This document shows positions 1-64,000 of a DNA stretch of 64,000 nucleotides, in pieces. This stretch comes from an uncultured Holophagae bacterium. GTDB lineage: Bacteria > Acidobacteriota > Thermoanaerobaculia > Thermoanaerobaculales > Sulfomarinibacteraceae. The notes under the pieces were generated by a model, which was not told where the DNA came from, searched no databases, and worked only from the letters and a program-made list of their open reading frames with translations. The position numbers were made by a program, and so were the translations under genes. The stretch lies in the NCBI GenBank assembly GCA_963710645.1, contig CAVQBD010000003.1, positions 176,450 through 240,449 of the forward strand. The letters run 5' to 3'. Numbering within the stretch: the stretch's first letter is position 1; each line of letters begins with the position of its first letter.

Positions 1-220
1 CCCCACCTATTGACAACCCAAAGTCGCTGTCGGTGTCCAGCGTCGACCCGCCCTGGCCGTCCAGGCTGGTGTCGAACTGGTAGAAGGTCCCGAGCGTAAA
101 CTCCCAGCGTTCCTCCCGATCCTGCGCCCCGGCCGTCGTGGCGCCGGCGAGCAAGATCAACGCAATGCCGGCAAGGCACATCGATTTCGTCATCCGAATC
201 GTTTTCTTGTTCTTCATCAT
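1..220 (-). CDS. Outer-membrane beta-barrel protein, N-terminal part (continues beyond window start)
   Basis: ATG at 220 after GGAGGA. Reads MMKNKKTIRMTKSMCLAGIALILLAGATTAGAQDREERWEFTLGTFYQ..., a signal peptide followed by amphipathic strands. Not in the ORF track because it is cut by the window edge. Confidence 0.7.
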   Translation of the reverse strand, partial: MMKNKKTIRMTKSMCLAGIALILLAGATTAGAQDREERWEFTLGTFYQFDTSLDGQGGSTLDTDSDFGLSIGG

Positions 221-263
221 ATCCTCCATTGTTCGTCGGCTCAACGAGCCGCTGTTTTGTCTT

Positions 264-352
264 GGTGCCAGGGCCGACACTTCTGACACTTAGGATCGAT
301 CGGAAACCGATTTCCTCGTGACTGAGGTGTCAAAAGTGTCGGCCCTGCCACC
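264..352. repeat. REP/REPIN-like inverted repeat pair
   Basis: GGTGCCAGGGCCGACACTTCTGACACT (264-290) and near reverse complement GGTGTCAAAAGTGTCGGCCCTGCCACC (326-352). The same core recurs at 56019, 56070 and 56138-56158. Confidence 0.85.
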
Positions 353-396
353 TGCGGTTGGTCGAATTTGAAAATATCGCTCTGCACAAAAGACAA

Positions 397-954
397 TCAG
401 AACTTGACCGAATACTTCTTGCCCTCGAGGCACACGCTGAAAGCCTTCTTGAAGTTCTCGATCTGCTCGGCCGTCGCCTGCTGGACCTGTTGACCCTGCT
501 GCTCCACCTGTTGGCTCGCATCCTTCTTGGCACGCTTGGTCTTGCGGCGGGCGACGACCGCTCCGGCGGCCGCTCCGTAGGCGGCCCCCTGACCGGCGTC
601 GTCGCTGGCGATCTCGCCGATCAGCGCCCCGGCCGCGGCGCCACCCAACGCTCCCTTCGCACCCGCACCTTTTCCGGCGCCGGCGATCTCCTGCTGCGCC
701 TGCTGCGTCTGCTGCTCCACTTGTTGGGCCTGTTTGTCCAGCGCAAAGGGATCGGTGCCGGTGTTCTGAACCGCCCAGTCGTAGCACACGGCCTCGTCGG
801 TGGACTGCTGCCCGGGAGTCTGGCCCTCGTTCGGGAAGACATAACAGTCGATGGCTGCGGCGAGGGACTTCTGCGGCGCGGGTTGGTTCTGCGCCATGCC
901 GGTCCCGGCGACGATGGCGAGCAGCATGGCGGCAATCATAATTCTGGCAGTCAT
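397..954 (-). CDS. Secreted glycine-zipper (YMGG-like) protein
   Basis: ATG at 954 after AAAGGA; signal peptide; YVFPxxGQT..QQ..D...CY.WA; GAAAGALIG/GAAAGAVV zipper; terminal CLEGKKYSVK. Confidence 0.8.
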   Translation of the reverse strand: MTARIMIAAMLLAIVAGTGMAQNQPAPQKSLAAAIDCYVFPNEGQTPGQQSTDEAVCYDWAVQNTGTDPFALDKQAQQVEQQTQQAQQEIAGAGKGAGAKGALGGAAAGALIGEIASDDAGQGAAYGAAAGAVVARRKTKRAKKDASQQVEQQGQQVQQATAEQIENFKKAFSVCLEGKKYSVKF

Positions 955-968
955 GGTGTTGTGTCCTT

Positions 969-1406
969 TCACTTGCGGCCAGGTTCGGATGTGCCTTCGA
1001 GCGGTGTACATGCGCCGAAGACAGCAACCGAAATGCCCTCGGCCGCGATGGCGGCCGTGACCTGTCCGGTCTCTTCGGTGATCACCCAGCTGAAGGCACG
1101 CCCCATCTCGAAGCCATGGAAGACGATGGTCCCGTCCATCCGGCTCAGGTGATCGATGGGAGTTTCGCGGTTGAGGCCGCTGGCCTCGGTGGTGCTGAGC
1201 AGCCTGGCCCCGAGATCGACCTGGACGAAATCTGGGATGTTGAGGTTCCACGGCAGATCGATGGCGCATTCACCGTCCTCGAAACACACGGTGGCCTGGA
1301 CGGAGGCGCACAGGAACCGGTTCGAGCCGGTAAGGTCGTCCGCCCACCCCGTCTGACCCGGGAGAGTCAACATCGCCGCCAGAGCGATCCCACTGATGAT
1401 TCTCAT
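969..1406 (-). CDS. Hypothetical secreted Cys-containing protein
   Basis: ATG at 1406 after AAGGAAG; signal peptide MRIISGIALAAMLTLP; four Cys; operonic spacing. Confidence 0.7.
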   Translation of the reverse strand: MRIISGIALAAMLTLPGQTGWADDLTGSNRFLCASVQATVCFEDGECAIDLPWNLNIPDFVQVDLGARLLSTTEASGLNRETPIDHLSRMDGTIVFHGFEMGRAFSWVITEETGQVTAAIAAEGISVAVFGACTPLEGTSEPGRK

Positions 1407-1446
1407 ACACCGCTTCCTTTCCAAACAGACGTATTGCCGACGAGTT

Positions 1447-2190
1447 TCAGAAGCTGAAGGCCACACCGATCTGCGGGCCGGAGATAAGCATGTCGTAGCG
1501 GAAGAGGTCGTGTCTGCTGCCGTCCTCATAGTCCATGTCGATGGCACGATATCCCAGGATGATTGAAACCACCTTTGAAGCACGGAAACCTATGTTGGCG
1601 TAAGCCTGCCAAGCCATTTCAGAACCAACGCCGAAGCCGCCAATATCGCCGCGGGCCCCGAGCCACCAGCGCTCGGACAGGGGCGCCATGAGGCCGACCC
1701 CGACAAAGGGGTCGATCCAGCTCTTGCCGTCGTCGACGTCCTCCCCGATGACCTCGCCTGTGTAGCGAATCCCGCCCTCAAGATCCACCCAGCGCGCGCC
1801 CGCGAGCAGGGTCAAGACGGGCGAGACCCGGTACCCGCCGGCGACCTCGAACAGGGTCTGTTTGACCGTGGCTGTTGCAGTGCCCAGGGCCACATCCGTG
1901 CTCGATTCCAAATCCACATAGATCAGATCCGACGACAGAACCCAGCGTTGGTTCCTCATGTCGAAGTGGACCATCGCCGCGAAGTCGAGATCGCTGATGA
2001 CATCGCTGAATGGGTAATCCACGTCTTGGTCGATGCCCTTGACGGTGATCGAGCCGTCCATCCCGGCAGCGAACAGGTACGGCGCGATGGCGAACTCCCA
2101 GGCATTCGAGCCCGACTGGGCCACGGCCTGCGGTGCGGCCAGGGTCATCAGCCCGACGGCGAGAAGCGCGAGCAATGCTTGTGACCTCAT
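1447..2190 (-). CDS. Outer-membrane beta-barrel protein
   Basis: Signal peptide, WEFAIAPYL, WIDPFVG, GDIGGFGVGS, C-terminal Phe (GPQIGVAFSF). Confidence 0.85.
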   Translation of the reverse strand: MRSQALLALLAVGLMTLAAPQAVAQSGSNAWEFAIAPYLFAAGMDGSITVKGIDQDVDYPFSDVISDLDFAAMVHFDMRNQRWVLSSDLIYVDLESSTDVALGTATATVKQTLFEVAGGYRVSPVLTLLAGARWVDLEGGIRYTGEVIGEDVDDGKSWIDPFVGVGLMAPLSERWWLGARGDIGGFGVGSEMAWQAYANIGFRASKVVSIILGYRAIDMDYEDGSRHDLFRYDMLISGPQIGVAFSF

Positions 2191-2316
2191 ATCACCCTTC
2201 TTCCTGGTGATTCCTGACCCCGCAATCCCCGAGGCCCGACCCCAGCTGCACCATCGGCCGCCGGGTGGTCCGTCGGTCCCAGCAGCCTGCGCGGAGGATC
2301 TCCGATCACCGCTGGC

Positions 2317-2361
2317 AGGTTAGCTCTTAGACTGCGTCCTGGGAACTCGTAAAAATACGGG
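2317..2361 (-). promoter_or_regulatory. Regulon promoter 1 (23-bp box plus -10)
   Basis: Minus strand: CCCGTATTTTTACGAGTTCCCAG-16nt-TAACCT. Confidence 0.75.
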
Positions 2362-2435
2362 TTGCGGGCAGGATACAAACGCCGACGGCGGCTTGCGCCC
2401 CACCCCCTGGCGTCGGACCCTCCTCCAACTCCCGG

Positions 2436-3419
2436 TCACTCCAGGGCGACCGGGTCCCACTCCGGGTCCGGGTTGTAGCGTTCCATGGCGCGGAACTGAT
2501 CGAGCGTGGTCGGCCCGAGGTCCTGCTCGTAGACGACACCGTCGTGGCTGACGATGAAGGTCTTCACTCCGGTCTCGCCGTAGTCCACCGGAGCGGCGGC
2601 GAGCGCAAAGCCGCCGATCATGGCGCCCCCGACTACGAAGTCCATCTCGCCCAGCGGCGCGGCCGGTCCCTGGCCCTTGAGAACCTTGAAGTAGTAGCCG
2701 TGGAAGGGGCTGGGCTCCAGTTCGTATCCCTCGGCAATGACTCGAGCAATCACCTCGCCCACCGGCCCTTGCCAGGTCCCGTCCGGGGCCTGCCACGCCA
2801 ATCCATCCTGCGTGCCCGGTGTGCTGATGATGCGGTGCGCATACTGGTTCACCAGAGCGCCGTCGTGTTTGACCAGGGCGTACTCGTGCTGGGCCTCGAC
2901 GTACCCGAGGCACACGTCGATGGCATCGAACTCGTTTCTTCCGACGCGGCGGTAGAGCAGCTCCTCACGGCCCGCCTCGACGTCAAACCTCCAGCGCCCA
3001 CCATCCTCGACGATCGGTATGGGCGCCGGCCAGTCCTCGGCGCCCACGGAGAGGATGGCGACCGTCGGGTTGTCGGGATCTCGGACAATCTCAGTCTTGA
3101 CGCCGGCCTGGGCCGCAAAGGCCAGGCTCAGGTTGCGGTCGTGAACCGGGTCGCCGCTGACCACCAGGTCGACGCCGTCCGGCCCCAGGATTCGGGTCAG
3201 CGACGCGACGTCGAAGCTTTCGGATGCGTTGATGAAGGCTGCGGCCGCTTTTTCGGGTGTTTTGAACGTCTTCTGTTTGACTTCAGAACTCGCGGTGTCT
3301 GCCGCAGCCGGCAGCAGAACGGCTGCGACCGCGATCCCAAGGCAGAGGCCGAGACGAGCCACACGGAGCCGACGCTGGATGGAATTCTGATTGCCGTTTG
3401 ACGATTTCATCATGTTCAT
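2436..3419 (-). CDS. DUF2950 family protein
   Basis: F.TPE.AA.A, WPAPIPIV, GREELLYRRVGRNE, PFHGYYFKVL, YGETGVKTFIVSHDGVVY; overlaps the DUF3300 stop. Confidence 0.9.
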   Translation of the reverse strand: MNMMKSSNGNQNSIQRRLRVARLGLCLGIAVAAVLLPAAADTASSEVKQKTFKTPEKAAAAFINASESFDVASLTRILGPDGVDLVVSGDPVHDRNLSLAFAAQAGVKTEIVRDPDNPTVAILSVGAEDWPAPIPIVEDGGRWRFDVEAGREELLYRRVGRNEFDAIDVCLGYVEAQHEYALVKHDGALVNQYAHRIISTPGTQDGLAWQAPDGTWQGPVGEVIARVIAEGYELEPSPFHGYYFKVLKGQGPAAPLGEMDFVVGGAMIGGFALAAAPVDYGETGVKTFIVSHDGVVYEQDLGPTTLDQFRAMERYNPDPEWDPVALE

Positions 3420-4792
3420 CTCCGCCCCCCGCCGCCCCGTCCGCCGCCGCCCCGGGACCCCATGGACCCCATGCTGGAGGCGCCGCGCGAGCTCGCCGAC
3501 CGGGCGCTCGTTCCGCTGAATCCGCTCGAACTGCCCCCGAAGCCACCGGCGCTCGATCCGCTGCTCGACGGGATGCTGCGGCTGCCGATCTGGTCACTCC
3601 CGCCGCGGTTTGCCGCCGAACCGGCGGATCCGCGGCTGGCGGCGCTCGGCCCAGTGCTCGCCGACCGGTTGGAGGCCCCGGCGCTGCCTGCGGAACGGTC
3701 GGTGCCGCCCGCGCTGCCGGTCCGGGTGCCCGCTCCGCCCGCCGCGCTGTTGGAGACGCCGGCACTCCCGGTTTTGCTGCCAAAGCCACCTTGGAGTTGA
3801 GCGCTTGACTGGCCCGCGCTGGACTGGCGAGCGCTTGCCTGCCGGCTGCTCAAAGAGTCGCCGCGCGCCGATCCACCGTACTTGCTGGCGGTCGCCTTGT
3901 CCGCGTACGGAGTCCCGCCACGGTGTTGAGGGTTGTGCTCCCAGCTGCCGCCACCGCCCCGGTCGATGTTGGTGTTTCGATTGAAATTGTTGTCGATATT
4001 GATGTCGATGTCGCTGTGTCCCCAGCCACAGTGGCAACACGAACCACCCCAAACCGCTGCGCCCCACATCACTCCAAAGCTGAAGGTCACGAAGGCAGCG
4101 CCCGGCGTATAGGGAGGGTAATAAACGGGTGGATAGGGATAGACGGGCGGGGGGTAGACGTAGGTTGGGTTGTAGGACGGCACGTAGATCACCTCGGGAT
4201 CGGCGGATTCGACAATGATGACCGTTTTTTGCTCGACGACCTGGGTTTCGACCTTCTGCTGCTGATTGGACTCCAGCGCGCCTTTCTCCTGGGCCTTCTG
4301 CCGCATGCTCTGGACGGCATCCATGACGTCGCTCTGCTGGGCGAGAAATGCGTTGCCCAGCTCGGTGGTCCATTGGATGTCGTTGGCGAGCCGTTCGAGC
4401 GCCTCGGGGACCGCCGCCATGGATTGAATGCTCGGGTCCCACGGCTGCTCGGCGACCGCATCGGCCAACGCATCACCTTCGAGGTCGGGGTTCTTTGTGA
4501 GCCACTGCTGGAGCTGCATGATCTCCAGCGGGTAGGTCGAAGCGACAAGGACCTGGGCCAACAGCGCGTCGGGGTAGAGCGCGATGGGAGCCACCAACGA
4601 CTCCAGTTGTTCGGGCGGGATTCCGGCCGCGACCTCGTCGGCGGCCGCCGGGTCGGATTGCCGCGCCTGAACAAAACCCGCGCCGCCCATGTGGGCAATC
4701 ACGGCTGCAATCGCGATCACCGCGACAGCCCTTCGTCCCCGCCGGGTCGAATTGGTCGTTCCTACCATGCCTGCAAACCCCTTTCGCACCAC
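3416..4792 (-). CDS. DUF3300 domain protein with Gly/Ser/Arg-rich tail
   Basis: QLESLVAPIALYPDALLAQVLVASTYP, WDPSIQS, IYVPSYNP; low-complexity C-terminus. Start uncertain (4792 GTG or 4768 ATG). Confidence 0.9.
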   Translation of the reverse strand: MVRKGFAGMVGTTNSTRRGRRAVAVIAIAAVIAHMGGAGFVQARQSDPAAADEVAAGIPPEQLESLVAPIALYPDALLAQVLVASTYPLEIMQLQQWLTKNPDLEGDALADAVAEQPWDPSIQSMAAVPEALERLANDIQWTTELGNAFLAQQSDVMDAVQSMRQKAQEKGALESNQQQKVETQVVEQKTVIIVESADPEVIYVPSYNPTYVYPPPVYPYPPVYYPPYTPGAAFVTFSFGVMWGAAVWGGSCCHCGWGHSDIDINIDNNFNRNTNIDRGGGGSWEHNPQHRGGTPYADKATASKYGGSARGDSLSSRQASARQSSAGQSSAQLQGGFGSKTGSAGVSNSAAGGAGTRTGSAGGTDRSAGSAGASNRSASTGPSAASRGSAGSAANRGGSDQIGSRSIPSSSGSSAGGFGGSSSGFSGTSARSASSRGASSMGSMGSRGGGGRGGGGRR

Positions 4793-4822
4793 TTCCGCTC
4801 GATGTCTCCTGTCATTAGTAAC

Positions 4823-4867
4823 ACGGTAGCTGGCCGGCGGCTCCCTGGGAACTCGAAAAAATACGGG
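4823..4867 (-). promoter_or_regulatory. Regulon promoter 2
   Basis: Minus strand: CCCGTATTTTTTCGAGTTCCCAG-16nt-TACCGT. Confidence 0.75.
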
Positions 4868-4937
4868 GGAAGGCGGCCTCGAATATGGACCACGCGGCAG
4901 TCATAGTCGCAAGAAACCTGTTCTGCAGGATTCCGTC

Positions 4938-4982
4938 CTCGTAGTTTTCCGGGGTGACAGCCTCGCAAAACCCGTCTAACGT
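4938..4982 (+). promoter_or_regulatory. Regulon promoter 3
   Basis: CTCGTAGTTTTCCGGGGTGACAG-16nt-TAACGT (-35-like GTGACA, 17-bp spacer). Confidence 0.75.
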
Positions 4983-5033
4983 CGGGGCAGGTACAATCGC
5001 CGAGCGCTCGCCTCGGGCCCACAGGAGGTTCCT

Positions 5034-5585
5034 ATGAAGAGAATCGCACTCTCCGCCGCTCTTGCCGGCATCATCGCCCTGCTCGCCCAGCCGGCCGTCG
5101 CGGCCGACAACGGCTTCTACCTCGGTGCGAGCGTCGGCCAGTCGGGCATCGAGATTTCCGACATCGACGACATGGACTTCTCGGGTGGGGACACGGCCTA
5201 CAAGTTGTTTGTCGGTTATCGCATCCTCACGTTCCTCGCCGTCGAAGGCAGCTACGTCGACTTCGGTGCTCCGGACGACAACCTCGGGGCCAACCTCGGG
5301 ACCGTCGAAGCCGATGTCAATGGATTCGACGCCTTCGCCATGGGCATGCTGCCCCTGGGCATCGCCGACATCTTCGTCAAGGCCGGCGTGATCGCTTGGG
5401 ATGCCGAGCTCGCCGCGCGGTCGATCGGCGAATCCGAGTCCGACAGCGGCACCGATCCCGCCTATGGCATCGGCGTCCAGTTCAGGATCAGATCCTTCGC
5501 GATCCGCGGCGAGGTCGAGTACTTCGACATCGATGGGGCCGAGTACGTCTACATGTACTCGGTGGGCGGCAGCTACACCTTCTAA
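5034..5585 (+). CDS. OmpA-like 8-stranded outer-membrane beta-barrel
   Basis: AGGAGG RBS; signal peptide; GFYLGASVG, YKLFVGYR, AVEGSYVDFG, C-terminal SYTF. Confidence 0.9.
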   Translation: MKRIALSAALAGIIALLAQPAVAADNGFYLGASVGQSGIEISDIDDMDFSGGDTAYKLFVGYRILTFLAVEGSYVDFGAPDDNLGANLGTVEADVNGFDAFAMGMLPLGIADIFVKAGVIAWDAELAARSIGESESDSGTDPAYGIGVQFRIRSFAIRGEVEYFDIDGAEYVYMYSVGGSYTF

Positions 5586-5912
5586 AGGCGGAGCGACTGC
5601 CAGCGCACCAAGGAGGATCGTCAAGAGCATCCCGGTGCTCAAGATTCGGGACGGAAGGTTCTGAATGTCGTTCAGCACCTGCAAACTGGTGCGGCTGGCG
5701 TCGGTGAAGAGCAGCAGGACAAGACCGAGTTCGGCGAGAGTGAGCAGAACTTCCCCACCTTTCGCTCCGTCCGGCTCCAACCCGATCGCCGGGAATGCCA
5801 GAATCCCAAACACCGTGAAGACGATCGGCGCGGTGACGACGGTGCGCTCGAGCCGCCCCGATACCAGGCTGCAGACGAAGACCGCGGCGATGAACAGAAC
5901 GAGCAGACTCAT
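5586..5912 (-). pseudogene. 5' fragment of a cation:proton antiporter (CPA1/NhaP-like)
   Basis: First ~105 codons resemble a CPA1 N-terminus (SLVSGRLERTVVTAPIVF, LAELGLVLLLFTDAS, LPSRILSTGMLLTILLG). The ORF then runs into the antisense of the convergent barrel gene. Confidence 0.75.
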
Positions 5913-5966
5913 GTCTCAACTCGGGGTACTGATGAAAAACCAGCTTATAGATTGGCCCGCGAACGC

Positions 5967-6416
5967 CTACGGCAGTTCTTCCAGATCCGCGAGGTCTTTC
6001 GCTCGAGCTGCAGCTTGCTTGTTGAGCTTGAGGTGGTGCAGGCCGATCAGCTTCACCGTGACCCCGTCGAGTTCGTCCTCGACCCGCTGCCGATACGCAT
6101 CATAAAACTCGACGCCGTCGATCGAGGTCATGATCTCGATGCGCATCGGTGGGAGGCCCATGCGAATGATCTGGTCGGCTGCGAGAAACATGGTCTCGCT
6201 CAGCTTCTGCCCACCAAAACCGAAATCTTCGAGTGCTGCCACGACTCGTCGAGCGTTCTCCGGCGTCGAAGCAATCCATACGTCGATATCCATGGTCGCT
6301 CTGGGATAGCCGTGATAGCCGACCGCATACCCGCCGACAAGGAGATACTCAACGTTGTGACGATGGAACCACTGAAAGAACTCTTTGAAGTCGGGTGGTA
6401 GATGGATCGTACCCAT
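5967..6416 (-). CDS. Minimal nucleotidyltransferase-fold protein
   Basis: LPPDFKEF, YLLVGGYAVGYHGYPRATMDIDVW, LKLNK.AAARAKDLADLE. Confidence 0.85.
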   Translation of the reverse strand: MGTIHLPPDFKEFFQWFHRHNVEYLLVGGYAVGYHGYPRATMDIDVWIASTPENARRVVAALEDFGFGGQKLSETMFLAADQIIRMGLPPMRIEIMTSIDGVEFYDAYRQRVEDELDGVTVKLIGLHHLKLNKQAAARAKDLADLEELP

Positions 6417-6561
6417 AGATAACCTGCCTCATCAACTCGAGGGCGGCGAGCCTGTCGGTGGCTGTTCGCGTCAGCCAATAGGCGTTTTCATTCGATTGGT
6501 CGTGAAGGCCTTCAACCACGACAACAGAGCGTTCGAACTTCGCCAATTCAACGAGATTCAT
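6349..6561 (-). CDS. Small partner protein of the nucleotidyltransferase (TA-like pair)
   Basis: 70 aa, YWLTRT..DRLAALELMRQ..YGYD....RLQRV; overlaps the MNT gene; TATGAT 6 nt upstream of the ATG. Confidence 0.7.
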   Translation of the reverse strand: MNLVELAKFERSVVVVEGLHDQSNENAYWLTRTATDRLAALELMRQVIYGYDPSTTRLQRVLSVVPSSQR

Positions 6562-6639
6562 GGCCCGATCATACAATATCGCGAGACTCTCGCTGCATTT
6601 CCTCCGGTAAACATTCCGCACTTCAGCGCAGGAAGACCT

Positions 6640-8439
6640 TCAGTTTCCTATGCGATGTGGCGACTGGCTCGCTTCACTTGGTACTTGGCGGAACGCCGCC
6701 GCGGCGTGGCGGTTGGTCGGGTAGAAACGGTTCTCGTCCATCAGCTCTATGAGCTCGTATTTCTCCAACCAGGTGCGGAAAGAACGGTCGGCGCGGCTGA
6801 CCGCAAAGACGATTTCGCGGTCGGCGAGCATAGTGATCGCCTGCCGCAGGACTTCTGCGCCGGTGGTGTCGACGTCGATCATCGCTTCCGCGTCCAGCAC
6901 GAACCAGCGGACAGGAGTGGCGGGGCTTGCGAGGATCTGCTCGATCTCGTCGAGAAAGAGGGTCGCGTTGGCGAAGTAGAGCGGGGCGCCGAAACGGTAG
7001 ATGACCAGACCCGAAGAGTTGGCATCGTCGCCCGCGCCCGCGGGAGTGAAATAGCTGCCGTCAGGGGCTTCCAGCAGCACCGATGTGTCCGGTTGGGACA
7101 CCCGCCGGATCACGTCGATGAGGGACAAAAGGAAGGCGATGGCGACGGCGCGCAGCGGGCCCAGGGCCAGCACGCTCACCAGGCAGACGGCGGCAATCCA
7201 GAAGTCCGAACGGCGCATCCGCCACAGCTCGCGGAGCTCGTGGACATCGATCAACGACAGTACCGCGTTGGCCACGATTCCGGCCAGGGCCGCATTGGGC
7301 AGGTACGCCAGCATGTCGGTGAAGAAGAGCATGACGACCGTGATCGTCCCGGCCGCCACCAGGCTGGGCAGCTGGCTCTTTGCGCCCGCGCCATCCATCG
7401 CCGCCGACCGGGAGGGGCTGTTGCCGGTGACCAACGAGCCGGTGAAGCCGGCGGCGAGGTTGGCCGCGCCCCAGGCGAACAGCATCTGATCGCCGTCCGC
7501 CTTGTAGCCGTATTTGCTGCTGTAGCTGCGGACCACGAGCAGACCTTCGCACATGAGGATAGCCACGATCGCCAGGGCGCTTGGCAGCAGCCGCAGGTAA
7601 TCGGCCGCAGGGATGGCGGGAACTGTCAACGCCGGGAGGCCCGAGGGAATCGCACCGAGTACACCGACCCCCTTGGCAGCGAGGTCGAAGACCGCGACGA
7701 TGACCGTCAGCAGTGTCAGGGCCACCAGCGCCCCGGGGATCTTTGGTGCGTACCGTTTCATCAGCCGGACGATCAGGAAGGCGCTGACCCCTATGGCCAC
7801 CGACCACAGATTGGCGCGAGGAATCGAGTCGAACAGGGCCACGAGTTCGAGGAAATAGCCCTCGGTGTTCACCGAGCTCGCCATGGCACCGTGGAGCTGT
7901 TCCGCCGCCGCCAGCACGCCCGACCCCGCGTCGGCCACGTGGGGCGCGGCGAGGATTTTCCGCACCTGGTTTGTGAACACCTCGATCCCGAGACCGGTGA
8001 TGAAGCCCACCATCACGGCATGGGACAGGAAGTTGGCGAGGAACGCCAGCCGGAAGAACCAGAAGACGAAGAAGACAAGCCCGCAGATTACGGCCAGGGC
8101 CAGGGCGTACTGCAGACGCTGCGGGTCTCCGGGGGCGGCAAAGGCGACGAGGGCGGCGCCAACCAGCCCGGCCATGGAGGCATCGGGGCTGGTCACCAGG
8201 TGACGCGAGCTGGTGAGCAGGGCGAAGACGACCAGCGGGATGATGGCCGCATAGAGACCGGCCACGGGCGGCAGACCGGCCACCTGGGCATAGCCGATGT
8301 TGAGCGGGATCATCAGGGCGGCCAGGGTGATGCCCGCCGAGACCTCGCGGGGGACGTCGGCCGGCGTGATCCCTCGCAGGCCGATGAACGGGCGTGGCCA
8401 GCTGATCTTGGCGAGCATGGAGGGATTCTCTTCACTCAT
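6640..8439 (-). CDS. sulP: SulP family anion transporter with STAS domain
   Basis: AGITLAALMIPLNIGYAQVAGLPPVAGLYA, GNSPSRS, YRFGAPLYFANA, LDAEAMIDVDTTG. Confidence 0.92.
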   Translation of the reverse strand: MSEENPSMLAKISWPRPFIGLRGITPADVPREVSAGITLAALMIPLNIGYAQVAGLPPVAGLYAAIIPLVVFALLTSSRHLVTSPDASMAGLVGAALVAFAAPGDPQRLQYALALAVICGLVFFVFWFFRLAFLANFLSHAVMVGFITGLGIEVFTNQVRKILAAPHVADAGSGVLAAAEQLHGAMASSVNTEGYFLELVALFDSIPRANLWSVAIGVSAFLIVRLMKRYAPKIPGALVALTLLTVIVAVFDLAAKGVGVLGAIPSGLPALTVPAIPAADYLRLLPSALAIVAILMCEGLLVVRSYSSKYGYKADGDQMLFAWGAANLAAGFTGSLVTGNSPSRSAAMDGAGAKSQLPSLVAAGTITVVMLFFTDMLAYLPNAALAGIVANAVLSLIDVHELRELWRMRRSDFWIAAVCLVSVLALGPLRAVAIAFLLSLIDVIRRVSQPDTSVLLEAPDGSYFTPAGAGDDANSSGLVIYRFGAPLYFANATLFLDEIEQILASPATPVRWFVLDAEAMIDVDTTGAEVLRQAITMLADREIVFAVSRADRSFRTWLEKYELIELMDENRFYPTNRHAAAAFRQVPSEASQSPHRIGN

Positions 8440-8908
8440 CGGCCGACTCCTCTTTCACGGGGTTTTCGGGATCGGGCTTCGTGTGGGCCGCCGACGTGTC
8501 GGCTCCCCCACCCCAACGACGGCGCAGAGAGTGCGCGACGCGCAAGATCGGGCCGCGAACCAGAAAGTACGGGACAATGGCGCACACCACGGCCACGATG
8601 AGCATCTGCCCAGGATGGAACGCCTTCAAAACCAGAAGCTGGTACGCCGTGTCGAGCACGCACGCGATGATGAAGACCCTCCCGAAGTCCTTGAGTCCCG
8701 AACGGAAGAGCCGTCGCCTCTCGGTCGGGCTCGTAACGAAGGCCCCAAAAAAGATTGGATTCCCTTCTTTGACGTCCCTCAGATGGGCCCTGATCGCGAG
8801 GATGGTGACCACGGTCGGCATGACCACCAGCCGGAAGTGCAACGGCCCATCCGCCCGGGCGATCAGCTGTGAAGCCGTGCGGGAGATCGATTCCAGGATG
8901 GCGTCCAT
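8432..8908 (-). CDS. Hypothetical membrane protein
   Basis: RADGPLHFRLVVMP and hydrophobic segments; overlaps the sulP start. Confidence 0.75.
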   Translation of the reverse strand: MDAILESISRTASQLIARADGPLHFRLVVMPTVVTILAIRAHLRDVKEGNPIFFGAFVTSPTERRRLFRSGLKDFGRVFIIACVLDTAYQLLVLKAFHPGQMLIVAVVCAIVPYFLVRGPILRVAHSLRRRWGGGADTSAAHTKPDPENPVKEESADE

Positions 8909-8971
8909 TTCTTACCCCCGCCTGCATCCGGATGGCCGCTGTCCCAATTGGCGTTCTGCGCGTCCCATACA

Positions 8972-10666
8972 TCAGACCGTTGCGTACATCGCCCGGGCCA
9001 GGGTGCCGCCGGAGAGGTTGCGGGCGTTGAATCCGTTCTGCAGGAGGATCCGGGTCGCGTAGTAGGCGCGCTGGGCGGAGCGGCAGATGATCAGGATCTC
9101 GCGGTCCTTCGGCAGCTCCCCGAGACGTGAGCGGAGCTGCGGCAGCGGTATGTTGACCGCTCCCGGCACCGACTCGACAACCAGTTCAACTGGCTGCCGC
9201 ACGTCGAGCAGGAAGGCGCCATCGAGGGCGTCCCAGTGAGAGATGGGCATGTCGCCGCCCAGCACGTCGGCGGCGACCATCCCGGCGTAGTTGACCGGGT
9301 CCTTGGCGCTGCCGAACTGGGGCGCGTAGCAGAGTTCGGCCTCCTCGAGGTCGTAGATGGTCGCGCCCATCTGAAGCGCCACGGCCAGCGCGCTGATCCG
9401 CTTGTCCACCGCCGGGCCGTCGTGTCCGAGCGCCTGCGCCCCGAGAAGACGGCCGTCGGACGTGCGGAAGATCACCTTCATACCGATCATCTTGGCGCCC
9501 GGGTAATAGCCGGCGTGGGAGTTCGGGAAGATGTAGATCTTCTGAAAGTCATCGTCGCCGAGTCGCTTCAGAGTTCTTTCGTTGACTCCCGTCCAGGCGG
9601 CGGCGCCGCCGAAGAGCCCGATAATCGCGGTGCCCTGAACGCCCCGGAAGCGGGAGTCCCTCCCGGCGATGACGTCGGCGGCAATCCGGCCCTGCCGGTT
9701 TGCCGGCCCGGCCAGCGCCATCAGGCTCCACTCGTCGGTGACGACGTCCTTGACCTCGATGACGTCACCGACCGCGAAGATGTCCGGATCGGAGGTGCGC
9801 ATCTGGTCGTCGACGCGGATCCCGCCGCGCTCGCCGATCTCCAGCCCGGCCGCCTTGGCCAAAGTCGTGTCCGGTCGCACGCCGATGGCGAGGATCACGA
9901 TGTCGGCCGGGTAGGTCTTCCCGGAAACCGTCGTGACTTCGATCGCACCGCCCTCCAGCTCGGCGAAGGCCGCCGCCCCGTCGTTGAGGACGACGTTGAC
10001 GCCGTTTTTCTTCACATGCTCCTCGACGAGCCGCGCCACTTCGTGGTCCAGCGGGCCCAGGAGCTGAGGCAGCTTCTGGAGAAGAGTCACTTCGAAGCCC
10101 AGGTGGACCAGGTTTTCCGCCGTCTCGAGGCCGATGAAGCCGCCGCCGATGACGACGGCGCGCGTCGTCGGCTTCACGTACTGGATCCCGGAGTATTTGG
10201 ACATCCCCGCCAGGAAGTCGGTGCCCCCCGCAACCCACTCTTTGATGGTGCGCGCGTCGGGCACGGTCCGCACGTGGAAGATTCCGGGCAGGTCGATGCC
10301 GGGCAGGGGTGGATGGACCGAGGCCGCCCCGGGAGACAGCACCAGCTTGTCGTATCTTTCGGTCGTCACCTCACCGGTCTCGACATTCTTCAGATCGACG
10401 GTCTTCTTCTTCGGGTCGACGTCAACCGCTTCGCAGTTGGTCCGCACGTCGATGCCGTAGAGGCCGCGGAAGACCTGCTCGTTGGCGACGAGGAGGCTCG
10501 ACTCCTGCTGGATGACTCCCCCAACGTGGTACGGCAGCCCGCAGTTGGCGTAACTGACGTAAGGTCCGCGCTCCACCATGAGGATCTCCGCCTTTTCGTC
10601 CAATCTGCGCAGACGCGCCGCACACGATGCCCCGCCGGCCACTCCACCCACGATGATGACTTTCAT
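8972..10666 (-). CDS. CoA-disulfide/persulfide reductase with C-terminal rhodanese domain
   Basis: GGVAGGASCAARLRR, SYANCGLPY, GGGFIGLE, CYAPQFGSAKDPVN, rhodanese CRSAQR. Confidence 0.92.
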   Translation of the reverse strand: MKVIIVGGVAGGASCAARLRRLDEKAEILMVERGPYVSYANCGLPYHVGGVIQQESSLLVANEQVFRGLYGIDVRTNCEAVDVDPKKKTVDLKNVETGEVTTERYDKLVLSPGAASVHPPLPGIDLPGIFHVRTVPDARTIKEWVAGGTDFLAGMSKYSGIQYVKPTTRAVVIGGGFIGLETAENLVHLGFEVTLLQKLPQLLGPLDHEVARLVEEHVKKNGVNVVLNDGAAAFAELEGGAIEVTTVSGKTYPADIVILAIGVRPDTTLAKAAGLEIGERGGIRVDDQMRTSDPDIFAVGDVIEVKDVVTDEWSLMALAGPANRQGRIAADVIAGRDSRFRGVQGTAIIGLFGGAAAWTGVNERTLKRLGDDDFQKIYIFPNSHAGYYPGAKMIGMKVIFRTSDGRLLGAQALGHDGPAVDKRISALAVALQMGATIYDLEEAELCYAPQFGSAKDPVNYAGMVAADVLGGDMPISHWDALDGAFLLDVRQPVELVVESVPGAVNIPLPQLRSRLGELPKDREILIICRSAQRAYYATRILLQNGFNARNLSGGTLARAMYATV

Positions 10667-10731
10667 ATTTCCTTGCCCTTTTTTTTAAGTGAACGGCCGG
10701 CAAATTTGCCAGCCCGACCATGTTGATCGAA

Positions 10732-11355
10732 CTACTGCGCTGGTTGAGCCGCTGCTTCCTCGAGGATGATCTTCTCGGGATCAAAGCCGTAGACCCAGGG
10801 CGCCGAGTTCTTCCAGCCGTTTTTCATCCTCTTTCCGACAAAGACGCTCCCGGGATCCTCCACCTTGTCGCCTTCCACTCCATCGACGATGGTGTAGGCG
10901 TTTGTGAACCCGGCCGCGGCAAGCATCTCGACGACCTTTGCACTGCGGTCACCTGACCGGCACGTAACCAGCAGGATGTCGTCCGGCTCGGCGATCCGTT
11001 TGACCTCGTCGACAAGGGCCGAATTCATATTCACGTTGTATTCGGTCTTGCCATCCTTTCGCTGATAGGTCACAAAGGCCATGGGGATGTTCCAGGCCAT
11101 CTCCGGGTGGCCGACGAACGCGTACTCCTCGGGGGTCCGCACGTCGATGACCGTCACCCTGTCCGGTGCGGCTTTCCACATCTCGTAGGCCTGGGCAGCG
11201 GTCACATAGAGACCGAGGGTGGTCTGCTTCCGTTCGGGAAGCTGCAAGTCCTCGGCCGTGGAACCGGGCTTGCCGTTTTCCCCTGAAAAAGAAATCGTAG
11301 TGGACCCACAGAGCACCGCGATCATCACGATGCAAAGAAGATATCGACGCGACAT
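10732..11355 (-). CDS. Exported rhodanese-like sulfurtransferase
   Basis: GAGGAGG then ATG at 11355; signal peptide; IDVRTPEEY.FVGH, CRSGDRS, DGVEG, GWKNS.PW. Confidence 0.88.
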   Translation of the reverse strand: MSRRYLLCIVMIAVLCGSTTISFSGENGKPGSTAEDLQLPERKQTTLGLYVTAAQAYEMWKAAPDRVTVIDVRTPEEYAFVGHPEMAWNIPMAFVTYQRKDGKTEYNVNMNSALVDEVKRIAEPDDILLVTCRSGDRSAKVVEMLAAAGFTNAYTIVDGVEGDKVEDPGSVFVGKRMKNGWKNSAPWVYGFDPEKIILEEAAAQPAQ

Positions 11356-11383
11356 CGTTCGCCTCCTCATGTTCTGCGCGACA

Positions 11384-11593
11384 TCACCGGGCGCCCACCT
11401 CCAGGAAGGCGCCGGCGGTTGTGCGCTGCGCCTTCTCGGCTTTCTTCGTTTCGTCGGTCTCAGCGTCTTTCTTCGTCGGCTTTCCGTTTGAATCAACTTT
11501 GTCCCGCACGTCGGTCGTCTCGATCTTGCACGCCGAGAGATCACCTGGTCCACAACACGTCGGTTTTCCCTGGTCGCTCTTATCCGTTGTCAT
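11384..11593 (-). CDS. Small Cys-containing peptide (69 aa)
   Basis: GGAGGA RBS; fills the gap between operon genes; CCGPGDLSAC motif. Confidence 0.6.
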   Translation of the reverse strand: MTTDKSDQGKPTCCGPGDLSACKIETTDVRDKVDSNGKPTKKDAETDETKKAEKAQRTTAGAFLEVGAR

Positions 11594-11678
11594 GACGGCG
11601 TTCCTCCATTTTTCGCTGCTGTCACCCTTCCGGCCCCCCCCCTGTGGGGGGCAAGAGGGGTGATCGAATTTTCTCGAG

Positions 11679-12842
11679 CTACCCGAGGCGCGTACCTTCC
11701 ACCTCGAGTCCGCCCCCCTGAGGAAGCTTGCTCCAGCTCCTTCTCTCCCACTCCTCCTTGAGAACTTCCATCGCCGCCTGCTCGAGAAACTCCGGGGCCG
11801 CCCACTCGTTCACATCGAAGTCGTTCTTGATGTAGCCGTGGCTGACCATGAAGTCCTTGCCGATGTTGATGCATTCCAGGTTCTGGGCACACAGGCTCGG
11901 CACCATGTCGACGTGCTTGATGCCCTCGTATGTATCCTCGGCATCCAGATAGAAGGTCTGCCGGTTGAGAATTTCACCGGCAGCGCGCTTGTTCCGATTC
12001 GCCCAACGTCCGACCTTGATCATCGCCTTCATGTAGGCGACCACCAGCTCGGGGTGCTCCTTGGCCATCACGTCGGTGCAGGTGATGACGGCGGGGGTAT
12101 TGGCGACCTGCAACGTCCAATCCGGCAACTTGGCCAGGTCCACGATCATCTTGAGCTTGCCCGTAGCCTCCTGCAGGTGTTGGAAAACCTTGCTCTGGGT
12201 GTAGATGGCGTCGACAGTGCCATTCAACACCGCGTTTTCCAGCGGACGGAACGCCAGATCGTGCTTGTGGTCGCGACGCATCCACAGCTCGGACGGGTTG
12301 TTCATCGGCGGGACCAGCATCTCGGGCTTGTCGTACCAGTCATCCGGGTACGGGAATTCCACGAGCTCGATATCGTCCATGGTCATGTCGTTGAGCATCA
12401 GGATGTTCTCGATGGCCATGTGTTCCTGGATGCGCCACCAGTCGTTCTTGATGGTGTTCAGGCTCTTCGAGATCCCGATCTTCTTGCCTTTCAGATCCTT
12501 CACGCGGAAGATCGGGTCGCGGGCACGCACAATCAACCCACCACCTTCGAATACCCAGGTCGCCCCGAGCAATACGGTTCGGCGGATGTCGGCGTGGACA
12601 TGGATTGGGGGATACAATCCGCCGAAGCGGATGAGGTTGTCCAGGTTGTGGATGTAGTGCGGGTACCAGTTGTTCTCGGGTGCGGCTCGGAAGTAGGCGT
12701 AGTCGACGCCGATCTTCTTGAACTCCTCGCGGCACCATCCCAGTTCCTGGTCAACGTTGTTTGCCGAGACCATGGGGCAGTTGGTGAACCACACCTCTTT
12801 CCAATTCAACGGCACTGTGGTGGAAACTCTCTCTGTGGCCAT
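11679..12842 (-). CDS. DszB-like desulfinase / SsuA-fold protein
   Basis: WFTNCP, PHYIH..IRFGG..PP, RTVLLG match the DszB Cys/His/Arg pattern; DLKGKKIG; no signal peptide. Confidence 0.78.
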   Translation of the reverse strand: MATERVSTTVPLNWKEVWFTNCPMVSANNVDQELGWCREEFKKIGVDYAYFRAAPENNWYPHYIHNLDNLIRFGGLYPPIHVHADIRRTVLLGATWVFEGGGLIVRARDPIFRVKDLKGKKIGISKSLNTIKNDWWRIQEHMAIENILMLNDMTMDDIELVEFPYPDDWYDKPEMLVPPMNNPSELWMRRDHKHDLAFRPLENAVLNGTVDAIYTQSKVFQHLQEATGKLKMIVDLAKLPDWTLQVANTPAVITCTDVMAKEHPELVVAYMKAMIKVGRWANRNKRAAGEILNRQTFYLDAEDTYEGIKHVDMVPSLCAQNLECINIGKDFMVSHGYIKNDFDVNEWAAPEFLEQAAMEVLKEEWERRSWSKLPQGGGLEVEGTRLG

Positions 12843-12952
12843 GATGACTTCCTTTCGTGTGAGGTCCCCGGATCCGCAACCGCAGGCGGATCCTGCCTCA
12901 TTGTTTTTTGCGTTTGTTGTTGTTCATTGAATTCCCCGGTTCATACGGTCGC

Positions 12953-13399
12953 TCATGACCGGACCGAGGGTGCCGGTGTTCTGGTGGGGGTCGTACTCCC
13001 TTCTTCCGTTGTGGTCTCTGCGCTTTGGACGCGGCGGACGGCATCGACCGCCGGCAGCAGATCGGTCGCGATCGCCCGCTTGAGAACAAAGGCGTCGGCG
13101 CCGGCTTCGATCGCGGCGCGGTACACGCTCTGCTCGTCGTGGACGCTGAGAACGATCACCTTGAGGCCGGGGCAACGCCGCCGGAGCTCCCGCAACCAGC
13201 CCAGCCCGCTGTCCCGGGCCAGGGAGAGGTCGACGATCGCCACCCCGGGCCGGAGCCGCGCCGCGCCCTCGAGCAATGACGCCTCGTCGGCGACCATCAC
13301 CACAGAGTCGAACGCCGTCTCGAGCAGCGCACGCACACCTTCCGTGAGGCCATGGTGACGGTCCGCCAGCAGGACACAGCTCAAAGGTCTATCAGACAT
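12953..13399 (-). CDS. Stand-alone response-regulator receiver (paralog 1)
   Basis: VLLADRH, AIVDLSL, VIVLSVH, GADAFVLK; no output domain; AAGGA RBS before ATG 13399. Confidence 0.88.
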   Translation of the reverse strand: MSDRPLSCVLLADRHHGLTEGVRALLETAFDSVVMVADEASLLEGAARLRPGVAIVDLSLARDSGLGWLRELRRRCPGLKVIVLSVHDEQSVYRAAIEAGADAFVLKRAIATDLLPAVDAVRRVQSAETTTEEGSTTPTRTPAPSVRS

Positions 13400-13463
13400 T
13401 GATGTCCTTCTTTCTCCGCAGCTGTGCGCATTGCAGGTCATCGTCGCTGCTGCCATAAGATGT

Positions 13464-13508
13464 AGCCTAGAGTGATTCCAGCGGCTTGTAACCTCGGGAT
13501 TCTACGTG
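13464..13508 (-). promoter_or_regulatory. Regulon promoter 4
   Basis: Minus strand: CACGTAGAATCCCGAGGTTACAA-16nt-TAGGCT. Confidence 0.75.
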
Positions 13509-13628
13509 TTCCGCCGCTGGGAAAACCACGGGCCGGTCGCGCCGCAGGCCTCTGCGCCATCAGCCGAAGAACCTGCCCCGAAACCTCTCGCGTTATCCCT
13601 TCGTGCTTTTGGATTCTCCGGGCCGTGC

Positions 13629-13673
13629 CCCGTAGTTTTTCGAGGTTACAACCCATTGAAGTCCAGCTATGGT
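13629..13673 (+). promoter_or_regulatory. Regulon promoter 5
   Basis: CCCGTAGTTTTTCGAGGTTACAA-16nt-TATGGT. Confidence 0.75.
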
Positions 13674-13754
13674 CAGAGTCGAAAACAGCCGCCACACGCC
13701 CATCGCAGGGTCCTACGTGGTGTGCATTAAAAGAAATCGACAGGAGAACAGATC

Positions 13755-14436
13755 TTGGGCGCATCCCTGAACTGCAAGCGGCCCATCAGAGTGTTCGTGT
13801 TCACCGCCCTGCTGGTGTTCATGTCCTCGATCGCCGTCCCTGCTCAGGATGCTCAGATCTGGCTCGAGGTCGATGGTCACAAACCAGGGGTGGTCTCGCA
13901 TCGGGGTGAAAAACACCTTCAGCATAAAAATCCGGCGATGGCTTTCGGCGGAGGGCGGTTTCGATGTCTTCTACACGTCAGATCCGTTATCCCCGGATAT
14001 GGGGGAACTCCGTCTGAGGGTGGCGGGGAAATTCACTCTGCCGAAGTTCATCCGCGCGATTCATCTGGAGAAACCCTACTGTAACGTCAGGGTCGAAGAA
14101 CGGTTTCTCTGGTATCCCGAACAAGACACGGAGGATCAGAAGACACGCCTCCGATTGAAGGTGGGGGGGACGTTCATCCTCAACAATGACAAGCCGGTTG
14201 AAAAGACCTATTACGTGCCATGGTATGGCGAGGGTTTTCACAACTTCAACGGCGCGGCGTTCGAACGCAACGCCGTAAATTATAGATTTTCACTCGGAAT
14301 CGGCTACGTGATCCATCCAAAGTGGCATGCCGAATTCGAGCTTATCGCGCAGGATTCAGTGGACACCCTCGAGCACAAATTCGACCGAAACGATAATATT
14401 TTTCAGTTCAAGTTCCAATACTATTTCGACAGATGA
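13755..14436 (+). pseudogene. Frameshifted DUF2490-like outer-membrane barrel
   Basis: Signal peptide and AQDAQIWLEV lie in one frame. The barrel body (RVEERF, TRLRLKVGG, YRFSLGIGY, FQFKFQYYF) lies in another frame from ~13870. Confidence 0.65.
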
Positions 14437-14535
14437 CGTGAGAGAGCCCCCTCCAACCCCTTTTCTTTTCATCGACCCACCAGGTCAAACGAACTTCTGA
14501 TGCGCTCCGGCCGCACGCGGAAAGCGGGGAATCGA

Positions 14536-15138
14536 CTACTCCTTTGGCGCCTTCTCGACACTCAACGCAAGCGCCTCGGCGTAGGTGACTCGTACCGAGT
14601 CCCCGAGGTTTACACCAGCGAGCTTCTCGGGATGTATCACCTTGATCGTGCGCTCCTCGCCGCTCGGCCCCATAATGGTGACCGAGGGGGCCTCGGCGTC
14701 GATCGCAGTGACCGTGGCCGTCAGAGTGGTTGAACGTGTGGCGGCGCCAGCCGGCATCTCACCGAGCTCGGCGGAATCGCCTGCGACCATCGATTCCACG
14801 CTCGCTTCCTCGCCGCCCTTCACCACTTCGTAGGCGAGGGCCTCGGTGTAGGTGGCGATGACCACGTCGCCCGCCTGAACCTGGGCGAGGTTTTTCACCC
14901 TGTCGTCGGCTATGAGGCTGAACTCCTCGCCGTCATCCATCATGAGGGTGACCTCGCGGGTCGTCTGGTCGATCTTCGTCACCGTCGCCGTGACCTCCGT
15001 TGAAGCCACCACAACCTCGCTCTGGGCCGGAGCCGCGGGCGCCGCGGTTTCCGCGGGCATCTCAGGCTTGTCCGCGCACGCCACGCAGAGGGCTCCCACC
15101 ACCAGAACAACCAACATCAATGATCCGTGTCTTTTCAT
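14536..15138 (-). CDS. Lipoprotein with duplicated OB-like (CusF-like) repeats
   Basis: AAGGAGGAG RBS; lipobox-like CVAC; two repeats TATVTxID...VTL...GD.V...Y.EALA. Confidence 0.8.
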   Translation of the reverse strand: MKRHGSLMLVVLVVGALCVACADKPEMPAETAAPAAPAQSEVVVASTEVTATVTKIDQTTREVTLMMDDGEEFSLIADDRVKNLAQVQAGDVVIATYTEALAYEVVKGGEEASVESMVAGDSAELGEMPAGAATRSTTLTATVTAIDAEAPSVTIMGPSGEERTIKVIHPEKLAGVNLGDSVRVTYAEALALSVEKAPKE

Positions 15139-15234
15139 CGTCTCTCCTCCTTCATTTGAATCTATGACTGGAAGGCACGTCCCTTTCTACCATCGCGAAT
15201 CCGCGATGTCTGGAGGTGCCAGGGTTCGAATCGG

Positions 15235-15279
15235 AGATTAGGTCGTTTTTCACAGGCTGTGACCTCGGGATTTTACGGG
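15235..15279 (-). promoter_or_regulatory. Regulon promoter 6
   Basis: Minus strand: CCCGTAAAATCCCGAGGTCACAG-16nt-TAATCT. Confidence 0.75.
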
Positions 15280-15364
15280 GCTTGTGGCTGAGAAGCCACG
15301 AGCTCTGGGACCAACAGCAGGGTTCGCCGGCCACGACGTCGGTTTGAAGTGAGACCGAGGTCTC

Positions 15365-16009
15365 TCAATGCGCCATCTCGTCGATGGCGACGGTGACGGC
15401 GAGGATCAAAATATCGTTTTGCCCCGGAACGATCTCGACACCGTAGGAGTCGGCAACGCGGAACCACTTCTTCGACACTTCGGCGACCTTGTCGTGGCCC
15501 TCCCCGATCGTATATTCGTGATCGACGATATTGCCCGTAACGTCCAGGTCGGGGCCGTCGCCGACCTTTACCGTCCACCGATCGCGCATCGGGTTGACGA
15601 TCGCCTGCTTCACCTCAGCAAGCTTCTTGCCGTCGGGGCCTTCGATGGCGATGGAGTCCTTGACCCGGGCCACCCGCTCCTGGATCTTCACCAGGACATT
15701 TCCCTCGGTGTCCTCGAAGACGATCGTGTCGCGCACGCGGAGCATCTTGCCGTCGAATTTGAATACCTTTTCGCCCTCTTCGTTCTCGATCCAGAAATCG
15801 TCGCCGAAGGACACCAGCTTCTCGCGCATCTGGTAACGCTCACCGGATTCACCGGCGCCGGATTTCTCGTGTTTCTTGTCGTGTTTTCGCTCCGATCCGG
15901 TTCCCCCGGTCCGCGTCAAGGCATCGGAGACGACGGCACTGCAGGGCGCGGCCACCGCCACGGCGACAACAACTGCGACCACATTCCACCATCTGGCAAC
16001 CTGCATCAT
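15365..16009 (-). CDS. LURP-one-related (scramblase/tubby-like) protein
   Basis: YQMREKLVSFGDDFWIEN, FKFDGK.LR, VAEVSKKWF..DSYGVEI, AIDEMAH; signal-like N-terminus. Start uncertain. Confidence 0.85.
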   Translation of the reverse strand: MMQVARWWNVVAVVVAVAVAAPCSAVVSDALTRTGGTGSERKHDKKHEKSGAGESGERYQMREKLVSFGDDFWIENEEGEKVFKFDGKMLRVRDTIVFEDTEGNVLVKIQERVARVKDSIAIEGPDGKKLAEVKQAIVNPMRDRWTVKVGDGPDLDVTGNIVDHEYTIGEGHDKVAEVSKKWFRVADSYGVEIVPGQNDILILAVTVAIDEMAH

Positions 16010-16106
16010 CAACTCCCTATCCATTCGTGTCTGCCGCTGTGGTTCCGACATTGCGCAGGCCGAAACGGACGGGGCGCCTCCCGGAGGGCGCCCCGTCCTC
16101 GCTCTG

Positions 16107-16131
16107 AAAAAACCGCGCTCCCAGGGGCGCG
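16107..16131 (-). terminator. Putative intrinsic terminator after glutaminase
   Basis: Minus strand CGCGCCCCTGGGAGCGCG hairpin followed by GTTTTTT; a second GC hairpin at ~16067-16098. Confidence 0.55.
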
Positions 16132-16142
16132 ACAGTCGGGGC

Positions 16143-17192
16143 TTACTCCTCCGTGTTGGGCCCGTACAGGCCGACACCGAGCTGACCCGCAATGAAATTG
16201 ATCGCTTTCATCGCCCGGATGCTGTTGCCGGCCTCGTTGAGGCGCGGCGAGAATGCCGCGATGGCGAACTTGCCCGGCACCACCGAGACGATGCCCCCGC
16301 CGACGCCCGTCTTCGAAGGCAGACCGGCGCTGTACATCCACTCGCCGGACTCGTCGTAGAAACCCGCGGTGGCCATGATGGCCAGCAGCTCGGGAACGTC
16401 CTCGGCCGGGATCATCCGGCGGCCGGTCAGAGGGTTGACCCCGCTGTTGGCCAGCGTCGCGCCCATCACCGCGAGGTCACGGGTGTTCACCCCGACAGAG
16501 CACTGCAGCGTATACACCCTCAACGCTTCCTCGGGTTCGCAGTACAGGCGCCCGTAGTTGTAGAGTATGTTGGCGATGCCGCGGTTGCCCCAACAGGTCT
16601 CGTACTCGGAGGTGTAGACCTCCTCGAGGAGCGGCAGCTCGTCGCCCGCAAACCCCTCCAAGTTGTCGTGCACCAGTTTCCACCGCTCTTCCTCGGAATC
16701 GGCCTGGACCATGCTGACGGCCGCGATGGCGCCGGCATTGACCAGCGGATTCACGGAACGAGCCGGGTAAATCTCCAGCGCCAGCTTCGAGTTGAAGGGC
16801 AGGCCCGTTGGCTCCACGCCGATCTTCTCGCGCAGCACCTTGGGCCCCTGCTGGCTCATGATCAATGCCGCGGTGAAGGGCTTGGACACGGACTGGATCG
16901 AGAAGCGGTACTCCTGCTCGCCCGCCGAGTAGATCTTGCCATCTCGGGTGGCGATGGCGACTCCGAACAACTCGCTGGGCACGGTATCGAGGATCGGAAT
17001 GTAATTGGCGTTGGCGCCGTCCTTCACATCCTTGAACTGGTTGTACGCCTCGTCCACAAGGCGCTGAAAATCCTCCGCAGTGGGCCCGGCCGCAGACTGC
17101 GCCGACATCGAATTCGGCAGCAGCACCATTCCCACCAGGGCCAGACCAAGCAACCATGTGCCGGTTTTACGAACAGAATTCATAGAGCTCAT
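16143..17192 (-). CDS. glsA: Glutaminase A with N-terminal signal peptide
   Basis: ANYIP.L, FSIQSVSKPF (catalytic SxxK), GVEPTGLPFNS, NPLVNAGAI, GLPSKTGVGGGI, SPRLNEAGNS. Confidence 0.95.
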   Translation of the reverse strand: MSSMNSVRKTGTWLLGLALVGMVLLPNSMSAQSAAGPTAEDFQRLVDEAYNQFKDVKDGANANYIPILDTVPSELFGVAIATRDGKIYSAGEQEYRFSIQSVSKPFTAALIMSQQGPKVLREKIGVEPTGLPFNSKLALEIYPARSVNPLVNAGAIAAVSMVQADSEEERWKLVHDNLEGFAGDELPLLEEVYTSEYETCWGNRGIANILYNYGRLYCEPEEALRVYTLQCSVGVNTRDLAVMGATLANSGVNPLTGRRMIPAEDVPELLAIMATAGFYDESGEWMYSAGLPSKTGVGGGIVSVVPGKFAIAAFSPRLNEAGNSIRAMKAINFIAGQLGVGLYGPNTEE

Positions 17193-18493
17193 GAGTTACC
17201 TCCAAAGGTGTGAGAGAAGTTGTACTTGAACGAGAACTGAATCTTGAAGTCGTCGACGGTCCAGCCGTCGGCGAAGTTCTCGCGGTTGCCATACTGCAGC
17301 TCGGCGCCGTACATGACGTTCGGCACCGGGGTATGCAGCAGGTTGACCAGGGCGTACTGCCCCTTGGAGAACGCGCTGGCGTCCTGGCTGCTCGCGTTGT
17401 CGATGTCGGTCAGCGAGAAGCCGATCGAGGTGGTCCACTCGCTGTTCCAGCTGTGGTCGAGGAAGGCCACCACGCCGAGGATCGGCAGAGCAACGCCCTT
17501 GATGGGCGCTGTGGGATTGCCCGGGTTGGGCTCGATGCCGATGTCGACGGTGGCGTCGTTGAAGTAGTTCTCGATCGCCTCGCCGTAGACCACCTGCAGC
17601 CTGAGAGTGTTCGAATCGCCGAGCTTGAGGTTTGAACTCAGGTTGATGCCCCAGCCAGTGACGCCGCCAGACAGATCGTACTCGTCGGTGCCGTTGTCCT
17701 CCCACTCGATGCGGCGCAGGATGCCTGCGACTTCAACGTACCCCCAGTCACCGGCGTGGCGGTACTCGGCCGACAGGTCGGGCAGAGGAAAGCGCGCCGA
17801 AACATCATCGAGGCCGGTATTTTCGTCGTATTGCCCCTGGTCGCCGCTCGCGCCCGGTCGTTCGAGCGCGACGGTGAGCCTGGTGTCGCCCTTGATGGGC
17901 ATCCACCGCACCTGGACGTTGCGGAAGAAGATCATACCGCTGGGTCCCCAGTACTCGAGCGAGTTGGGGAACACATCGATGTCCATGAACGGGCTCCAGG
18001 TCTGGCCGGCTCCGAAGTGGCCGAGTTCGCCGTATGCGTGACGCAGGCGAAAGGTGGTCTGGCCGGCGTCGTCACCCACCCCGAAGAGCTCGAACTCGAA
18101 GATGGTGTAGACCTCGCCGAGCTTTGTCGGGAAGTACGCCTTGGTGCCGAACCGGGTCTGCCGAACGCTGAAGTAGGTGTTGCCGTCGGTGCCGAATTCG
18201 TTCTCGTAGGCCGGCAGCTTGGTCGGCCGCATCACGTCGAACCAGTTGGGGTCGATCTGGCCGGTGCGGTAGCCAATGTCGGTCATGGCGAAGCCGTAGA
18301 TCTCCATCCGCGGCTTGAGCTGCTCCGCCTCTTCAGCATCGATGTCGTCGTTCGTCTCCGACTTCATTCCGGTCTCAGCCGTCAGCTCCTGCGGGTCGGC
18401 GGCGGCCACAGTGCATGGGGCCGCGAGCAGCAACAGGAGCGCGAGTGTCACGCCTCCGGCCGCCAACGGCCATTTGTGTTCATCGTTCCTCAT
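17189..18493 (-). CDS. DcaP-like outer-membrane porin
   Basis: EIYGFAMTD, FSVRQTRFG, FRLRHAYGE, GQTWSPFMD, RNVQVRW, IQFSFKYNF. Confidence 0.88.
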   Translation of the reverse strand: MRNDEHKWPLAAGGVTLALLLLLAAPCTVAAADPQELTAETGMKSETNDDIDAEEAEQLKPRMEIYGFAMTDIGYRTGQIDPNWFDVMRPTKLPAYENEFGTDGNTYFSVRQTRFGTKAYFPTKLGEVYTIFEFELFGVGDDAGQTTFRLRHAYGELGHFGAGQTWSPFMDIDVFPNSLEYWGPSGMIFFRNVQVRWMPIKGDTRLTVALERPGASGDQGQYDENTGLDDVSARFPLPDLSAEYRHAGDWGYVEVAGILRRIEWEDNGTDEYDLSGGVTGWGINLSSNLKLGDSNTLRLQVVYGEAIENYFNDATVDIGIEPNPGNPTAPIKGVALPILGVVAFLDHSWNSEWTTSIGFSLTDIDNASSQDASAFSKGQYALVNLLHTPVPNVMYGAELQYGNRENFADGWTVDDFKIQFSFKYNFSHTFGGNS

Positions 18494-18614
18494 GTGCGTT
18501 TCTCCTTTTCTCGATCCGATTCAGTGATTTGATTTTCCAATATCGATACGGTCGTTTGGGCGCTTGGTCGTGTTGTGGGGCTGCCACCCGCCCGGTCCTC
18601 ATATTCCCTTTCCA

Positions 18615-19772
18615 TCAATTCCTCGCCCCCGTTCCCGACGCCGGGGTCCACGGTGGCGCAACGTGGAGGTCGTTGGCGTGAGCCTGCTCCCACGCCCGCA
18701 CCTTGACCCGGGCCGCGTCGAAGAGTCTCTCGTAGTTGCCCTTGCGCACTTTGTAGCTTGCCTCCGGCGTCAGCAGAGCCCAGAGTGGCGCGTAGGCGTC
18801 GTAGACCGCGACCTGGGCCGCGGCCGAGCTCGGCGCCACGACATCGGTGCCGAAGAGGAAGCGGTCGGGGTAACGATTGATCATGTCGGCGGTGTGTTGG
18901 GTCGTCTCCGGTGTCGCCGTCACGTACTTGGCGACCTCGTCCCACGAGATGTCCATGTAGACGTGCGCCAGGGTGGGATCGGTGCAGATCTTCTCGACGA
19001 TCGCAGCCTGCTGCTCGAGTGGACGCACGACCCGGCCAACCCCGAGATGCGCCCAGATAATCGTGGTTTCAGGGTGGTGCGCGAAGAGTTCCTTCAACTG
19101 GGCGAGAATGTACGGCTCCTGGTCCGGCTTCGGGAACGGCATGTTGATGTCGTTGTGGAGGATGACCACCAGCCCGACTTCACCGGCGAAGTCGAAAATC
19201 CGGTCGAGCGCCGGATCGGTCAGGCTCGCCACCTCTCCGGCCACCTTCGCCGACACGAACTCCTTGTGGATGGTGAACTCACCGATCCCGGAGAACACCC
19301 CCGGAAAGGTCAGCAGCACCCGCCGAATGTGGTCGGCCGCGTACATGTCGGCGGGGTTGAAACCGGTGATCATGGGGTCGAAGCGTTCCTGCTGCTCCGG
19401 TGTCAGCGACTTGTATGCCATCGCAATGTGGGCGTCGGTGAACGAGTAGTAGTAGAGCGGCGCATCGGACTGCAGGTAATAGGTCGGCGCGAAGTCGCCG
19501 GTGTTGCCGTACGACCACATCTGCTGCAGCGGCAGGCCGAACACCGTAGAGCGGCCGATCGTCGTGCCCATCAACTCGACGTAGTCGTGGATGTCCGTGC
19601 CCTCCTGGATGTAGTTCGTGATGTGGAAGTGCGAGTCAAAAAACTCGGCGTCCGCCGGCACCTGCGCCGCGGCCGGCAGGCTCGAGAGCGTGGCGACGAG
19701 GACGAAGATGAGCCTGAGCGCCAGCCCAAAATGCCGGATGGTGATGTGTCCATCGTGATGATGCGTGTTCAT
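18615..19772 (-). CDS. Exported amidohydrolase-family protein
   Basis: Signal peptide; DSHFH, GIGEFTIHKE, ILHND, WAHLG, RFLFGTD. Confidence 0.88.
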   Translation of the reverse strand: MNTHHHDGHITIRHFGLALRLIFVLVATLSSLPAAAQVPADAEFFDSHFHITNYIQEGTDIHDYVELMGTTIGRSTVFGLPLQQMWSYGNTGDFAPTYYLQSDAPLYYYSFTDAHIAMAYKSLTPEQQERFDPMITGFNPADMYAADHIRRVLLTFPGVFSGIGEFTIHKEFVSAKVAGEVASLTDPALDRIFDFAGEVGLVVILHNDINMPFPKPDQEPYILAQLKELFAHHPETTIIWAHLGVGRVVRPLEQQAAIVEKICTDPTLAHVYMDISWDEVAKYVTATPETTQHTADMINRYPDRFLFGTDVVAPSSAAAQVAVYDAYAPLWALLTPEASYKVRKGNYERLFDAARVKVRAWEQAHANDLHVAPPWTPASGTGARN

Positions 19773-19802
19773 GTCTTCCTCTCTCCTTTCGTATGCAGTG
19801 CC

Positions 19803-21401
19803 TCAGAAGAAGATCGAAAATGCCGCCGACACCGTCGTGCCGTCCTGGCCGCCCGTGTAGTAGCCGAAAGTACTCGAGACCGGAGATCTGTTGACGTCGA
19901 TGACCTGGAGGTTGAGCCGGTGATTCCGCGTGTTGAAGGGGTACCAGTTCGTACCGATCAGGTACTCCGAGCTGTCGTCAAAGCCCGCGTCTTCGTCGCC
20001 GAAGATCTGCGAGGTCGCGGCGTAGAGTTCGAGTTTCTGTTTGATGGGGAAGAACGCCGCCTGGACATAAAAACCGGTGTCCACGATCTCGTCGACCGGC
20101 AAGGCGCCATCCGCCTGGAACCCGTTGAGCGTCCGGTGGTAGAACTCGGTCTGGAAGAAGAAACCCCGGTACTTCAGACCGGCATCGAACGCGAGGACCT
20201 GATAGTCCGCGTTGGTCACCGTGACACCCGGCGCCAGAGACCCCTCTGCGAACAGATTCAGACTGTCTGCGAGTTTCAGAGCGGTGTTCCCCGGGTTGGT
20301 GCCGATCGCCGTGTACCGCTCCTCGGGGCTCAGAACCGTCGACACACCGAAACGGGTCGCCAGATCCTCGTGATATTCCCAGTCGCCATAGCCGCCCCTG
20401 GGGCCGAACTCGTGGGTCGTCGGCATCCACCAGACCGAGCCGCCGTAGGTGAAGTGCCGGTCGATCTGGCTGGCGGTGACGCCCAGGGTGCTCGAGGTGT
20501 TTCCCATCGACGCGCTGTACCAGAGGCCCGGCAGGACCTCTCCATTCGCCCAAAGGCCCTGGGCAAAGAACGGCCGGAAGAACTCATCGGCCATGACGCG
20601 GTCGTTGCCGAGCCAGTAGGGGTGCGAGCCGAGCATCGACCTCGAGCCCGGGTTGCCGAAGATCCCGGCATAGAGGCTGAACTTCTTGTCGAACTGGTAG
20701 CCGATGTTGCCGAAGATGGCACTCTGGTTGGTTGTGTTGACGGTCCAAAACGCGATTGTGTAGCGTAGTTTCGGCGTCGCCATCCAGCCGTTCAGCCAGA
20801 CGAGGATCCGGTGAGAGTAGATGTCCCGCCGGGCGTCGACGGGATGCTGGTTGCCGAGGTGGTCGGTGAACATCTGGTCGGCGGGCATCTGGTTCATGTA
20901 CCGAAGCAGCGCGTAGGCGCTGATGGAGAGTTCCCCTGCTTCGCTTGTGCCGACGACGAACCCCTTGCCGGGATCGTACACACCCCAGGACTCGTTGGCC
21001 GGGGCCTCCGCGACACCGGCGTCAGGCGGCGGAGACGCGTCATGGCTCACCGCCGCGGTGTCCTCAGGAGTCGTTGCCGCAGTTTTCATGTCCGCGTCGG
21101 GCTCGAGCGGGGCGGCGGCCACCAGGAACTCGCCGCCGCAGCCCTCTGTGACCCACACACCTGTGCCGTCATAGCCCCAGGTTCTGCCCAGCAGGCAGGC
21201 CACCTCCCCCGTCTCTCGAACCAACAGGACGCCAGCCGACGTGTCGGCCGGGCAGTGTTGGCGCTCGTCGACCCCTGACGTGCAACTAACGGTCGCAATC
21301 GGGCCCGCGTTTCTTGTCGGCGCCTGCGCCAGGGCCATGGGCGCCAGACACAGGGCTCCAGTTGCTGACAAGAACATCACCCGGGTTCCGAAACTCATCA
21401 T
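19803..21401 (-). CDS. DUF3011 domain fused to an outer-membrane porin-like barrel
   Basis: Signal peptide; CTS..ERQHC...CLLGRTWGYD..GVWV..GCGGEF; barrel body with C-terminal FSIFF. Confidence 0.8.
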   Translation of the reverse strand: MMSFGTRVMFLSATGALCLAPMALAQAPTRNAGPIATVSCTSGVDERQHCPADTSAGVLLVRETGEVACLLGRTWGYDGTGVWVTEGCGGEFLVAAAPLEPDADMKTAATTPEDTAAVSHDASPPPDAGVAEAPANESWGVYDPGKGFVVGTSEAGELSISAYALLRYMNQMPADQMFTDHLGNQHPVDARRDIYSHRILVWLNGWMATPKLRYTIAFWTVNTTNQSAIFGNIGYQFDKKFSLYAGIFGNPGSRSMLGSHPYWLGNDRVMADEFFRPFFAQGLWANGEVLPGLWYSASMGNTSSTLGVTASQIDRHFTYGGSVWWMPTTHEFGPRGGYGDWEYHEDLATRFGVSTVLSPEERYTAIGTNPGNTALKLADSLNLFAEGSLAPGVTVTNADYQVLAFDAGLKYRGFFFQTEFYHRTLNGFQADGALPVDEIVDTGFYVQAAFFPIKQKLELYAATSQIFGDEDAGFDDSSEYLIGTNWYPFNTRNHRLNLQVIDVNRSPVSSTFGYYTGGQDGTTVSAAFSIFF

Positions 21402-21403
21402 CT

Positions 21404-21802
21404 CTAAACTCCTTCTTCGGCGTGTTTTGGGATGTGACGGACGGCATCGATGGACGGCAACAGATCGGTGCCGATCGCCCGCTTGAGCACGAAGGCATCG
21501 GCGCCGGCCTCCATCGCCGCGAGGCGCACGCTCTGTTCGTCGTGGACACTGAGGACGATCACCTTGAGGTCCGGACAGCGCTGCCGCAGCTCTCGCAACC
21601 AGCCCATGCCTTTGCCCGGAGCCAGCGACAGGTCGACGACCGCGACCTCGGGCCGAAGCCGAACCGCTCCTTCGAGGAGCGAGGTCTCGTCGGCGACCAT
21701 GACCACCGATCCAAAGGCCGTCTCGAGCAGGCCGCGGACGCCCTCCGTGAGACCGTGGTGGCGGTCCGCCAGCAGAGCGCAGCTCAGGGGGTTCTCTGAC
21801 AT
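21404..21802 (-). CDS. Stand-alone response-regulator receiver (paralog 2)
   Basis: Close paralog of 12953-13399; receiver domain only. Confidence 0.88.
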   Translation of the reverse strand: MSENPLSCALLADRHHGLTEGVRGLLETAFGSVVMVADETSLLEGAVRLRPEVAVVDLSLAPGKGMGWLRELRQRCPDLKVIVLSVHDEQSVRLAAMEAGADAFVLKRAIGTDLLPSIDAVRHIPKHAEEGV

Positions 21803-21864
21803 TGAGACCTTCTCTCCGCGACAGTGCTCTTCGCGTTGTCTGCCTGAAAATCGGCATTAAACGG

Positions 21865-21932
21865 ACGTTAGCCGAGAATCGAAGGGCTGTGACCTCGGGA
21901 TCTTACGGGCCGTGACCTCGCAAATTTACGGG
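21865..21932 (-). promoter_or_regulatory. Regulon promoter 7 with two tandem boxes
   Basis: Minus strand: CCCGTAAATTTGCGAGGTCACGG then CCCGTAAGATCCCGAGGTCACAG-16nt-TAACGT (23-nt period). Confidence 0.8.
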
Positions 21933-21960
21933 GCGTGTGGCTCGGAAGCTTCGAGGCGGA

Positions 21961-22614
21961 CTAGAGCTCGACGAGGCCGTGCTTGATCGCGAAGTGGATC
22001 AGCTCGGCGTTGGTGTGCAGGTCCAGCGTCTCCATCATCTGGTACTTGTGGAACTCCACCGTCCGGGTCGAGATCTCCAGGTTCGCGGCGATCTCTTTCG
22101 CCGAACGCCCTTCGGCCAGGAGGCGAAGAACCTCCCGCTGTCGCAACGTGATTGAAGCGACGGGGTCGTCGCCCACGTGCTCCGGATCCTGCTTCATGGC
22201 GTCCAGGACTTCACCCGCGAGCTGCGGCGTGAGGTAGGTCTTACCCTGGAGGGCGGCACGGATCGCCATCACCAGCTCCGCCGACGCCGAGTGCTTGAGC
22301 ACGAAGCCCGACGCCCCGGCGTCGAGAGCGCGCCGCGCGAACATCACGTCCCGGTGCATGGTCAGAAACACCACGGGCGTTCGATCTCCGTCCTGCCGCA
22401 ACCGCATGAGAGCTTCGATGCCGTTGAGGTGGGGCATGGTGACGTCGGCGACGATCACGTCGGGACGCAAATTCGCGACCTCCTCGATCAACGCCCGCCC
22501 GTCCACCACCACGCCCACCAGGTCGAACTCGGGGGTGAGCAGGCTCTTCAGCGCCTCGGCCACTAAGAGGTGATCGTCGGCGAGGAGCACACGCGGTCGA
22601 CGGGCAGAGCTCAT
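21961..22614 (-). CDS. NarL/LuxR-family DNA-binding response regulator
   Basis: VLLADDH, ADVTMP.LNG, FLTMH, HTH segment RQREVLRLLAEG.SAKEIA..L.ISTRTVEFHK. Confidence 0.95.
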   Translation of the reverse strand: MSSARRPRVLLADDHLLVAEALKSLLTPEFDLVGVVVDGRALIEEVANLRPDVIVADVTMPHLNGIEALMRLRQDGDRTPVVFLTMHRDVMFARRALDAGASGFVLKHSASAELVMAIRAALQGKTYLTPQLAGEVLDAMKQDPEHVGDDPVASITLRQREVLRLLAEGRSAKEIAANLEISTRTVEFHKYQMMETLDLHTNAELIHFAIKHGLVEL

Positions 22615-24596
22615 GGGGCCTCTCCTCCGGTGGGAACCCAGGCGATGACTGAAGTGCCCCCACCGGGCGAACTCTCGAGGTCGAGCGTACCGTTCACCAA
22701 CCGTACCCGTTCGCGCATGCTCGCCAGACCGAGGCTCCTGCCCCTTCCCGGACTCGCCGGATCGAAGCCGACGCCGTCGTCACGGACTGCGAGGAGCAGA
22801 CCATGGTCCATCGGCCGCAGGGTGACGCTGGCAGCCCCGACACCGGCGTGGCGGGCCACGTTGTTCAGCGCCTCCTGCGCCACGCGGAACAGACAGAGCG
22901 CCTCCCCTTTCCCGACGGCGGCTGGCAGCGGATCGAGCTTCAACGAGAGCTCGATCCGGCGCTGGCGACCCTGCCGTTCACACTCCGCCCGCAGCGCCTC
23001 GACGAGGCCGAGTTCGTCAAGGACCGACGGGTGGAGCTGGTACGCCAGAGAGTGGATATCCTCGCTGAGACGCACGAGCCCTTCGCGAACCGACCGCATC
23101 GCAGATGCCTGCGGTCCGTCTGAATCGGCAAGCTCTGCGCGGCCGGCCTCGATCGCCAGCACGGCAACCCGCTGCGTCAGGTCGTCGTGCAGCTCGCGCG
23201 CGAGCAGCGCGCGCTCCTCCTCGTGAGCGCCGATCAACCGCCTGCTCAGATTACGCAACTCGTTCTCGACCTGCTTGGATTCCGTGACATCGCGAAAGAC
23301 ACCGAAGGTGCGGAGCGCCCGTCCGATGGCGTCGCGCTCCGCGACCCCGGCCAGGTGGTGAATCCACCTCTCACCTCGGCTCGGATGGACGTACCGATAC
23401 TCGATGGAGACCCGATCTAGCCTCCTGTCCTGCATCTGCTGTCGACGATCCAACACGCGCGGAAGGTCTTCAGGGTGCAGGTGCTCCATCCAGAACTCCA
23501 GGGCCTGGAGGCCCAGCTCACGGTCGGGGGGAATTCCACAGAGGTCGCGCAGCCGGTCGTCGATGAACATGACGCCAGAGTCGAAATCCGCCTCGTAGAA
23601 CGCCAGGCCGGCGAGCTCGGCGCCCGCGGCCAGACGGGCTTCGCTCGCGCGAAACGATTCTTCGCTCAGCTTCCGCTCGGTGATGTCGATCGAAACGCCC
23701 ATCAGACGCTCCGGCTCGCCGGTGGAGTCGTACCGGGGCCGCCCGCGGGAAGAGATCCATCGCACGCTGCCGTCGGCGAGGAGGATCCGGTAATCAACGC
23801 TCACGGGATCGCCGGTCCGCGCGGACTGCCCGATGGCCTTGCGAACGGCATCCCAGTCCTCGGGGTGGACGGACGCCTCGAATCGCTCCATGCTGATGGC
23901 CTCGTCCGACGAGAACCCGAAGATCGCCCGACCTCTCTCGGTGGCCCAGAACATCCCGGTGCTGAATTCCAGCATCCACAGCCCCGCACCGGCGGAATCC
24001 ACCGCCAGGGCCAGGCGCTCCTCGCTCTCCTGCAGGCTCAACACGTGGCTTTTGCGGGCGAGCGCATTGGCAAAGACGTGCGCGACCAGTTGCAGCCGAT
24101 TGACCACCGCATCCGGCCAGCCGCGCTCCGCCTGCAGGGTATTGAATGCCAGGGCGCCCACGGGCGGCCCGCCCCCCACCGCGAGCGGGAGACACAGATT
24201 CGACTTGATGCCGCTCAGGCGGGCGCTCTCCCGGTCGACGGCGGCCTCGGCCGGCAGCTCCTCCATCGAGGAGAGGACAACCATGCGACCGGCCAGCATT
24301 TCTCCAACGACCCAGGGGTACTGCTCCTGGTGCAAAGGCTGGGCAGGTTGCGCACCCTCCGGGGCGGGGTGGACATGGGTGGGCGCAATGACGCCCGGGT
24401 CGTCAGTCGACCACTGCCAGAGGACAGCGAGATCGATTCCGAGATGCTCGCAGACGCGGCGCAGCGCGTCCTCGATCTGGTGGTCCACATCGGCCGGCGG
24501 CAGGTTGACGAACTTCGACGACAGATCGGCGAGCAGCTCCTCGAAGCGCAGGCGTTCCCGGAGATCTGAGTGCTGGTGGGCTGTGTCGCCAGTCAT
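22611..24596 (-). CDS. Cytoplasmic GAF-PAS-PAS sensor histidine kinase (HisKA_3)
   Basis: GAF region, two PAS folds (VHPED, LHPED), EER..LARELHD, QEALNNVARHA, DDGVGFD, GLASMRER; no TM helix. Alternative start 24647. Confidence 0.93.
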   Translation of the reverse strand: MTGDTAHQHSDLRERLRFEELLADLSSKFVNLPPADVDHQIEDALRRVCEHLGIDLAVLWQWSTDDPGVIAPTHVHPAPEGAQPAQPLHQEQYPWVVGEMLAGRMVVLSSMEELPAEAAVDRESARLSGIKSNLCLPLAVGGGPPVGALAFNTLQAERGWPDAVVNRLQLVAHVFANALARKSHVLSLQESEERLALAVDSAGAGLWMLEFSTGMFWATERGRAIFGFSSDEAISMERFEASVHPEDWDAVRKAIGQSARTGDPVSVDYRILLADGSVRWISSRGRPRYDSTGEPERLMGVSIDITERKLSEESFRASEARLAAGAELAGLAFYEADFDSGVMFIDDRLRDLCGIPPDRELGLQALEFWMEHLHPEDLPRVLDRRQQMQDRRLDRVSIEYRYVHPSRGERWIHHLAGVAERDAIGRALRTFGVFRDVTESKQVENELRNLSRRLIGAHEEERALLARELHDDLTQRVAVLAIEAGRAELADSDGPQASAMRSVREGLVRLSEDIHSLAYQLHPSVLDELGLVEALRAECERQGRQRRIELSLKLDPLPAAVGKGEALCLFRVAQEALNNVARHAGVGAASVTLRPMDHGLLLAVRDDGVGFDPASPGRGRSLGLASMRERVRLVNGTLDLESSPGGGTSVIAWVPTGGEAP

Positions 24597-24655
24597 CGGG
24601 ACATTTTTGCACAGCCATCCGGGATCCGACAGAGGCCCGTAGTACACTGCCGACC

Positions 24656-26311
24656 ATGCAGATCTTTATTGACTTCCTTCGCAACCAACCGGTAATGACG
24701 TTGTTTCTGGTGTTCGGGCTGGGGCACCTGATCGGTCGCGTCCGCATCGGAGTTGTGACCCTCGGGCCGGTCGCGGGGGTCCTGTTCGTCGGGCTCGGTT
24801 TCGGGTATCTGGGCTTCGAGATGTCACCCGGGGCCCAGGCGGTCGGATTTGCATTATTCATCTTCTCGGTCGGATACCAGGCCGGACCACGTTTTTTCGA
24901 TGTGCTCCGAACCGATGGGCGCAAATACCTGGTGATCGCACTGATCGTGACCGTGACGGGCGTGGTTGCCGCCGTCGGACTCGCGCGCGCGTTTGGGTTC
25001 GAACCGGGCACCGGAGCCGGTCTGCTCGCAGGCGGCCTCACGAGTTCGCCGACGCTGGCGGCGGCACAGGACGCGATCCAAGGTGGCACTGTCAGTCCGC
25101 CGGAGGGATGGAGCGTCGATCAGATGGTCGGCAACATCACCACCGGGTATGCGATCACCTACATATTCGGTCTCGCCGGGCTGATTTTGATCGTCAAACT
25201 GTTGCCCGCGTTGATCGGCATCAATCTCGCCGACGAGGCAAAACGTTACGAGACTACGATGCATGCAGCCGTCCCCGACGCCGCGGACAGGGCTGGCTTC
25301 CGCGCCTATCGGGTATCGAATGAAGATTTCATCCGAATGCCCTTCGATGAGCTCCGCGAGCTTTGGGACGGGTTCTCCTGGGTCCGGCTGCGTCGCGGCG
25401 ATGCGTTCATCGACCCTCGCTCGATCGAACGGCTCGAACTTGACGATGAGGTCATCGTTCTCGGTTCGCCGGCGTTCCTGGACCGCATTCATACGCTCGG
25501 TGAGGACATCAGCTTTGTGCAAGAGACGGCCGGACCGATGGAAACTGCCCGGGTCATTGTGCAGCGCAAAGATGTCGTCGGACGGACTCTGGCGGACCTC
25601 GAAATCGCGAGGAACTTCGGCGTCTATGCCGAAGGCGTGACCCGGATGGGCAAAGACATCTCTCTTGAGCTTTCGGTCGAGATGCGCCGCGGTGACGAGA
25701 TCAAGGTCACCGGACCGACGGCCAATATCGACGCCCTCGGCGATGCCCTCGGCGAGGTCCAACGGGACAACAACGAAACCGATCTGCTGGTGCTTGCCGT
25801 CGGCATCGTGGCAGGGGTGTTCCTTGGCACCTTATCGATCACCGTTTTCGACCTTTCGATTGGTCTCGGCTCGGCCGGAGGTCTTCTGGTGTCCGGAATC
25901 ATCATCGGCTTCTTGAACAGTGTCCGTTCGGCATTCGGTGTCTTCCCCGAGGCGGCGCAGAACCTGCTCAAAGATTTCGGCCTGCAGTTGTTCATGATCG
26001 GTGTCGGGCTGCGCGCAGGAGCCGACATCGTGGAGACCTTCATGCAGGCCGGGCCTCAGCTTGTCGCGGCCGGAGCCGTGGTGACCTTGGTTCCCCTGCT
26101 CATCGCGTACTTCGTTGGCAATCGCCTGATGCATTTGAATCCGGCCATCCTGTTTGGAGCGATCGCCGGCGCGATGACCAGCGGTGCGACGTTGAGTGTG
26201 GTGACCGGTGAGGCGAAGAGCAATATCCCCGCTCTGGGGTACACGGGTACCTACGCATTTTCTAACGTCTTCCTGACGGTTGCGGGGCCGATCGTCGTGG
26301 CCCTCGCCTGA
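24656..26311 (+). CDS. AspT/YidE/YbjL aspartate:alanine exchanger-family transporter with TrkA-C domains
   Basis: LGPVAGVLF, GFALFIFSVGYQAGPRFF, AGGLTSSPTL, GYAITY.FG, GAIAGAMTS, PALGYTGTYA. Confidence 0.9.
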   Translation: MQIFIDFLRNQPVMTLFLVFGLGHLIGRVRIGVVTLGPVAGVLFVGLGFGYLGFEMSPGAQAVGFALFIFSVGYQAGPRFFDVLRTDGRKYLVIALIVTVTGVVAAVGLARAFGFEPGTGAGLLAGGLTSSPTLAAAQDAIQGGTVSPPEGWSVDQMVGNITTGYAITYIFGLAGLILIVKLLPALIGINLADEAKRYETTMHAAVPDAADRAGFRAYRVSNEDFIRMPFDELRELWDGFSWVRLRRGDAFIDPRSIERLELDDEVIVLGSPAFLDRIHTLGEDISFVQETAGPMETARVIVQRKDVVGRTLADLEIARNFGVYAEGVTRMGKDISLELSVEMRRGDEIKVTGPTANIDALGDALGEVQRDNNETDLLVLAVGIVAGVFLGTLSITVFDLSIGLGSAGGLLVSGIIIGFLNSVRSAFGVFPEAAQNLLKDFGLQLFMIGVGLRAGADIVETFMQAGPQLVAAGAVVTLVPLLIAYFVGNRLMHLNPAILFGAIAGAMTSGATLSVVTGEAKSNIPALGYTGTYAFSNVFLTVAGPIVVALA

Positions 26312-26638
26312 CGGGCAATCCATCTCTTTTTCTGGTGCCAGGTGATCTGCGATCGCGCGATCAATCGAGGCAGGGAATGAAGGCGGGGAGGTTGCTCCAC
26401 AACGACCGTTCGTTGAGCACATCGGCGGGTGCAACATATGCACTTCCGCACCTGTTGAAGGGCGCGAAGTTCATTTGCCGGTTTGTCTTGGGAGTCTTCC
26501 GGCGCGTCAACACGAGTGAACGGTTGCCCATGGCCCATGCCGGCGGGGTGATAGGCTGGGCGAAGTAGCAAAGGAAACTCCTATCCGTGACTCCGGGACC
26601 CATCATCAGCGAAACCAATCACTCGTGAGGAATGTGCC

Positions 26639-27373
26639 GTGCAGAGACAGCTTCTGAAACAAAGACGAATCTCGATGAATTGTGCGGTAGCCGCTGTGGC
26701 GGTCGGTCTGATGGCTTGGCACGCGACCTCCGCCGAATTACCCGGCCAAAGCACGAACGTGGTCCCTGTCGCCGAGTCCGGACGCGCTCTTGACGAGACC
26801 CCGTCCCTGGCGGCGCGGACGCCGTTGGTGGAGACCCTGATCGTCGTACGCCACGCCGAAAAACCGCCGGAGGGTTTGGGGCTGCTGACCTGCCAGGGTC
26901 TCAACCGTGCCCTGATGCTGCCGGACTTCTTTGCCGCCACCTTCGCGCCCCCGGACATAATCTTCGCTCCCAACCCGGCGGTGAGGACGACCGAGATCCA
27001 TGGTGATGGTCAGCGTTACGACTATGTCCGGCCGCTGTTGACGATAGGTCCGACTGCCGTTCGACTGGGAGTGCCCGTCAACACACAACTGCCGTTCAAC
27101 GATCCGGGCCTGTTGGCAGACACACTGCTCGATCCCCAATATCACGGCGACACGATCTACGTCTGCTGGGAGCACGCCAACCTGGTGGACTTCGCGAAGA
27201 TCATGCTGAAACGCTTTAACGACCCGACCCCGGTTCCAACCTGGCCCAACAGCGATTACGACACCTTCTACGTGTTCACCATCCATTGGAACGAGTCCCC
27301 CACGCTGAAGTTCGAAGTCCGATCTGAGAACCTCGGGCCGATCAGTGAGAAATGCCCCCAGCCAGCGCTGTAG
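26639..27373 (+). CDS. Exported histidine phosphatase-family protein
   Basis: VRHAEKP, LTCQGLNRAL, YVRPLLTI.P, VCWEH; signal peptide. Confidence 0.85.
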   Translation: MQRQLLKQRRISMNCAVAAVAVGLMAWHATSAELPGQSTNVVPVAESGRALDETPSLAARTPLVETLIVVRHAEKPPEGLGLLTCQGLNRALMLPDFFAATFAPPDIIFAPNPAVRTTEIHGDGQRYDYVRPLLTIGPTAVRLGVPVNTQLPFNDPGLLADTLLDPQYHGDTIYVCWEHANLVDFAKIMLKRFNDPTPVPTWPNSDYDTFYVFTIHWNESPTLKFEVRSENLGPISEKCPQPAL

Positions 27374-27419
27374 AAGGCGGCACATGGGTGCCACTTCTTG
27401 AACCATCTCAGGCCCCCGC

Positions 27420-27848
27420 CGAGGCACAGCGCGACTACGAACCCCTGCATGACCAGTTCAACTTCCAGATCGAGCTCAGCTGGGTCAACATCTCGAGCGA
27501 GATATGGCTCGACTCAGAGATCCTCGGCACGGGCTCCACCCTCGCCTTCCAGGGCAGATCGCCAAACGACACAGAGCCGGCGTCCGCGGACAAAACATCG
27601 ATCGCTCCTCGGCGACGCATGTGGAAGATGAATTCCATCGGGGAGACGAGGTCATACCCGTGGATGCCATTCTCAATCTGATCGTCAGCCTGACGCAGAG
27701 CTTCATCGACTACGCCTTCTACCCGTGGGTGAAAGAGCGCTGGGCGGCCGGGTTCGACCTGGCGTACGAGATTTTCCAAAACGGTTATCCCAGGGAAACG
27801 CTGCCGTCGGGGTATGACCCGGAGGCTGAATTCAATATGGATGACTGA
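27420..27848 (+). pseudogene. Degraded outer-membrane beta-barrel remnant
   Basis: QRDYEPLHDQFNFQIELSWVNISSEIWLDSEILGTGSTL in one frame, then IAKRHR.GVR..IDR...GDEVIPVD...FIDY.FYPWVKERWAAGF in another; no start or signal peptide. Confidence 0.5.
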
Positions 27849-28031
27849 GAGCCCCATATCGAAGGGTGCCAAAGGGCTGCGACTGGAAACGCAGACTCGG
27901 CACTCAGATGAGGTCGTGGCACACACCCGGAGGAATTTTCGGGGACTCCAGGCTCTTGAATACAACGTTGAATAGTCTTCAATAACGACAGGTCGCGTAG
28001 CCTGCGTCGCGCGGGTCTGGAAGGGGTGAGC

Positions 28032-30773
28032 ATGATCGGCAGCAATGTTGCGCACTACAAGGTGACTTCGAAACTGGGCGAGGGCGGGATGGGAGAGGTG
28101 TGGCGCGCGGAGGACACCAAGCTCGGCCGCGAGGTGGCGCTCAAAATGCTGCCCGACGTGTTCGCCCAGGATCCGGAACGGCTGGCTCGCTTCGAGCGCG
28201 AGGCCCGGGTTCTGGCATCGCTGTCCCACCCGAACATCGCCGGCATTCACGGCATCGAAGAAATCGACGGCCATCGATTCCTGGTCATGGAGCTGGTGGA
28301 GGGCCCGACCCTGGCGGAACGCATCCTACAGGGGCCGATGCCCATCGAAGAAGTGGTTCGCATCGCCAAACAGATTGCCGAGGCGGTGGAGTCTGCCCAT
28401 GAGAAGGGCGTGATCCACCGCGACCTCAAACCGGCCAACGTCAACATTACGCCGGACGGAAATGTGAAGGTGCTGGACTTCGGTCTGGCCAAAGCGCTGG
28501 TCGGCGAATTCATGTCCGGCGACGGCGTCGATCAGGATCTGTCGCTGTCGCCGACCCTGACCCATGCCATGACGGGTCTGGGCGTGCTCCTGGGTACGGC
28601 GGGCTATATGAGCCCCGAGCAGGCGCGGGGCAAACCGGTGGACCGGCGGGCGGACATCTGGTCCTTCGGGTGCATCTTGTACGAGATGTTGACCGGCCAG
28701 AAATTGTTCTCCGGAGAGACGGCCACTGACGTGATCGGTGCGGTCGTGCACAAGGAACCGGACCTCGACGAGCTTCCACCGAAGGTGCCGCCTCAAATCC
28801 GTCGCCTGCTCGAGCGGTGTCTCCAGAAGGATGCCAACCGTCGGCTGCAGTCCATTGGCGACGCTCGGATCGCTCTTCAGGAGTGGTTGGAAAACCCTGA
28901 GGCCGAAAAGGTCGTGGCGCCCGAGGCCGCCCGTCGTTCGCCGTGGCTCGCGGCCGCCGGTGTGGCCGCCGGACTGGCAGTGGGTATCGCGCTGGGAGCC
29001 ACACTCCTCGGTGGTCACGATCAGCCTGAGCTCCTGCGGCGCTTCGAAATCAATGTCTCGGAGCAGGGTCTGTTCTCCCGCCTCGGCTCCGGAATCGAGG
29101 TATCTCCGGACGGCAGCCAGATCGCCTACACCACCGGTCTAGAGGGGCAGCAGCAGTCGCTGATTCTCAGGCCGCTGGACCGTTTCCAGGAAACCGTCCT
29201 CGCGTCCGGCGAGGGCGGCGCCGGCCCCTATCACCCCTTCTTTTCGCCCGAAGGCGATTGGCTGGGCTACGTCACACCCGGTGAGCTGAAGAAGATCTCC
29301 ACAAGCGGCGGCGCTCCGATCACCCTCACCGAGGTGGATCGCAGCCGCGGAGCCACCTGGGGACCGGACGGCACCATCGTCTTCAGCCGCTCGGTCTTCA
29401 CAGGGTTGTCACTGATCTCAGCGGCCGGCGGCGACCCGCGGCCGCTGACGGAGATCGATGAGGAGGCCGGGGAGCAGTCACACCGCTGGCCGCAGTGGCT
29501 CCCGGGAGGCAAGGCGGTTCTCTTCAGCTCGCTGACCAGGGGCGGTCAATTCGTTTTCGAGGACGCTGCGATCGAAGTCGTGATCGTCGAAACAGGTGAG
29601 CGCAAGGTCGTCCACCGGGGAGGCTACTACCCCCGGTATGTTCCCACCGGACATATTCTCTATATCCACGAGGGGACCCTCTTCGCCCTTCCTTTCGACG
29701 CCAAACGCCTCGAAGCCACCGGCTCCCAGATTCCGGTTCTCGAGGGGCTCGAAACCAACCCCGGTCAAGGGTCGGCACAGTTCGCAGTGTCGGACACCGG
29801 GTTGCTCGTTTACCTCGAAGGCGGGAACGAGCTCGAACCCTTTCCCATCGTGTGGACCGACCGCGAGGGCCGAGCCGAGGAATTGTGGAGCGAACCGGGG
29901 ATTTACGGTACGCCTCGTCTTTCACCTGACGGCGGCCGACTCGCGGTCTCGGTACTGCGCGGCACCAACTGGGACGTCTGGGTCTACGACCTGGAGCGGG
30001 ATGTGGCCACCCGCATCACTTTCGGTGAGGCCTACGAGGCCGATCCGGTGTGGTCCCCCGACGGCCGCTGGATCGCCTACGAGGGGGAAATCGACGGAGT
30101 CGACGGAATCTTCCGCAAGCGCACCGACGGCACGGGTGATGCCGAAATGCTCCTCGAGCCGGGGAAACACACTTTTCCAGCCCCTCAATCGTGGTCCCCC
30201 GACGGACGCCACCTCGCAATTCAGAGCGCCGGCGAGGGTGGCCAGACCGATATCTATATCCTGCCCCTCGGCGAGGACGGTCGCCCCGGGGAGGCGGAGG
30301 TCTTCGCCCAGACCCCGTTCACCGAGGACGGCGGGTCGTTTTCACCTGACGGCCGTTGGCTCGCCTACAACTCCAGCGAAACCGGCCGCTCCGAGGTCTT
30401 CGTCGCCTCTTTCCCGCCCGGTGGCGGCAAGTGGCAGGTCTCGGACGGCGGCGGCACCCAGGCTCGGTGGTCGAGGGACGGACGCGAACTCTTCTTCAGA
30501 ACCGATGACGGCATCATGTCTGTCACGGTCACGACCGAAGGGAAGAGTTTCCGAGCGAGTCGGCCGCAAGTCGTTTTCGAGGGGGACTTCCTCGGTGGGC
30601 TCCGTGGAGTCCTGCTGCCCGGCTTCAACTTCCCCGATTATGATGTCTCGCCCGACGGCCGGCGCTTCGTCATGTTCCAGGGCACCACTGAGGGTGCGCA
30701 GGTGACCGAGGCCAAGGTGGTTCTTGGCTGGTTCGAGGAGCTTCGCCGCCTCGCTGCCTCCGGCGCTCACTAG
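28032..30773 (+). CDS. Hanks-type Ser/Thr kinase with TM helix and TolB/WD40-like beta-propeller
   Basis: LGEGGMGEV, VALK, HRDLKPAN, DFGLAK, GTAGYMSPEQ; many (W/F)SPDG repeats. Confidence 0.96.
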   Translation: MIGSNVAHYKVTSKLGEGGMGEVWRAEDTKLGREVALKMLPDVFAQDPERLARFEREARVLASLSHPNIAGIHGIEEIDGHRFLVMELVEGPTLAERILQGPMPIEEVVRIAKQIAEAVESAHEKGVIHRDLKPANVNITPDGNVKVLDFGLAKALVGEFMSGDGVDQDLSLSPTLTHAMTGLGVLLGTAGYMSPEQARGKPVDRRADIWSFGCILYEMLTGQKLFSGETATDVIGAVVHKEPDLDELPPKVPPQIRRLLERCLQKDANRRLQSIGDARIALQEWLENPEAEKVVAPEAARRSPWLAAAGVAAGLAVGIALGATLLGGHDQPELLRRFEINVSEQGLFSRLGSGIEVSPDGSQIAYTTGLEGQQQSLILRPLDRFQETVLASGEGGAGPYHPFFSPEGDWLGYVTPGELKKISTSGGAPITLTEVDRSRGATWGPDGTIVFSRSVFTGLSLISAAGGDPRPLTEIDEEAGEQSHRWPQWLPGGKAVLFSSLTRGGQFVFEDAAIEVVIVETGERKVVHRGGYYPRYVPTGHILYIHEGTLFALPFDAKRLEATGSQIPVLEGLETNPGQGSAQFAVSDTGLLVYLEGGNELEPFPIVWTDREGRAEELWSEPGIYGTPRLSPDGGRLAVSVLRGTNWDVWVYDLERDVATRITFGEAYEADPVWSPDGRWIAYEGEIDGVDGIFRKRTDGTGDAEMLLEPGKHTFPAPQSWSPDGRHLAIQSAGEGGQTDIYILPLGEDGRPGEAEVFAQTPFTEDGGSFSPDGRWLAYNSSETGRSEVFVASFPPGGGKWQVSDGGGTQARWSRDGRELFFRTDDGIMSVTVTTEGKSFRASRPQVVFEGDFLGGLRGVLLPGFNFPDYDVSPDGRRFVMFQGTTEGAQVTEAKVVLGWFEELRRLAASGAH

Positions 30774-30954
30774 CCCACACTTCTCACCGGGTTTCGTCAC
30801 GAGGGCGGCGAAGGGTGGTCAGATGTTGGGTTTTTAGCGGATCGGGCAACGCAGGCGTAGTCGCACTACGTTGAGGAGCACGATTCGCGAAAAGCACGAC
30901 AGATGGCCGCGATTCGCCGCCCGCAGCAGACACTCGGCGAGGAGTGCGGGCTAG
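30770..30954. mobile_element. MITE-like fold-back element bounded by CTAG
   Basis: Imperfect 22-bp terminal inverted repeats (CTAGCCCACACTTCTCACCGGG / reverse complement CTAGCCCGCACTCCTCGCCGAG); internal arms also complementary; no ORF. Confidence 0.7.
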
Positions 30955-31075
30955 GAATGTGTACGCGGCACCGATCATCCAGACGCCCGTGATCCACCAA
31001 AACTGTCACCATGACCTGGAGTCACAGTAAACTGCCCACGTGGACGTGGCTCGATTCGGTCTTTCGGAGGCAAAA

Positions 31076-32173
31076 ATGTTCCATCGACTCTCGGTCCGAC
31101 AACGCTGCGCACTCTCATGTTCGGTCCTGCTCTTGACCATTGGACTCCCCTCGGCAGGAGCTGCCGCCGACCACGGTTTCGCCGGGATGTCCACCACCGA
31201 CAACCTGATGGTCTTCGACCTCGAAGCAGGAGTTTCTTTGCCGCCGGCCATCAATCTCCTGCCCGAGGGCAACTACCCCTACGACGCCACAATCCACCCA
31301 GCCGGTCACGAGCTCTGGGTGGTGGGGGCAGGCGGTGACGGTGTCGTCGTCATCGATACCGCCACCGGGGCGATTCTCGACCGCATCGACCTCACCGGGA
31401 TGGCCGAGTACCCGGTGGACGTGGTGTTTTCCAGATCTGGCGACCTCGCCTATGTCAGCGGCCGAGACTCGGACCAGGTAGCGATCATTGACGTCGCCAC
31501 CCACAGCCTTACCGGCGCCACCGTCCCCATTGCGGCCCATGGTTCCGGCCCAGGCAAAATGGCCGTCAATCCGGCCACCGGCATGATCTACCTCGTGGAT
31601 TGGTATGACGACCAGCTTCACGTCATCGATCCCACAATCCCGGACGTCATCAGCTCCGACGTCGTGGGGAGCTCACTGTGGGACGTGACCGTTGACGCGG
31701 CCGGCACCACCATCTACCTCGCCGACCGCGGCACCGACCAGATCCACGTGCTCGATGCCACAGACCTCGGCCTGATCACCAGCGTGGCGGTGGGCGACGA
31801 CCCCTGGGGCCTCGACCTGACCCCCGATGCCAAGCTGCTCTTCGTGGCCAACGAGGACAGTCATGACGTGTCGGTCATCGACACGCCCACCAACACCGTC
31901 ACCACCACCATTCCTCTCGCCGGTGACGCCGACCCGAGGGACGTGGATATCAGCGCAGATGGTCTCGCGGCTTACGTGCCCTCGGGCTCCATAGCCGGTG
32001 ACGACGTGGTCTACGTCATAGATGTGGCGGCACTGGCGATCGTGGACACCATCTCCATGGCACCAACCTCGAATCCCAACGTCGTGGCGGTGGCACCGCA
32101 GGTCGGACTCATGATCTTCACCGACGGATTCGACTCGGGCGATGCTGGAGCGTGGTCCGCCATCTCGCCCTGA
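31076..32173 (+). CDS. Secreted YncE/YVTN-type beta-propeller with C-terminal IFxDGF tag
   Basis: GGAGG RBS; signal peptide; repeated P.DV..S.DG..YV / V.VID blades; ends IFTDGFDSGDAGAWSAISP. Confidence 0.9.
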   Translation: MFHRLSVRQRCALSCSVLLLTIGLPSAGAAADHGFAGMSTTDNLMVFDLEAGVSLPPAINLLPEGNYPYDATIHPAGHELWVVGAGGDGVVVIDTATGAILDRIDLTGMAEYPVDVVFSRSGDLAYVSGRDSDQVAIIDVATHSLTGATVPIAAHGSGPGKMAVNPATGMIYLVDWYDDQLHVIDPTIPDVISSDVVGSSLWDVTVDAAGTTIYLADRGTDQIHVLDATDLGLITSVAVGDDPWGLDLTPDAKLLFVANEDSHDVSVIDTPTNTVTTTIPLAGDADPRDVDISADGLAAYVPSGSIAGDDVVYVIDVAALAIVDTISMAPTSNPNVVAVAPQVGLMIFTDGFDSGDAGAWSAISP

Positions 32174-32248
32174 TCAATAGCAGCGTTTGGTGTACATCGA
32201 CGACCGAAACGAAAGAGATGGAATCGGTCCCGCGTCTTGTGAGTTCGT

Positions 32249-34342
32249 TTACGGCTTCACCCTGTCCCACTCGTCGAGGGTTCCCGAGTCCATTCCTGTT
32301 CTGAATATCTCGCAGTTGGTTCCGGGCAACCCGAAGGCCGCCTCGAGCCACGGCGTGAAGAAGATGGTGCCCGGACCGGAGATGACCGTGTCGCCATTTC
32401 CGGGTCCCTCCCCCGACGGGCCCGTGGAATCACCCCACCAAACGTTGCGGGCATCCAGATCAACCGGGTTGTCCAGGTACATACCGCCACCGACGTTCCC
32501 GGTGATGTCGTTGCACTGAGCCACGAAGCTCCCCGCACCTCCGAGACCGATGAAAACTACCCCGGTTTCGCCGTTTCCGACAAAGGAAGATCGCCTGATT
32601 TCGACGCGCTCGATGTCGACATTCTCTCGATAGAAGATCAAGCCGTCATCGGCGTTGCCTTCGACAACGCTGTCGACCACCTTCACCGGACCCACATCCC
32701 CCTCGAATTCGATCCCCATGTCGAGGTTGAAGCTCGTGGTGGCGCGGGCCACGAGCACCGGCCCGTGCACGTTGTCCATCCGCAGACCGGCTTCGCCGTT
32801 CCCGTTGGATACGATTCCGGACACGGTGACCGGTCCTTCAACGTGACCCAGCCAGATTCCATCTTCGGCACCATCGCTTCCGTTCCCGTTGGTGACGCAC
32901 GATCTGATGATGACCTCGTCCAGACGCTCGGGATCCAGGCCGTCGATTTTGATCCCCTTGCCTTCCGGGTTGTTACTGCTGACGCAGTCTTCCACACGCA
33001 CCCGAGCGCTGTTTTCGATCTCGATGCCTGTTGAGGTGTTGTCTCCGGCCGTGGCGCCGAACACAGTGATGTCTCCAATGGCTCGCAGAGAGTAACCCTC
33101 GTCGCCGTTCCCTAGGGCACCGCCGCCGGACACGTTGCACGCCCCGGTGACGCTGGAATCAACCGAAAAACCGTCCGATGTGTTGCCGTCAGCATTGCAG
33201 TCTTCGATCCATACCGAGGATGCATTCTCGACCACGAATCCGGAATCGAGGTTGTTCGAGGAGACTACTCCCGTGAGCGTCACTCCTCCGCCCGGCCGCA
33301 GATCGTAACCTTCGTCGGCATTTCTTTTGGCCTCCCCGCCCGACACCTCCACTGAGCCGGTCACGCTACCTTCCACCGCGACCCCGTCCGATCCGTTGTC
33401 ATTGGTCACCACATTGGTCAACACGGTTGGCCCCGAAACCTCCCGGATTCTCAGTCCGTTTTCGGCACCACCCTGTCCGTTGGCATTGACGGTGCAGTGG
33501 CTGATGAAGAGCCCGGGCACCAACCCTCCCCCATCCCCGGTGACGTGGATTCCCTGGCCCCCGTTGTTCGTCACCGTCGCGTTGCTTACGGTCACCGTCG
33601 CCGCGCTGCCGATGGACAGGCCGTCGCGACCGTTGCCGTCGGATGTCCCACCGGTGAGGGTTGTCTCCCCGTTCCCTTCGATCAAGATTCCGTCAAGAGT
33701 GTTCCCGGTGGCGCCAGGATTATTCAGTTCCACCGTTCCGGCCACATTCATGACGTGGATTCCGTGATGAGGGTTGTCGGTGCCCGCACAGTCGGTCAGG
33801 ACCGCCGACGCCGCCCCGTCGACCTGGATTCCCGTTCGCGCGCTGTTGGTCCCGGTGCACCGCTCGAGGGTGACCGGTCCGGTAGCGTCAATGACGATAG
33901 CTGTGTAGCCGCAGTTGATGGCGTTCACGTCTCTGAGGATCACCGGACCGGTCTGACCCAGCAACACGCCGCAGTCACCCGGGGACGAAAAATCGATGCC
34001 GTCCACGGTGAGGGTCCCGGTAAAAAACGAGGTGACGATACCCTCGTCGATTGGAGGGATCACCAGAACCGTTCCCGGTCCGTCGGCCGCCTCGATGGTC
34101 AGATCGCCCATCGTGTCCATAAACTGGGGTGTGAGCTTTTCGTTGAAGGTGCCGGGGTCGACGCTGACCGTGTCACCGTCGGAGGCGTGTTCAATGGCCG
34201 CCTGGATCGTGCAGCACGGTGTGCAGTTCGTGTCTGTGCAACCGGGCGTGCCGGGGGTCGCCACCTCCCACGTTGTCGCCGCCAAAGCCCCGGTCCAGCC
34301 CAAGACAACAACCAACGCTCCAACGATGAGTCTGTCACGCAT
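32249..34342 (-). CDS. Secreted right-handed parallel beta-helix protein with C-terminal tag
   Basis: PCCTIQAAI, GDTVSV.PG.F.E, many N..DG repeats, LDARNVWWGDSTGP; ends IFRTGMDSGTLDEWDRVKP. Confidence 0.9.
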   Translation of the reverse strand: MRDRLIVGALVVVLGWTGALAATTWEVATPGTPGCTDTNCTPCCTIQAAIEHASDGDTVSVDPGTFNEKLTPQFMDTMGDLTIEAADGPGTVLVIPPIDEGIVTSFFTGTLTVDGIDFSSPGDCGVLLGQTGPVILRDVNAINCGYTAIVIDATGPVTLERCTGTNSARTGIQVDGAASAVLTDCAGTDNPHHGIHVMNVAGTVELNNPGATGNTLDGILIEGNGETTLTGGTSDGNGRDGLSIGSAATVTVSNATVTNNGGQGIHVTGDGGGLVPGLFISHCTVNANGQGGAENGLRIREVSGPTVLTNVVTNDNGSDGVAVEGSVTGSVEVSGGEAKRNADEGYDLRPGGGVTLTGVVSSNNLDSGFVVENASSVWIEDCNADGNTSDGFSVDSSVTGACNVSGGGALGNGDEGYSLRAIGDITVFGATAGDNTSTGIEIENSARVRVEDCVSSNNPEGKGIKIDGLDPERLDEVIIRSCVTNGNGSDGAEDGIWLGHVEGPVTVSGIVSNGNGEAGLRMDNVHGPVLVARATTSFNLDMGIEFEGDVGPVKVVDSVVEGNADDGLIFYRENVDIERVEIRRSSFVGNGETGVVFIGLGGAGSFVAQCNDITGNVGGGMYLDNPVDLDARNVWWGDSTGPSGEGPGNGDTVISGPGTIFFTPWLEAAFGLPGTNCEIFRTGMDSGTLDEWDRVKP

Positions 34343-34372
34343 CCCGAACCTCCCCGGTTCAAACCTGGATTC

Positions 34373-34390
34373 TCATTGAGGCCTCAATGA
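34373..34390. promoter_or_regulatory. Perfect 18-bp palindrome, candidate operator
   Basis: TCATTGAGGCCTCAATGA in the divergent intergenic region, ~30 bp upstream of the beta-helix gene. Confidence 0.45.
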
Positions 34391-34558
34391 AACAATGTAC
34401 TGTCGCAGACATTTTGTCAATTTCTTGAAACCCCGCTCAATCGTCGGTGAAAACCGGACCGAATTCCGCGTCGTAGGGGTACCCATTCCCGACTTCCATC
34501 GGTGAGACGATGAGGTTCTCGGACTCGTATAATTGGAGAAACCCAACGGAGAAGAATC

Positions 34559-35650
34559 ATGAAGACCTGGATTGCGTCCCTCGTCGTCGTTCTCTGTGCT
34601 TCGGCAATGCCCGCCACGGCCCAAGAGACCCGGGGCGCTTCTTCGGTGCCGACACCCCGAACGTTGACGGTCGGGGACCTGCCCGACCCCTACCCCTGGG
34701 GATCGAAGATCGCCCGTGGTGCGCTCGTCCCGCTGGAGTTCTCCGTCGATCTGGACCGTCTCGCGCCGCTCGGCACGACTCCCGGCAACGGCGCCGTCTG
34801 GTTCGCCGATTTCTCCAAGAATATCGGCCCCCGAATCTCCGAGTACGAAGCGGCGCAGTCCTCCACCATGATGTGGCAGGAGAACGGACAAGACCGCAAG
34901 ATCCTGCCTCCCGATCACCCGCTGCTGTTGGAGGCCGAGCCCGCCGTCGACCAGGGCCGTTGGTCATTCTACCCCGACGTCTACCCCTGGACCGGCCCGT
35001 CGACACCCATCGCGAACTTGCTCTTCGCCCTCCAACTCGGCAGGTCCTGGATCGCCAGGGGCCAGCAGGCGACCGATCCCGAGCTGACAGTCGAGGATTA
35101 TCGCCGCACGGTTCGCCTCGGGCGCCTCCTGCTCCAAGACGACGTCACCCTCATTCAGAACCTCATCGGCACCCATCTGGTTCGGACAGGCGTCGACGCC
35201 ATCTACCGCCAGGCGCGCGAGCGCGGCGATGGCGCCACCGCGGCCTTTGCGGCGCTCGTCCTCCAAGATTGTGCGGTTCTCCGTATCGAAATGACTCGGC
35301 GCTTCCAGGACATTGCCACATTCTCCGACTTCGTTGCGCGAATCGACGCCGACGATGGGTCTGACCACATCGAGCTTCGGTTGCCCGACGATCGCCTGGC
35401 CGCGTTGGTCACTGCCGCGACCGAGGACCCGAGCCGCGCCCTTCGGATCGAGTCCACCACACCACTGTGGATCACCAGCCACATGGGCACCGAGTCTCAG
35501 CGAGAGATTGCGGAGCGGGTCTTTGCCCGACTGGTGGACGACCCCGATCCACTGGTGGCCGCCGCAGCCGCCGATCTGACGTCACGAGAGTTTGACCCGC
35601 TGGACCTGGAGGCCCATTGGGGCATCCCGGCTCCCTCGAACGGGCAGTGA
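34559..35650 (+). CDS. Hypothetical secreted alpha-helical protein
   Basis: GGAG RBS; signal peptide MKTWIASLVVVLCASAMPATA; HEAT-like C-terminus (LVDDPDPLV). Confidence 0.75.
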   Translation: MKTWIASLVVVLCASAMPATAQETRGASSVPTPRTLTVGDLPDPYPWGSKIARGALVPLEFSVDLDRLAPLGTTPGNGAVWFADFSKNIGPRISEYEAAQSSTMMWQENGQDRKILPPDHPLLLEAEPAVDQGRWSFYPDVYPWTGPSTPIANLLFALQLGRSWIARGQQATDPELTVEDYRRTVRLGRLLLQDDVTLIQNLIGTHLVRTGVDAIYRQARERGDGATAAFAALVLQDCAVLRIEMTRRFQDIATFSDFVARIDADDGSDHIELRLPDDRLAALVTAATEDPSRALRIESTTPLWITSHMGTESQREIAERVFARLVDDPDPLVAAAAADLTSREFDPLDLEAHWGIPAPSNGQ

Positions 35651-35678
35651 GAACGACCTTTCCGAACCGGGCGGAAAC

Positions 35679-37007
35679 TCAAGGTCTATAGCTCTGGATC
35701 CGCGACTCCGGAACCCGTTGCGACAACCGGGCCACCCTCTCCCGCACCCTGGCGATGATCTCGTGCTTGTCCAAGGTCAGCAGCTCACGATCCCGCATGA
35801 CAACCCTGCCGTCACAGATCACTGTCTGAACATCCGAAGACCGTGCCGAGTACACCATGTTGGCCAGTGGGTCGTGCACCGGTTGATGGTGCGCACCGGA
35901 CAGATCGACCAAAATGAGATCGGCCAGAAAACCGGGCGCGACGCGGCCCAGATCATCGGGCCGGCCAAAGACCGTCGCGCTCTCCACGGTCGCGATGGTC
36001 AGCGCCTGATCAACGGTCATGATGCGGGGATCACCCGCCTCGTGTTTGCTGACCAAGGCCATCAGACGCAGTGACTCCAGGACATCCAGGGTGTTGTTGG
36101 AGACCGGGCCGTCGGTGGCCAGCCCAACCGACAGCCCCGCGGACCGGAAGGCCTGAACAGGTGCGGCACCCGTGCCGAGCTTGAGATATGTCTTGGGTGC
36201 GTGCGCGACACCACATTTCTTTTCCGCCATGAGCAAAATGTCGTCGGGCGTCGCGCCGCAACAATGAGCCAGGATGGTGGGCCGGTCCAAGATCCCGGTG
36301 TCCGCCAGCACCTGGATCGGGGTGCGACCGTGCCGCTTGAGACTGGCCGCCGTCTGGTCGGCGGTCTCGGCCGCGTGGATATGGACCCCGAGGCCGAGCG
36401 ATTCGGCCTCCATGGCGATCAACTCCAGAAACTCGTCATCGCAGGTGTACGGAGCGTGGGGCGCGAGCCAGGTGGTGATCCGGCCCTCCGCCGCGCCGTT
36501 GTACTCGTCGGCGAATGATGAGGTGATTTCCACCCCTTCTTTCCCCTGGCTTCCGAACACCCCCCAACCCAGGGCGGCCCGGATTCCGGCCTGCTCCACC
36601 GCCTCGGCGATCCGGTTCATGTGAAAGTAGTGGTCGGCCACCGAGGTCACTCCGGCCTCGATGAGTTCGGCCAGCCCGAGCTGCATGCCCCAGAACACAT
36701 CGTCCTCGGTCAGATTGCTCTCCAGCGGCCAGATGTAGTCGTTGAACCAGGTGGCGATGTCCACGTCTTCGGCCAAACCGCGGAAAAGCGTCATGGGAAC
36801 GTGGGCGTGGGTGTTGATGAGACCGGGCATGGCCAGCATCCCCTGCCCGTCAATCACTTCGCCGCCCTCGATCACGGACAGCGTCCCTTTCGGACCGATC
36901 TCGGCAATCCGATTGCCACGGATCAGGATGTCACGGTCCTGCACGACCTCGCAGCCATCATCCTCGTACCGCAGCACACCCACGTCGCGGATCAACAGTT
37001 CCCTCAT
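35679..37007 (-). CDS. Amidohydrolase, MTA/SAH deaminase (MtaD)-like
   Basis: MPGLINTHAH, APHAPYTC, HIHAAET, AHC, GLATDG.SNN.LD. Confidence 0.9.
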   Translation of the reverse strand: MRELLIRDVGVLRYEDDGCEVVQDRDILIRGNRIAEIGPKGTLSVIEGGEVIDGQGMLAMPGLINTHAHVPMTLFRGLAEDVDIATWFNDYIWPLESNLTEDDVFWGMQLGLAELIEAGVTSVADHYFHMNRIAEAVEQAGIRAALGWGVFGSQGKEGVEITSSFADEYNGAAEGRITTWLAPHAPYTCDDEFLELIAMEAESLGLGVHIHAAETADQTAASLKRHGRTPIQVLADTGILDRPTILAHCCGATPDDILLMAEKKCGVAHAPKTYLKLGTGAAPVQAFRSAGLSVGLATDGPVSNNTLDVLESLRLMALVSKHEAGDPRIMTVDQALTIATVESATVFGRPDDLGRVAPGFLADLILVDLSGAHHQPVHDPLANMVYSARSSDVQTVICDGRVVMRDRELLTLDKHEIIARVRERVARLSQRVPESRIQSYRP

Positions 37008-37129
37008 AAACGAATATTGTGTTCCAGCCCCGGGTCGCTTGCAACGGCTGGGTCAGTGTTCCGACTCGAGCCGGGCCAACCGATGGCCGTGGACCTCCAA
37101 CTTCACCAGCCGGGTCATGGCGAGGCTGA

Positions 37130-37288
37130 AGAGGGCGCGAGCCATAAGAGATTTTCGGCCGGGTTGGGGACGAAGGACAGCGCGAAGAAGGTCAGCAGGA
37201 GACCGGTCTGGCCAGCCAAGACCCAGGGTCTTCTTCGTCCCATGGGCAAAAAGGTCCACCGGTCCATGATGGGTGCGTTGACAAGCGG
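37130..37288 (-). pseudogene. Internal fragment of an AmpG-like MFS transporter
   Basis: LVNAPIMDRWTFLPMGRRRPWVLAGQ is an MFS motif-A-like loop; there is no start and no continuation. Confidence 0.6.
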
Positions 37289-37327
37289 ACTCGGAAGCAA
37301 ACGGCGCGGCGGTGATAACCTCACGCG

Positions 37328-38092
37328 ATGGACTTCTCCGATCCCCACTCCCTCGAGCTCTTTCTGAGGGTCTATGGGACCCTTCCCAGGGCCGGTCCGG
37401 GCGCCACCGAACATACCCTCAAGGCCCTCGCTCTGGTTTCCGGCCCGCCGCCCCGGACCGTCCTCGATCTGGGCTGTGGCCCCGGCGCCCAAACCCTAAT
37501 TCTGGCTGAAGTGTTGCCCAGCGCAAGAATCCTCGCTCTCGACGTCCTGCCCCCGATGGTGGAGAGAACCAGACGCCGGTTGACCGAGGCGGGGTTTGGA
37601 GACCGTGTCCGGGCCGAGGTGGGCGACATGGCCTCGCCTTCGGTGGAGGCGGCCAGCCAGGATCTGATCTGGTGCGAGGGCGCGATCTACTTCATGGGTG
37701 TGGCCGGAGCCCTGCGCACCTGGCGCCCGCTCTTGGCTCCGGGCGGCAGCGTCGCTTTCACCGAGTCCATCTGGCTGAGTTCCTCACCTCCGGACGAAAT
37801 ACGCGACTGGTGGCAGGCCGAGTACCCGGCCATCACCGATGAGGCGGGCGTCCGCACCGCCGTCGAGACCGCGTCCTTCGACACCGTCGCCTTCTTCCCA
37901 CTGCCGGCAGACGCCTGGTGGGACGACTACTATCGGCCCATGGAGGCGCGCATCGCGGCTCTCCGTGCCGATCACCCTGATGACCCCGTCGCCCAAGAAA
38001 TCGCCGACACTGCCGACCGGGAGATCGACATGTTCCGCAGGTTTTCGGACCACTACAGCTATGGGTTCTTCATCGTCAAACCGCGGCCCTGA
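37328..38092 (+). CDS. Class I SAM-dependent methyltransferase
   Basis: LPRAGPG, VLDLGCGPG, GDM, DLIWCEGAIY. Confidence 0.92.
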   Translation: MDFSDPHSLELFLRVYGTLPRAGPGATEHTLKALALVSGPPPRTVLDLGCGPGAQTLILAEVLPSARILALDVLPPMVERTRRRLTEAGFGDRVRAEVGDMASPSVEAASQDLIWCEGAIYFMGVAGALRTWRPLLAPGGSVAFTESIWLSSSPPDEIRDWWQAEYPAITDEAGVRTAVETASFDTVAFFPLPADAWWDDYYRPMEARIAALRADHPDDPVAQEIADTADREIDMFRRFSDHYSYGFFIVKPRP

Positions 38093-38104
38093 CTCGCGAC
38101 CGGC

Positions 38105-39544
38105 TTATCCCGGCGCGATGTTCTGGTTCAACGAGAAGAAATTGTCCGGGTCATACTGCCCCTTGACTTCCACCAGCCGGTCCCAGTTCGGCCCGAAGGC
38201 CGCGCCGATCCGATCGGTCTCCTCCTCGGTCATGAAGTTGACGTAGACCCCGCCGGTGGCGTGGGGGGCCGACGCGTTGAAAAAGTCCCGCGCCCAACCC
38301 ACTCCGCTTTCGTCCTCCTCGGCGGTCTCCCAGCGGCCGTGCACGTTGACCACGTACTCGGCGTCGCGGTGAGAGTAGGCGATGGCGTCCGGTGCAACGC
38401 GGTTCACCTGACCACCCAGCTGGCCGACGAAAATCTCGCAGTGGGGCGAGGGCACCTTGGCGGCGAAGTCCACCAGGAGCTCGATGGCGCCATCGCTGAG
38501 CTCGGTGAAGTTGTGCGATTTCCAGTAATTCCTCGCTCCCGGAGTGAGCAGCGGATCAAAGGCCTGCTGCCAATCGGTGAACGGCTGCACGCCCACGTGT
38601 TCACCGTATGGCGTTCCGAGATGGCGAATGGGTTCGATGGCGGACTTTCCATCCTCGGGATCGCCCACGTGAAGGAGGGCGAATGCGATGATCGGTTTGC
38701 CGTGCACATTCTCCGGAAGAAACGGCAGGGGCGGAGCCATCCGGAGAACCGCCCAGATGGAGGTCTCGTCGCCCAACCCGGCCGCGATGTCTCGATATTT
38801 CTTAAGGGCGTCCTTGGCCTGGTCCAGGGGATAGACCACCAGCCCGCTGAGGAGATCCGGTCCAACCTCGTGCAGCGTGAAGTCAAACCGGGTCACGATC
38901 CCAAAGTTCCCTCCACCGCCACGCAGCGCCCAAAAAAGATCAGGGTGGTCGTGGCTGTTGGCTTCGACCACCTCGCCGGCGGCGGTCACCACCTCGGCGC
39001 CCACCAGATTGTCCGCGGTCAGGCCGTACTTGCGGCTCAACCAACCAAAGCCGCCGCCCAGCGTCAGCCCGGCGATCCCAGTGGTGGAGTTGATGCCGGT
39101 GGGCGTGGCCAGGCCGTGGGCCTGGGTTTCCCGATCCACATCGCCAAGGGTGGCGCCGGGGCCCACCTGAGCCTTCTTCGACTCGGCGTCCACCCTCACA
39201 AAGTTCATTAAAGACAGATCAATCATCATGCCGCCGTCGCACACCGCGTTGCCGGCGATGTTGTGGCCGCCACCGCGAATGGCCAGCAGAAGACCGTGAT
39301 TGCGGGCAAAATCCACCGCGTGCTTCACGTCCGCAGTTGTCACGCACCGGGCGATCAACGCCGGACTCCTGTCGATCATGGCATTCCAGATGGTTCGGGC
39401 TTCATCGTAGCCCGGGTTTCCGTGGCGCAGGACCGAGCCCACCATGAGTCCATCCAGCTGCGTCACCGAAGCCTCACTCACCTCCGTGACCCCACCAGCT
39501 CGGGCCACGATCTTCACAGTTCCACCGCCGTGTGCATCCGACAT
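38105..39544 (-). CDS. FAD-linked oxidase (berberine-bridge/PCMH type)
   Basis: WNAMIDRSP, IRGGGHN, TGIAGLTLGGG, DLFWALRGGGGNFG, YVNF, K..YDPDNFF.LNQNI. Confidence 0.93.
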   Translation of the reverse strand: MSDAHGGGTVKIVARAGGVTEVSEASVTQLDGLMVGSVLRHGNPGYDEARTIWNAMIDRSPALIARCVTTADVKHAVDFARNHGLLLAIRGGGHNIAGNAVCDGGMMIDLSLMNFVRVDAESKKAQVGPGATLGDVDRETQAHGLATPTGINSTTGIAGLTLGGGFGWLSRKYGLTADNLVGAEVVTAAGEVVEANSHDHPDLFWALRGGGGNFGIVTRFDFTLHEVGPDLLSGLVVYPLDQAKDALKKYRDIAAGLGDETSIWAVLRMAPPLPFLPENVHGKPIIAFALLHVGDPEDGKSAIEPIRHLGTPYGEHVGVQPFTDWQQAFDPLLTPGARNYWKSHNFTELSDGAIELLVDFAAKVPSPHCEIFVGQLGGQVNRVAPDAIAYSHRDAEYVVNVHGRWETAEEDESGVGWARDFFNASAPHATGGVYVNFMTEEETDRIGAAFGPNWDRLVEVKGQYDPDNFFSLNQNIAPG

Positions 39545-39784
39545 CAAGGCTCCCCCAAATTCTGAAACGCCTCTCGCAAAGAACGTTCCAGTTCGACCCT
39601 CAGGACGGAGATCCGTCCGCCCATCCGGAGATCGGGCCCGACGACCGATCCTGAACCGAAGCCCGAACCAGCGCCCGGGCTTCAGCCCGGTCTTTTGGTT
39701 TTATTAAAACCGAGAAGACGTCTCAACAACCTCGGAACGTAGAGGAATATTCCGGCCGTCTATACCATCAGCCACTCCAGAGGA

Positions 39785-40309
39785 TCAGGGAGAGGGCGAC
39801 GAACCCGACCACGCCGACAGATTGCCACTCTCAAACCCGTCCATGAAGAGAAAGGCCATGATGTACAGATTGTAGGAACCACTGTCTCCGTTATAACAGT
39901 GGGATATCACGATGTCGTAATCCCCCGCCTCTTCAAAGATTGGACTCACGATGGAGATCGGCAGCGGAACACAGCCATTGATGTTGTAGATGTCATCGCA
40001 CGGGCTCGCGGGGTTGAAGGTCCCGGCCGGGTAGGCGACGATGACCGGGCGATTGATGGTTCCATCCATTTCGACCAGCGCGTAGCCCCCCGGAAAATTG
40101 TCCGTATAGACGTCGTACCACACCGCCGTCCCGTTACTCGACAGCGCGCACGGCGGGAAGGAGGTGCTGGGCCGGTTGAATGTGGGGTCGCCGGGTCCGA
40201 GCGTGCCGTGCACCTCGAAGTCCCAATCCTGCGCCGTGGCCACACTCGATCCGGCCAACAACACGAAAAGAACCCCACACACCACTACAAACTTCCCAGG
40301 AATGCCCAT
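39785..40309 (-). CDS. Small secreted Cys-rich protein with C-terminal tag
   Basis: AAAGGAG RBS; signal peptide; PTFNRP, FNPASPC; ends LFMDGFESGNLSAWSGSSPSP. Confidence 0.8.
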   Translation of the reverse strand: MGIPGKFVVVCGVLFVLLAGSSVATAQDWDFEVHGTLGPGDPTFNRPSTSFPPCALSSNGTAVWYDVYTDNFPGGYALVEMDGTINRPVIVAYPAGTFNPASPCDDIYNINGCVPLPISIVSPIFEEAGDYDIVISHCYNGDSGSYNLYIMAFLFMDGFESGNLSAWSGSSPSP

Positions 40310-40420
40310 CGACTCACTCCTTTCGCGGAATCGCGTACCGTTTTGTTGTCATTACGGAGAGTCTAGCAGCCCTTCGGCCCTGATTCCACAAAGGGATCGG
40401 GGCGGCGAATTGGTCGCAAG

Positions 40421-41575
40421 CTAGCCGGCCTTGCCGTCGGGCCGGGGCGTCAGGAGATACCAGGCGTTGCCAACGACGAAAAGGGCGAAAGCCAGACCCC
40501 ACAACCCGGCCGAGGCCACCAGGACATTGCGGGTGAGGTCGGCCCGCAACCAGGGCCCGAGGACCCGCAGCAGCGCGCTCACCGTGACGGCCGTAAAGGC
40601 GATGGTCATCAGCGGCGAAATCTGAAGCGGTCGGCCGGTGTGACCGAGAGTGACCCGAGCCATCATGCCCAGGGTCAGGGTGCCGATGGCGCCCGCCGTC
40701 AGAGCGTGGGTGGCCACGCTCGCCGGCACCCCCAAATTCGCGGCTGCGGCGGCCTTGAGGAACAGACCCACCCAGATCCAGGCGTGGCCGAGATGGAGCA
40801 CCAACAGGATCGGCCGCCCAAAGACCTTGGGGAAACCCCAGAACAGAGATCTGGCCAGGACGAACACCCCGGCCAAACCCGCGACCACCGCCATGAGGTA
40901 TCCGCCGGGAGCCACGACCTCAACCGCGGCAACCACCAGGACAGCCACAATGGCGGCGGTGTTGATCCCGGCAACCGACCGGATCCCCTCATCGGCCAGG
41001 GCGTTCTTGGTGAAGAGCGGCACGATGCGGCCGGTGATGATCACCAGAACGACCACGATTAGATCCACCGCCACCAACTCGGTGCGCAACAGGGACTGGG
41101 GCAACAGACCCGAGGTCTTCAGGTGGAGCAAGAGATCACAGATCCAGAGCAGCGGGAGGATGACCAGCAGCAGGTAGTTTCTGGTGCTCTTTGCCAGCAG
41201 CAAAGGTACGGCGATGGCGACCGAGAGAGCCGGCAGGAAACAGAGGTCGGCCATTCCTCCGATGGTCCCCGCAACACCGCCCAGGCCCACCAGGCGACCT
41301 ACACACCACAACCCCACCAAGGCGGCCAAAAAAGCCCCCCGGGCCGTGGGCCTGCTCGTCCAGTTCTCCACGGCGGTGAGCAGAAATCCGGCCAGTATGG
41401 CCGCGGTGAATCCGAAGATCATTTCGTGGCTATGCCAGGAAATGCTCTCGAAACCCGGCTCCCCGGTCATGGGCTCCTGGTAGTGAAATGCCCACCACGG
41501 CACCAGCCACACCGCCGAAAGCCCACCGAGGAGAAAGAACGGACGAAAGCCCTTTTGAAAGAAAACGTGTTTCAT
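40421..41575 (-). CDS. nnrS: NnrS family protein (NO stress)
   Basis: GFRPFFL, WHSHEMIFGF, GFLLTAV.NWT, GRIVP.FT, HALTAG.IG.LTLGMMARVTLGHTGR, PRPDGK.G. Confidence 0.95.
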   Translation of the reverse strand: MKHVFFQKGFRPFFLLGGLSAVWLVPWWAFHYQEPMTGEPGFESISWHSHEMIFGFTAAILAGFLLTAVENWTSRPTARGAFLAALVGLWCVGRLVGLGGVAGTIGGMADLCFLPALSVAIAVPLLLAKSTRNYLLLVILPLLWICDLLLHLKTSGLLPQSLLRTELVAVDLIVVVLVIITGRIVPLFTKNALADEGIRSVAGINTAAIVAVLVVAAVEVVAPGGYLMAVVAGLAGVFVLARSLFWGFPKVFGRPILLVLHLGHAWIWVGLFLKAAAAANLGVPASVATHALTAGAIGTLTLGMMARVTLGHTGRPLQISPLMTIAFTAVTVSALLRVLGPWLRADLTRNVLVASAGLWGLAFALFVVGNAWYLLTPRPDGKAG

Positions 41576-41581
41576 GGACTC

Positions 41582-41628
41582 ACCCTACCTGGGATTCCGC
41601 TTCGTTGCCTTGACGCGTGTCAAGGCAA
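41582..41628 (-). promoter_or_regulatory. CRP/FNR-family (DNR/NnrR-type) box plus -10 of nnrS
   Basis: TTGCCTTGAC-GCGT-GTCAAGGCAA (41605-41628) centred 41.5 nt upstream of the ATG; TAGGGT at 41587-41582. Confidence 0.8.
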
Positions 41629-41990
41629 CTCGGGACTCGGGGCTCGGGACTCCATGTCGGTGCCAGGCACCGCCGGAGATGTGTCGACCTCGCACTACGA
41701 CTCGATTTCGACGGTGCCTGGCACCGGGTGAGCGCGTTGGCATTGATGTACTCATTTCGTCGCGCCCATCTCCCCACCGCGCTCCCCGAGGTTGCCACCC
41801 CTGACAATTTCGGGACCCCAGGCTGCTTGGGCCCCCAAGCGACTCATTCCGAAATTGTCAGAAGTGGCACGCCCGCCAAACGCGCCCGTCTCGCTCCGGG
41901 TGGGCGGGGGATCTCGTATCTCGTATCTCGCATCTCGCATCCGGGTGGGCGGGAGGGAACGTTCAACGTTCAACGTTTAACTTTCGACTT
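41628..41990. repeat. Cluster of palindromic and heptamer repeats
   Basis: (ACTCGGG)n at 41628-41652; CGGTGCCWGGCACCG at 41658 and 41712; 23-bp inverted pair 41793-41815/41847-41869; (ATCTCGY)4 at 41911-41941; (AACGTTC)n from 41958. Confidence 0.8.
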
Positions 41991-42611
41991 TTTGACCCCA
42001 AGATAGTGATGCCAAAGGATCTGAGCCGCCACCGAACGCCAGGGCCTCCACTTTTCACCCAGAGCTTCAAACTCCAGGGCGGTGGGCCGGCGATCCAGCC
42101 CTTTCACCTGTTGGATGGCCGCGACCAGCGCGAGATCACCCACCGGCCACACGTCGGGGCGTCCGAGGGCACACAGCAGATAGATATCGGCCGTCCAGCG
42201 ACCGATGCCGGTCAATGCCATCAGAGACTCACGCGCCTCGTCGTCGGTCATGTCACACACAGCAGCCAGGTCGAAATGCCCGTCCAAAATCTCCTCGGCC
42301 AGAATTCTGCAGTATCGGGTCTTCTGCCCACTGAAGCCCATGCCTCGAAGGGTCTCTGCGTCGAGGGTCAGAAAGGACTCCGGTGTCGGCACGCCGACGT
42401 CATCCGCCAGACGATCGAACGCCGCCTTTGCCGACGCCAAGGACACCTGTTGTTCCAAAATGATCAGCACCAGCGTCGGGAATCCGGGTTCCCGAGTCCA
42501 ATAACGCGGTCTCCCGTACTCCGACAACACCGCCGCCAGATCAGGGTCGAGTCCGGCCAGTGCGTCCAGTGCGGTCTCGAATCGTAAGCCGTCGGACACA
42601 GTCTCCCCCAC
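41970..42611 (-). CDS. alkA: DNA-3-methyladenine glycosylase II (HhH-GPD)
   Basis: FPTLVLIILEQQVSLASA, L..LTGIGRWTADIYL, PDVWPVGDL, WRPWRSVA..LW. Confidence 0.9.
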   Translation of the reverse strand: MGETVSDGLRFETALDALAGLDPDLAAVLSEYGRPRYWTREPGFPTLVLIILEQQVSLASAKAAFDRLADDVGVPTPESFLTLDAETLRGMGFSGQKTRYCRILAEEILDGHFDLAAVCDMTDDEARESLMALTGIGRWTADIYLLCALGRPDVWPVGDLALVAAIQQVKGLDRRPTALEFEALGEKWRPWRSVAAQILWHHYLGVKKSKVKR

Positions 42612-42668
42612 CCTATTGACCTGTTTGACGGCCGAGGGGCCTCACGAACGACTCCCGGCGAGGGAATT

Positions 42669-43916
42669 TCAACCTCGTCCCAGACGCTCACGGCGAACGC
42701 TGTCGATCTCCTTAGAAACCTTCAGGCCGCGGTTTCGGAGCGAGAACCAGATCAGCCGCTTGCGATCCATGTTGAAGAAGCGGTGGCCGTACCGCCGCAG
42801 GGCCCGTTGATCGATGGAAAAGCCGAGACCTGGGCTCCTTGGCACCTCGAGGATCCCCCGGTCGTGTTCGAAGGGCCGTTCGAGAATTCCGTCGCGAGCC
42901 TCCACGGTCCATCCGGGCGGACTGAGGGGATACTCGAGCTCCTTTTCCTCGGCGAAACCGCTGGCTGCGAAGAGCTGGAGGTTGACCGCGAACCCGATAC
43001 CGTTGGTCCAGGTGTGCGGCGAGTAGGCCAGTCCGTATTGGCGACAGAGCCTGGTGACCTCGAGGGTCTGGGCAATGCCCCCGGTGAAGATGGCGTCTGG
43101 CTGAAAGATGTCGTAGCAGCGGCGCTCGATCATCATTTCCAGCTCGGGCAACCCTGAGCTGTGGAGCTCGCCACCGGCGATTGGGACCCGGCTGTACCGG
43201 GTGAGGGCGCTGAGGCCGTCGTAGCCGGTCATGCTCAGCGGTTCCTCGATCCAGGCCACACCGCTGTCCGCACAGGCGTCTGCGAAGTGCTTTGCGCGAT
43301 CGAGGTCCCACAGCGGGGCATCGCCGATGATGGTGACCCGCCAGCCCTGGTTGGCATCGACGCCGATCTTCATCCTGTCGCCCATGGCCTTGGCGACCCC
43401 GGACACGTGCCCGATATCCACCGCCTCGTCAAAGTCGTGCACGCGGAGTTTGATGGTCCGAAAGCCTTCTTCGTACCTCGCCTCTGCCTCATCGATCCTC
43501 GCCTCGGGACTCTTGACCTCGCCACACGAGCTGTAGAGCCGAATGGTGCACGGCTGCCCGCCCAACAGTTCGCAGACCGGTTTGTCGGCCAGCTTGCCCT
43601 TGATGTCCCAAAAGGCCGGCTCCACCCACCAGTTGCGCCAGCCGAGATAGGAGATCTCACGCAGCCGTTGCTGAATAAGGCCGATGTCGGTGGCGTCCTC
43701 GCCGATGAGGTACGGACCGAGGAGGTCACCAAGCCCCGCCCGTTCCCGCGCGATGGCCGGACCAGCGCTGTAACCCTCCACTCCGTCGTCGGTAGTCACA
43801 CGGATCAGGGTGAACCGATTCTCGGTCTGGGGCATGCCTGGAATCCAGCTCGGATAAAAGGGCGCCGGCAGTGGAATGGCCACGTGATAGAGCTCGATCC
43901 GCGCGATGGTGCTCAT
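42669..43916 (-). CDS. Mandelate racemase/muconate lactonizing (enolase superfamily) enzyme
   Basis: GGAG RBS before ATG 43916; WDIKGK, KLR, VDANQG, WIEEP, IAGGE, FQPD, PHTW. Confidence 0.9.
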   Translation of the reverse strand: MSTIARIELYHVAIPLPAPFYPSWIPGMPQTENRFTLIRVTTDDGVEGYSAGPAIARERAGLGDLLGPYLIGEDATDIGLIQQRLREISYLGWRNWWVEPAFWDIKGKLADKPVCELLGGQPCTIRLYSSCGEVKSPEARIDEAEARYEEGFRTIKLRVHDFDEAVDIGHVSGVAKAMGDRMKIGVDANQGWRVTIIGDAPLWDLDRAKHFADACADSGVAWIEEPLSMTGYDGLSALTRYSRVPIAGGELHSSGLPELEMMIERRCYDIFQPDAIFTGGIAQTLEVTRLCRQYGLAYSPHTWTNGIGFAVNLQLFAASGFAEEKELEYPLSPPGWTVEARDGILERPFEHDRGILEVPRSPGLGFSIDQRALRRYGHRFFNMDRKRLIWFSLRNRGLKVSKEIDSVRRERLGRG

Positions 43917-44081
43917 CTTGCGCTCCTTATCGGCAACTCGGCCCGGGATCCGCTCGACTATAGCAAGCGACCACACCAATGGACTCCCGGCCATGGCGGG
44001 GATAGATTGGAGCACCGCCGCCGATCCCACTCCATCCGAATGGGCGACACTCGCGGACAGGCGACGGCAGAGGGAGACGAA

Positions 44082-45359
44082 ATGTCGGCACTGTTCATCA
44101 TCGTCCCGGTCCGTCCTCCCGTCTTTCTGACCGACGACCAATTCCAACGGATCATCGTCGACTACATCCAGTCACTGGAAGGCCTCGGCGGAGCTCCCGG
44201 ATCCGAGGACGATCTCGAAAGACCCGAACCGACCTTCTTTCTGGTGGCCACCGGCGGGACCGAGGAAGAGATCTTGAGGCTTGATGCCGAACGCCGGAAG
44301 GTCGCCCCTGACGACCCCGTGTTCTTGGTGGCCCATCCCTCGAGCAACAGCCTGCCGGCAGCTCTGGAGGTGCTCGCACGTCTCCAACAGAATGGCCGGC
44401 CGGGCCGGATCTTCTACCTCGGTGGTCCGGACGACACCCCAGGTCTGATGCAGGTCCACGACGCTGCCCGCGACCTGGCAGTCCTCCACGCCCTCAGACA
44501 GAAGCGCATCGGCCTCATCGGCCCTCCCTCGGACTGGTTGGTGGCCAGCAGCCCGGGGCCGGTCACGTTGCGGAGGGTATGGGGACCTCAGGTGGTGGAG
44601 ATCGCCATGGATGAGTTGACCGAATCCCTCACGGGAGCGTCGCAGGAGCTGGTGGAATCGGAGGTCGCGCTTCTCCTGGCCGACGCCCGCGACGTTGGCG
44701 AGCCGTCCGGCCCAGAACAGGAAGCTGTGGCGCGGGTCCTCGCCGCCATCGAAATTCTGGTTGATCGTTACGATCTTGACGCCCTCAGCATCCGTTGCTT
44801 CGACCTCGTCCTGGAACAAAAGACCACCGGATGTCTCGCCCTTGCCCGCCTCAATGACCAGGGCGTGATCGCCGGTTGTGAAGGGGATCTTGTCAGCACG
44901 ATGGCCATGTTGTGGACCCACGAGCTCCTCCAGGAGACACCGTGGATGGCCAACCCCGCCCGCCTCGACGAGGCGCGCAACACGCTGTGGTTGGCACACT
45001 GCACCGTGCCCCTCAGCCTGGTCTCCGGTTTCAGCCTGCGGTCTCACTTCGAGTCGGGGCTTGGGGTCGCCATCCAGGGTGACCTGCCACGCGGACCGGT
45101 CACCCTCCTCCGGATCGGCGGCGCCGGCATCGACCGCCTGTGGCTGGCCGAGGGCGAGATCATCGGGATGGGCGACTCCGAAAAACTGTGTCGTACCCAA
45201 GTGGAGATCCAGCTGGCCGACGGGTGTGTGGGAGATCTCCTTCGATCGCCTCTCGGAAACCACCTCGTCATGGTCCGGGGTCACCACGCCGGGAGGCTGC
45301 GGTCGTGGTGGGAGACGATTCTCCAACCTGCCGCCCGGGCAGGAGGCAGTTGGCAGTAG
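44082..45359 (+). CDS. L-fucose/L-arabinose isomerase-like protein
   Basis: GGAG RBS; TGGTE, NSLPAALE, PSDWL, RCFDL, GCEGD, AHCTVP, SHFESG.GVA, CRTQ, GNH. Confidence 0.82.
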   Translation: MSALFIIVPVRPPVFLTDDQFQRIIVDYIQSLEGLGGAPGSEDDLERPEPTFFLVATGGTEEEILRLDAERRKVAPDDPVFLVAHPSSNSLPAALEVLARLQQNGRPGRIFYLGGPDDTPGLMQVHDAARDLAVLHALRQKRIGLIGPPSDWLVASSPGPVTLRRVWGPQVVEIAMDELTESLTGASQELVESEVALLLADARDVGEPSGPEQEAVARVLAAIEILVDRYDLDALSIRCFDLVLEQKTTGCLALARLNDQGVIAGCEGDLVSTMAMLWTHELLQETPWMANPARLDEARNTLWLAHCTVPLSLVSGFSLRSHFESGLGVAIQGDLPRGPVTLLRIGGAGIDRLWLAEGEIIGMGDSEKLCRTQVEIQLADGCVGDLLRSPLGNHLVMVRGHHAGRLRSWWETILQPAARAGGSWQ

Positions 45360-45533
45360 GCAGCCCTCCACCACCCGCCCGGTGTGGAAGGTGTGGGGTC
45401 GCGCACCGAAGCGGAGGGGACGGAGGGCGGGGACGTTCAACTTCATCCATCGCCCCGATTCTGTGGAGGCGCTGCCCGAGGTTATTCGCGGCCTCCGGCC
45501 GCGGTGACCAGCCGTCACCAGCGAGTGGCCAGG

Positions 45534-45575
45534 GGTCTTCGGTCTTCGTTCTTCGTTCTTCGTTCTTTGTTCTTC
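45534..45575. repeat. Heptamer tandem repeat (GKTCTTC)x6
   Basis: ggtcttc ggtcttc gttcttc gttcttc gttcttt gttcttc between convergent genes. Confidence 0.85.
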
Positions 45576-45606
45576 GATCTGTGATCGGCCGCGGGCGGAC
45601 GGGAGA

Positions 45607-45912
45607 CTACCAGCGGCCGGCGCCCTTGCAGGCTCCTCCCCCACCTCCGCCGAAGAACATCATCACCCCCAGCAGATAGCCGAAGTTGTACCAGCCGCCG
45701 TTGTTGTGCACCTCGTAGATCCGCACCTTGTCGCTGAACAGCGACACGATAAAGCTGAAGAACACGATGAAGCCGTGCCACAGCCCCTTCCAGAAGCCGG
45801 CCACCTTGCCTTCGTCATCGGGTGAACCGGTCAACTGATTTGGCCCCGCAGTGCAACCCAGCGGCGCTATGAGTAGCACCGCCGCTGCGACAACCACCAG
45901 AAATTTCATCAT
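45607..45912 (-). CDS. Small membrane lipoprotein, hypothetical
   Basis: Lipobox LGC; AGFWKGLWHG; IYEVHNNGGWYNFG. Confidence 0.8.
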   Translation of the reverse strand: MMKFLVVVAAAVLLIAPLGCTAGPNQLTGSPDDEGKVAGFWKGLWHGFIVFFSFIVSLFSDKVRIYEVHNNGGWYNFGYLLGVMMFFGGGGGGACKGAGRW

Positions 45913-45933
45913 TCAAGCCTCCGCATCAGCGCC

Positions 45934-47502
45934 TCAGATAAAGAGCTTGATCTCGTGCCAGATCTGGTCAATTGGCAGTTTGATGCCTCGACATACCAGG
46001 ACCGCCATCCGGTCCTCCTGCGCCCAACGGGTCTCGACCACCGTGGCCGGCGTCACCTCGGAAAAATAATCCTCGAGGTCATCGGGGTCGAAGTTGATTG
46101 CGATCACCACGACGCCGGGATCGGCCGGTGGCGGCCCCCACAGCCAGTAGTTGTTGTGCCGACCGTAGACCGGAGGCAGCCGGTACTCACGAGCCCAGTA
46201 CTCCAACGCGCCCGAATGACCGTAGTTCCTGCCCATGATGATGGCCCGGGCTCGTTCCTCCTCCGGCAGCCCGTCCACGACATCGGCAATCGCCACCGCC
46301 AGCTCCCGCCACCCGAAGCGGTCGGAGAAATACTGGGGGAGTGCCGCATCGTGACCCACCTCGCCCGTGTTGGGCACCATTCCCAGCCGCTGCTGGTAGC
46401 GATCCAGCTCGGCGGGCGACAGCACCGGCAACCCCAGAGGAAGGAAGACCAGAAAACCGACCGCCAGCACCACCGCCATGACCCACCGGCCCCACCTCAG
46501 ACCGCGACGGCTGGTCCAGCGCTCCCAGGCCACGCCACCGGCCGCCATCATCACCGGTACGGAGGCCGCGAAATAATACGGCTTGCTCGTTTGCAGCACC
46601 AACACGAGCCATGTGACCACGACCATCAGGCCCACGATCCGGAATCTCCGCGCCGGTGGGGCGAACATGATCCAGAGCAGACCGCCCAACCACAGCGGAA
46701 CCGTTACCGGGTTGGCCTCCAGAATATTCTCAGCCAGAAAACCAAGGGGCGAAATGGCGGCAATCTTGTACCGTGTGGCGTTGTCCATGAACTCCAGGGT
46801 GGCCCAACCGTTGGCGGCATTCCACACAAGATAGGGCGCCAGAAAGAGCAACGCGGTCGCTGCCGCAAAATAGGTCCGCGGATCCAAGAGCTGACGTCGG
46901 TGCCGGGTGATCACCAAACCAACCGCCAACGCCAATCCCAACACGAGCACACCGACCTTGTTGAACAGTCCCAGCCCGAGCACAAGGCCGAGCCACGGCC
47001 ACCATCTCCCATCGTCCGTCTCGGCGATTCGAATGATCAGGTAGTAGGCCCCGATCCACACAAGGAAGTCGAAACAGTTCATGGAGTAGAAGCCGCAGAT
47101 CACCAATCCGGCGGCTCCGATGGCCACGCCAACTCCCGCAAAGAGCTGGGCCCAACGACCGCCGCCCAGCCGCGCCGCCGTCATACCCGTCAGCAGAATG
47201 AGCAGGGCCCCGCACAGCGCCGGTACCACTCGAATGGAGTGGACGGATTCACCAAACACAGCTTTCCATCCGGCCAGCAGCCAAATGGACATGGGAGGTT
47301 GGTCCACGTATCCCCACGCCAGCCGATCGGCGCACGCCAGGTAGTAATACTCGTCACGAAAGATGCCGTAGTTGCCGTTGGTGACGAAGTGGAGCACGAC
47401 CTGCGCCACAGCTGGAATCAGCAACCACGTCCATACCACCGGCTGGGATCGCAGTTCAGCGATCGAAGGCGACGGCGGAACAGGCTCGATCTTCGTGGCC
47501 AT
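45934..47502 (-). CDS. Glycosyltransferase family 39 (ArnT/PMT-like) membrane protein
   Basis: YGIFRDEYYY, LAWGYVDQPP, GLGLFNK, KPYY, DRFGW.E, HNNYWLWGP. Start uncertain (47502 or 47589). Confidence 0.88.
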   Translation of the reverse strand: MATKIEPVPPSPSIAELRSQPVVWTWLLIPAVAQVVLHFVTNGNYGIFRDEYYYLACADRLAWGYVDQPPMSIWLLAGWKAVFGESVHSIRVVPALCGALLILLTGMTAARLGGGRWAQLFAGVGVAIGAAGLVICGFYSMNCFDFLVWIGAYYLIIRIAETDDGRWWPWLGLVLGLGLFNKVGVLVLGLALAVGLVITRHRRQLLDPRTYFAAATALLFLAPYLVWNAANGWATLEFMDNATRYKIAAISPLGFLAENILEANPVTVPLWLGGLLWIMFAPPARRFRIVGLMVVVTWLVLVLQTSKPYYFAASVPVMMAAGGVAWERWTSRRGLRWGRWVMAVVLAVGFLVFLPLGLPVLSPAELDRYQQRLGMVPNTGEVGHDAALPQYFSDRFGWRELAVAIADVVDGLPEEERARAIIMGRNYGHSGALEYWAREYRLPPVYGRHNNYWLWGPPPADPGVVVIAINFDPDDLEDYFSEVTPATVVETRWAQEDRMAVLVCRGIKLPIDQIWHEIKLFI

Positions 47503-47585
47503 GAGCGAATCGAGCCTATCACCGAACGCGGCCGCCGGGCGGAGGTTCGCTGAGATGGCGGCCGCCGCCGGTTGACATCCGGCAG

Positions 47586-48191
47586 TCACTTACGCTCGTA
47601 GAGGATCTCCATGGACTTGAACTCGCCGGTGGGGGTGATCATGAACATCTCCATCAGCTCGTTGCCGCCGTCAAGCTTGGTGACCACGCCGCGAGTTTCT
47701 TCGATATTCTTGGTCATCGGATCGACGTAGTCACCGTAAAAGACGCCGATTCCCTTCTCGAAATCCCACTCCCCGTCCGAAGTCATGATCCCGGTGGACA
47801 TGTTGTCGAGCCAGGTGCCCCACCATTTCCCGGTCACGTTGTTGTAACCGGTGAGACCCCGTCCCTCGAAGGGCTGGCCCATGACCGTGCCGTGCACCGT
47901 CTCCTCGAGGTATCGTCCGCCCATGATCATCTTTCGCGAGGCGGTCCCGGTGGAAACATCCGGCTCGGCGCCAGGCTCCATCCATGATTTCACCGTCATC
48001 TTGAACTCGCCCGCCATCTTGGCCATCTCGGCATGCTCCGGTCCAGGGGTCATGGACGCCTGCCACGCCTTCATCATCGCCTGCTGTTCGGTGCTCATCT
48101 CCGGAGCTTCCTGGGCGAGAGCGAGGCCGGAAAAGAAAACCAACACAACGAACACACACGCCATACTTCGGTTTCTGAACTCCACTTCCAT
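47586..48191 (-). CDS. DUF1579 domain secreted protein
   Basis: GGAGG RBS; signal peptide; TPGPEH, MGGRYL, PFEGRG.TGYNN, W.DNMSTG, MEI.Y.RK. Confidence 0.85.
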   Translation of the reverse strand: MEVEFRNRSMACVFVVLVFFSGLALAQEAPEMSTEQQAMMKAWQASMTPGPEHAEMAKMAGEFKMTVKSWMEPGAEPDVSTGTASRKMIMGGRYLEETVHGTVMGQPFEGRGLTGYNNVTGKWWGTWLDNMSTGIMTSDGEWDFEKGIGVFYGDYVDPMTKNIEETRGVVTKLDGGNELMEMFMITPTGEFKSMEILYERK

Positions 48192-48308
48192 TGGCTTCCT
48201 CCGCGGTTGTGAATTTGTGTCGGACATCATAACCGGCCTCGCCGACCACGGCAATCGCCCTCCCGGCAGTCAATACCTACGGTGCACGACTGACCCACCT
48301 CGCGATGA

Positions 48309-48336
48309 TTGACAATTTCGGAACCAAACCTATATT
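48309..48336 (+). promoter_or_regulatory. Sigma70-type promoter
   Basis: TTGACA-16nt-TATATT in an AT-rich segment upstream of 48427. Confidence 0.6.
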
Positions 48337-48426
48337 CAAATCATATATTTGCATCGAATTCGTGAGAACACTACTCTCGATTGAGATTGCCCAACCCACG
48401 TGAAACACCGAAAGTTGAGGCTGGTC

Positions 48427-50022
48427 ATGCCCCGAAAAAGCATCTGCCGCTGGTTCGTCACCGTCATCTTCGCCGCCCTCCCCGCTCTTCCCAGCTCGGC
48501 TCAGGTCGAGTGGGTTTCTTCGGTCAACGGGCAGGGGTGGGTCCAGGGAATGGAGATCGATGCCGAGACGGGCGACGCCCTCCAGGTCGTGGACACCTTC
48601 ACCAACCACAGCGGAGGGACGGTTGCCGTGGACCTCCATCAGTCCTTCGTGACCGACGAGGTGTCCTACATTGCCCATACGGTCACCAGCGGAACCGTCA
48701 CCCAGCCGGACAGCGAGGTCCGGTGGGCTCTCATTCTCGGCGCATGGCAATCCGCAACTCTCACCGTCTATTTCGCTGTGGATCCGTGCAACTGGCCCGA
48801 GAGTGACATCCAGCGACTGTGGGTCAATGAGAACCAGCGGCGCGACGTCACCGTCGACAAATGGCTGCATGATCTCCAGATCGACAGCAGCTACGAGGCA
48901 GAGGTGTTTTCTGGTCAACCGGCAGCGTTCCAGCTGCAAGCCGGAAACGCTGGCGGTTATGAGAACAACGCCGAAATCTGGTGCGTCTTCTCTCCCAACG
49001 CACCCTTTGGTGACGCAAGCCCGCCCGCGACGTATGTGGATCCAACCGGTCTCACAGCCAACTGGGAACTTGGCGACCTGAGCAATGGCTCCTCCACCTC
49101 GATCACCGTTACGGCAGACGTCGAAGAGGGTCTCCCAGTTGGCACACCGGTGCCAACTCTGTGCTCGATCCAGGACCACACGGGAGTCCTCGTGGCCAAC
49201 ACCAACATCGCCCACACGACGGTGTCCAAAACCATTTGGGAAACCGCCGTAGATTCACAGGCATGGTTCCCCGGATTGACCACCGTCCACGAAACCGGCG
49301 ACACCATCGAAGTCATCGAGGCACTCTACAATCGGTCGGGAGAGTCCATCGACGCCTACTTGACTCAGGGCTTCGGACCGTCCCAGCTCTCCCTGCTCGA
49401 CGTGTCCGTGTCCCAGGGCAGTGTCACCCAAAACCCTGGCAACACCAGTTGGCAGGTTCAGATTTCAGTCGGGCAAACCGTAACCATGACGGGACTCTAC
49501 TCTGTTGAACCCTGCACCTGGATCGAAAGCGTTATCAACACAGAGTTGGCAGAGACCAACGAAGTGCGCACGATCCTCATCGAAAAGACACCGGCGGACC
49601 TGTGGATCGCGAGTACCTATGACCCTCCGGTCACACCCGGACAGACGGCATCAATCGAGCTCCACTACGGCAACGACGGCGGCTACGAAAACAACGTTGT
49701 GCTCTGGTGCAACCTGCCTGACCAGGCGCCCTTCAACGAATCCCAGCCGCCGCCGGACTTTGTCGACCCGGATGGCCACGCGGTCCGCTGGGACCTGGGC
49801 GATCTGGCCAATGGCGACGCCGGTGCCATCGAACTCACCGCAGACATCGATGAAGGGCTGCCGCCGGCCGTCCAGATCGAGATCCTGTGTCAAATCTTCG
49901 ATCACGTCGACGGGTTGGCTGGGGAAACGGTGATCACCCTCATCACCATCGACGCCACGGTGATTTTCGAAGACGGGTTCGAATCGGGAGATACCTCTTG
50001 GTGGTCCGAAACTGTGGCGTGA
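48427..50022 (+). CDS. Secreted beta-sandwich (DUF11-like) protein with internal duplication and C-terminal tag
   Basis: Signal peptide; two ~245-aa repeats (ETGD...PC.W.ES...GN.GGYENN...WC...W.LGDL.NG); ends IFEDGFESGDTSWWSETVA. Confidence 0.85.
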   Translation: MPRKSICRWFVTVIFAALPALPSSAQVEWVSSVNGQGWVQGMEIDAETGDALQVVDTFTNHSGGTVAVDLHQSFVTDEVSYIAHTVTSGTVTQPDSEVRWALILGAWQSATLTVYFAVDPCNWPESDIQRLWVNENQRRDVTVDKWLHDLQIDSSYEAEVFSGQPAAFQLQAGNAGGYENNAEIWCVFSPNAPFGDASPPATYVDPTGLTANWELGDLSNGSSTSITVTADVEEGLPVGTPVPTLCSIQDHTGVLVANTNIAHTTVSKTIWETAVDSQAWFPGLTTVHETGDTIEVIEALYNRSGESIDAYLTQGFGPSQLSLLDVSVSQGSVTQNPGNTSWQVQISVGQTVTMTGLYSVEPCTWIESVINTELAETNEVRTILIEKTPADLWIASTYDPPVTPGQTASIELHYGNDGGYENNVVLWCNLPDQAPFNESQPPPDFVDPDGHAVRWDLGDLANGDAGAIELTADIDEGLPPAVQIEILCQIFDHVDGLAGETVITLITIDATVIFEDGFESGDTSWWSETVA

Positions 50023-50074
50023 GGCACAATCAACTCGTGTTCAAAACGCCCTAGCGTCTTCTCACGCTGCGGGA

Positions 50075-51100
50075 TCAATCAAAGCTGCGAGGACTTCCCA
50101 AACGCTTCATCTCGGTGACGGTCCCGTCGGTTGACGACATGCTCACCGCCATCGCCACCCCTCCCTCTCCGATCCGAAACTCCCAGATCCCACCTGTGGA
50201 GTCCTCGAAGCGATTCGCGCCGGTATGGGACAGGATCGCCGGCGACACATCGGCCCACAGCGGCACCGCCACCAGAAAATCGCCGCACACGGTCTCCACG
50301 TTCCAGGTCCGCCGGCGGTCAGGATCCGCAGCCCCGCCGTACTCACCCGACACGCTCTCCCGAAGCTGGGCGTCGGAGATCCGTTTGGCGGCGTTGTAAC
50401 GGTGGAGCACTTCGCAGAACTCGGACTCGTGAGCTGCCTCGGGCAGCGGGGCCTCTGCCCGACCCGACGAATGGGTCTCCGCCCGTGGCGCCTTTGGCGG
50501 CTCGGCCGTGGCGCCGGCTGCCCCCATCTGTTGCGCGGCAGCCAACGCTCCCTCGAGCTCCTTCATCTGTTCTGGCGTCACACCCATGGCGGCTAGGGTC
50601 GCCGGATCGACGCCCAGTCCGCTCAGTCCGTTCACCTCGCCGCCACCGCCGTCGCCGCCCAGTCGTGCCAGTTCGACTCGGGCGTGGTCGTTGTTGGAGT
50701 CCAGCTCCAGCGCTCGCTGGTAATACATGCGCGCCGCCATGGTGTTGTCGGCTTCCACATAGGCGTCGGCAATGGCATTCGCAGCGGCGGCCGAGGAGCC
50801 ATGGATCATCTGATTCAATTGCAGGACCTCGATGGCGATGTCAGTGCGCCCCTCGCCCAGGAGGGACCTTCCCACGCCTTCGATCCCCGACTCGTCGATC
50901 TCGAATCTCTGTTGCTGGTTCATATCCACCAGGATTGCCTGCCGGATGTCGTCAAAGTCCCCCGCGTTCACCGCCGAGGCGATGGCCGTCGACGCGAGCT
51001 CTTTGGCCGATACCTGGGCCGATACTCCCATGACCAGGAGTCCACACGCGACCAGGCAGAACATCCCTCGACCCGAGGCGGAGCTTGAATACATGCCCAT
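50075..51100 (-). CDS. Secreted TPR-containing hypothetical protein
   Basis: GGAGGA RBS; signal-like N-terminus; TPR-like AIEVLQLN...IADAY...YYQRALELD. Start uncertain. Confidence 0.7.
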   Translation of the reverse strand: MGMYSSSASGRGMFCLVACGLLVMGVSAQVSAKELASTAIASAVNAGDFDDIRQAILVDMNQQQRFEIDESGIEGVGRSLLGEGRTDIAIEVLQLNQMIHGSSAAAANAIADAYVEADNTMAARMYYQRALELDSNNDHARVELARLGGDGGGGEVNGLSGLGVDPATLAAMGVTPEQMKELEGALAAAQQMGAAGATAEPPKAPRAETHSSGRAEAPLPEAAHESEFCEVLHRYNAAKRISDAQLRESVSGEYGGAADPDRRRTWNVETVCGDFLVAVPLWADVSPAILSHTGANRFEDSTGGIWEFRIGEGGVAMAVSMSSTDGTVTEMKRLGSPRSFD

Positions 51101-51241
51101 GAGTCCTCCGATATTTGCGCCGCCCACATCCTTCGTGAGAGACAGCCAACGACATTCTTGAACTGGATTGACGACCAGGATGATACAACATCTCAATCCT
51201 GTCCCGACAACTGAACGCAACGGTGGTGGCGACGCGTCAGT

Positions 51242-51958
51242 CTATTCCAGGGTTGACGCCACGTTTCTGAGGATCGTCGCCGGTTGATCAGTGATCATCC
51301 GGTGATGGGACACGATGATCCTCGACAGGTCTGGAGTGTCGGCCAGGCGTCTGAGGTGGGCGGCAAAGGCAGCCCGGTCCTTCACCGCGAGCCACCGGAA
51401 AAGCCGACTGACCCGGGGGCCGCCGGTGGAACAGGTTCCGTACCGGAAGAAGAGCCCGGCAACGCCCCGTCCGTGCGGCATGTTGAACAGAGCGTCGTTG
51501 AAGACCAGGGTGGTTCCACCTTGCGAACGCACCATCATCACGCCCTCGGATGAAGCAACACCGTCAAGAATCTCGAGGGACGCCGTATGCCCGCCGTCAA
51601 AGCCGTCGTATCCGGCATCCACCCGCACCACCTCCTCGATCTTCTTTCTTCCCCCCCTGGGTGCCCGAACCTCGATCTCCGGATAGCGCGCCACCCAGGC
51701 GGGCGCGTCAAGCCGGTGAAAGGCATTGGGAACCACCAGGACCGCGGGCCGTCCCCACGCCTCGATTTTGGCCATCGAAGGGTCGTCCAGGGCAATGGCG
51801 CTGTGGACGACGATGCGGCCATCCTTGAGCCGAACCAGGGTCATGACCCGCTTCAAGTCCATTTTGGGCAGGGTGCCCTGAACCCGCCACAGGTTGGTTT
51901 CCAGCTCCTCTATTGGCTGATGGGGCAGAACAGTCCACGTCGGGTTCGCCTTCGGCAT
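51242..51958 (-). CDS. DUF4336 / MBL-fold-like protein
   Basis: GAGGGAGG RBS; RVMTLVRL.DG..VVHSA, VVPN.FHRLD, IIVSH. Confidence 0.8.
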   Translation of the reverse strand: MPKANPTWTVLPHQPIEELETNLWRVQGTLPKMDLKRVMTLVRLKDGRIVVHSAIALDDPSMAKIEAWGRPAVLVVPNAFHRLDAPAWVARYPEIEVRAPRGGRKKIEEVVRVDAGYDGFDGGHTASLEILDGVASSEGVMMVRSQGGTTLVFNDALFNMPHGRGVAGLFFRYGTCSTGGPRVSRLFRWLAVKDRAAFAAHLRRLADTPDLSRIIVSHHRMITDQPATILRNVASTLE

Positions 51959-51979
51959 GACGGCCTCCCTCCTCCTCGA

Positions 51980-52630
51980 TCAGTCGGTGAGATGTGCGAG
52001 CACCTCGATGGTTTCCTCCGGCTCCGGCCGGCGGGTGTAGTCGGGATCCATGCGTGCGTAACGAACCACGCCGTCGGCGCCGATGATGTACCGCGCTGGC
52101 ATGGGCAGGGTCCAGCTGTCCTCCCCCTGGCCCTCGGCAAGATCTATCCCGAACCGCAGGTACAGCGCCTTCAGATCGTCGGGCAGTGACCATCGCAGTC
52201 CATACGCGGCGGCCACCTCGTTGCCCTTATCTCGCAGGACCTCGAACCGCAGCTTGTGTTTCTCTACAAAGCCGCGGCTCCTGTCCATCAACTGGGGTGA
52301 GACCGCGATGACGGTGGCGCCCGCCTCGGCGATTTTGTCGTATACCTTGTTTAGAGCATCCAGCTCTGCATTGCAGTATGGTCACCAATCGCCGCGAAAA
52401 AAGGTCAGCACGACCGGACCTCTGGACAACGCGTCGGCGAAAGCCGTCGGTGTTCCCTGGCTGTCGTTGAGGGTGAAGTCCGGAGCGCGCTGTCCCTCCC
52501 CCACAACTCCGTCCATGATGCCCGAGGCCCTCAGGCCATCGGTTGCGCCGTGCATGATTTCGAGCACCTCCGGCGGCGCCTGTTTCTCGAAGCCTTCTCT
52601 GATGCTATCCAGTCTTGCCTGCAACGACAT
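51980..52630 (-). CDS. AhpC/TSA peroxiredoxin-like selenoprotein (in-frame TGA = Sec, UxxC motif)
   Basis: ORFs 52382-52630 and 51980-52291 are in the same frame. Read-through gives APDFTL...GPVVLTFFRGDW-U-PYCNAELDAL...VIAVSPQ...WTLPMPARYII...DYTRRPEP, 216 aa. Confidence 0.92.
52342..52381 (-). promoter_or_regulatory. Putative bacterial SECIS hairpin
   Basis: Directly 3' of UGA: apical stem AGAGC-(UGGAU)-GCUCU starting 15 nt after UGA, with lower AUAC/GUAU pairing. Confidence 0.65.
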
Positions 52631-52761
52631 TCATGTCCTCCGATGGTCTTCGTTCTATTGTGCTGCTAAGAAGGCGCCGTCGAAGACCCGACGACAAATC
52701 ACGAGCAACACCGGTCACAACATCCGGGCCGAACAAGGTATTGCAGAGGATCCGCGGCCAA

Positions 52762-53634
52762 TTACCCGTGAAGGGCGTTCCACTCGGCGATCTTCTCCTG
52801 CAACCGCTGCTTCAATTCGTTTTTGGCAGCCTCCGCCTGCAGGTAGATCTCCTCAGCCCGGTGAAAGTGGAGGGTTCGGAATTCCCTCAACTCCGGTTTG
52901 ATGTAGATATCGGGTGCGTGGGCCTCGAGTTCGCGCTCCACAATGGCCTGCTGCATGATCTGGATCGAGCCGAAGATGTTGTTGAAGTAACCCGGCACCG
53001 ATCCGTACTCTGCCGCGCTGCCGGAGTTGATGTCGATGGCCACCACGATGTCGCAGGAATCCGTCAGCACGTCGTAGGGAACCGGGTTCGCGGTGCCGCC
53101 GTCGATGAGCACCCGCCCGCCGATCTCCACCGGCGGAAAGAGACCCGGCAGGGCCATGCTGGCCTGGACGGCGGGCTTGAGCGGCCCCGAATCGAGCACC
53201 ACAGTCCTCCGTTCCCAGAAGTCGGTGGCCACGACCTTGAACGGAATCGCGAGGTCCTCGAACGTCTCACACGAACGGTCCTGACAGAGTCCGGCCAGAA
53301 CCGTCTCGGCCTTGACCAAACCGCTGGTGCGGAAGCTGGGGTCGATGAGCCCAATCCACCGGCCGACCTTGCGATCGGAGAACACGCTTTTCACGGTGTC
53401 GCTCTGCAGGTAGGCGAAGTCCTTGATTGTCTCGCGTATCTCGGCGGCCGGCAACCCTGACGCGTAAAGCGCGCCCATGACCGCACCGATACTGGACCCG
53501 CTCACGCAGTGGGGCGTGATCCCCAACTCGTCGAGAGCTTCCAACATGGGGATGTGGGCCACGCCCTTGGCCCCGCCCGCTCCGAGTGCGATTCCTATTC
53601 TGGGCTCCCCGCCACTTTTCTTTCTCCCGGACAT
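52762..53634 (-). CDS. Patatin-like phospholipase
   Basis: ALGAGGAKG.AHI, GSSIG, ASMALPG.F, DGG..NPVP. Confidence 0.93.
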   Translation of the reverse strand: MSGRKKSGGEPRIGIALGAGGAKGVAHIPMLEALDELGITPHCVSGSSIGAVMGALYASGLPAAEIRETIKDFAYLQSDTVKSVFSDRKVGRWIGLIDPSFRTSGLVKAETVLAGLCQDRSCETFEDLAIPFKVVATDFWERRTVVLDSGPLKPAVQASMALPGLFPPVEIGGRVLIDGGTANPVPYDVLTDSCDIVVAIDINSGSAAEYGSVPGYFNNIFGSIQIMQQAIVERELEAHAPDIYIKPELREFRTLHFHRAEEIYLQAEAAKNELKQRLQEKIAEWNALHG

Positions 53635-53642
53635 TCAGGACC

Positions 53643-54356
53643 TCAGAGACTCGGCGGCAGCGGTGGTTTGGGACGCTTGAGCAGCGAGCGTCCAGCGACG
53701 AGGAGAATGTACACCAGGTATCCGGCTGACGAAGCGACCCCGGCGACGTAGGTCATGGCCGCTGCCCGCAAAACCTCCCGTGCACCCTCCTGCCCGTCGG
53801 CTGAAATGAGACCGAGTTTATCCAGCTGCCGGAGGGCCCGCTTGCTGGCGTTGAACTCCACCGGCAGGGTCAAAAACGTGAGCAGCATGGCGCCAGCGTA
53901 ACCCAGGATTCCGATCTGCACCATCGCGTTTGAGCCGAAGAAGCTCCCGGCGACCGCCAGCGGCAAGCCGAAACGGGCGCCCGCATTGGCGACCGGCACC
54001 ATGGCCGTCCGGAATTCCATCGGTCGATAATCATCCGCATCCTGGAGGGCGTGGCCGCACTCGTGCGCCGCCACGGCGGTCGCGGCGACACTGTTTCCCA
54101 CAAAGTTGTCGCGTGCGAGCCGCACATGTTTGTTGCGGGGATCGTAGTGGTCCGTGAGCTGACCCTGAACCGGCTCCACAGGAACGGACTGCAGCCCATT
54201 GGCGTCGAGGATGGTCCGTGCCACCCGACCTCCAGGTTCTCCGGTGACGCTCCGGACCCGGCTCCAACGGCTGTAGGTCGACTTCAGTTTTTGCCGGATT
54301 CCGAGAGAAAACACAAAGACTACACCGGCGATGACGTAATAGACGATCGTCTCCAT
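53643..54356 (-). CDS. Membrane zinc metallopeptidase (YugP-like)
   Basis: GQLTDHYDP, AAHECGHALQ, TLPVEFNASKRA, VL.AAAMTYVA. Confidence 0.92.
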   Translation of the reverse strand: METIVYYVIAGVVFVFSLGIRQKLKSTYSRWSRVRSVTGEPGGRVARTILDANGLQSVPVEPVQGQLTDHYDPRNKHVRLARDNFVGNSVAATAVAAHECGHALQDADDYRPMEFRTAMVPVANAGARFGLPLAVAGSFFGSNAMVQIGILGYAGAMLLTFLTLPVEFNASKRALRQLDKLGLISADGQEGAREVLRAAAMTYVAGVASSAGYLVYILLVAGRSLLKRPKPPLPPSL

Positions 54357-54620
54357 TTGCCCCAAACTCCTTCTGTCGACCGGTTCCCGGTCAGGGCATC
54401 ACGCTCTCCCGTGGTCGTCCCTACCTCATATCGATGCAAGTCAATCTACCACCGGAAGCCGGCGCCTACATCCCTCCAAACGGGTCAGAAACAAGAAATG
54501 CTGCCCGGACCTCCGCCGGTATCTGGTGACGCGCAGATTGCTCTTGTAAGCTGGGTCCTCATGTAGACCAACGAATCGTCTCAGGGTCACCGACCGGCAA
54601 CGACCGAAGAGGGGGAGATC

Positions 54621-55319
54621 ATGAGAAAACCGAAAAGACAGTGCGTGCTCTTGGCGGCAGCAATCTTGGTGATGGTGGTTGGAACTGGAGTCGTCGCGGC
54701 CGACGACGCTGAAACTCCCGGGCAGGCGGGCGAAAAGGTCGGTATTGAAGGGCAATTCGTCCGGGTGGCGGAGAACGCCGAGGGATGGGTGGTGGTCGGC
54801 TACCGCACGGCCAATGAATCGGTCAAAGAGGACTGGATGTTGCTCGATATGGGCCTGACCCTGCAAAACGGAGTGAAGGACCAAACCCTCACCCGGGAGG
54901 ATGTCACGCTGGTGACGCCCGACCGCAAGGTCATTCCGCTGCCTTCGCAGAAGACCTACGAGGACGCGTCCGGCGCCCTTCGCTCGCTGAACGCGCGGGC
55001 GTCCATGCAGTCGGATTCCATCAACTACTTCCCACCCGGCACAGACAAACCGTGCCGGATCGGCTTCTTTGCCGACACCACCCATCCCGGGCGGACCCTG
55101 GCTTACGACCAGGTCGACCTCAACAGCCAACGCGCCTGCGTAGGACGGGTCTATTTTCAGGTCCCTGGCGGCATTCAATATGGCCTCTACAACCTCGACG
55201 TGAAATTCGCCGGCAGTACGGTCCGGGTGCCCGTCAAGATCATGACCAAAGACGAGGCGACGGACCTCGCAAAGCAGTGGGAACAGGAGAAGAAGGAGAA
55301 CAAGGACGGGGGCAAGTAA
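54621..55319 (+). CDS. Hypothetical secreted protein
   Basis: GGGGGAG RBS; signal peptide; coherent 232-aa ORF. Confidence 0.75.
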   Translation: MRKPKRQCVLLAAAILVMVVGTGVVAADDAETPGQAGEKVGIEGQFVRVAENAEGWVVVGYRTANESVKEDWMLLDMGLTLQNGVKDQTLTREDVTLVTPDRKVIPLPSQKTYEDASGALRSLNARASMQSDSINYFPPGTDKPCRIGFFADTTHPGRTLAYDQVDLNSQRACVGRVYFQVPGGIQYGLYNLDVKFAGSTVRVPVKIMTKDEATDLAKQWEQEKKENKDGGK

Positions 55320-55415
55320 GTTGGGTTGTCGAGCTGGATCGGGCACCAAAATCAGCCGTTCAACACCTGATCTATCAAACCCATGGGGTTTTAAAGAGCG
55401 GAGGCCCTCAACCAC

Positions 55416-55958
55416 ATGAGCACCCAGATCGCCCTCTTCCGAGGGATCAACGTCGGCGGGAACAATCCGTTGCCCATGAGGGAGCTTGTGGAAGATCTCG
55501 AGGCTCTTGGTCTGAAAAACGTTTCCACCTACATTCAGAGCGGCAATGTCGTATTTGAATGCCTCGATACCGACCAGGTCGATCTCGCCGCCAGGATTCA
55601 ATCGGCGGTCGGTGACCGCCACGGATTCAAACCCCACGTCATGATCCTCGGCGTGGATGAGCTCGAGGATGCCGTGATCTCAAACCCGTTCCGCAGCGCC
55701 GAGTCGGAGCCGAAAACAATCCACCTTTTCTTCCTGGAATCGTCACCCGAAGACCCGGACGTGGAGTCTCTCCGAGATCTGAAGCTGAACACCGAAGATT
55801 TCGAACTCAAGGATCGGATCTTCTATCTCCACGCGCCCGAGGGAATCGGTCGATCAAAGTTGGCAGCGCGGGTGGAACGAGCCCTCGGCGTGCCGGTCAC
55901 CGCGAGAAATTGGCGATCGGTCGTGAGGATCCTGGACATGGCGAAGGCCTGTCGCTGA
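55416..55958 (+). CDS. DUF1697 domain protein
   Basis: IALFRGINVGG, TYIQSGNVVF, NPF, G.GRSKL, TARNW. Confidence 0.92.
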   Translation: MSTQIALFRGINVGGNNPLPMRELVEDLEALGLKNVSTYIQSGNVVFECLDTDQVDLAARIQSAVGDRHGFKPHVMILGVDELEDAVISNPFRSAESEPKTIHLFFLESSPEDPDVESLRDLKLNTEDFELKDRIFYLHAPEGIGRSKLAARVERALGVPVTARNWRSVVRILDMAKACR

Positions 55959-56014
55959 CCAGATCACCCGCGGCCGAGAAAGTGGTGCCGGTCGTGGTGC
56001 GTCAGCTGTCCGTG

Positions 56015-56158
56015 TCCCGGTGCCAGGGCCGACACTTTCAGCCCACTGCCTAGAGATTGGGCACCTCCCGGTGCCAGGGCCGACACTCTCGGCCCACTGC
56101 CTAGAGATTGCAGGGGAGCCCCTCTCACAGAAGGACCAAAGTGTCGGCCCTGGCACCG
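56015..56158. repeat. REP-like cluster: two 45-bp direct repeats plus an inverted copy
   Basis: TCCCGGTGCCAGGGCCGACACTYTCRGCCCACTGCCTAGAGATTG at 56015 and 56066; inverted AAAGTGTCGGCCCTGGCACCG at 56138-56158. Confidence 0.85.
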
Positions 56159-56275
56159 TTGTGGGCACCGTTGTGTTTTGTGGCGCCGACCGGCGCGATC
56201 GTGCGATGATGACGTCAGTGCGATTTCGCGACCGACGATCAGCAATTCGAAGAGCAGCGGACAGAAGGGGTTGAG

Positions 56276-57730
56276 ATGCATTTCACCGGACGAATGATGG
56301 CGTTGACGGCAGTCACCATTATCGCGTTGTCGGTTTCCGCGCCTGCCGAATGGTCCACCAGTCCGGCCACCAACCTGGTCGTGGCCGATCGGTCCGGTGA
56401 ACAGGTCCAGCCCAAGATCGTGGCCACCGGTGACGGAGGATTCTACATCAGCTGGTTCGACAACTCTGCGGGCGGCTACGACGTCTACCTGCAGCGACTG
56501 GACGCTGTGGGTGACGAGCAGTGGGCGCACAATGGAGTTTTGGTGGCGGATCGGAGCTACAGCTCGACCCAGGACTACGGCCTGAGCATCGATACCGCCG
56601 GCAATGCATTGCTCGCATTCCGTGATGACCGGGACGGACCCGACAAGGTGACAGTCTCCAAGATCAGTCCAGACGGCACCCTCCTTTGGGGTATTGACGG
56701 AGTCGAGGTCTCCTCCGGATCCGGTTTTTTTGCCGTGCCAAAGGTGGCCGGCACAACTGACGGCAACGTGGTCGTGGCCTGGATCTCCGACGACGACGTC
56801 GTGGCCCAGAAGCTCGATCCGGCAGGGGCCCCATTGTGGGGCGCAGGCGTCACTTTGTCCCCCACAGCCGATTCGTTCAGCCTCTGCGATCTCCATGCCT
56901 CCGACGCGGGCACGTCGATTCTGTCGTTTATTGCCGGTCCCTTCCTCGGGCCCAATCACCTGTGGGCGCAGAAACTCGCAGCGGCGGATGGCGCCCTCCT
57001 GTGGGGGGCGGGACACGTTCAGGTCTTTGACGGCGGCTCGCTACAGATCGCCAACCGCCCACCCTTCGTCACTGATGGTGCCGGCGGTGCGGTCTTCGCC
57101 TGGTACACCAGTGTCCCAACTTTCCAGTGCAGGGTCCAACGGATCCTCGCCAACGGCTCCGAGGTCTTTGCCCATCAGGGCGTCGAAGTCTCTACCAACG
57201 CCTCCCAGATTCGGGTCAATCCGCGCGCCGCCTTCCTACCGACCACCGAGGAGATTGTCGTGTTCTGGAAAGAACAGAACCCGGCGCAGAGTCAGTCCGG
57301 TCTGTGGGGACAGAAGATCGACAACGCCGGTGTCCGTCAATGGACCGACAACGGCCTCGAGTTCATGCCCATCAGCTCGGACCAGGTCATGAGCGTCACC
57401 ACGCTCCCGTTCGCCGATGGCGCGATCGTGGCCTGGATCCACAGCGTCACCTTTGGCAACGACCCGGTCTACGCCATCCGCGTCGACGGCAACGGAGACT
57501 TCGTCTGGTCGCCGCCCATCTCCGAAGTGGGCATCTTACCCACCTCCTCGTCGAGGCTCGCCGGTGCCCTGAGCTCGCAGGGTTTTGCCGCCTACGCGTG
57601 GAGTGACGGGGACCCCGCTGACATCCTCGCCCAGAACGTCAACCCGGACGGCAGCCTGGGCCCCGGGGCGATCTTCGTCGACGGTTTCGAGTCGGGCGAC
57701 ACCACCGAGTGGTCGGCGACGAACCCCTAG
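56276..57730 (+). CDS. Secreted repeat (beta-propeller-like) protein with C-terminal tag
   Basis: Signal peptide; repeats DG.GG..I.W...Y.QR.D..G...W...G; ends IFVDGFESGDTTEWSATNP. Confidence 0.88.
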   Translation: MHFTGRMMALTAVTIIALSVSAPAEWSTSPATNLVVADRSGEQVQPKIVATGDGGFYISWFDNSAGGYDVYLQRLDAVGDEQWAHNGVLVADRSYSSTQDYGLSIDTAGNALLAFRDDRDGPDKVTVSKISPDGTLLWGIDGVEVSSGSGFFAVPKVAGTTDGNVVVAWISDDDVVAQKLDPAGAPLWGAGVTLSPTADSFSLCDLHASDAGTSILSFIAGPFLGPNHLWAQKLAAADGALLWGAGHVQVFDGGSLQIANRPPFVTDGAGGAVFAWYTSVPTFQCRVQRILANGSEVFAHQGVEVSTNASQIRVNPRAAFLPTTEEIVVFWKEQNPAQSQSGLWGQKIDNAGVRQWTDNGLEFMPISSDQVMSVTTLPFADGAIVAWIHSVTFGNDPVYAIRVDGNGDFVWSPPISEVGILPTSSSRLAGALSSQGFAAYAWSDGDPADILAQNVNPDGSLGPGAIFVDGFESGDTTEWSATNP

Positions 57731-57850
57731 CTTTCCCAGGTTTTACGAGGGGGCGTAGGGGTTCGACACATCGGATTGCCGATTCAGCGGATCAGACCAC
57801 CGCTCCCGCTGAGGCGGTGAGTCCTCAACGACACGATGGGCCGATACGAC

Positions 57851-58330
57851 CTACTTTTTGGCGGTAGGTTTTTTCGCCGCTGGCTTTTTCGCTGCGGGCT
57901 TCTTCGCTACGGCCTTCTTCGCCGCTGGCTTTTTCACTGCGGGCTTCTTCGCTACGGCCTTCTTCGCTGCCGGCTTCTTCGCGGCGGGTTTCTTGGCGGC
58001 GGATTTCTTGGCCACAGCCTTCTTCGCTGCCGGCTTCTTCGCGGCGGGTTTCTTGGCGGCGGGTTTCTTGGCCACAGCCTTCTTCGCTGCCGGTTTCTTG
58101 GCGGCGGGTTTCTTGGCAACAGCCTTCTTCGCTGCCGGCTTCTTCGCAGCGGGTTTCTTGGCAACAGCCTTCTTTACTGCCGGTTTCTTGGCGGCGGGTT
58201 TCTTGGTCACGGCCTTCTTGGCTGCCGGCTTCTTCGCTGCAGGTTTCTTGGCGGCCGGTTTTTTTGCCACAGGTTTTTTCGCGGCGGGCTTTTTCGCGGC
58301 AGGTTTCTTGGCAGCACTCGTTTTGGCCAT
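57851..58330 (-). CDS. Histone H1-like Lys/Ala/Pro-rich nucleoid protein
   Basis: GAGGA RBS; ~30 tandem [10 protein letters not shown] pentapeptides (15-nt repeats with synonymous variation). Confidence 0.85.
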
Positions 58331-58472
58331 CTCGATCCTCCTCTTGGTTGTTGGTTTGTTCATCCCTGACTCTTAGATCGTAACAGGCATTCTTGAATTT
58401 CGTACACCCCCATCAGATACCGGGGCGTTCTCCGCAACCCGTGCGGATGAGCACGACACCCCTCTCCGGTGT

Positions 58473-58775
58473 CTATCTGTCCTCGACTGTGTCGTCGCCG
58501 GCCGCCGATGCGAGCCGATTCACCAACAAGGCGTCAACCGTCTCCGCCGCCCTGTTGATGACGCGGATACCACCGTAGGTGAGCCACAACACACCATCGT
58601 GAACCTCGTGCACAAACTTGGCGGGGACGGCGATAGGACCCACGGACTCGAGCACCCGGAAGGTCTTTTCGGCGGCGCGACGGTGGTGTTTCTCGACAAA
58701 CTCCGCACCGCGTTCCACGCCGTCGTGGATCAGACGCTTGAGGCCCTTGACACGTTCCCAGTCCCGGTCATCCAT
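58473..58775 (-). CDS. Small hypothetical protein coupled to the hydrolase
   Basis: ATG at 58775 overlaps the hydrolase stop; LIHDGVE.G...VE..H...A pattern. Confidence 0.65.
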   Translation of the reverse strand: MDDRDWERVKGLKRLIHDGVERGAEFVEKHHRRAAEKTFRVLESVGPIAVPAKFVHEVHDGVLWLTYGGIRVINRAAETVDALLVNRLASAAGDDTVEDR

Positions 58776-59736
58776 CGTCCGCCACCCATCGTTCGATGTG
58801 CTCATAGACAGCTGGGTGCCGGGCCAGAGCGAGGTGATCCAGTCCAGGAACGACGCGCAGATCGGATGCTCCCGGCGCCCCGGGCTGATCACCATGGCCC
58901 GCGCCTGCGGCGCTCTTCGCGCGGACCACACCGTCACCCAACGCCCCCACCCTTTCCATGGCTTGACCCACCACGCGATGGTGGCGCGAGGTGGCGAGCC
59001 AGGGAACGACCACGCGGCGATTGATCATCAGTTCATCCGGATCGCAGTCGAGCCAATCCTGGTCCACGAGGTTGCCGAACCGAAGGTCCTTCACCCCGAC
59101 GCTGCGGCTGTTGAGGACCTCGCGAACGACGTTGGTGGCCGTGGTGTCAACCAGACCCAATACCTTGGTCGCCACATTGGTCGTCTTCTCCAGGGGTGCT
59201 CCCAGGTGGGGCGCACCAAGGTAGACGACATGCCGCACCTTCGAGATCCAGTCGTGTCCTGCTTCGCCGCCCAGGTGACAGGCGCTGCGTATCACCAGCC
59301 CGCCCATGCTGTGCCCGATGAGAAGCAACTCGGTGACGGCCGCACCATCGGCTGCGCAGAGGCGCCGCAGAAGGTCCGCCAGATCGGCGCCGTTGACCGA
59401 AACCCGCAGCCCGGTGTTGAAGCGCAAGTACAGAGCGGTGAAGCCGTGGTGCCGTTCCAGAAGTTCGCCGAACCCGCCCCCCTCGTGGGGCGGGGGGTAG
59501 TTCCACAGCGACTCGTTGCAACCAAGACCATGCACCAGTACGCAGACCTTGCCGGCAGGGGGCGGGACCATTTCCTCCGGTGCCAACGGGCGGTTGTCGC
59601 GATAAAACGCCATCGCCTGCTGGAGTCCGTTGCCGGTGGCTGACAGGTAATCGCCGAACCAGCCGTTGAGCGCACTGATGGCGTTGTCCACCATCCCCGG
59701 CCCACGCTCGCCCCGACTGTCCTTCTTGACGGTCAT
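58768..59736 (-). CDS. Alpha/beta hydrolase (PGAP1/lipase-like)
   Basis: ALNG.FGDYL, VLVHGL, RFNTG, GHSMGG, LGAPHLGAPLE, GDGVV, H..L. Confidence 0.9.
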   Translation of the reverse strand: MTVKKDSRGERGPGMVDNAISALNGWFGDYLSATGNGLQQAMAFYRDNRPLAPEEMVPPPAGKVCVLVHGLGCNESLWNYPPPHEGGGFGELLERHHGFTALYLRFNTGLRVSVNGADLADLLRRLCAADGAAVTELLLIGHSMGGLVIRSACHLGGEAGHDWISKVRHVVYLGAPHLGAPLEKTTNVATKVLGLVDTTATNVVREVLNSRSVGVKDLRFGNLVDQDWLDCDPDELMINRRVVVPWLATSRHHRVVGQAMERVGALGDGVVRAKSAAGAGHGDQPGAPGASDLRVVPGLDHLALARHPAVYEHIERWVADDG

Positions 59737-59823
59737 GGGCGCGAGTTTAGCAGGCGAACAAAACAACACCTGCCATCAGGCTCAGCTCGACAGTGGCGGG
59801 GAACCTGACTACCATCGCTCATC

Positions 59824-60687
59824 GTGGAAATCTACATCGCGACCTTTGCCGCTCTTCTGAGCACCCTTCTGCTCGCCGTGGTCTACCTCGCCGACCGTTA
59901 CGAGCGCGAACCCATCGAGTTGATCCAGGATTTCTTTCTCTCTGGACTGCTGGGTCAATTGGTTCTGATCCTCGCCGCCACCGCAATCATTGGAGACGTC
60001 CATTGGTCGGGTCCTTGGCTTGGCATCACCCTGCTCAGCGCTTCGATCTACCTCCCCTTCCGACTGCACCGCCAGTCCGCGATGGACGAACGATTCGACG
60101 GAATCGTCTACGCCGTGGCGCTGGTCGGCGGAGCCACCTGCGTCATCCACCTCAACAACCTGCCGAGGGTTATGGAGGCATCACCCTACCGCGACGTGGT
60201 CGCTCCCGGTGCCGCCCCCGACCTCCGTGATCTGCTGATCATCGCAACGTGGCCCGGTTTCACGGCCGAACTCGGCCACGGGGTCGTCCTTATCGGAGCC
60301 GCGGTCCTCGTCGGCGCGGTTCTCGGCACCCTCCAGCTGCGTGGGTTGCCACTGTGGCAGACTGCGCTCGCCTGCGTCATCACGGCCCTCGCCACCTTTG
60401 GTCTCGATCGGGCGGCAGGTGGCGAGATGTGGGCACGGGGGTTGCTGGCGGTGGTGTCCGTCGCCGTCGCGCTGGCCATCAAAAGCGGTTCCGTGTTCAG
60501 GGATCGGCCCGCCCCCCCCGAGCGGGATGTTCTCATCATGGGACTCAAAACAGCCCTCATGGTCTTTGGCGCAGCCTTGCTGGCCACGGTGCTTCTGCAG
60601 GCCGTGGCCGATCAGCAGGCCTCACCGGAGCCGATCATCACCGGCCAAGCAATCACCCAATCGCCCCGGTCCGGGCCCGGATCGTGA
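59824..60687 (+). CDS. PrsW-like membrane protein lacking catalytic motifs
   Basis: Y.ADRYEREP and FDGIVY resemble PrsW; multiple TM helices; no EExxK or FxxxEN. Confidence 0.65.
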   Translation: MEIYIATFAALLSTLLLAVVYLADRYEREPIELIQDFFLSGLLGQLVLILAATAIIGDVHWSGPWLGITLLSASIYLPFRLHRQSAMDERFDGIVYAVALVGGATCVIHLNNLPRVMEASPYRDVVAPGAAPDLRDLLIIATWPGFTAELGHGVVLIGAAVLVGAVLGTLQLRGLPLWQTALACVITALATFGLDRAAGGEMWARGLLAVVSVAVALAIKSGSVFRDRPAPPERDVLIMGLKTALMVFGAALLATVLLQAVADQQASPEPIITGQAITQSPRSGPGS

Positions 60688-61928
60688 TTCTTCGATTCCT
60701 CTTCGCAGCATGTCTCGTGGCCGCCTGCGCTGGTGCGGCTTCCGCGTCCGATGACGGCTGGGAGAACCCGGTCTTCGAAACTGTTGACGAGGCGGTGGCC
60801 GCCGCGAAGCACAATCTCCACCAGCTCGGCAACGACAACTCGGCGGGTCTCGGATTCTTCGTCGACCTCACCCTGGCGGAGGGAGATCTGGACGGCCGCC
60901 ACCCATCGTCCTCCATCACCAGGGAGGTCGTGGAGACATTCCTCTTCACCCACCCCACGGCCTTCTCCACCAACGATGTGCAGCGGCAGACCATCTCCAG
61001 ATTTCTCGAGGACGTGCCCGGTCAAAGGTCGGTGCTCGAAAAACGACTGGCTCGTTTTGGATTTCCCACCCTGCCGGGGCTTTCCTATTGCCGCCTTGTG
61101 GAAAGCGTCGACGCCTTCTCCGATCTCAACCGCGCGTCCACCGACAAGATGTCCCAGGTTGGAGGGGTGACCTACTACTGCCGCTACATGGTCCTTCCTC
61201 TCTCGTACGTGGGAGAGGCCGCCCTGGCGGAACTCCGCCGGTCCGCCGCGCGCAACCCGTCGTTGGACGTCAACGGAACGGTACGTCGCTGGCAGCGCGA
61301 GTCCTTCGCCAACCTGGTCAATACCTTCCGCCACGAACTGGTCCACGTTCACACCAACTCCACCCTGGACGTCCCCCTCTATCGGGACCGCCGCGCCTAC
61401 CCGACCTGGTTCCACGAGGGAACCGCCACCTACCTCGCCGCAGACCCCCATTCGGGTCTCAGCGCCAGCTACAAGGAGTACCAGGATCTGTTCTTCTACC
61501 TTGCTCAACGCTACGGCGTTCCCAAGCTCCAGGACTTCTACACCCTCGCCCTGGGCGGGAGCGGCGTGACCACCGCCCTCACGCAGGTGTATGAGATCCC
61601 GGATTCGGAGCAGCTCTTCGCTCGCAGCAGCCGGTGGCACCACGCCAAGGAGATCATCAAGACTGTCATCTGGATCGCGGCTCTGGCCATAGTCATCGCA
61701 GCGTTTCGCGGTTCCGACCGCCCCTACATCGGTGCGTTGCTGCTGCTGGCGGCCCTCGCCCTGGCATTTGCCGTGGCCACCGGACTCGTGGAACACATCT
61801 ACGGCCTGCGCGGTCCCACCTTCGTACACTTCGGCAAACTCGGCTTCTCGTTCGTGGCCGTGTTCCTCGGTTTCATGGGTGTGCGGCGGATCCAGCGACA
61901 CGGCCGAGCCCCCGCTGCGTCAGCCTGA
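60684..61928 (+). CDS. Exported zincin (HExxH) peptidase-like protein with C-terminal TM helices
   Basis: GTGA overlap with the previous gene; signal peptide; RHELVH followed by PTWFHEGTATY; three C-terminal hydrophobic segments. Confidence 0.75.
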   Translation: MILRFLFAACLVAACAGAASASDDGWENPVFETVDEAVAAAKHNLHQLGNDNSAGLGFFVDLTLAEGDLDGRHPSSSITREVVETFLFTHPTAFSTNDVQRQTISRFLEDVPGQRSVLEKRLARFGFPTLPGLSYCRLVESVDAFSDLNRASTDKMSQVGGVTYYCRYMVLPLSYVGEAALAELRRSAARNPSLDVNGTVRRWQRESFANLVNTFRHELVHVHTNSTLDVPLYRDRRAYPTWFHEGTATYLAADPHSGLSASYKEYQDLFFYLAQRYGVPKLQDFYTLALGGSGVTTALTQVYEIPDSEQLFARSSRWHHAKEIIKTVIWIAALAIVIAAFRGSDRPYIGALLLLAALALAFAVATGLVEHIYGLRGPTFVHFGKLGFSFVAVFLGFMGVRRIQRHGRAPAASA

Positions 61929-61989
61929 CCACTCGCCAAACCCACCATCCGGCGGCCGGTTGCCGAGCCGATCCGAGTTCTCCAGCTCG

Positions 61990-64000
61990 TCATCCCTTCG
62001 GCCGGAGGAACTCCTCGAAGGGTTTGTAACCATGCAGCGGATACAGGAAGGGGTTCCGGTGAAAGGTCAGGTCGAACTGTTGTCCTTGTTGCAGGGCGGT
62101 GTTCAACTGCTCCATCGCCAGCTCGCGATCGCCGAGACCGGCGGCGATACACGCGCGCCAGTAACTGTCTTCTCCGAAGCTGTAAGGGCCTGCCACGTCC
62201 TCGATTCGAATCAGGGCCTCCTCGGCCGCCATTCGGTCTCCCACGTAGGCGGCGGTCGCGCCGGCCAAACCTCCGATGTACAGCTCGTCCGGATATTCGG
62301 CCACGAGTTCGGCGAGGAGTGCTCGGGCCTCCTCCGGTTGATCCAAAACCAACATCAGCACGGCCAAGGTCCAGCGGGTCCACGGAGGCTGCGTCTCGCT
62401 TGGCGGTAACCGCTCCAGGGTGTTTTCTGCCATCTGTCTGGCCTCCTGCGGCCAGCCGTGGGCCCCAAGCTCGGCGGTCGCCTGCCATGCCAGCCAGACA
62501 CCCAGGTTTTCTGACTCCGTAAAGGCCCTTTCGATCACCACGGCGGCCTCGTCGCTGCGCCCGAGCGCCGCCAGCGCCACCACCGCGTTGGCGAGGAGGC
62601 CCCCGCGAACGTAACCCTTGATGCTGGGGAACCGGCGCAGACTCTCTTGAGCAACCTCGGATTCTCGCTCGTGCTCGCCAAGCATGTGCAGCCCCTGACA
62701 CAAGGGGAAGAGATGGGTGAAATTCGCCTTGTCCAATTCGCCGAAACATTCCACCGTGGCGACGGCCTCCCGGGGACGGTTGGTCCACACCAGCGCTTCG
62801 GCAAGACCGATGGAGATGTGTGGGTTGAGCGGGTCCAGGGCCACGATCTCCCGCAGCGGCGTCAGTGCCTCGTCATACCGATGATCTCTCCTCAGCAGGA
62901 CGCAGTCCAGGCACAGACGATCGAAGGAGGCTAATAGGTGGCGCCGCTGATCGAGCTCGTCCAGGACCGACCGCGCTTCCTCGAAGCGCCTGAGTACCGT
63001 CAACGCATGGCTCATTTGCAGAAGGGCCGGGACATAGTCGGGATCCAGTTCGGCCGCCCTCTGAAAGTGCTCGAGTCCCACCCCCGGTTTCTCGAGCCAG
63101 ATCTCGAGGCCAGCCGCCATTTCCCGGTAGGCGTCGAGAGTCGGCGGTGAAAACTTGGCATACCGGGGGTCCGTGGCCGCCAGTCCGCCCAGCACTCGCT
63201 GTCGAACCGGCTCCACCGCCGCCATCGGATCCGAGATCGGTCCGGACACCGGGCCGATGGCGTGGAGCAGGCCGCCGGTGGCCGTCTCAGTGATCTCCGC
63301 CTTTATTCGGAGTTGGTCGGTCTGGCGGTAGTAGGCCCCGGTGACCAGGGTCCCGGCGCCCAGCTCGCGGGCCACATCGAGGGCCCCAGCGGGACCGCTG
63401 CCTATTCGTTCCGCCGCCGCGACAGCCGTCGACCCGGCCACCATGTCCAGATCCACGGTCTCGGGCAGATCCTGGGTCAGCCAGTCCGCGGCCATCAGCC
63501 CGATGGCATCGTGATCCGGATCGCCCGTGCGATTGTCAAAGGGCAGCACGACCACCAGTTTCGGATCCAGAGTCGGGCCAGCGGTCCTCGCCCCAACGCG
63601 CATCCGCGGCCCGAGGATCACCCCGATCAACAGCGCGGCAGCTACGATCAATCCAGCAATGACGGTGAAACCGGTGAGGCGCGGGAAACTCTTGCTCGAA
63701 CGGATACCCACCGCCGGCGCCGATCCGCTGGCGATGGCCCGCAGGGCGAAGGCCAGATCGGCAGCGGACTGGAAACGGGCCTCGGGGGCCTTTTCGAGAC
63801 AGCGGGCAATGGTCCGCTCGAGGTCTAGGGGCAGCAGCGCGCCTACCGACGACGGTCGAGGCGGGTCCTCCCGGAGTGTGGCCCACAGCGTTTCGGCCAC
63901 CGTTTTCCGGCGGAATGCGCTGCGCCCGGTGACCATCTCGTAGAGCACGCAACCAAGGGCGAAGATGTCCGAACGGCCGTCCGCCTCACCACCGGTGACC
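61990..64000 (-). CDS. Ser/Thr kinase with TM, TolB-N-like and TPR domains (5' end outside window)
   Basis: DGRSDIFALGCVLYEMVTG, RCLEK.P..RFQSA.DL, VVVLPFDN, TPRs (F.RA.ELDP). Confidence 0.93.
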   Translation of the reverse strand, partial: VTGGEADGRSDIFALGCVLYEMVTGRSAFRRKTVAETLWATLREDPPRPSSVGALLPLDLERTIARCLEKAPEARFQSAADLAFALRAIASGSAPAVGIRSSKSFPRLTGFTVIAGLIVAAALLIGVILGPRMRVGARTAGPTLDPKLVVVLPFDNRTGDPDHDAIGLMAADWLTQDLPETVDLDMVAGSTAVAAAERIGSGPAGALDVARELGAGTLVTGAYYRQTDQLRIKAEITETATGGLLHAIGPVSGPISDPMAAVEPVRQRVLGGLAATDPRYAKFSPPTLDAYREMAAGLEIWLEKPGVGLEHFQRAAELDPDYVPALLQMSHALTVLRRFEEARSVLDELDQRRHLLASFDRLCLDCVLLRRDHRYDEALTPLREIVALDPLNPHISIGLAEALVWTNRPREAVATVECFGELDKANFTHLFPLCQGLHMLGEHERESEVAQESLRRFPSIKGYVRGGLLANAVVALAALGRSDEAAVVIERAFTESENLGVWLAWQATAELGAHGWPQEARQMAENTLERLPPSETQPPWTRWTLAVLMLVLDQPEEARALLAELVAEYPDELYIGGLAGATAAYVGDRMAAEEALIRIEDVAGPYSFGEDSYWRACIAAGLGDRELAMEQLNTALQQGQQFDLTFHRNPFLYPLHGYKPFEEFLRPKG

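Follow-up and report, generated by a model that had tools for sequence, protein, structure and literature searches.

Several described two-component systems, among them NarX/NarL, VraSR, EvgSA, DesKR and FixLJ, are built from the domain families met here, with a receiver joined to a GerE domain in the regulator and HisKA_3 followed by HATPase_c in the kinase. NarL-family dimers usually bind inverted repeats, and the NarL site is a 7-2-7 heptamer pair. In mycobacteria the DosS/DosT-DosR (DevSR) system likewise couples a cytoplasmic GAF HisKA_3 kinase to a NarL-type regulator and a dedicated stress regulon with one conserved box, the DosR box being a 20-bp palindrome. A geometry with half-sites centred at -41.5 over a weak -35 is that of the class II promoters of CRP/FNR. 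Cargo with the same domains as found here, a pyridine-nucleotide-disulfide reductase-rhodanese fusion together with free rhodaneses, is reported for CstR-type reactive-sulfur regulons with a CoA persulfide reductase, as in Enterococcus faecalis CoAPR (PMC9405070).

The seven promoters described here lie within the first 22 kb of the window, the term used below for the whole stretch of 64,000 nucleotides that was analysed. In contrast to NarX/NarL and its kin, the sensor is a cytoplasmic GAF-PAS-PAS protein and the site an asymmetric 23-bp box. The kinase has one GAF and two PAS domains whereas DosS-type kinases have two GAF domains; the box is non-palindromic, unlike that of DosR, the content of the regulon differs and its main target is a single-domain receiver. 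The geometry shared with CRP/FNR, which holds for an assumed transcription start, would here be used by an activator of another family at a direct-repeat-like site that has weaker 23-bp units on its flanks. Where CstR is a one-component persulfide-sensing repressor, a two-component system is found here, and the enzyme functions are read from domains only.

The 23-bp box and its promoters

An earlier note on this DNA had claimed that seven promoters share a 23-bp box, with one tandem extra copy, at an invariant distance from the -10. When the window sequence was checked all eight boxes were recovered at the claimed positions and on the claimed strands. After each of the seven promoter boxes there are 15 nt, then a C and then TAnnnT, giving the claimed gap of 16 nt from box to hexamer in 7/7 promoters, with the hexamers TAACCT, TACCGT, TAACGT, TAGGCT, TATGGT, TAATCT and TAACGT in box coordinate order, as the note had listed them. 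The boxes are always intergenic; as claimed, each is directed at a downstream gene of its own strand. The promoters (P1 to P7, with weight matrix scores) and their units, the P4 operon annotated with Pfam and NCBIfam and the P7 operon with Pfam, signal-peptide-like N-termini and a terminator scan, are as follows.

2317-2361 (-), P1: box 2339-2361, -10 2317-2322; 28.2 bits
1447-2190 (-), P1 gene: predicted exported outer-membrane-like protein
4823-4867 (-), P2: box 4845-4867, -10 4823-4828; 28.1 bits
3416-4792 or 3416-4768 (-), P2 gene: DUF3300 protein
2436-3419 (-), P2 gene: DUF2950 protein
4938-4982 (+), P3: box 4938-4960, -10 4977-4982; 34.5 bits
5034-5585 (+), P3 gene: OmpA-like beta-barrel
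13464-13508 (-), P4: box 13486-13508, -10 13464-13469; 33.2 bits
6640-13399 (-), P4 operon
12953-13399 (-), P4 operon: receiver REC1
11679-12842 (-), P4 operon: cytoplasmic NMT1/SsuA-like binding protein
10732-11553 (-), P4 operon: rhodanese
8972-10666 (-), P4 operon: CoA-disulfide-reductase-rhodanese fusion
6640-8439 (-): SulP/STAS permease, probably the continuation of the P4 sulfur operon
13629-13673 (+), P5: box 13629-13651, -10 13668-13673; 39.2 bits
13755-14084 and 13849-14436 (+), P5 gene: DUF2490 outer-membrane protein, two-frame reading
15235-15279 (-), P6: box 15257-15279, -10 15235-15240; 42.8 bits
14536-15138 (-), P6 gene: DUF1344-like lipoprotein
21865-21932 (-), P7: main box 21887-21909, tandem extra box 21910-21932, -10 21865-21870; 53.0 bits
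16143-21802 (-), P7 operon
21404-21802 (-), P7 operon: receiver REC2
within the P7 operon (-): exported DUF3011 protein
18615-19772 (-), P7 operon: Amidohydro_2 protein
17189-18493 (-), P7 operon: DcaP-type porin
16143-17192 (-), P7 operon: exported glutaminase
16133-16112 (-): terminator-like hairpin at the end of the P7 operon

The LOR gene is probably outside the regulon, since a terminator-like site precedes it. The possibility that the receiver genes are leaderless was considered and rejected: the ATGs 7 nt past the -10 (13456 and 21857) open alternative or over-long frames, and the starts with ribosome-binding sites are 13399 and 21802.

Searching the window with the consensus of the earlier note at up to 3 mismatches gave 15 matches against 6.13 expected, a number reached by 1/100 shuffles. 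Restricting the matches to 0-1 mismatch leaves just the eight boxes, and the claim that there are no copies past 22 kb stands at that stringency in the window. Over the genome (4.9 Mb, 9 contigs) there are 5 zero-mismatch matches, all inside the island, and 6 with one mismatch, of which 3 are in the island and the other 3 lack TAnnnT at the correct spacing. A 45-nt weight matrix was then trained on 92 sites, all from other genomes; at a cut-off of 12 bits it finds 7 matches on both strands of this genome, which are the seven promoters at 28 bits or more each, and nothing else. P7 is the top site of the genome. Since the 45-base design of the seven promoters travels with the neighbouring kinase and regulator across genomes with several phylum labels, it very likely marks the full target set of this regulator, whose binding is predicted.

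In composition the box resembles two direct 10-bp half-sites, CCCGnnGTnn in the 92-site alignment, read as CCCGTAnTTT and CCCGAGGTCA, and its consensus CCCGTAgTtTcCCGAGgTCACAg is not self-complementary. It is contained in a 23-bp tandem periodicity, with weaker 23-bp units on both flanks and a degenerate third unit overlying the -10. The end of the box holds a weak -35 (GTCACA or TTCCCA) 17 bp from the -10. The C at -13 is invariant and a C is found at the fifth -10 position in 79/92 sites; sequence flanking the sites is not conserved in the cross-genome alignment. If transcription starts 7 nt past the -10, the box extends from -51 to -29 and the half-sites from -51 to -32, centred at about -41.5. 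The class II geometry put forward in the earlier note would fit, given the assumed start. The box is no inverted repeat of the NarL kind, its half-sites looking like direct ones. A generic sigma-70 consensus scan misses these promoters, which is expected if they are weak and activator-dependent. No Rfam match at gathering score was obtained in window positions 1-26000.

The adjacent kinase and regulator

The island also encodes a kinase-regulator pair, whose genes share a 4-nt overlap; P7 begins 29 nt past the stop codon of the regulator.

22611-24647 (-): sensor histidine kinase with GAF, two PAS_3, HisKA_3 and HATPase_c (Pfam)
21961-22614 (-): NarL/FixJ-type response regulator, receiver plus GerE/LuxR helix-turn-helix, putative box-binding protein

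In the kinase one GAF domain is followed by the two PAS_3 domains, by HisKA_3 (E 6.3e-8) and by HATPase_c (E 1.3e-13), and no transmembrane or periplasmic domain was found with Pfam. Cys66 and His91 are conserved in the GAF region, from which no ligand was identified, and a PDB sequence search with the sensor part returned generic PAS matches only. The regulator matches Response_reg (2.3e-26) and GerE (8e-17, residues 154-209) and has the DD, D, T and K of a receiver in the expected positions. Its best solved relatives are VraR, EvgA, NarL and DesR (E 4e-30 to 3e-23), with DevR at 2.6e-18. The best NCBIfam scores are all below cut-off (PRK15369 155 vs 242, MctR 154 vs 300, NarL 110 vs 250, FixJ 103 vs 255), as are those of other named equivalogs (EvgA, UvrY/GacA, UhpA); since all of these fall far under their cut-offs the regulator is none of the named systems. 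A literature search on the system or the motif found nothing, and searching plasmid proteins with the kinase returned a single partial match (46%), on a Rhizobium plasmid, and so no evidence of plasmid carriage.

The exact box-plus--10 pattern was scanned over 185,579 species genomes and yielded 76 loci in 52 assemblies, labelled Thermoleophilia/Actinomycetota, Acidobacteriota, Rhodocyclaceae and others. Of these assemblies 45/52 encode a kinase or regulator ortholog, usually within a few kb, so that the co-occurrence check proposed in the earlier note, which tied the regulon to the adjacent pair, is strongly positive. The ortholog is inside the motif locus (at most 8 kb) in 40/76 loci, representing 37/52 assemblies, and 8 of the remaining 15 assemblies have a long kinase ortholog elsewhere in the genome. 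The other seven have no clear kinase ortholog (5 with none at E <=1e-80, 2 with a 46-48% N-terminal match only); all are metagenome-assembled genomes, in which incompleteness, a diverged kinase and a chance match are indistinguishable. Kinase orthologs adjoining boxes are 55-99% identical and regulator orthologs, found in 35/76 loci, 75-99% identical, with related loci being non-independent samples. Phylum labels need caution because two loci, L055 and L066, are near-identical in sequence and carry different labels.

Boxes flank the kinase-regulator operon: by our count from the locus map, one lies just past the regulator stop in 27/35 loci, and 16 loci have one in divergent orientation upstream of the kinase gene. 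The spacing does not depend on the way in which sites were detected: TAnnnT stands exactly 16 nt past the box in 25/29 box matches that do not fit the scan pattern, and among 121 box matches CTAnnnT is at the fixed place in 103 and nTAnnnT in 13 more. Among 41 relatives, all seven genomes with a kinase ortholog (at least 66% identity) have adjoining box-plus--10 sites, and of isolated one-mismatch boxes outside the kinase-regulator locus there are nine, 7 of them in relatives that have no kinase ortholog and 2 at other places in genomes that do; none of the nine has a -10. A scan of 400 more genomes from the phylum at 2 mismatches gave noise, as a reversed control pattern matched about equally often; with matches kept only at up to 1 mismatch or with a conserved spacer, plausible sites were found in 4 genomes, 1-3 kb from a kinase ortholog. 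In each of five further genomes a single contig carries all sites with up to 1 mismatch, in a cluster of 3-40 kb, and the control pattern has 0 matches.

Proposed mechanism and rival explanations

The 45-bp element is probably the cognate promoter of the adjacent two-component system, with binding, class II activation and feedback along the following lines. The cytoplasmic GAF-PAS-PAS kinase would phosphorylate the NarL-type regulator, which would occupy the 23-bp box through both direct 10-bp half-sites and, positioned at about -41.5, recruit the housekeeping RNA polymerase in class II style. Seven neighbouring units would be turned on in this way, comprising two receivers, a cytoplasmic sulfur/CoA-persulfide set and a lineage-specific exported/outer-membrane set (porins, DUF3300/DUF2950, glutaminase and amidohydrolase). 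Both receivers have the phospho-acceptor Asp together with the Ser/Thr and Lys, and resemble the receiver domain of the regulator in alignment; their induction would most likely constitute feedback, the receivers either taking phosphate off the kinase or forming pairs with the regulator. The signal may be a cytoplasmic redox or reactive-sulfur cue, which we offer as a guess held with low confidence. Some features count against this reading: the box is asymmetric where inverted repeats are usual for NarL-family dimers, and the invariant C at -13 and the frequent -10 C are unexplained by the housekeeping sigma factor alone.

The overlap of the box with the -35 region, and the degenerate third 23-bp unit over the -10, a position at which bound protein would get in the way of polymerase, could instead mean that the regulator is a repressor and that the box holds the real -35 and blocks RNA polymerase until the signal arrives. 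This is unlikely: the candidate -35 hexamers are poor and the generic sigma-70 scan misses the promoters, the single-base invariance of the gap between box and -10 fits stereospecific contact better than occlusion, and kinase-paired NarL-family regulators mostly activate. Conservation of CTAnnCT beyond what a housekeeping -10 needs, and the presence of 21 sigma-70-family genes in the genome (G000), might point to an alternative sigma factor that would itself read the C at -13, the C of the -10 and the upstream box, with the two-component system simply located nearby. A sigma gene is absent from the 432-kb contig that carries the window, a sigma-like gene occurs in only 1/76 motif loci, and the element is constant where RpoB is only 54-73% identical, its co-travellers being the kinase and regulator and no sigma factor, all of which makes such a promoter very improbable. 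RpoS was considered as the reason for the C at -13 and rejected; no gene scores above the family cut-off, and the element is also present in lineages without RpoS.

Synteny by itself cannot identify the binder, and the five assemblies of 52 without a kinase at E <=1e-80, with the two more that have the N-terminal match only, leave room for an unlinked transcription factor whose box has been co-inherited with the pair as one island. The conserved module has no DNA-binding protein other than the regulator, and though the boxes precede many non-homologous genes their constant neighbour is the kinase-regulator pair; no second recurrent DNA-binding or sigma family was found in the 76 loci by six-frame ORF clustering, an analysis blurred by alternative-frame ORFs in GC-rich sequence. 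We regard an unlinked factor as at least as improbable as an alternative sigma factor. A dispersed repeat or a scar of recombination, of no regulatory role, for which one may cite a metatranscriptome contig that joins two box-bordering positions as if boxes acted as recombination points, is the least credible explanation, and hardly to be entertained given that the boxes are intergenic, gene-oriented and at a fixed distance from the -10, that there are only seven in the genome, all in one island, and that they have no Rfam match.

Regulon content and spread between lineages

Across genomes the commonest target is the single-domain receiver gene, followed by the rhodanese and CoA-disulfide-reductase-rhodanese genes. 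The conserved core consists of the receiver with the NMT1-like binding protein, the rhodanese and the CoA-disulfide-reductase-rhodanese fusion, and a gene set of the P4 type is likewise downstream of boxes in loci labelled as other phyla. Of the regulon claimed in the earlier note, the sulfur and receiver genes therefore belong to this core, but the porins, DUF3300/DUF2950 and glutaminase occur in acidobacterial loci alone, as lineage-specific extras. The envelope/acid/sulfur stress programme that the note made of the regulon is a putative label. Elsewhere boxes precede unrelated genes, including those for a receiver, rhodanese, DUF2254, enoyl-CoA hydratase, PPK2, cardiolipin synthase, Orn/Lys/Arg decarboxylase and DUF3141. 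For the NMT1-like protein the ESM Atlas returned 'substrate-binding protein' with no more detail.

The regulator is 77-84% identical between genomes whose RpoB is 54-73% identical, which suggests horizontal spread of the kinase-regulator system; kinase, regulator, box and core genes would pass jointly between lineages far apart, as a local regulon complete in itself. With a regulator better conserved than RpoB between the phylum-labelled groups and a regulon that is always local, this may be a clean case of joint regulator-promoter spread. A more speculative extension, which we think possible but doubtful, is that kinase, regulator, 45-bp promoter and receiver/sulfur core make up a self-contained regulon cassette that moves horizontally. 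Its promoter would function in hosts of different phyla since -35 recognition would come from the regulator, bound as an oligomer to three tandem 23-bp units (about -74 to -6). Recipient lineages would acquire the same 45-bp element and wire in their own genes, porins and glutaminase here and amino-acid decarboxylase, PPK2 and cardiolipin synthase elsewhere.

What emerges is a complete and sharply bounded predicted regulon for an uncharacterised two-component family that is widespread in uncultured genomes labelled Thermoleophilia, Acidobacteriota and Rhodocyclaceae. It gives DUF3300, DUF2950, DUF3011, DUF2490, DUF2254, DUF3141 and the cytoplasmic NMT1-like protein a shared and testable regulatory context, and the nearly invariant 45-bp promoter could predict targets of the system in any genome. 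As to transcripts, the sole RNA run located consists of contigs, with near-identical pieces spanning 19526-21003 only and carrying no start-site information. A metatranscriptome contig fuses 15288 to 21963, each of which borders a box.

The box and its promoter element

The earlier note had placed eight copies of a 23-bp box in the window, seven of them with TAnnnT at a fixed distance, and had seen none past 22 kb. All eight lie at the coordinates and on the strands it gave. In seven (promoters P1-P7), 15 nt and a C separate the box from TAnnnT, and the eighth (21910-21932) directly adjoins the box at 21887-21909 in tandem. With up to three mismatches to the reader's consensus there are 15 matches in the window against 6.13 expected, a number reached by one in 100 shuffles, and those with 0-1 mismatch are the same eight. 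In the whole 4.9-Mb genome (G000) all five exact matches lie inside the island, as do three of the six one-mismatch matches, the other three having no correctly spaced -10. The strongest test of the observation is a scan of this genome with a 45-nt weight matrix (box, N15 and CTAnnnT) trained on 92 sites, all from other genomes. This gave exactly seven matches of at least 12 bits, each of at least 28 bits, and these are P1-P7. The absence of copies past 22 kb thus holds even genome-wide, and the observation as a whole, in box coordinates, -10 spacing and island restriction, is confirmed. In composition the island is not anomalous, and it holds no tRNA gene. Seven identical copies of a stretch of at least 58 nt (G000 contigs, C2:297188, C3:3684, C3:67428, C6:205013, C6:299291, C9:638972 and C9:939498) surfaced as two-mismatch box matches; they probably represent an insertion sequence or dispersed repeat unrelated to the regulon.

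The consensus of the 92 foreign sites is C-CCCGTA-g-T-t/a-T-c-C-CGAGgTCACAg, N15, CTA-n-n-C-T. Several positions are conserved though not forced by the scan pattern, namely the C before the box (80/92), T8 (76/92), T10, C12 and C19 (82/92 each), A20 (84/92) and the C at the fifth -10 position (79/92). The distance from box to -10 is independent of how sites were found: TAnnnT lies exactly 16 nt downstream in 25 of 29 box matches outside the scan pattern, and among 121 box matches CTAnnnT stands at that place in 103 and nTAnnnT in 13 more, the five without TAnnnT including both tandem upstream copies. Box positions 1-10 (CCCGTAgTtT) and 11-20 (CCCGAGgTCA) are direct repeats of each other at a 10-bp period. 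When columns are autocorrelated over 130 nt, only lag 23 gives a positive peak (+3.85; next best -12.8 and -14.0). It arises from one degenerate unit upstream (cc.cg...tttccc) and another downstream (ccctccg.atcccg.CTA), and the clearest 23-bp tandem example is the copy at P7. For comparison, the element was set against the heptamers of NarL, the DosR box and the rule of a site centred at -41.5. If transcription is assumed to start 7 nt past the -10, the box would span -51 to -29 with its half-sites centred at -41.5. At 17 bp from the -10 stands a GTCACA/TTCCCA hexamer. P1-P7 escaped detection in a generic sigma-70 scan, and Rfam gave no match.

Genes under the seven promoters

The genes behind P1-P7 and the adjacent two-component system are as follows.

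1447-2190, exported outer-membrane-like protein (P1)
DUF3300 and DUF2950 (P2)
OmpA-like barrel (P3)
start at 13399, receiver of 148 aa (P4, first)
11679-12842, minus strand, cytoplasmic NMT1/SsuA-like binding protein (P4, second)
rhodanese (P4, third)
CoA-disulfide-reductase-rhodanese fusion (P4, fourth)
13755-14436, plus strand, DUF2490 gene, read in two frames (P5)
DUF1344-like lipoprotein (P6)
21404-21802, second receiver (P7, first)
exported DUF3011 protein, amidohydrolase, DcaP-type porin and exported glutaminase (P7, second to fifth)
16133-16112, terminator-like hairpin after the P7 unit
21961-22614, minus strand, NarL-type regulator, directly upstream of P7
22611-24647, minus strand, GAF-PAS-PAS-HisKA_3 kinase, upstream of P7 beside the regulator

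The P4 unit probably extends into a SulP/STAS permease (6640-8439). This is the real gene opposite the long ORF 6385-8601(+), which was rejected as an alternative-frame artefact of GC-rich DNA; the first third of the long ORF 19803-21857(-) is also an alternative-frame artefact, the real gene there, in another frame, being the receiver at 21404-21802. The NMT1/SsuA-like protein has no signal peptide and is predicted to be an unusually conserved cytoplasmic protein. The DUF2490 gene has its signal peptide in 13755-14084 and its domain in 13849-14436, with low third-position GC (0.59-0.67), and may be frameshifted, misassembled or a pseudogene. Outside the regulon, 28026-30773(+) encodes a Ser/Thr protein kinase fused to PD40/WD40-like beta-propeller repeats.

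Co-occurrence with the two-component system

The motif had been linked to the adjacent two-component system, and this link is well supported by other genomes. Within the same order a kinase ortholog (66-99% identity) is present in 7 of 41 genomes (G000, G001, G003, G004, G007, G012 and G023), and all seven carry box and -10 sites beside it (1-8 per region examined). Nine isolated one-mismatch boxes away from the locus, seven in relatives without the kinase ortholog and two elsewhere in carrier genomes, all lack both the -10 and the A/T-rich centre. Plausible matches were found in four of 400 other genomes sampled from the phylum (three with 0-1 mismatch, one with two), each 1-3 kb from a kinase ortholog; other two-mismatch matches in this sample were taken as noise because a control pattern was equally frequent. 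Five further genomes have 2-6 sites each with no more than one mismatch, all within 3-40 kb on one contig, and the control pattern gave zero matches. The regulon is local in every genome examined.

An exact scan for box, N15 and CTAnnnT in 185,579 species genomes returned 76 loci, against about 10 by chance (our own arithmetic, equal base frequencies). By record title these represent 52 assemblies, all metagenome-assembled genomes, labelled as Thermoleophilia (18), acidobacterial (18), Actinomycetota, Actinomycetes or Ilumatobacteraceae (5), Propionivibrio, Rhodocyclaceae, Burkholderiales or beta-proteobacterium (6), delta-proteobacterium (2), and Chloroflexia, Planctomycetota and Armatimonadetes (1 each). 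Labels were handled with care because two near-identical loci, L055 and L066, have the same boxes and the same identities to window proteins under the labels Thermoleophilia and Chloroflexia; for one of them the label or bin is probably in error. A regulator (at least 70% identity) or kinase (at least 49%) ortholog lies inside 40 of the 76 loci, each examined over at most 8 kb, corresponding to 37 assemblies. When the remaining 15 were searched whole, eight had a long kinase ortholog (57-71% identity), two an N-terminal kinase match only (46-48%) and five no kinase ortholog at E 1e-80 or better. In total 45 of the 52 have a kinase or regulator ortholog.

By manual map count, a same-direction box lies at most about 130 nt past the regulator stop codon in 27 of 35 regulator-holding loci, and a box upstream of the kinase gene points away from it in 16 loci and into it in none. 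An ORF lies downstream of 114 sites; it is a single-domain receiver at 53 of them and a rhodanese or CoADR-rhodanese at 13, and other targets are DUF2254, enoyl-CoA hydratase, an HlyD-type protein, PPK2, a cardiolipin-synthase-like PLD, Orn/Lys/Arg decarboxylase, DUF3141, DUF3313, an AI-2E transporter and a glycoside hydrolase. Only acidobacterial loci have porin, DUF3300/DUF2950, glutaminase or amidohydrolase genes as targets. Target receivers align full length with the regulator's receiver domain and retain the phospho-acceptor Asp, Ser/Thr and Lys, with D-R in place of the regulator's D-D; we infer a feedback role for them. Receiver leaders in L044-L119 share, across phylum labels, a motif of the form ..CTCGA.GCCGGGTGCCGACAGG.. 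20-45 nt past the -10; the two receiver leaders in the window depart from this motif.

The regulator and the apparent spread of the module

The regulator is probably the box-binding protein, since it is the sole DNA-binding protein in the conserved module, a sigma-like gene occurs in only 1 of 76 loci, and none of the 21 sigma-70-family genes of G000 lies on the window's 432-kb contig. No RpoS scored above the family cut-off. A second primary-like sigma factor is encoded at C7:238094-238933 (376-aa frame; RpoS model 201.6 bits, cut-off 378.7). The weak -35 and a spacing that is fixed to the base make activation by the regulator more likely than repression. The regulator link is well supported by the comparative evidence; mechanism, sign and signal are what we infer. 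Neither regulator nor kinase reaches any NCBIfam equivalog cut-off, the best solved relatives are VraR, EvgA, NarL and DesR, and the literature searched had nothing on the system, the motif or this combination of genes. The system is a member of the NarL-family two-component kind that had not been described.

The regulon is unusually clean, local and apparently mobile. Between G000 and the genomes reached through L116, L045, L066 and L065, the RpoB C-terminal half is 73%, 54-67%, 60-72% and 59-67% identical and the regulator 82%, 77%, 84% and 80%. That the regulator is the better conserved of the two over these distances suggests that the module was transferred between lineages, although very strong constraint on the regulator could instead account for it. 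The NMT1-like protein (11679-12842) of G000 is 86-88% identical to those of several Thermoleophilia-labelled loci. The boxes themselves may be recombination points, because a contig from metatranscriptome run X20 suggests that a relative has a DUF1344-like gene right after the regulator. This contig joins 15288, in the P6 region, directly to 21963, at the 3' end of the regulator gene, with 38 other letters between.

Follow-up and report, generated by a model that had tools for sequence, protein, structure and literature searches.

To our knowledge, bacteria display or retain their exported proteins by a membrane-spanning signal that is cut by a sortase-like enzyme, by a folded C-terminal domain, or by a pair of complete domains. 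Signals of the sortase and exosortase type consist of a motif, a hydrophobic transmembrane helix and a basic cluster, and the T9SS C-terminal domain is a folded beta-sandwich of ~70-100 residues. In the cohesin-dockerin systems with SLH scaffoldins, the dockerin is a folded, duplicated calcium-binding module of ~70 residues and the cohesin is a complete domain. Chaperone-usher and type V pili grow as fibres by donor-strand complementation, in which a fellow subunit supplies the strand that completes the Ig fold of a pilin and an usher or chaperone takes part, and SpyTag and SpyCatcher are laboratory constructs made from the CnaB2 domain and linked by a covalent isopeptide bond.

Here we describe a C-terminal tail of 19-21 residues that resembles each of these systems in part. 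Like the LPXTG, PEP-CTERM, GlyGly-CTERM, MYXO-CTERM and T9SS elements, it lies at the extreme C-terminus of dozens of exported proteins per genome, is restricted to particular lineages and occurs on overlapping cargo families. It differs from the sortase-type signals in having no transmembrane helix, hydrophobic stretch or basic cluster and in co-occurring with a binding domain rather than a peptidase, and from the T9SS domain in its much smaller size; TIGR04183 has no match in this genome, and none in 14 control genomes, so that search says little. As with dockerins, a small C-terminal module is present on many secreted enzymes and is proposed to bind a receptor, one that in two lineages is fused to SLH repeats, but this tag is far shorter and forms part of the fold of its proposed receptor, and the Pfam hits of 55 carriers include neither dockerin nor cohesin families. 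The likeness to pili is that of an incomplete beta-sandwich proposed, here from a model only, to be completed by a strand of another polypeptide, whereas the predicted fold is a ConA/LamG-like jelly roll, the donors are ~80 unrelated proteins, the outcome would be docking, and there is no usher or chaperone. The SpyTag/SpyCatcher pair likewise derives from a domain cut so that a short tag and a larger catcher reassemble; the present split is natural and concerns a jelly roll, with no sign of a covalent bond. Searches by motif or topic of literature outside subscription journals gave, among the papers listed and by title and abstract, no description of the tail or of its catcher; the string DGFESG is in no paper of the text-searched literature, and GFESG, among the papers listed, is only in ones that are unrelated by title and abstract.

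The window, by which we mean the whole 64,000-nucleotide stretch of DNA that was analysed, belongs to the genome of an uncultured Holophagae bacterium (G000) and contains five exported proteins ending in the tail:

31040..32173, + strand: carrier 1 (P0001), an exported beta-propeller of the lactonase/YVTN type (family match)
32114..32173, + strand: tail 1, IFTDGFDSGDAGAWSAISP, then stop (sequence, profile, alignment)
32249..34342, - strand: carrier 2 (P0002), an exported right-handed beta-helix (Beta_helix / NosD)
32249..32308, - strand: tail 2, IFRTGMDSGTLDEWDRVKP, then stop (27 bits, the most divergent of the five)
39785..40309, - strand: carrier 3 (P0003), a small exported protein of 174 aa without a family match
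39785..39850, - strand: tail 3, LFMDGFESGNLSAWSGSSPSP, then stop (7 residues past the Trp)
48400..50022, + strand: carrier 4 (P0004), an exported protein made of two similar halves, with a DUF11 domain
49963..50022, + strand: tail 4, IFEDGFESGDTSWWSETVA, then stop (sequence, profile, alignment)
56276..57730, + strand: carrier 5 (P0005), an exported protein of 484 aa without a family match
57671..57730, + strand: tail 5, IFVDGFESGDTTEWSATNP, then stop (used as the partner chain when the complex was modelled)

An earlier, sequence-only reading of this DNA had located all five tails correctly, and each is followed directly by a stop codon (5/5). That reading gave no strand; tails 1, 4 and 5 are on the + strand and tails 2 and 3 on the - strand. 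The true start of P0001 is probably the ATG giving MFHRLSVRQR. In the alignment of the five tails F, G, S, G and W are invariant, and these five copies are the only profile matches inside the window. The statement that the carriers have different folds stands for P0001, P0002 and P0004, which match lactonase/YVTN propeller, beta-helix/NosD and DUF11 families; it does not extend to P0003 and P0005, which match no family. Comparison of 48 ORFs with Pfam revealed neither a common partner nor a sorting enzyme among the neighbours of the five carriers in the window. Read-through or frameshifting into a hidden downstream domain was also considered and is rejected, as no carrier has such an ORF next to it by the domain HMM and the stops of tails 1 and 2, which end converging genes, are 75 bases apart; with the stop of carrier 1 this close, no read-through domain is possible after tail 2.

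Genome-wide, the tail is abundant far beyond chance. A strict pattern has 42 matches in the 6.75 million residues of the six-frame ORFs of G000, of which 39 lie no more than 8 residues from a stop, and none in the reversed ORFs; DGFESG is found 47 times in forward and 0 times in reversed ORFs. The tail profile, built from 39 tails and used at a threshold of at least 13 bits, recognizes 84 ORFs, 78 of which have a match that runs to 5 residues or fewer from the stop codon. Of the six non-terminal copies, one is N-terminal just past the signal peptide, one precedes a Pro/Thr linker, and four are 13-88 residues from the end. The 78 C-terminal tails have the consensus [ILV]F-x-DGFESGD-xxx-W plus 5 residues, with exactly 5 residues past the Trp in 69 (mostly S-x-T-V-P) and a final Pro in 58. 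Signal peptides, judged by our own crude rules, are enriched among these carriers: 64/78 against 655/1500 control ORFs by the loose rule, and 47/78 against 313/1500 by the strict one (odds ratio 5.7). The sequence-only reading is borne out here in supposing that the tag is widespread in the genome; its further points, the lack of a membrane helix and of a basic tail and a length well below that of a T9SS domain, hold as well. No Pfam or NCBIfam model covers the tail. Recognition of the OMP beta-signal or PDZ type was set aside, the last residue being Pro and not aromatic and the number of residues past the Trp varying from 0 to 9 between families. In an AlphaFold2 model of a small carrier (mean pLDDT 63.7) the tail residues 198-220 have pLDDT <50 and no secondary structure; a disordered tail would be compatible with a free appendage, but a model this weak is poor evidence.

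The origin of the motif is suggested by its relatives. A profile of 42-residue tails, searched against a large protein collection, matched 5540 proteins at E<=1 among 8000 scored, and the 120 matches listed fall into two classes, in which the motif either is 5 residues from the end or has a further ~170-190 residues behind it, an arrangement that often recurs after fn3 domains. Homologues bear the labels Thermoanaerobaculales or Acidobacteriota. A single domain family accounts for 170 of 181 segments downstream of the motif. By this homology, F-x-DGFESGD-xxx-W makes up, in other phyla, beta-strand 1 with its loop in a ConA/LamG-like domain of ~185 residues, a probable jelly roll. The sequence-only reading had named as damaging to its proposal a tail that is merely a strand of a larger known domain; this proves to be so, though in an unforeseen form: the motif is strand 1 of a jelly roll in other organisms, but in the G000 carriers the rest of the domain is absent and is encoded separately.

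Unsplit forms are found in several contexts. In the outgroup G312 a signal peptide is followed by IFADGFESGDLSKWS and then the domain, and P0164 is another protein with signal peptide, motif and domain in this order. The relatives G400 and G161 have the full motif and domain at the C-termini of enzymes, that of G400 being a glucose/sorbosone dehydrogenase, of which the same type in G000 has the tail only. The unsplit domain of other phyla matches the ConA-like/LamG families PF13385 and PF14099 below threshold, at 23.6-29.6 bits in P0013 and P0007: the PF14099 (Polysacc_lyase) matches in these proteins, at 23.6 and 25.0 bits, are under the 29.9 cut-off, that in P0007 beginning 5 residues past the motif start, and PF13385 (Laminin_G_3) reaches 29.6 in P0013 against a cut-off of 27.6, but no stretch passes alone. 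A sequence search of solved structures with P0013 matched only its fn3 parts. The AlphaFold2 model of a natural unsplit relative has a mean pLDDT of 76, with residues 26-51 at pLDDT <50 and the motif unplaced; the motif was in only 1 of 14 alignment rows. Foldseek relates this model to PL7/PL18 alginate lyases and lectin-like domains as top matches, with probability 1.0 but TM-scores of only 0.35-0.55, the resemblances including the lectin-like subdomain of clostridial neurotoxin binding domains and CBM40.

The domain-family HMM identifies just one ORF in G000 (model positions 32-183, 43 bits, E 1e-10). This candidate catcher is encoded outside the window, on contig C6:

G000:C6:149800-150522, - strand: catcher P0126, 241 aa, a signal peptide plus the domain without strand 1

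The mature N-terminus of P0126, ANELLVTSAAAL, aligns to the strand immediately past the motif, and on this alignment P0126 is the rest of the jelly-roll domain, beginning exactly where the tail ends. Relative to the G312 protein the catcher lacks a segment of 24 residues, which appears in the alignment as a clean insertion in the unsplit form. A build without strand 1 is usual in the family, the motif being missing from 10/10 proteins of relatives and from 52/53 database homologues. The tail corresponds to the missing first strand of a separately encoded secreted jelly roll, and therefore the two probably snap together. P0126 matches 0 families of Pfam and NCBIfam, PF13385 and PF14099 included, and a sequence search of solved chains with the catcher profile gave only a chance-level match (E 0.086). 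Within the genus, catcher identities are 94, 66 and about 33%, and synteny is kept in only 3 relatives. Such fast evolution would not be expected of a receptor whose tag is highly conserved, though the predicted interface is its conserved part.

Phylogenetic profiling, which had been proposed as a route to a cognate translocon or peptidase, points to this protein. In a sample of 151 genomes from the class, 23 are hit by the tail profile and the identical 23 by the catcher profile, with 0 discordant and 128 having neither; the 151 include relatives and are not independent samples. The agreement extends into three mixed families (f1 10/20, f8 4/5, f10 2/23). Three of the 23 positive genomes have no more than 1-2 tails, one of those in G400 being the cis motif of the domain itself. 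Two discordant genomes lie outside the class sample: G008, where the search gave 98 tail matches but no catcher (an assembly of 440 contigs, 94% complete), and G258, from another class, where a tail is truly C-terminal and the catcher profile has no hit.

These distributions bear on whether the tail is an inert remnant of a truncated C-terminal jelly roll, its co-occurrence with the catcher reflecting shared ancestry only. The full C-terminal domains on homologous cargo in G400 and G161 and the relatedness of the genomes would fit such an origin. We nevertheless regard it as very unlikely: F, DGFE, G and W are near-invariant in 78 paralogous contexts, 69 of which stop exactly 5 residues past the Trp, where independent truncations would not all end at one residue; the conservation recurs in several families of the class; and the 23/23 match without discordance spans the three mixed families.

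The carrier bodies are unrelated, and include peptidases (M28, C1, S15), BNR/sortilin glycosidase-like proteins, propellers, beta-helices and multihaem cytochromes (MtrC-like), so far as family matches tell. The tail is a modular add-on, as the CocE/NonD hydrolases illustrate. Nine copies in tail-positive genomes terminate in the tail, and 13 homologues stop near residue 552 with unrelated short ends, 9 of them in tail-less genomes (G010, G014, family f2) and 4 being paralogues in the tail-positive G000, G003, G004 and G005. Some cargo proteins match rhombosortase- and myxosortase-dependent M36 peptidases, Choice-of-anchor J is above cut-off in 1 cargo protein, and Choice-of-anchor B, O and X are below it, matches by which part of the cargo falls into types that rely on different anchors in other organisms. 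These Choice-of-anchor domains, the extreme C-terminal position and a cargo spectrum like that of PEP-CTERM or GlyGly-CTERM proteins might suggest a cleaved signal of the sortase or exosortase type, by which a peptidase or transpeptidase attaches the cargo covalently, and a search of G000 gave one weak, partial exosortase-like ORF (31 bits). All such signals need both a hydrophobic helix and a basic cluster, and the tail has neither; covalent attachment would moreover leave unexplained why the tail is strand 1 absent from the domain of a co-occurring protein, and we give it hardly any credence.

A complex model was computed for P0126 residues 25-241 and the 42-residue tail of P0005. The tail was placed on P0126 with a median score of 0.81, against 0.02 for the best of 3 controls; the mark used is one that 58 of 80 solved complexes attain, as do 2 of 110 mismatched pairs. 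Runs have at least 85% of contacts in common, and partner pLDDT is at least 64. The predicted contacts join tail residues 22-34 and 37-42 with catcher residues 235-241, 69-78, 28-30 and 54-58, and the modelled tail lies against the catcher's C-terminal strand and its most conserved residues: 13 of the 21 invariant catcher columns are among the 39 interface residues, where 3.8 are expected (hypergeometric P 2e-6). The pass may stem from likeness, as the halves of one fold tend to pass, and the model therefore shows that the tail fits the place of strand 1, not that the pair binds.

With the tag, its terminal position, its strand-1 homology, the strand-less catcher family, the co-occurrence and the unsplit relatives all computed, a plausible scenario can be drawn. 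Some 80 exported proteins would keep only strand 1 of the jelly roll as their last 19-21 residues, and a separate gene, that of P0126, would supply a signal peptide and the remainder of the domain. After export of the cargo by Sec or Tat, the tail would insert as the missing strand, pairing with the C-terminal strand YFD-x-F/Y-x-STR of the catcher and burying its Trp against the conserved YV-x-S-x-HP segment, so that each cargo protein would be kept non-covalently on the catcher. The catcher would then retain its cargo at the cell envelope, in two lineages through fused SLH repeats; for G000 one guess is that a lectin-like face of the completed jelly roll binds an envelope glycan. That many exported proteins dock non-covalently on the catcher by strand complementation is in our judgement rather probable, where we infer the binding, its location and its purpose. 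One catcher gene for ~80 cargo genes would demand high expression of the catcher, which counts against docking.

The anchoring step draws on two relatives. In G303 and in G012 only one catcher each was found, a strand-less protein joined to SLH repeats. The G303 protein, P0127, matches Pfam SLH at E 4.7e-12 and is 41% identical to P0128 over 305 residues including the repeats, by which homology the SLH assignment in G012 is made. P0126 has no extra or anchor domain, and no SLH match was found in G000 although controls responded, and for these reasons surface retention in G000 is a guess. The sequence-only reading had offered secretion, surface anchoring or S-layer docking; a candidate partner with a matching distribution, the SLH fusions in two lineages and the complex model favour docking or anchoring as the function we infer, and nothing supports membrane translocation.

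Secretion could enter in a different form, with the tail as a signal for crossing the outer membrane and the catcher as a periplasmic pilot or chaperone that passes cargo to a translocon rather than anchoring it. The carriers are indeed a typical exoproteome, the G000 catcher has a signal peptide and no anchor, and the co-occurrence and complex model would fit equally well. The catcher's neighbours, which are lipoprotein sulfatases, sulfotransferases, an FG-GAP protein and an ECF sigma module, offer no translocon candidate, and the SLH-fused catchers of two lineages point to a fixed, wall-bound receptor. Tat-type cargo (DUF1501) also bears the tail, and therefore the tag acts on folded proteins, which again argues against such a route; we consider it unlikely.

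The sigma module raises the further idea that the tail is an envelope-stress cue, with free tails, those on undocked or misplaced proteins, binding the catcher, which would signal via the adjacent anti-sigma/ECF sigma pair, much as in E. coli unassembled porin C-termini activate DegS and sigma-E. Genes for a zf-HC2 anti-sigma factor and a LiaF-like membrane protein precede the catcher gene in G000, G007 and G011, with the ECF sigma gene of this module seen in G000; a LiaF-like gene is seen in G004, and upstream of the catcher there is an ECF sigma gene in G018 and a sigma-70 region-4 protein in G149. Most catcher loci examined, however, have no sigma factor within 1.5 kb flanks, SLH-fused catchers are unsuited to a soluble sensor, and a stress cue would not need high conservation on ~80 proteins, which together make this analogy quite improbable. 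No RNA run containing the catcher locus was found, and the DNA runs that contain it are sediment metagenomes.

Returning to docking by strand complementation, we see it as an even call whether this amounts to a natural, proteome-wide tag-and-catcher system, in which ~20-145 exported proteins per genome carry a strand-1 tag of 19 residues and a single secreted catcher, which some lineages anchor by SLH repeats, picks up these proteins through completion of its missing strand. As both partners have now been named, this proposal is open to direct test, and the 19-residue tag and 217-residue binder can be tested in E. coli and might serve as a non-covalent protein-assembly tool. An evolutionary series is available, from fused domain to free whole domain to split tag and catcher. 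A tag consisting of a fragment of its receptor's fold and common to ~80 unrelated proteins would, if true, be a different principle from the known means of display; it would explain how these uncultured sediment bacteria retain their extracellular enzymes and cytochromes, and would represent a new way to organise a bacterial exoproteome.

The sequence-only reading had placed a shared C-terminal tail of about 20 residues at five sites, and all five tails lie at these coordinates, each with a stop codon directly 3':

32114-32173, plus strand: tail 1, of carrier P0001
32249-32308, minus strand: tail 2, of carrier P0002 (end of ORF 32249-34342)
39785-39850, minus strand: tail 3, of carrier P0003 (end of ORF 39785-40309)
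49963-50022, plus strand: tail 4, of carrier P0004
57671-57730, plus strand: tail 5, of carrier P0005

All five carriers have signal-peptide-like starts. The claim that their folds differ holds for three distinct families, a lactonase/YVTN propeller (P0001), a beta-helix (P0002) and a DUF11 protein (P0004), and does not extend to P0003 and P0005, which match no Pfam or NCBIfam family. The tail itself is untouched by any Pfam or NCBIfam model in the five proteins. Among other genes in the window, we note, immediately upstream of carrier 1, a fusion of a Ser/Thr protein kinase with PD40 (TolB-like) propeller repeats (28026-30773, plus strand), a PMT_2 (ArnT-like) glycosyltransferase between carriers (45934-47589, minus strand), and, directly after carrier 5, a small, very basic protein matching histone H1-like HC2 and extensin-like repeats (57851-58363, minus strand). 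An adjacent DUF2950/DUF3300 pair (2436-4792, minus strand) matches Pfam models strongly (E 3e-100 and 2e-72).

The tag occurs on exported proteins throughout the genome, as had been anticipated. The genome, G000, totals 4.9 Mb on 9 contigs, with the window at C3:176450-240449. Across all its six-frame ORFs, a strict pattern gives 42 matches, of which 39 lie no further than 8 residues from a stop, and none in the same ORFs reversed. With a profile built from 39 tails (threshold at least 13 bits) 84 ORFs are matched, 78 of them with the match finishing no more than 5 residues before the stop. The tails follow the consensus [ILV]-F-x-D-G-F-E-S-G-D-[TL]-[ST]-x-W-S-x-[TA]-V-P, with exactly five residues after W in 69/78 tails and Pro last in 58/78. 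Tails are C-terminal in other families of the class too, with 0 to 9 residues after W, so the conserved part is the core up to W. By our own, crude rules, carriers are enriched in signal peptides (strict, 47/78 versus 313/1500 control ORFs; loose, 64/78 versus 655/1500). Pfam hits were obtained for 29 of 50 further carriers scanned, and carrier families include M28, C1 and S15 peptidases, glucose/sorbosone dehydrogenase, BNR/sortilin, Kelch, PKD, LamG, peptidyl-arginine deiminase, MtrC-like multihaem cytochromes and Tat-type DUF1501, the kind of mixed cargo that is typically found with tags for sorting or anchoring. 'Choice-of-anchor' models match some carriers, J above the cut-off and B, O and X below it. 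A tailed DUF1501 protein (L010:9644-10999; G000:C9:657143-658501) has a twin-arginine-like signal, MPKTTRRKFVVG..., so cargo exported folded is also tagged.

Among the six non-terminal profile matches, one lies right after a signal peptide, ahead of a Pro-rich linker, and one copy precedes a Pro/Thr linker. The motif begins the mature protein, between signal peptide and Cys/Pro-rich linker, in C3_p0_93438 and C9_p1_561298 (same genome, outside the window) and in P0074, and a free C-terminus is thus not strictly needed by the tag. Metagenome proteins P0025, P0033, P0038 and P0051 carry two C-terminal copies about 21 residues apart, and P0037, P0049 and P0061 have internal copies with Pro- or Gly-rich linkers between them.

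A 42-residue tail profile was compared with 5.8 billion proteins, and 5540 of the 8000 candidates scored are hits at E<=1. The 120 hits listed include short to medium proteins with the motif at the extreme C-terminus (some labelled Thermoanaerobaculales or Acidobacteriota) and long proteins in which it is internal and repeated, with about 170-190 residues after each copy (some labelled Pseudonocardiales, Jatrophihabitantaceae, Anaerolineales or Chloroflexota). Because 170 of 181 motif-following segments cluster as one domain family with sub-threshold matches to Polysacc_lyase and Laminin_G_3, the former beginning 5 residues past the motif start in P0007, the motif is, as judged from sequence, the probable first strand of a ConA-like jelly roll.

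An HMM of this domain finds one good match among all ORFs of the genome (43 bits, E 1e-10), and only over model positions 32-183:

G000:C6:149800-150522, minus strand: P0126, the catcher, 241 aa

P0126, which no Pfam or NCBIfam model matches, is a signal peptide followed by ANELLVTSAAAL..., which aligns with the strand next after the motif in the whole domain. Homologues in relatives are built alike (signal peptide, x-N-x-L-x-V-x(3)-AA-[LM]-x-G, then Y-F-D-x-[FY]-V-S-T-R or F-R-T-L-A-P), and 52 of 53 database homologues are strand-less. Unsplit forms also occur: a protein of G312, a genome from a different family within the phylum, and P0164 consist of signal peptide, IFADGFESG(D/N)LS(K/A)W and domain, this segment being a clean 24-residue insertion relative to strand-less homologues. 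A glucose/sorbosone dehydrogenase of G400 and a large protein of G161 end in motif plus whole domain, and the Holophagae genome's own glucose/sorbosone dehydrogenase ends in the tail only. In G161 a tail-bearing gene is directly followed by one for a signal peptide and strand-less domain. On the short contig of L046 (G017:C652:1-2107) a catcher-like domain precedes a C-terminal motif copy, MSFADGFEWGDVSGW..., an arrangement that could permit self-capping or head-to-tail chains.

Tail and catcher are distributed together. Tails are found in 16 of 31 close relatives (20-145 matches each); the tail-less remainder comprises three small same-family genomes and all 12 of the sister family. Homologues of P0126 are present in 13 of the 31, all tail-positive, and the catcher family profile adds G009 and G017, not G008, which is discordant with 98 tail matches in an assembly of 440 contigs. 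Among 151 genomes drawn evenly from the class, the two profiles each detect 23, an identical set, and neither is found in 128; relatives in these counts are not independent. Three families are mixed (f1, 10/20; f8, 4/5; f10, 2/23), so the agreement does not reduce to a single clade set against all others. In three of the 23 the tail profile matches only 1-2 times, and one such match, in G400, is the domain's own cis motif; G258, outside the class, has a true C-terminal tail and no catcher by profile. This link would have to be accommodated if the catcher were a pilot for export of tailed proteins across the outer membrane, which we regard as improbable, or if the tail were an inert remnant, which is very improbable.

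The tail is an add-on to carrier proteins. Among CocE/NonD hydrolase homologues, nine copies from tail-positive genomes have it as their C-terminus, and 13 end near residue 552 with short unrelated ends, nine in tail-less genomes and four as tail-less paralogues in tail-positive ones. Three tail-less paralogues are in tandem at G000:C5:22464-29368, and two on C9 carry the tail. For one small carrier, a weak AlphaFold2 prediction shows no structure at residues 198-220 (pLDDT under 50).

AlphaFold2 predicts a two-sheet jelly roll for an unsplit relative (mean pLDDT 76), closest to PL7/PL18 alginate lyases, lectin-like subdomains and CBM40 (TM 0.35-0.55); the motif segment is not placed (pLDDT under 50), which does not speak for the proposal, nor clearly against it. 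For the complex, residues 25-241 of P0126 and their family alignment were combined with a 42-residue P0005 tail and 30 aligned tails, giving scores of 0.64, 0.84 and 0.81 (median 0.81), against 0.02 for the best of three controls. This level is attained by 58/80 solved complexes and 2/110 mismatched pairs, although two halves of a single fold may pass through their likeness. The runs agree on at least 85% of contacts, with partner pLDDT of 64 or more. In the model, residues I24-T34 and W37-P42 of the tail are predicted to contact the catcher's C-terminal strand (235-241), 69-78 (YVVTSHP), 28-30 and 54-58, and the 39-residue interface holds 13 of 21 invariant catcher columns (3.8 expected). What the modelling shows is a predicted fit of the tail into the position of strand 1, not proof of binding.

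Genes for a zf-HC2 anti-sigma factor and a LiaF-like membrane protein precede that for the catcher in G000, G007 and G011, where the catcher gene also faces an FG-GAP/ASPIC lipoprotein gene; LiaF-like and FG-GAP genes are also seen at the G004 locus. The G000 cluster (G000:C6:140000-159999, L025) comprises an ECF sigma factor, the anti-sigma factor, the LiaF-like protein (three TM helices) and the catcher, which here converges on the FG-GAP/ASPIC lipoprotein and on two lipoprotein sulfatases of about 900 aa. That the tail is an ECF-linked stress cue is unlikely, even more so than the export pilot, and would need to accommodate the same tail-catcher link. Sulfatase genes flank eight further catcher loci and sulfotransferase genes five; a PMT_2-like gene adjoins the catcher in G035 (L042). 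The sole catcher found in G303 and in G012 is strand-less and runs on into SLH repeats, the clearest hint that the catcher may be a fixed envelope receptor; no SLH match is present genome-wide in G000.

Membership among sortase-type signals, T9SS domains and dockerins was rejected, as a defining feature fails in each case. We found no description of this tail-catcher system in the open-access texts searched. The best-supported account, which we hold to be reasonably probable, is a split-domain docking system in which the cargo tail would supply strand 1 to the secreted catcher; in the way it works it would come closest to donor-strand complementation joined with the logic of cohesin-dockerin pairs. 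The evolutionary series would then run from a fused C-terminal domain, through a free whole domain, to a tag and its catcher.

Follow-up and report, generated by a model that had tools for sequence, protein, structure and literature searches.

Selenoproteins that join a peroxiredoxin (Prx) fold to a thioredoxin-like redox motif have been in print since at least 2005 (PMC1088965, PMC1794560, PMC2398784, PMC13188914). The Sargasso Sea study described a 'Prx-like protein' family that is distantly homologous to Prx and shows a thioredoxin-like UXXC motif where TXXU would otherwise stand, and it characterized the bacterial SECIS as a stem-loop directly downstream of the UGA, with a guanosine in the small apical loop (PMC1088965). 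A 2006 comparative study reported a 'Prx-like thiol:disulfide oxidoreductase' in Geobacter, Syntrophus, and Desulfotalea (PMC1794560), and the GOS study has an entry 'Prx-like 1, pfam00578, UxxC' with 225 selenoproteins (PMC2398784). A 2026 review gives the Prx-like family (PF00578; UxxC, UxxU) as 'predicted with high confidence' and holds a separate entry for a cd02970 'peroxiredoxin-like family protein' selenoprotein, which carries UxxS and not UxxC (PMC13188914). In the available text of this one review, 'Acidobacteri' and 'Holophag' have 0 occurrences.

Here we describe a gene in a 64,000-nucleotide stretch of DNA from an uncultured Holophagae bacterium (the window). We put at roughly 94% the probability that a single minus-strand gene at 52630..51980 encodes a 216-residue Prx-like UxxC (U83-P-Y-C86) selenoprotein, the UGA at codon 83 being read as selenocysteine (Sec) by means of a hairpin. 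The gene is a genuine, mis-called selenoprotein gene of a known family, and its main value is an annotation correction. The original prediction had termed this selenoprotein hidden, which holds for the annotation of this genome and does not hold for the family, already in print.

The reading frame across UGA83 and the fold of its product

The codons TTT CGC GGC GAT TGG TGA CCA TAC TGC, from which the prediction of a selenoprotein started, are present on the minus strand of the window, in a gene that fills precisely the predicted interval (Table 1). The frame reads ...V-V-L-T-F-F-R-G-D-W before the TGA and P-Y-C-N-A-E-L-D-A-L... after it, and translation confirmed the predicted 133 further open codons (84 to 216) of AhpC/TSA-like sequence, which run up to a terminal TGA. 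An ORF listing without recoding breaks the frame into two ORFs, of 82 aa and of 103 aa, the latter starting at TTG. Standard gene callers had been expected to split the gene, and the databases bear this out: they carry the 82-residue N-terminal fragment, as the representative of a seven-member cluster (NCBI, Logan, ENA), and lack the read-through product. Neither the 103-aa C-terminal ORF nor a full-length version with Trp read at the site was found among the protein records.

Table 1. Positions of the gene, its signals, and its neighbors in the window
Feature	Position	Strand	Remarks
Selenoprotein gene, complete CDS	51980..52630	minus	216 codons plus terminal TGA; frame open under TGA = U
Start codon ATG	52630	minus	Read from the sequence
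Shine-Dalgarno-like GGAGGA	52636..52641	minus	5 nt upstream of ATG 52630; sequence reading only
In-frame TGA, codon 83	52384..52382	minus	Proposed Sec, first position of UxxC (W-U-P-Y-C)
TGC, codon 86	52373..52375	minus	Partner (resolving) Cys of UxxC
SECIS-like core hairpin	52353..52367	minus	Stem starts 15 nt after UGA
Hairpin, 5' arm AGAGC	52367..52363	minus	
Hairpin, loop UGGAU	52362..52358	minus	
Hairpin, 3' arm GCUCU	52357..52353	minus	
Terminal stop, also TGA	51982..51980	minus	Seen in the frame translation
Next ORF, 238 aa	51958..51242	minus	ATG 51958, 21 nt past the stop, behind a strong GGAGG-rich stretch
Patatin-like phospholipase (PF01734, 2.1e-28)	52762-53634	minus	Upstream neighbor
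Putative neutral zinc metallopeptidase (PF04298, 4.8e-76)	53643-54365	minus	Upstream neighbor

The 238-aa ORF that follows the gene has no Pfam match at an E value of ≤0.001. This ORF, the patatin-like gene, and a 381-aa ORF recur only at the two loci that hold 88% orthologues (L024 and L151), where the counterpart of the 238-aa ORF is 80% identical. The zinc peptidase gene stands beside the orthologue at four metagenome loci (L139, L140, L143, and L148), with 35 to 39% identity. Comparison of the neighborhood across loci yielded no operon or functional partner to propose.

The read-through protein matched Pfam AhpC-TSA (PF00578) with an E value of 1.3e-31 (109.6 bits, where the cut-off is 26) over residues 46 to 191, a match that spans the UGA, and Redoxin with an E value of 6.9e-21. 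In an AlphaFold model built on 20 homologues (pLDDT 93.9, pTM 0.91), U83 caps the N terminus of helix 84-95 and stands directly behind strand 73-77, the classic site of the attacking Cys in a CxxC motif. The N terminus of the protein is modeled as an additional helical hairpin (residues 3 to 35), which sequence and model together predict to be amphipathic and to lack a hydrophobic segment. The closest Foldseek matches of the model are the BCP/PrxQ/AhpE peroxiredoxins and ResA, with E values of 1e-10 to 1e-13 and TM scores on the target of 0.8 to 0.9 (0.82 to 0.91 for the BCP/PrxQ/AhpE folds). In HMMER alignments to solved structures, U83 falls on the first Cys of ResA WCKPC, and C86 falls on the peroxidatic Cys of Aeropyrum BCP, in the SPVC motif of PDB 2cx3. 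C86 is invariant in an alignment of 19 homologues, and 17 of 17 Sec orthologues encode it as TGC.

The canonical peroxiredoxin active site is PxxxT/SxxC, with the peroxidatic Cys in the last position. If C86 is set at that position, R79 occupies the position of the Pro and U83 that of the Thr/Ser; the canonical peroxiredoxin motif is therefore lost. A search against NCBIfam returned 13 weak matches, all far below their cut-offs and including the SelL-related, PrxU, and WAxxUGC selenoprotein models, so that the gene is filed under none of these. Bit scores against cut-offs were 46.7/140 for BCP, 43.5/120 for SelL-related, 24.7/270 for PrxU, 57.2/170 for ResA, 27.8/123 for DsbE, and 23.8/230 for TlpA. 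Two established classes were considered on these grounds and rejected. A canonical peroxiredoxin (BCP/PrxQ or AhpC) is contradicted by the missing PxxxT/SxxC motif and by the BCP and PrxU scores; an extracytoplasmic oxidoreductase of the ResA/DsbE/TlpA type is contradicted by scores below the cut-offs and by the N terminus, with its lack of a hydrophobic segment. The gene had been predicted to be peroxiredoxin-like, and this description stands for the AhpC/TSA fold and fails for canonical peroxiredoxin function, the product being rather an oxidoreductase with a thioredoxin-like UxxC motif, built on a peroxiredoxin fold. From sequence, the protein is a predicted cytoplasmic Prx-like (AhpC/TSA fold) UxxC thiol:disulfide oxidoreductase. 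In such an enzyme U83 would make the attack, in the manner of CxxC thiol:disulfide oxidoreductases, and the protein would cycle between a selenolate/thiol form and an intramolecular selenenylsulfide, U83-C86. The substrate could be a protein or a low-molecular-weight disulfide, or possibly a peroxide.

Conservation of the TGA codon and of the downstream hairpin

A protein search found 2,380 homologues, and those aligned from the best 120 are full length, with 50 to 55% identity. Full-length homologues have 215 to 221 aa, and a single chain is the rule. In the alignment of 19 homologues the active site is WCPYC in 15 and WWPYC in 4 of the best matches (P0002, P0003, P0004, and P0009); the motif RGxWCPYC, named beforehand as that of the family, is seen in the Cys homologues.

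The codon itself was followed at the DNA level by six-frame searches that read through stops. Among 40 relatives we found 3 orthologues, with 88, 64, and 65% identity and one TGA each; the remaining 37 gave paralogue-level matches only, and these include 6 of the 7 same-genus genomes. The distribution of the orthologue is patchy: 1 of 7 other same-genus genomes, 2 of 17 other genomes of the family, and 0 of 16 in the sister family have it. A sample of the phylum contained a match at an E value of ≤1e-40 in 28 of 401 genomes. These matches fall at 29 places, of which 14 have an in-frame TGA, 14 do not, and 1 has TAA, and the TGA-bearing places include every match in the sample that covers the site with >45% identity.

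Either Cys or TGA had been expected at this column in homologues, and both occur. When 32 genome loci were scanned for the motif, this codon was TGA in 17 and TGC in 7, and the other 8 did not match the regular expression. Metagenome loci that are relatives of the WWPYC protein P0003 (L071 to L150) have TGA in 80 of 80 cases. The best 80 named-genome loci divide into 36 with TGA, 40 with TGC or TGT, and 4 without the motif, and more distant homologues have TGC or TGT at the TGA column. The idea that close relatives never have TGA here, which would have spoken for a lesion, therefore fails at 17/32, 80/80, and 36/80 of the loci surveyed. The records with TGA bear the titles Holophagae (88% identity), Desulfobacterales, Syntrophobacterales, Desulfoluna limicola, D. 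spongiiphila, Desulfofustis, Planctomycetota, and Rokuibacteriota; the Desulfoluna loci L179 and L181 share with the window gene both the TGA and the hairpin described below. After de-duplication the collection held 128 distinct Sec-form and 59 Cys-form proteins.

Two irregularities were noted in the course of these surveys. One locus (L047, G146:C260) was scored with two TGA codons and has 132 open codons after the Sec codon; the second TGA is probably its terminal stop, overrun by the alignment, and not a second Sec codon. At four cyanobacterial loci (L218, L227, L229, and L230) the Cys-form match extends over about 320 residues and contains both WCPYC and WCPWC, some 520 to 540 nt apart, which suggests a tandem or fused two-domain Cys form.

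The stem-loop AGAGC-UGGAU-GCUCU, with G in the loop, is present after the UGA as described in the original prediction. It lies within the CDS, where it also encodes (A)-E-L-D-A-L, and the GG of its loop is 21 to 22 nt after the UGA in the window gene. Taken by itself the hairpin is short, at 5 bp, and unremarkable: a single-sequence fold of the 71 nt after the UGA has a z score of -0.28, and 74 of 200 shuffled sequences fold at least as well. Because the window hairpin alone is at chance level, support was drawn from relatives instead. An outer helix, AUACU/GGUAU, which the single-sequence fold also predicts, is lost in the 88% orthologue and is hence unclaimed. A search of Rfam over positions 51800 to 52800 at an E value of ≤10 gave no match, and no curated RNA family covers the element. 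There is no hairpin of the conserved kind 3' of the terminal TGA.

Applied unaided to 17 orthologues, RNAalifold produced a 6-bp stem with the loop UGGAN, and the consensus hairpin [A/G]GAGC-UGGAN-GCUCU stands at a fixed distance from the TGA. In a seven-pair version of the alignment, 89.9% of cells pair, against 27 to 47% when the 3' arm is slid by 1 to 3 columns. Covariation in the stem is modest, since the stem hardly varies: three of the seven pairs are invariant and two show a double change, and column pair 19-37 is G-C in 4 sequences, C-G in 3, and unpaired in 10. In the 114 unique Sec sequences, the stem is complete (6 of 6 pairs) in 71 cases and one pair short (5 of 6) in 32; it is complete in 0 of 59 Cys sequences. 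Over a 28-nt region the mean minimum free energy is -7.95 kcal/mol in Sec forms and -3.63 kcal/mol in Cys forms, and that of the window gene is -6.7. The window hairpin itself makes 5 of the 6 pairs; the outermost position, paired in most relatives, is a C-A mismatch, and the core AGAGC/GCUCU is the canonical one. All Sec sequences counted contain GG or G in the loop, in agreement with the description of bacterial SECIS elements in PMC1088965.

Since the hairpin overlaps the conserved residues E-L-x-A-L, it owes part of its conservation to the protein. The choice of codons speaks to the rest. Among about 60 conserved residue columns in the 17 Sec orthologues, a single codon is used throughout (zero entropy) only at TGA83, TGC86, GAG89, CTG90, and GCT92; at every other Leu or Ala column 3 to 6 codons occur, with 1.1 to 2.4 bits, and GCT is otherwise rare. 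The residues E-L-x-A-L are encoded by 110 of the 114 unique Sec sequences, which use GAG in 110/110, CTG in 110/110, and GCT in 107/110. The same residues are encoded by 11 of the 59 Cys forms, and there GAA and GAG stand 6:5 and five Leu codons and three Ala codons are used. This codon-matched control, which comprises only 11 Cys sequences, argues that conservation of the putative SECIS goes beyond the protein level. The freezing of synonymous sites is the strongest evidence, read from sequence, that the predicted hairpin is real. A SECIS-like element directly 3' of the UGA had been proposed from the window, and the GG-loop hairpin kept across Sec orthologues, in frozen codons, upholds that proposal.

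Four Sec forms depart from the consensus. At loci titled Desulfofustis/Desulfocapsaceae or 'delta proteobacterium' (L180, L183, L184, and L187), the TGA is kept and the hairpin at the same distance is CCUUC-AGGU-GAAGG instead, around position 3243 of each locus and within codons for L-Q-V-K-A-L. The replacement hairpin in these four Sec forms argues that structure, and not sequence, is required, and a possible reading of these loci is that the SECIS was replaced in place.

Sec machinery and alternative readings of UGA83

If UGA83 is translated as Sec, the genome should encode selA, selB, selC, and selD, and all four were found, outside the window. In this genome, which is 94.3% complete, the curated cut-offs were exceeded by selA (490.3 bits), selD (365.8 bits), and selB (330.5 bits, or 357.9 when the C-terminal stretch is included). 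The tRNA-Sec gene (selC) scored 75.9 bits with Rfam and was called by ARAGORN as tRNA-SeC with anticodon tca (UCA). Residue 83 is almost certainly selenocysteine, and from sequence we infer how it would be inserted and used: UGA83 would be read by Sec-tRNA(Sec), which SelB, bound to the mRNA hairpin AGAGC-UGGAU-GCUCU 15 nt downstream, would deliver to the ribosome, and the residue would then enter the redox cycle outlined above.

Three further thioredoxin-fold genes in the genome have TGA at a redox position (contigs C9:1619864-1620322, C6:309681-309998, and C3:293303-293617, all on the minus strand), the last of them outside the window. These TGA genes are a membrane-anchored FYRGFW-U-PFC paralogue, a peroxiredoxin with DFTPT-U-SSE (TxxU), and a signal-peptide-bearing protein with WTDT-U-PGC.

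In principle the UGA could be read as one of the standard amino acids (Trp, Cys, or Gly), through a reassigned code or near-cognate read-through. Public collections seem at first sight to favor such decoding, in that four full-length family members (P0002, P0003, P0004, and P0009) have Trp at the Sec position. The DNA of the relatives of P0003 has TGA and not TGG in 80 of 80 cases, so that the W in those entries is a UGA mistranslated by the gene caller, a matter of calling convention. The gene for RF2 (prfB) is present, with 483 bits, and the gene under study is itself terminated by TGA. UGA thus serves this organism as a normal stop codon, which makes code reassignment unlikely. Standard decoding would moreover leave the full Sec machinery and a hairpin frozen at the RNA level without a role. 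We consider this explanation highly improbable.

A second alternative is that the gene normally encodes Cys here and that the TGA stems from a nonsense mutation, from a lesion in a pseudogene, or from a mistake in sequencing or assembly. Cys homologues at 50 to 55% identity are indeed abundant, and the databases do hold the 82-residue product that such a lesion would leave. The same TGA is found in independent assemblies, at the 17 genome, 80 metagenome, and 36 named-genome loci counted above; the frame downstream of it is intact and conserved as protein, and the hairpin is kept at synonymous sites. The 128 distinct Sec-form proteins exclude a sequencing error or a private nonsense mutation, and a lesion or error of any kind has an exceedingly small probability. 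The last alternative, two separate small proteins (the 82-residue N-terminal piece and a C-terminal piece made from an internal start) that associate or not, takes its support from the two ORFs found without recoding and has next to no credibility, given that the Pfam domain and the predicted thioredoxin fold cross the break, that the break would part the two redox residues of a CxxC-equivalent motif, that the 103-aa product is absent from the records, and that full-length single-chain homologues are the rule.

Distribution of the Sec form and comparison with known systems

For the history of the Sec/Cys exchange we built a quick maximum-likelihood tree from 187 distinct proteins, with the Sec/Cys site masked; the tree is unrooted and has many long branches. 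On its 187 rows the Sec/Cys label requires 3 changes, and starred branches force 2 of these; shuffled labels gave a mean of 50, with 0 of 500 shuffles as low. When the tree, with its many long branches, is midpoint rooted, the largest pure Sec clade holds 103 of the 128 Sec rows, and the group of the window gene lies outside it. Because of the long branches and the missing root, we draw from the tree no conclusion on a single origin or on transfer.

A tentative and, in our estimate, rather doubtful scenario is that the Sec form arose once or a very few times and moved between phyla (Holophagae-titled, Thermodesulfobacteriota, Planctomycetota, and Rokuibacteriota) with its 13-nt SECIS core (GAGCUGGANGCUC) almost unchanged, and that the Desulfofustis/Desulfocapsaceae lineage then swapped this SECIS for CCUUC-AGGU-GAAGG and kept the UGA. 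The 3 label changes against 50 and the patchy orthologues are compatible with a single origin and transfer and do not establish them. If the scenario is true, it shows a SECIS turning over in nature while its Sec codon stays fixed.

The correction turns a nameless 82-residue fragment and a piece of unannotated DNA into one complete redox enzyme and enlarges the selenoproteome of the organism. It also draws attention to a Sec subfamily whose members are still truncated in public protein collections or given Trp at the Sec site. The 114 distinct variants of a single SECIS, together with the replacement hairpin of one lineage, could be used to train or test programs that predict bacterial SECIS elements. 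General knowledge of selenoproteins is unchanged by these results, which will not surprise a specialist.

Four known systems are close enough for comparison. The SECIS of E. coli fdhF is, like the hairpin of the window gene, an in-CDS stem-loop directly 3' of the UGA with a small G-containing apical loop, but the sequence of the window hairpin is unrelated to any Rfam model.

The ResA/TlpA CxxC oxidoreductases and the BCP/PrxQ peroxiredoxins (4nmu, 2cx3, 5epf, and 3hjp) share the predicted fold of the window protein, with Foldseek E values of 1e-11 to 1e-13, and each shares one of its redox positions, the first CxxC Cys of ResA corresponding to U83 and the peroxidatic Cys of BCP to C86. The window protein differs from these groups in scoring far under the family cut-offs, in having no evident signal peptide or membrane anchor, in the absence of the peroxiredoxin motif PxxxT/SxxC (it has R79...U83..C86), and in the additional N-terminal helical hairpin at residues 3 to 35.

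Third are the Cys homologues named 'peroxiredoxin-like family protein', which presumably belong to CDD cd02970 (PRX_like2). They resemble the window protein over their full length (50 to 55% identity; 215 to 221 aa) and have the region of the N-terminal two-helix extension and the motif RGxW-C-PYCN. In contrast to the window gene, they have TGC or TGT in place of the TGA, and 0 of 59 have the full 6-bp hairpin.

The fourth system is the published family of Prx-like UxxC selenoproteins. Like the window gene, its members combine the PF00578 fold with UxxC and not TxxU, have abundant Cys homologues and a bacterial SECIS right after the UGA, and occur in deltaproteobacterial lineages; the present member differs in coming from Holophagae, a group that goes unmentioned in the cited descriptions of the family, as far as their available text extends. 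The families were compared by description, and on the evidence of domain, motif, and taxa we infer that the window gene belongs to exactly this subfamily. Five features by which a Prx-like UxxC selenoprotein is recognized are found at the locus, among its homologues, or in the host genome: PF00578 running across the UGA, the UxxC motif, a Sec/Cys pair among homologues, a SECIS-like stem-loop, and a host with selA, selB, selC, and selD.
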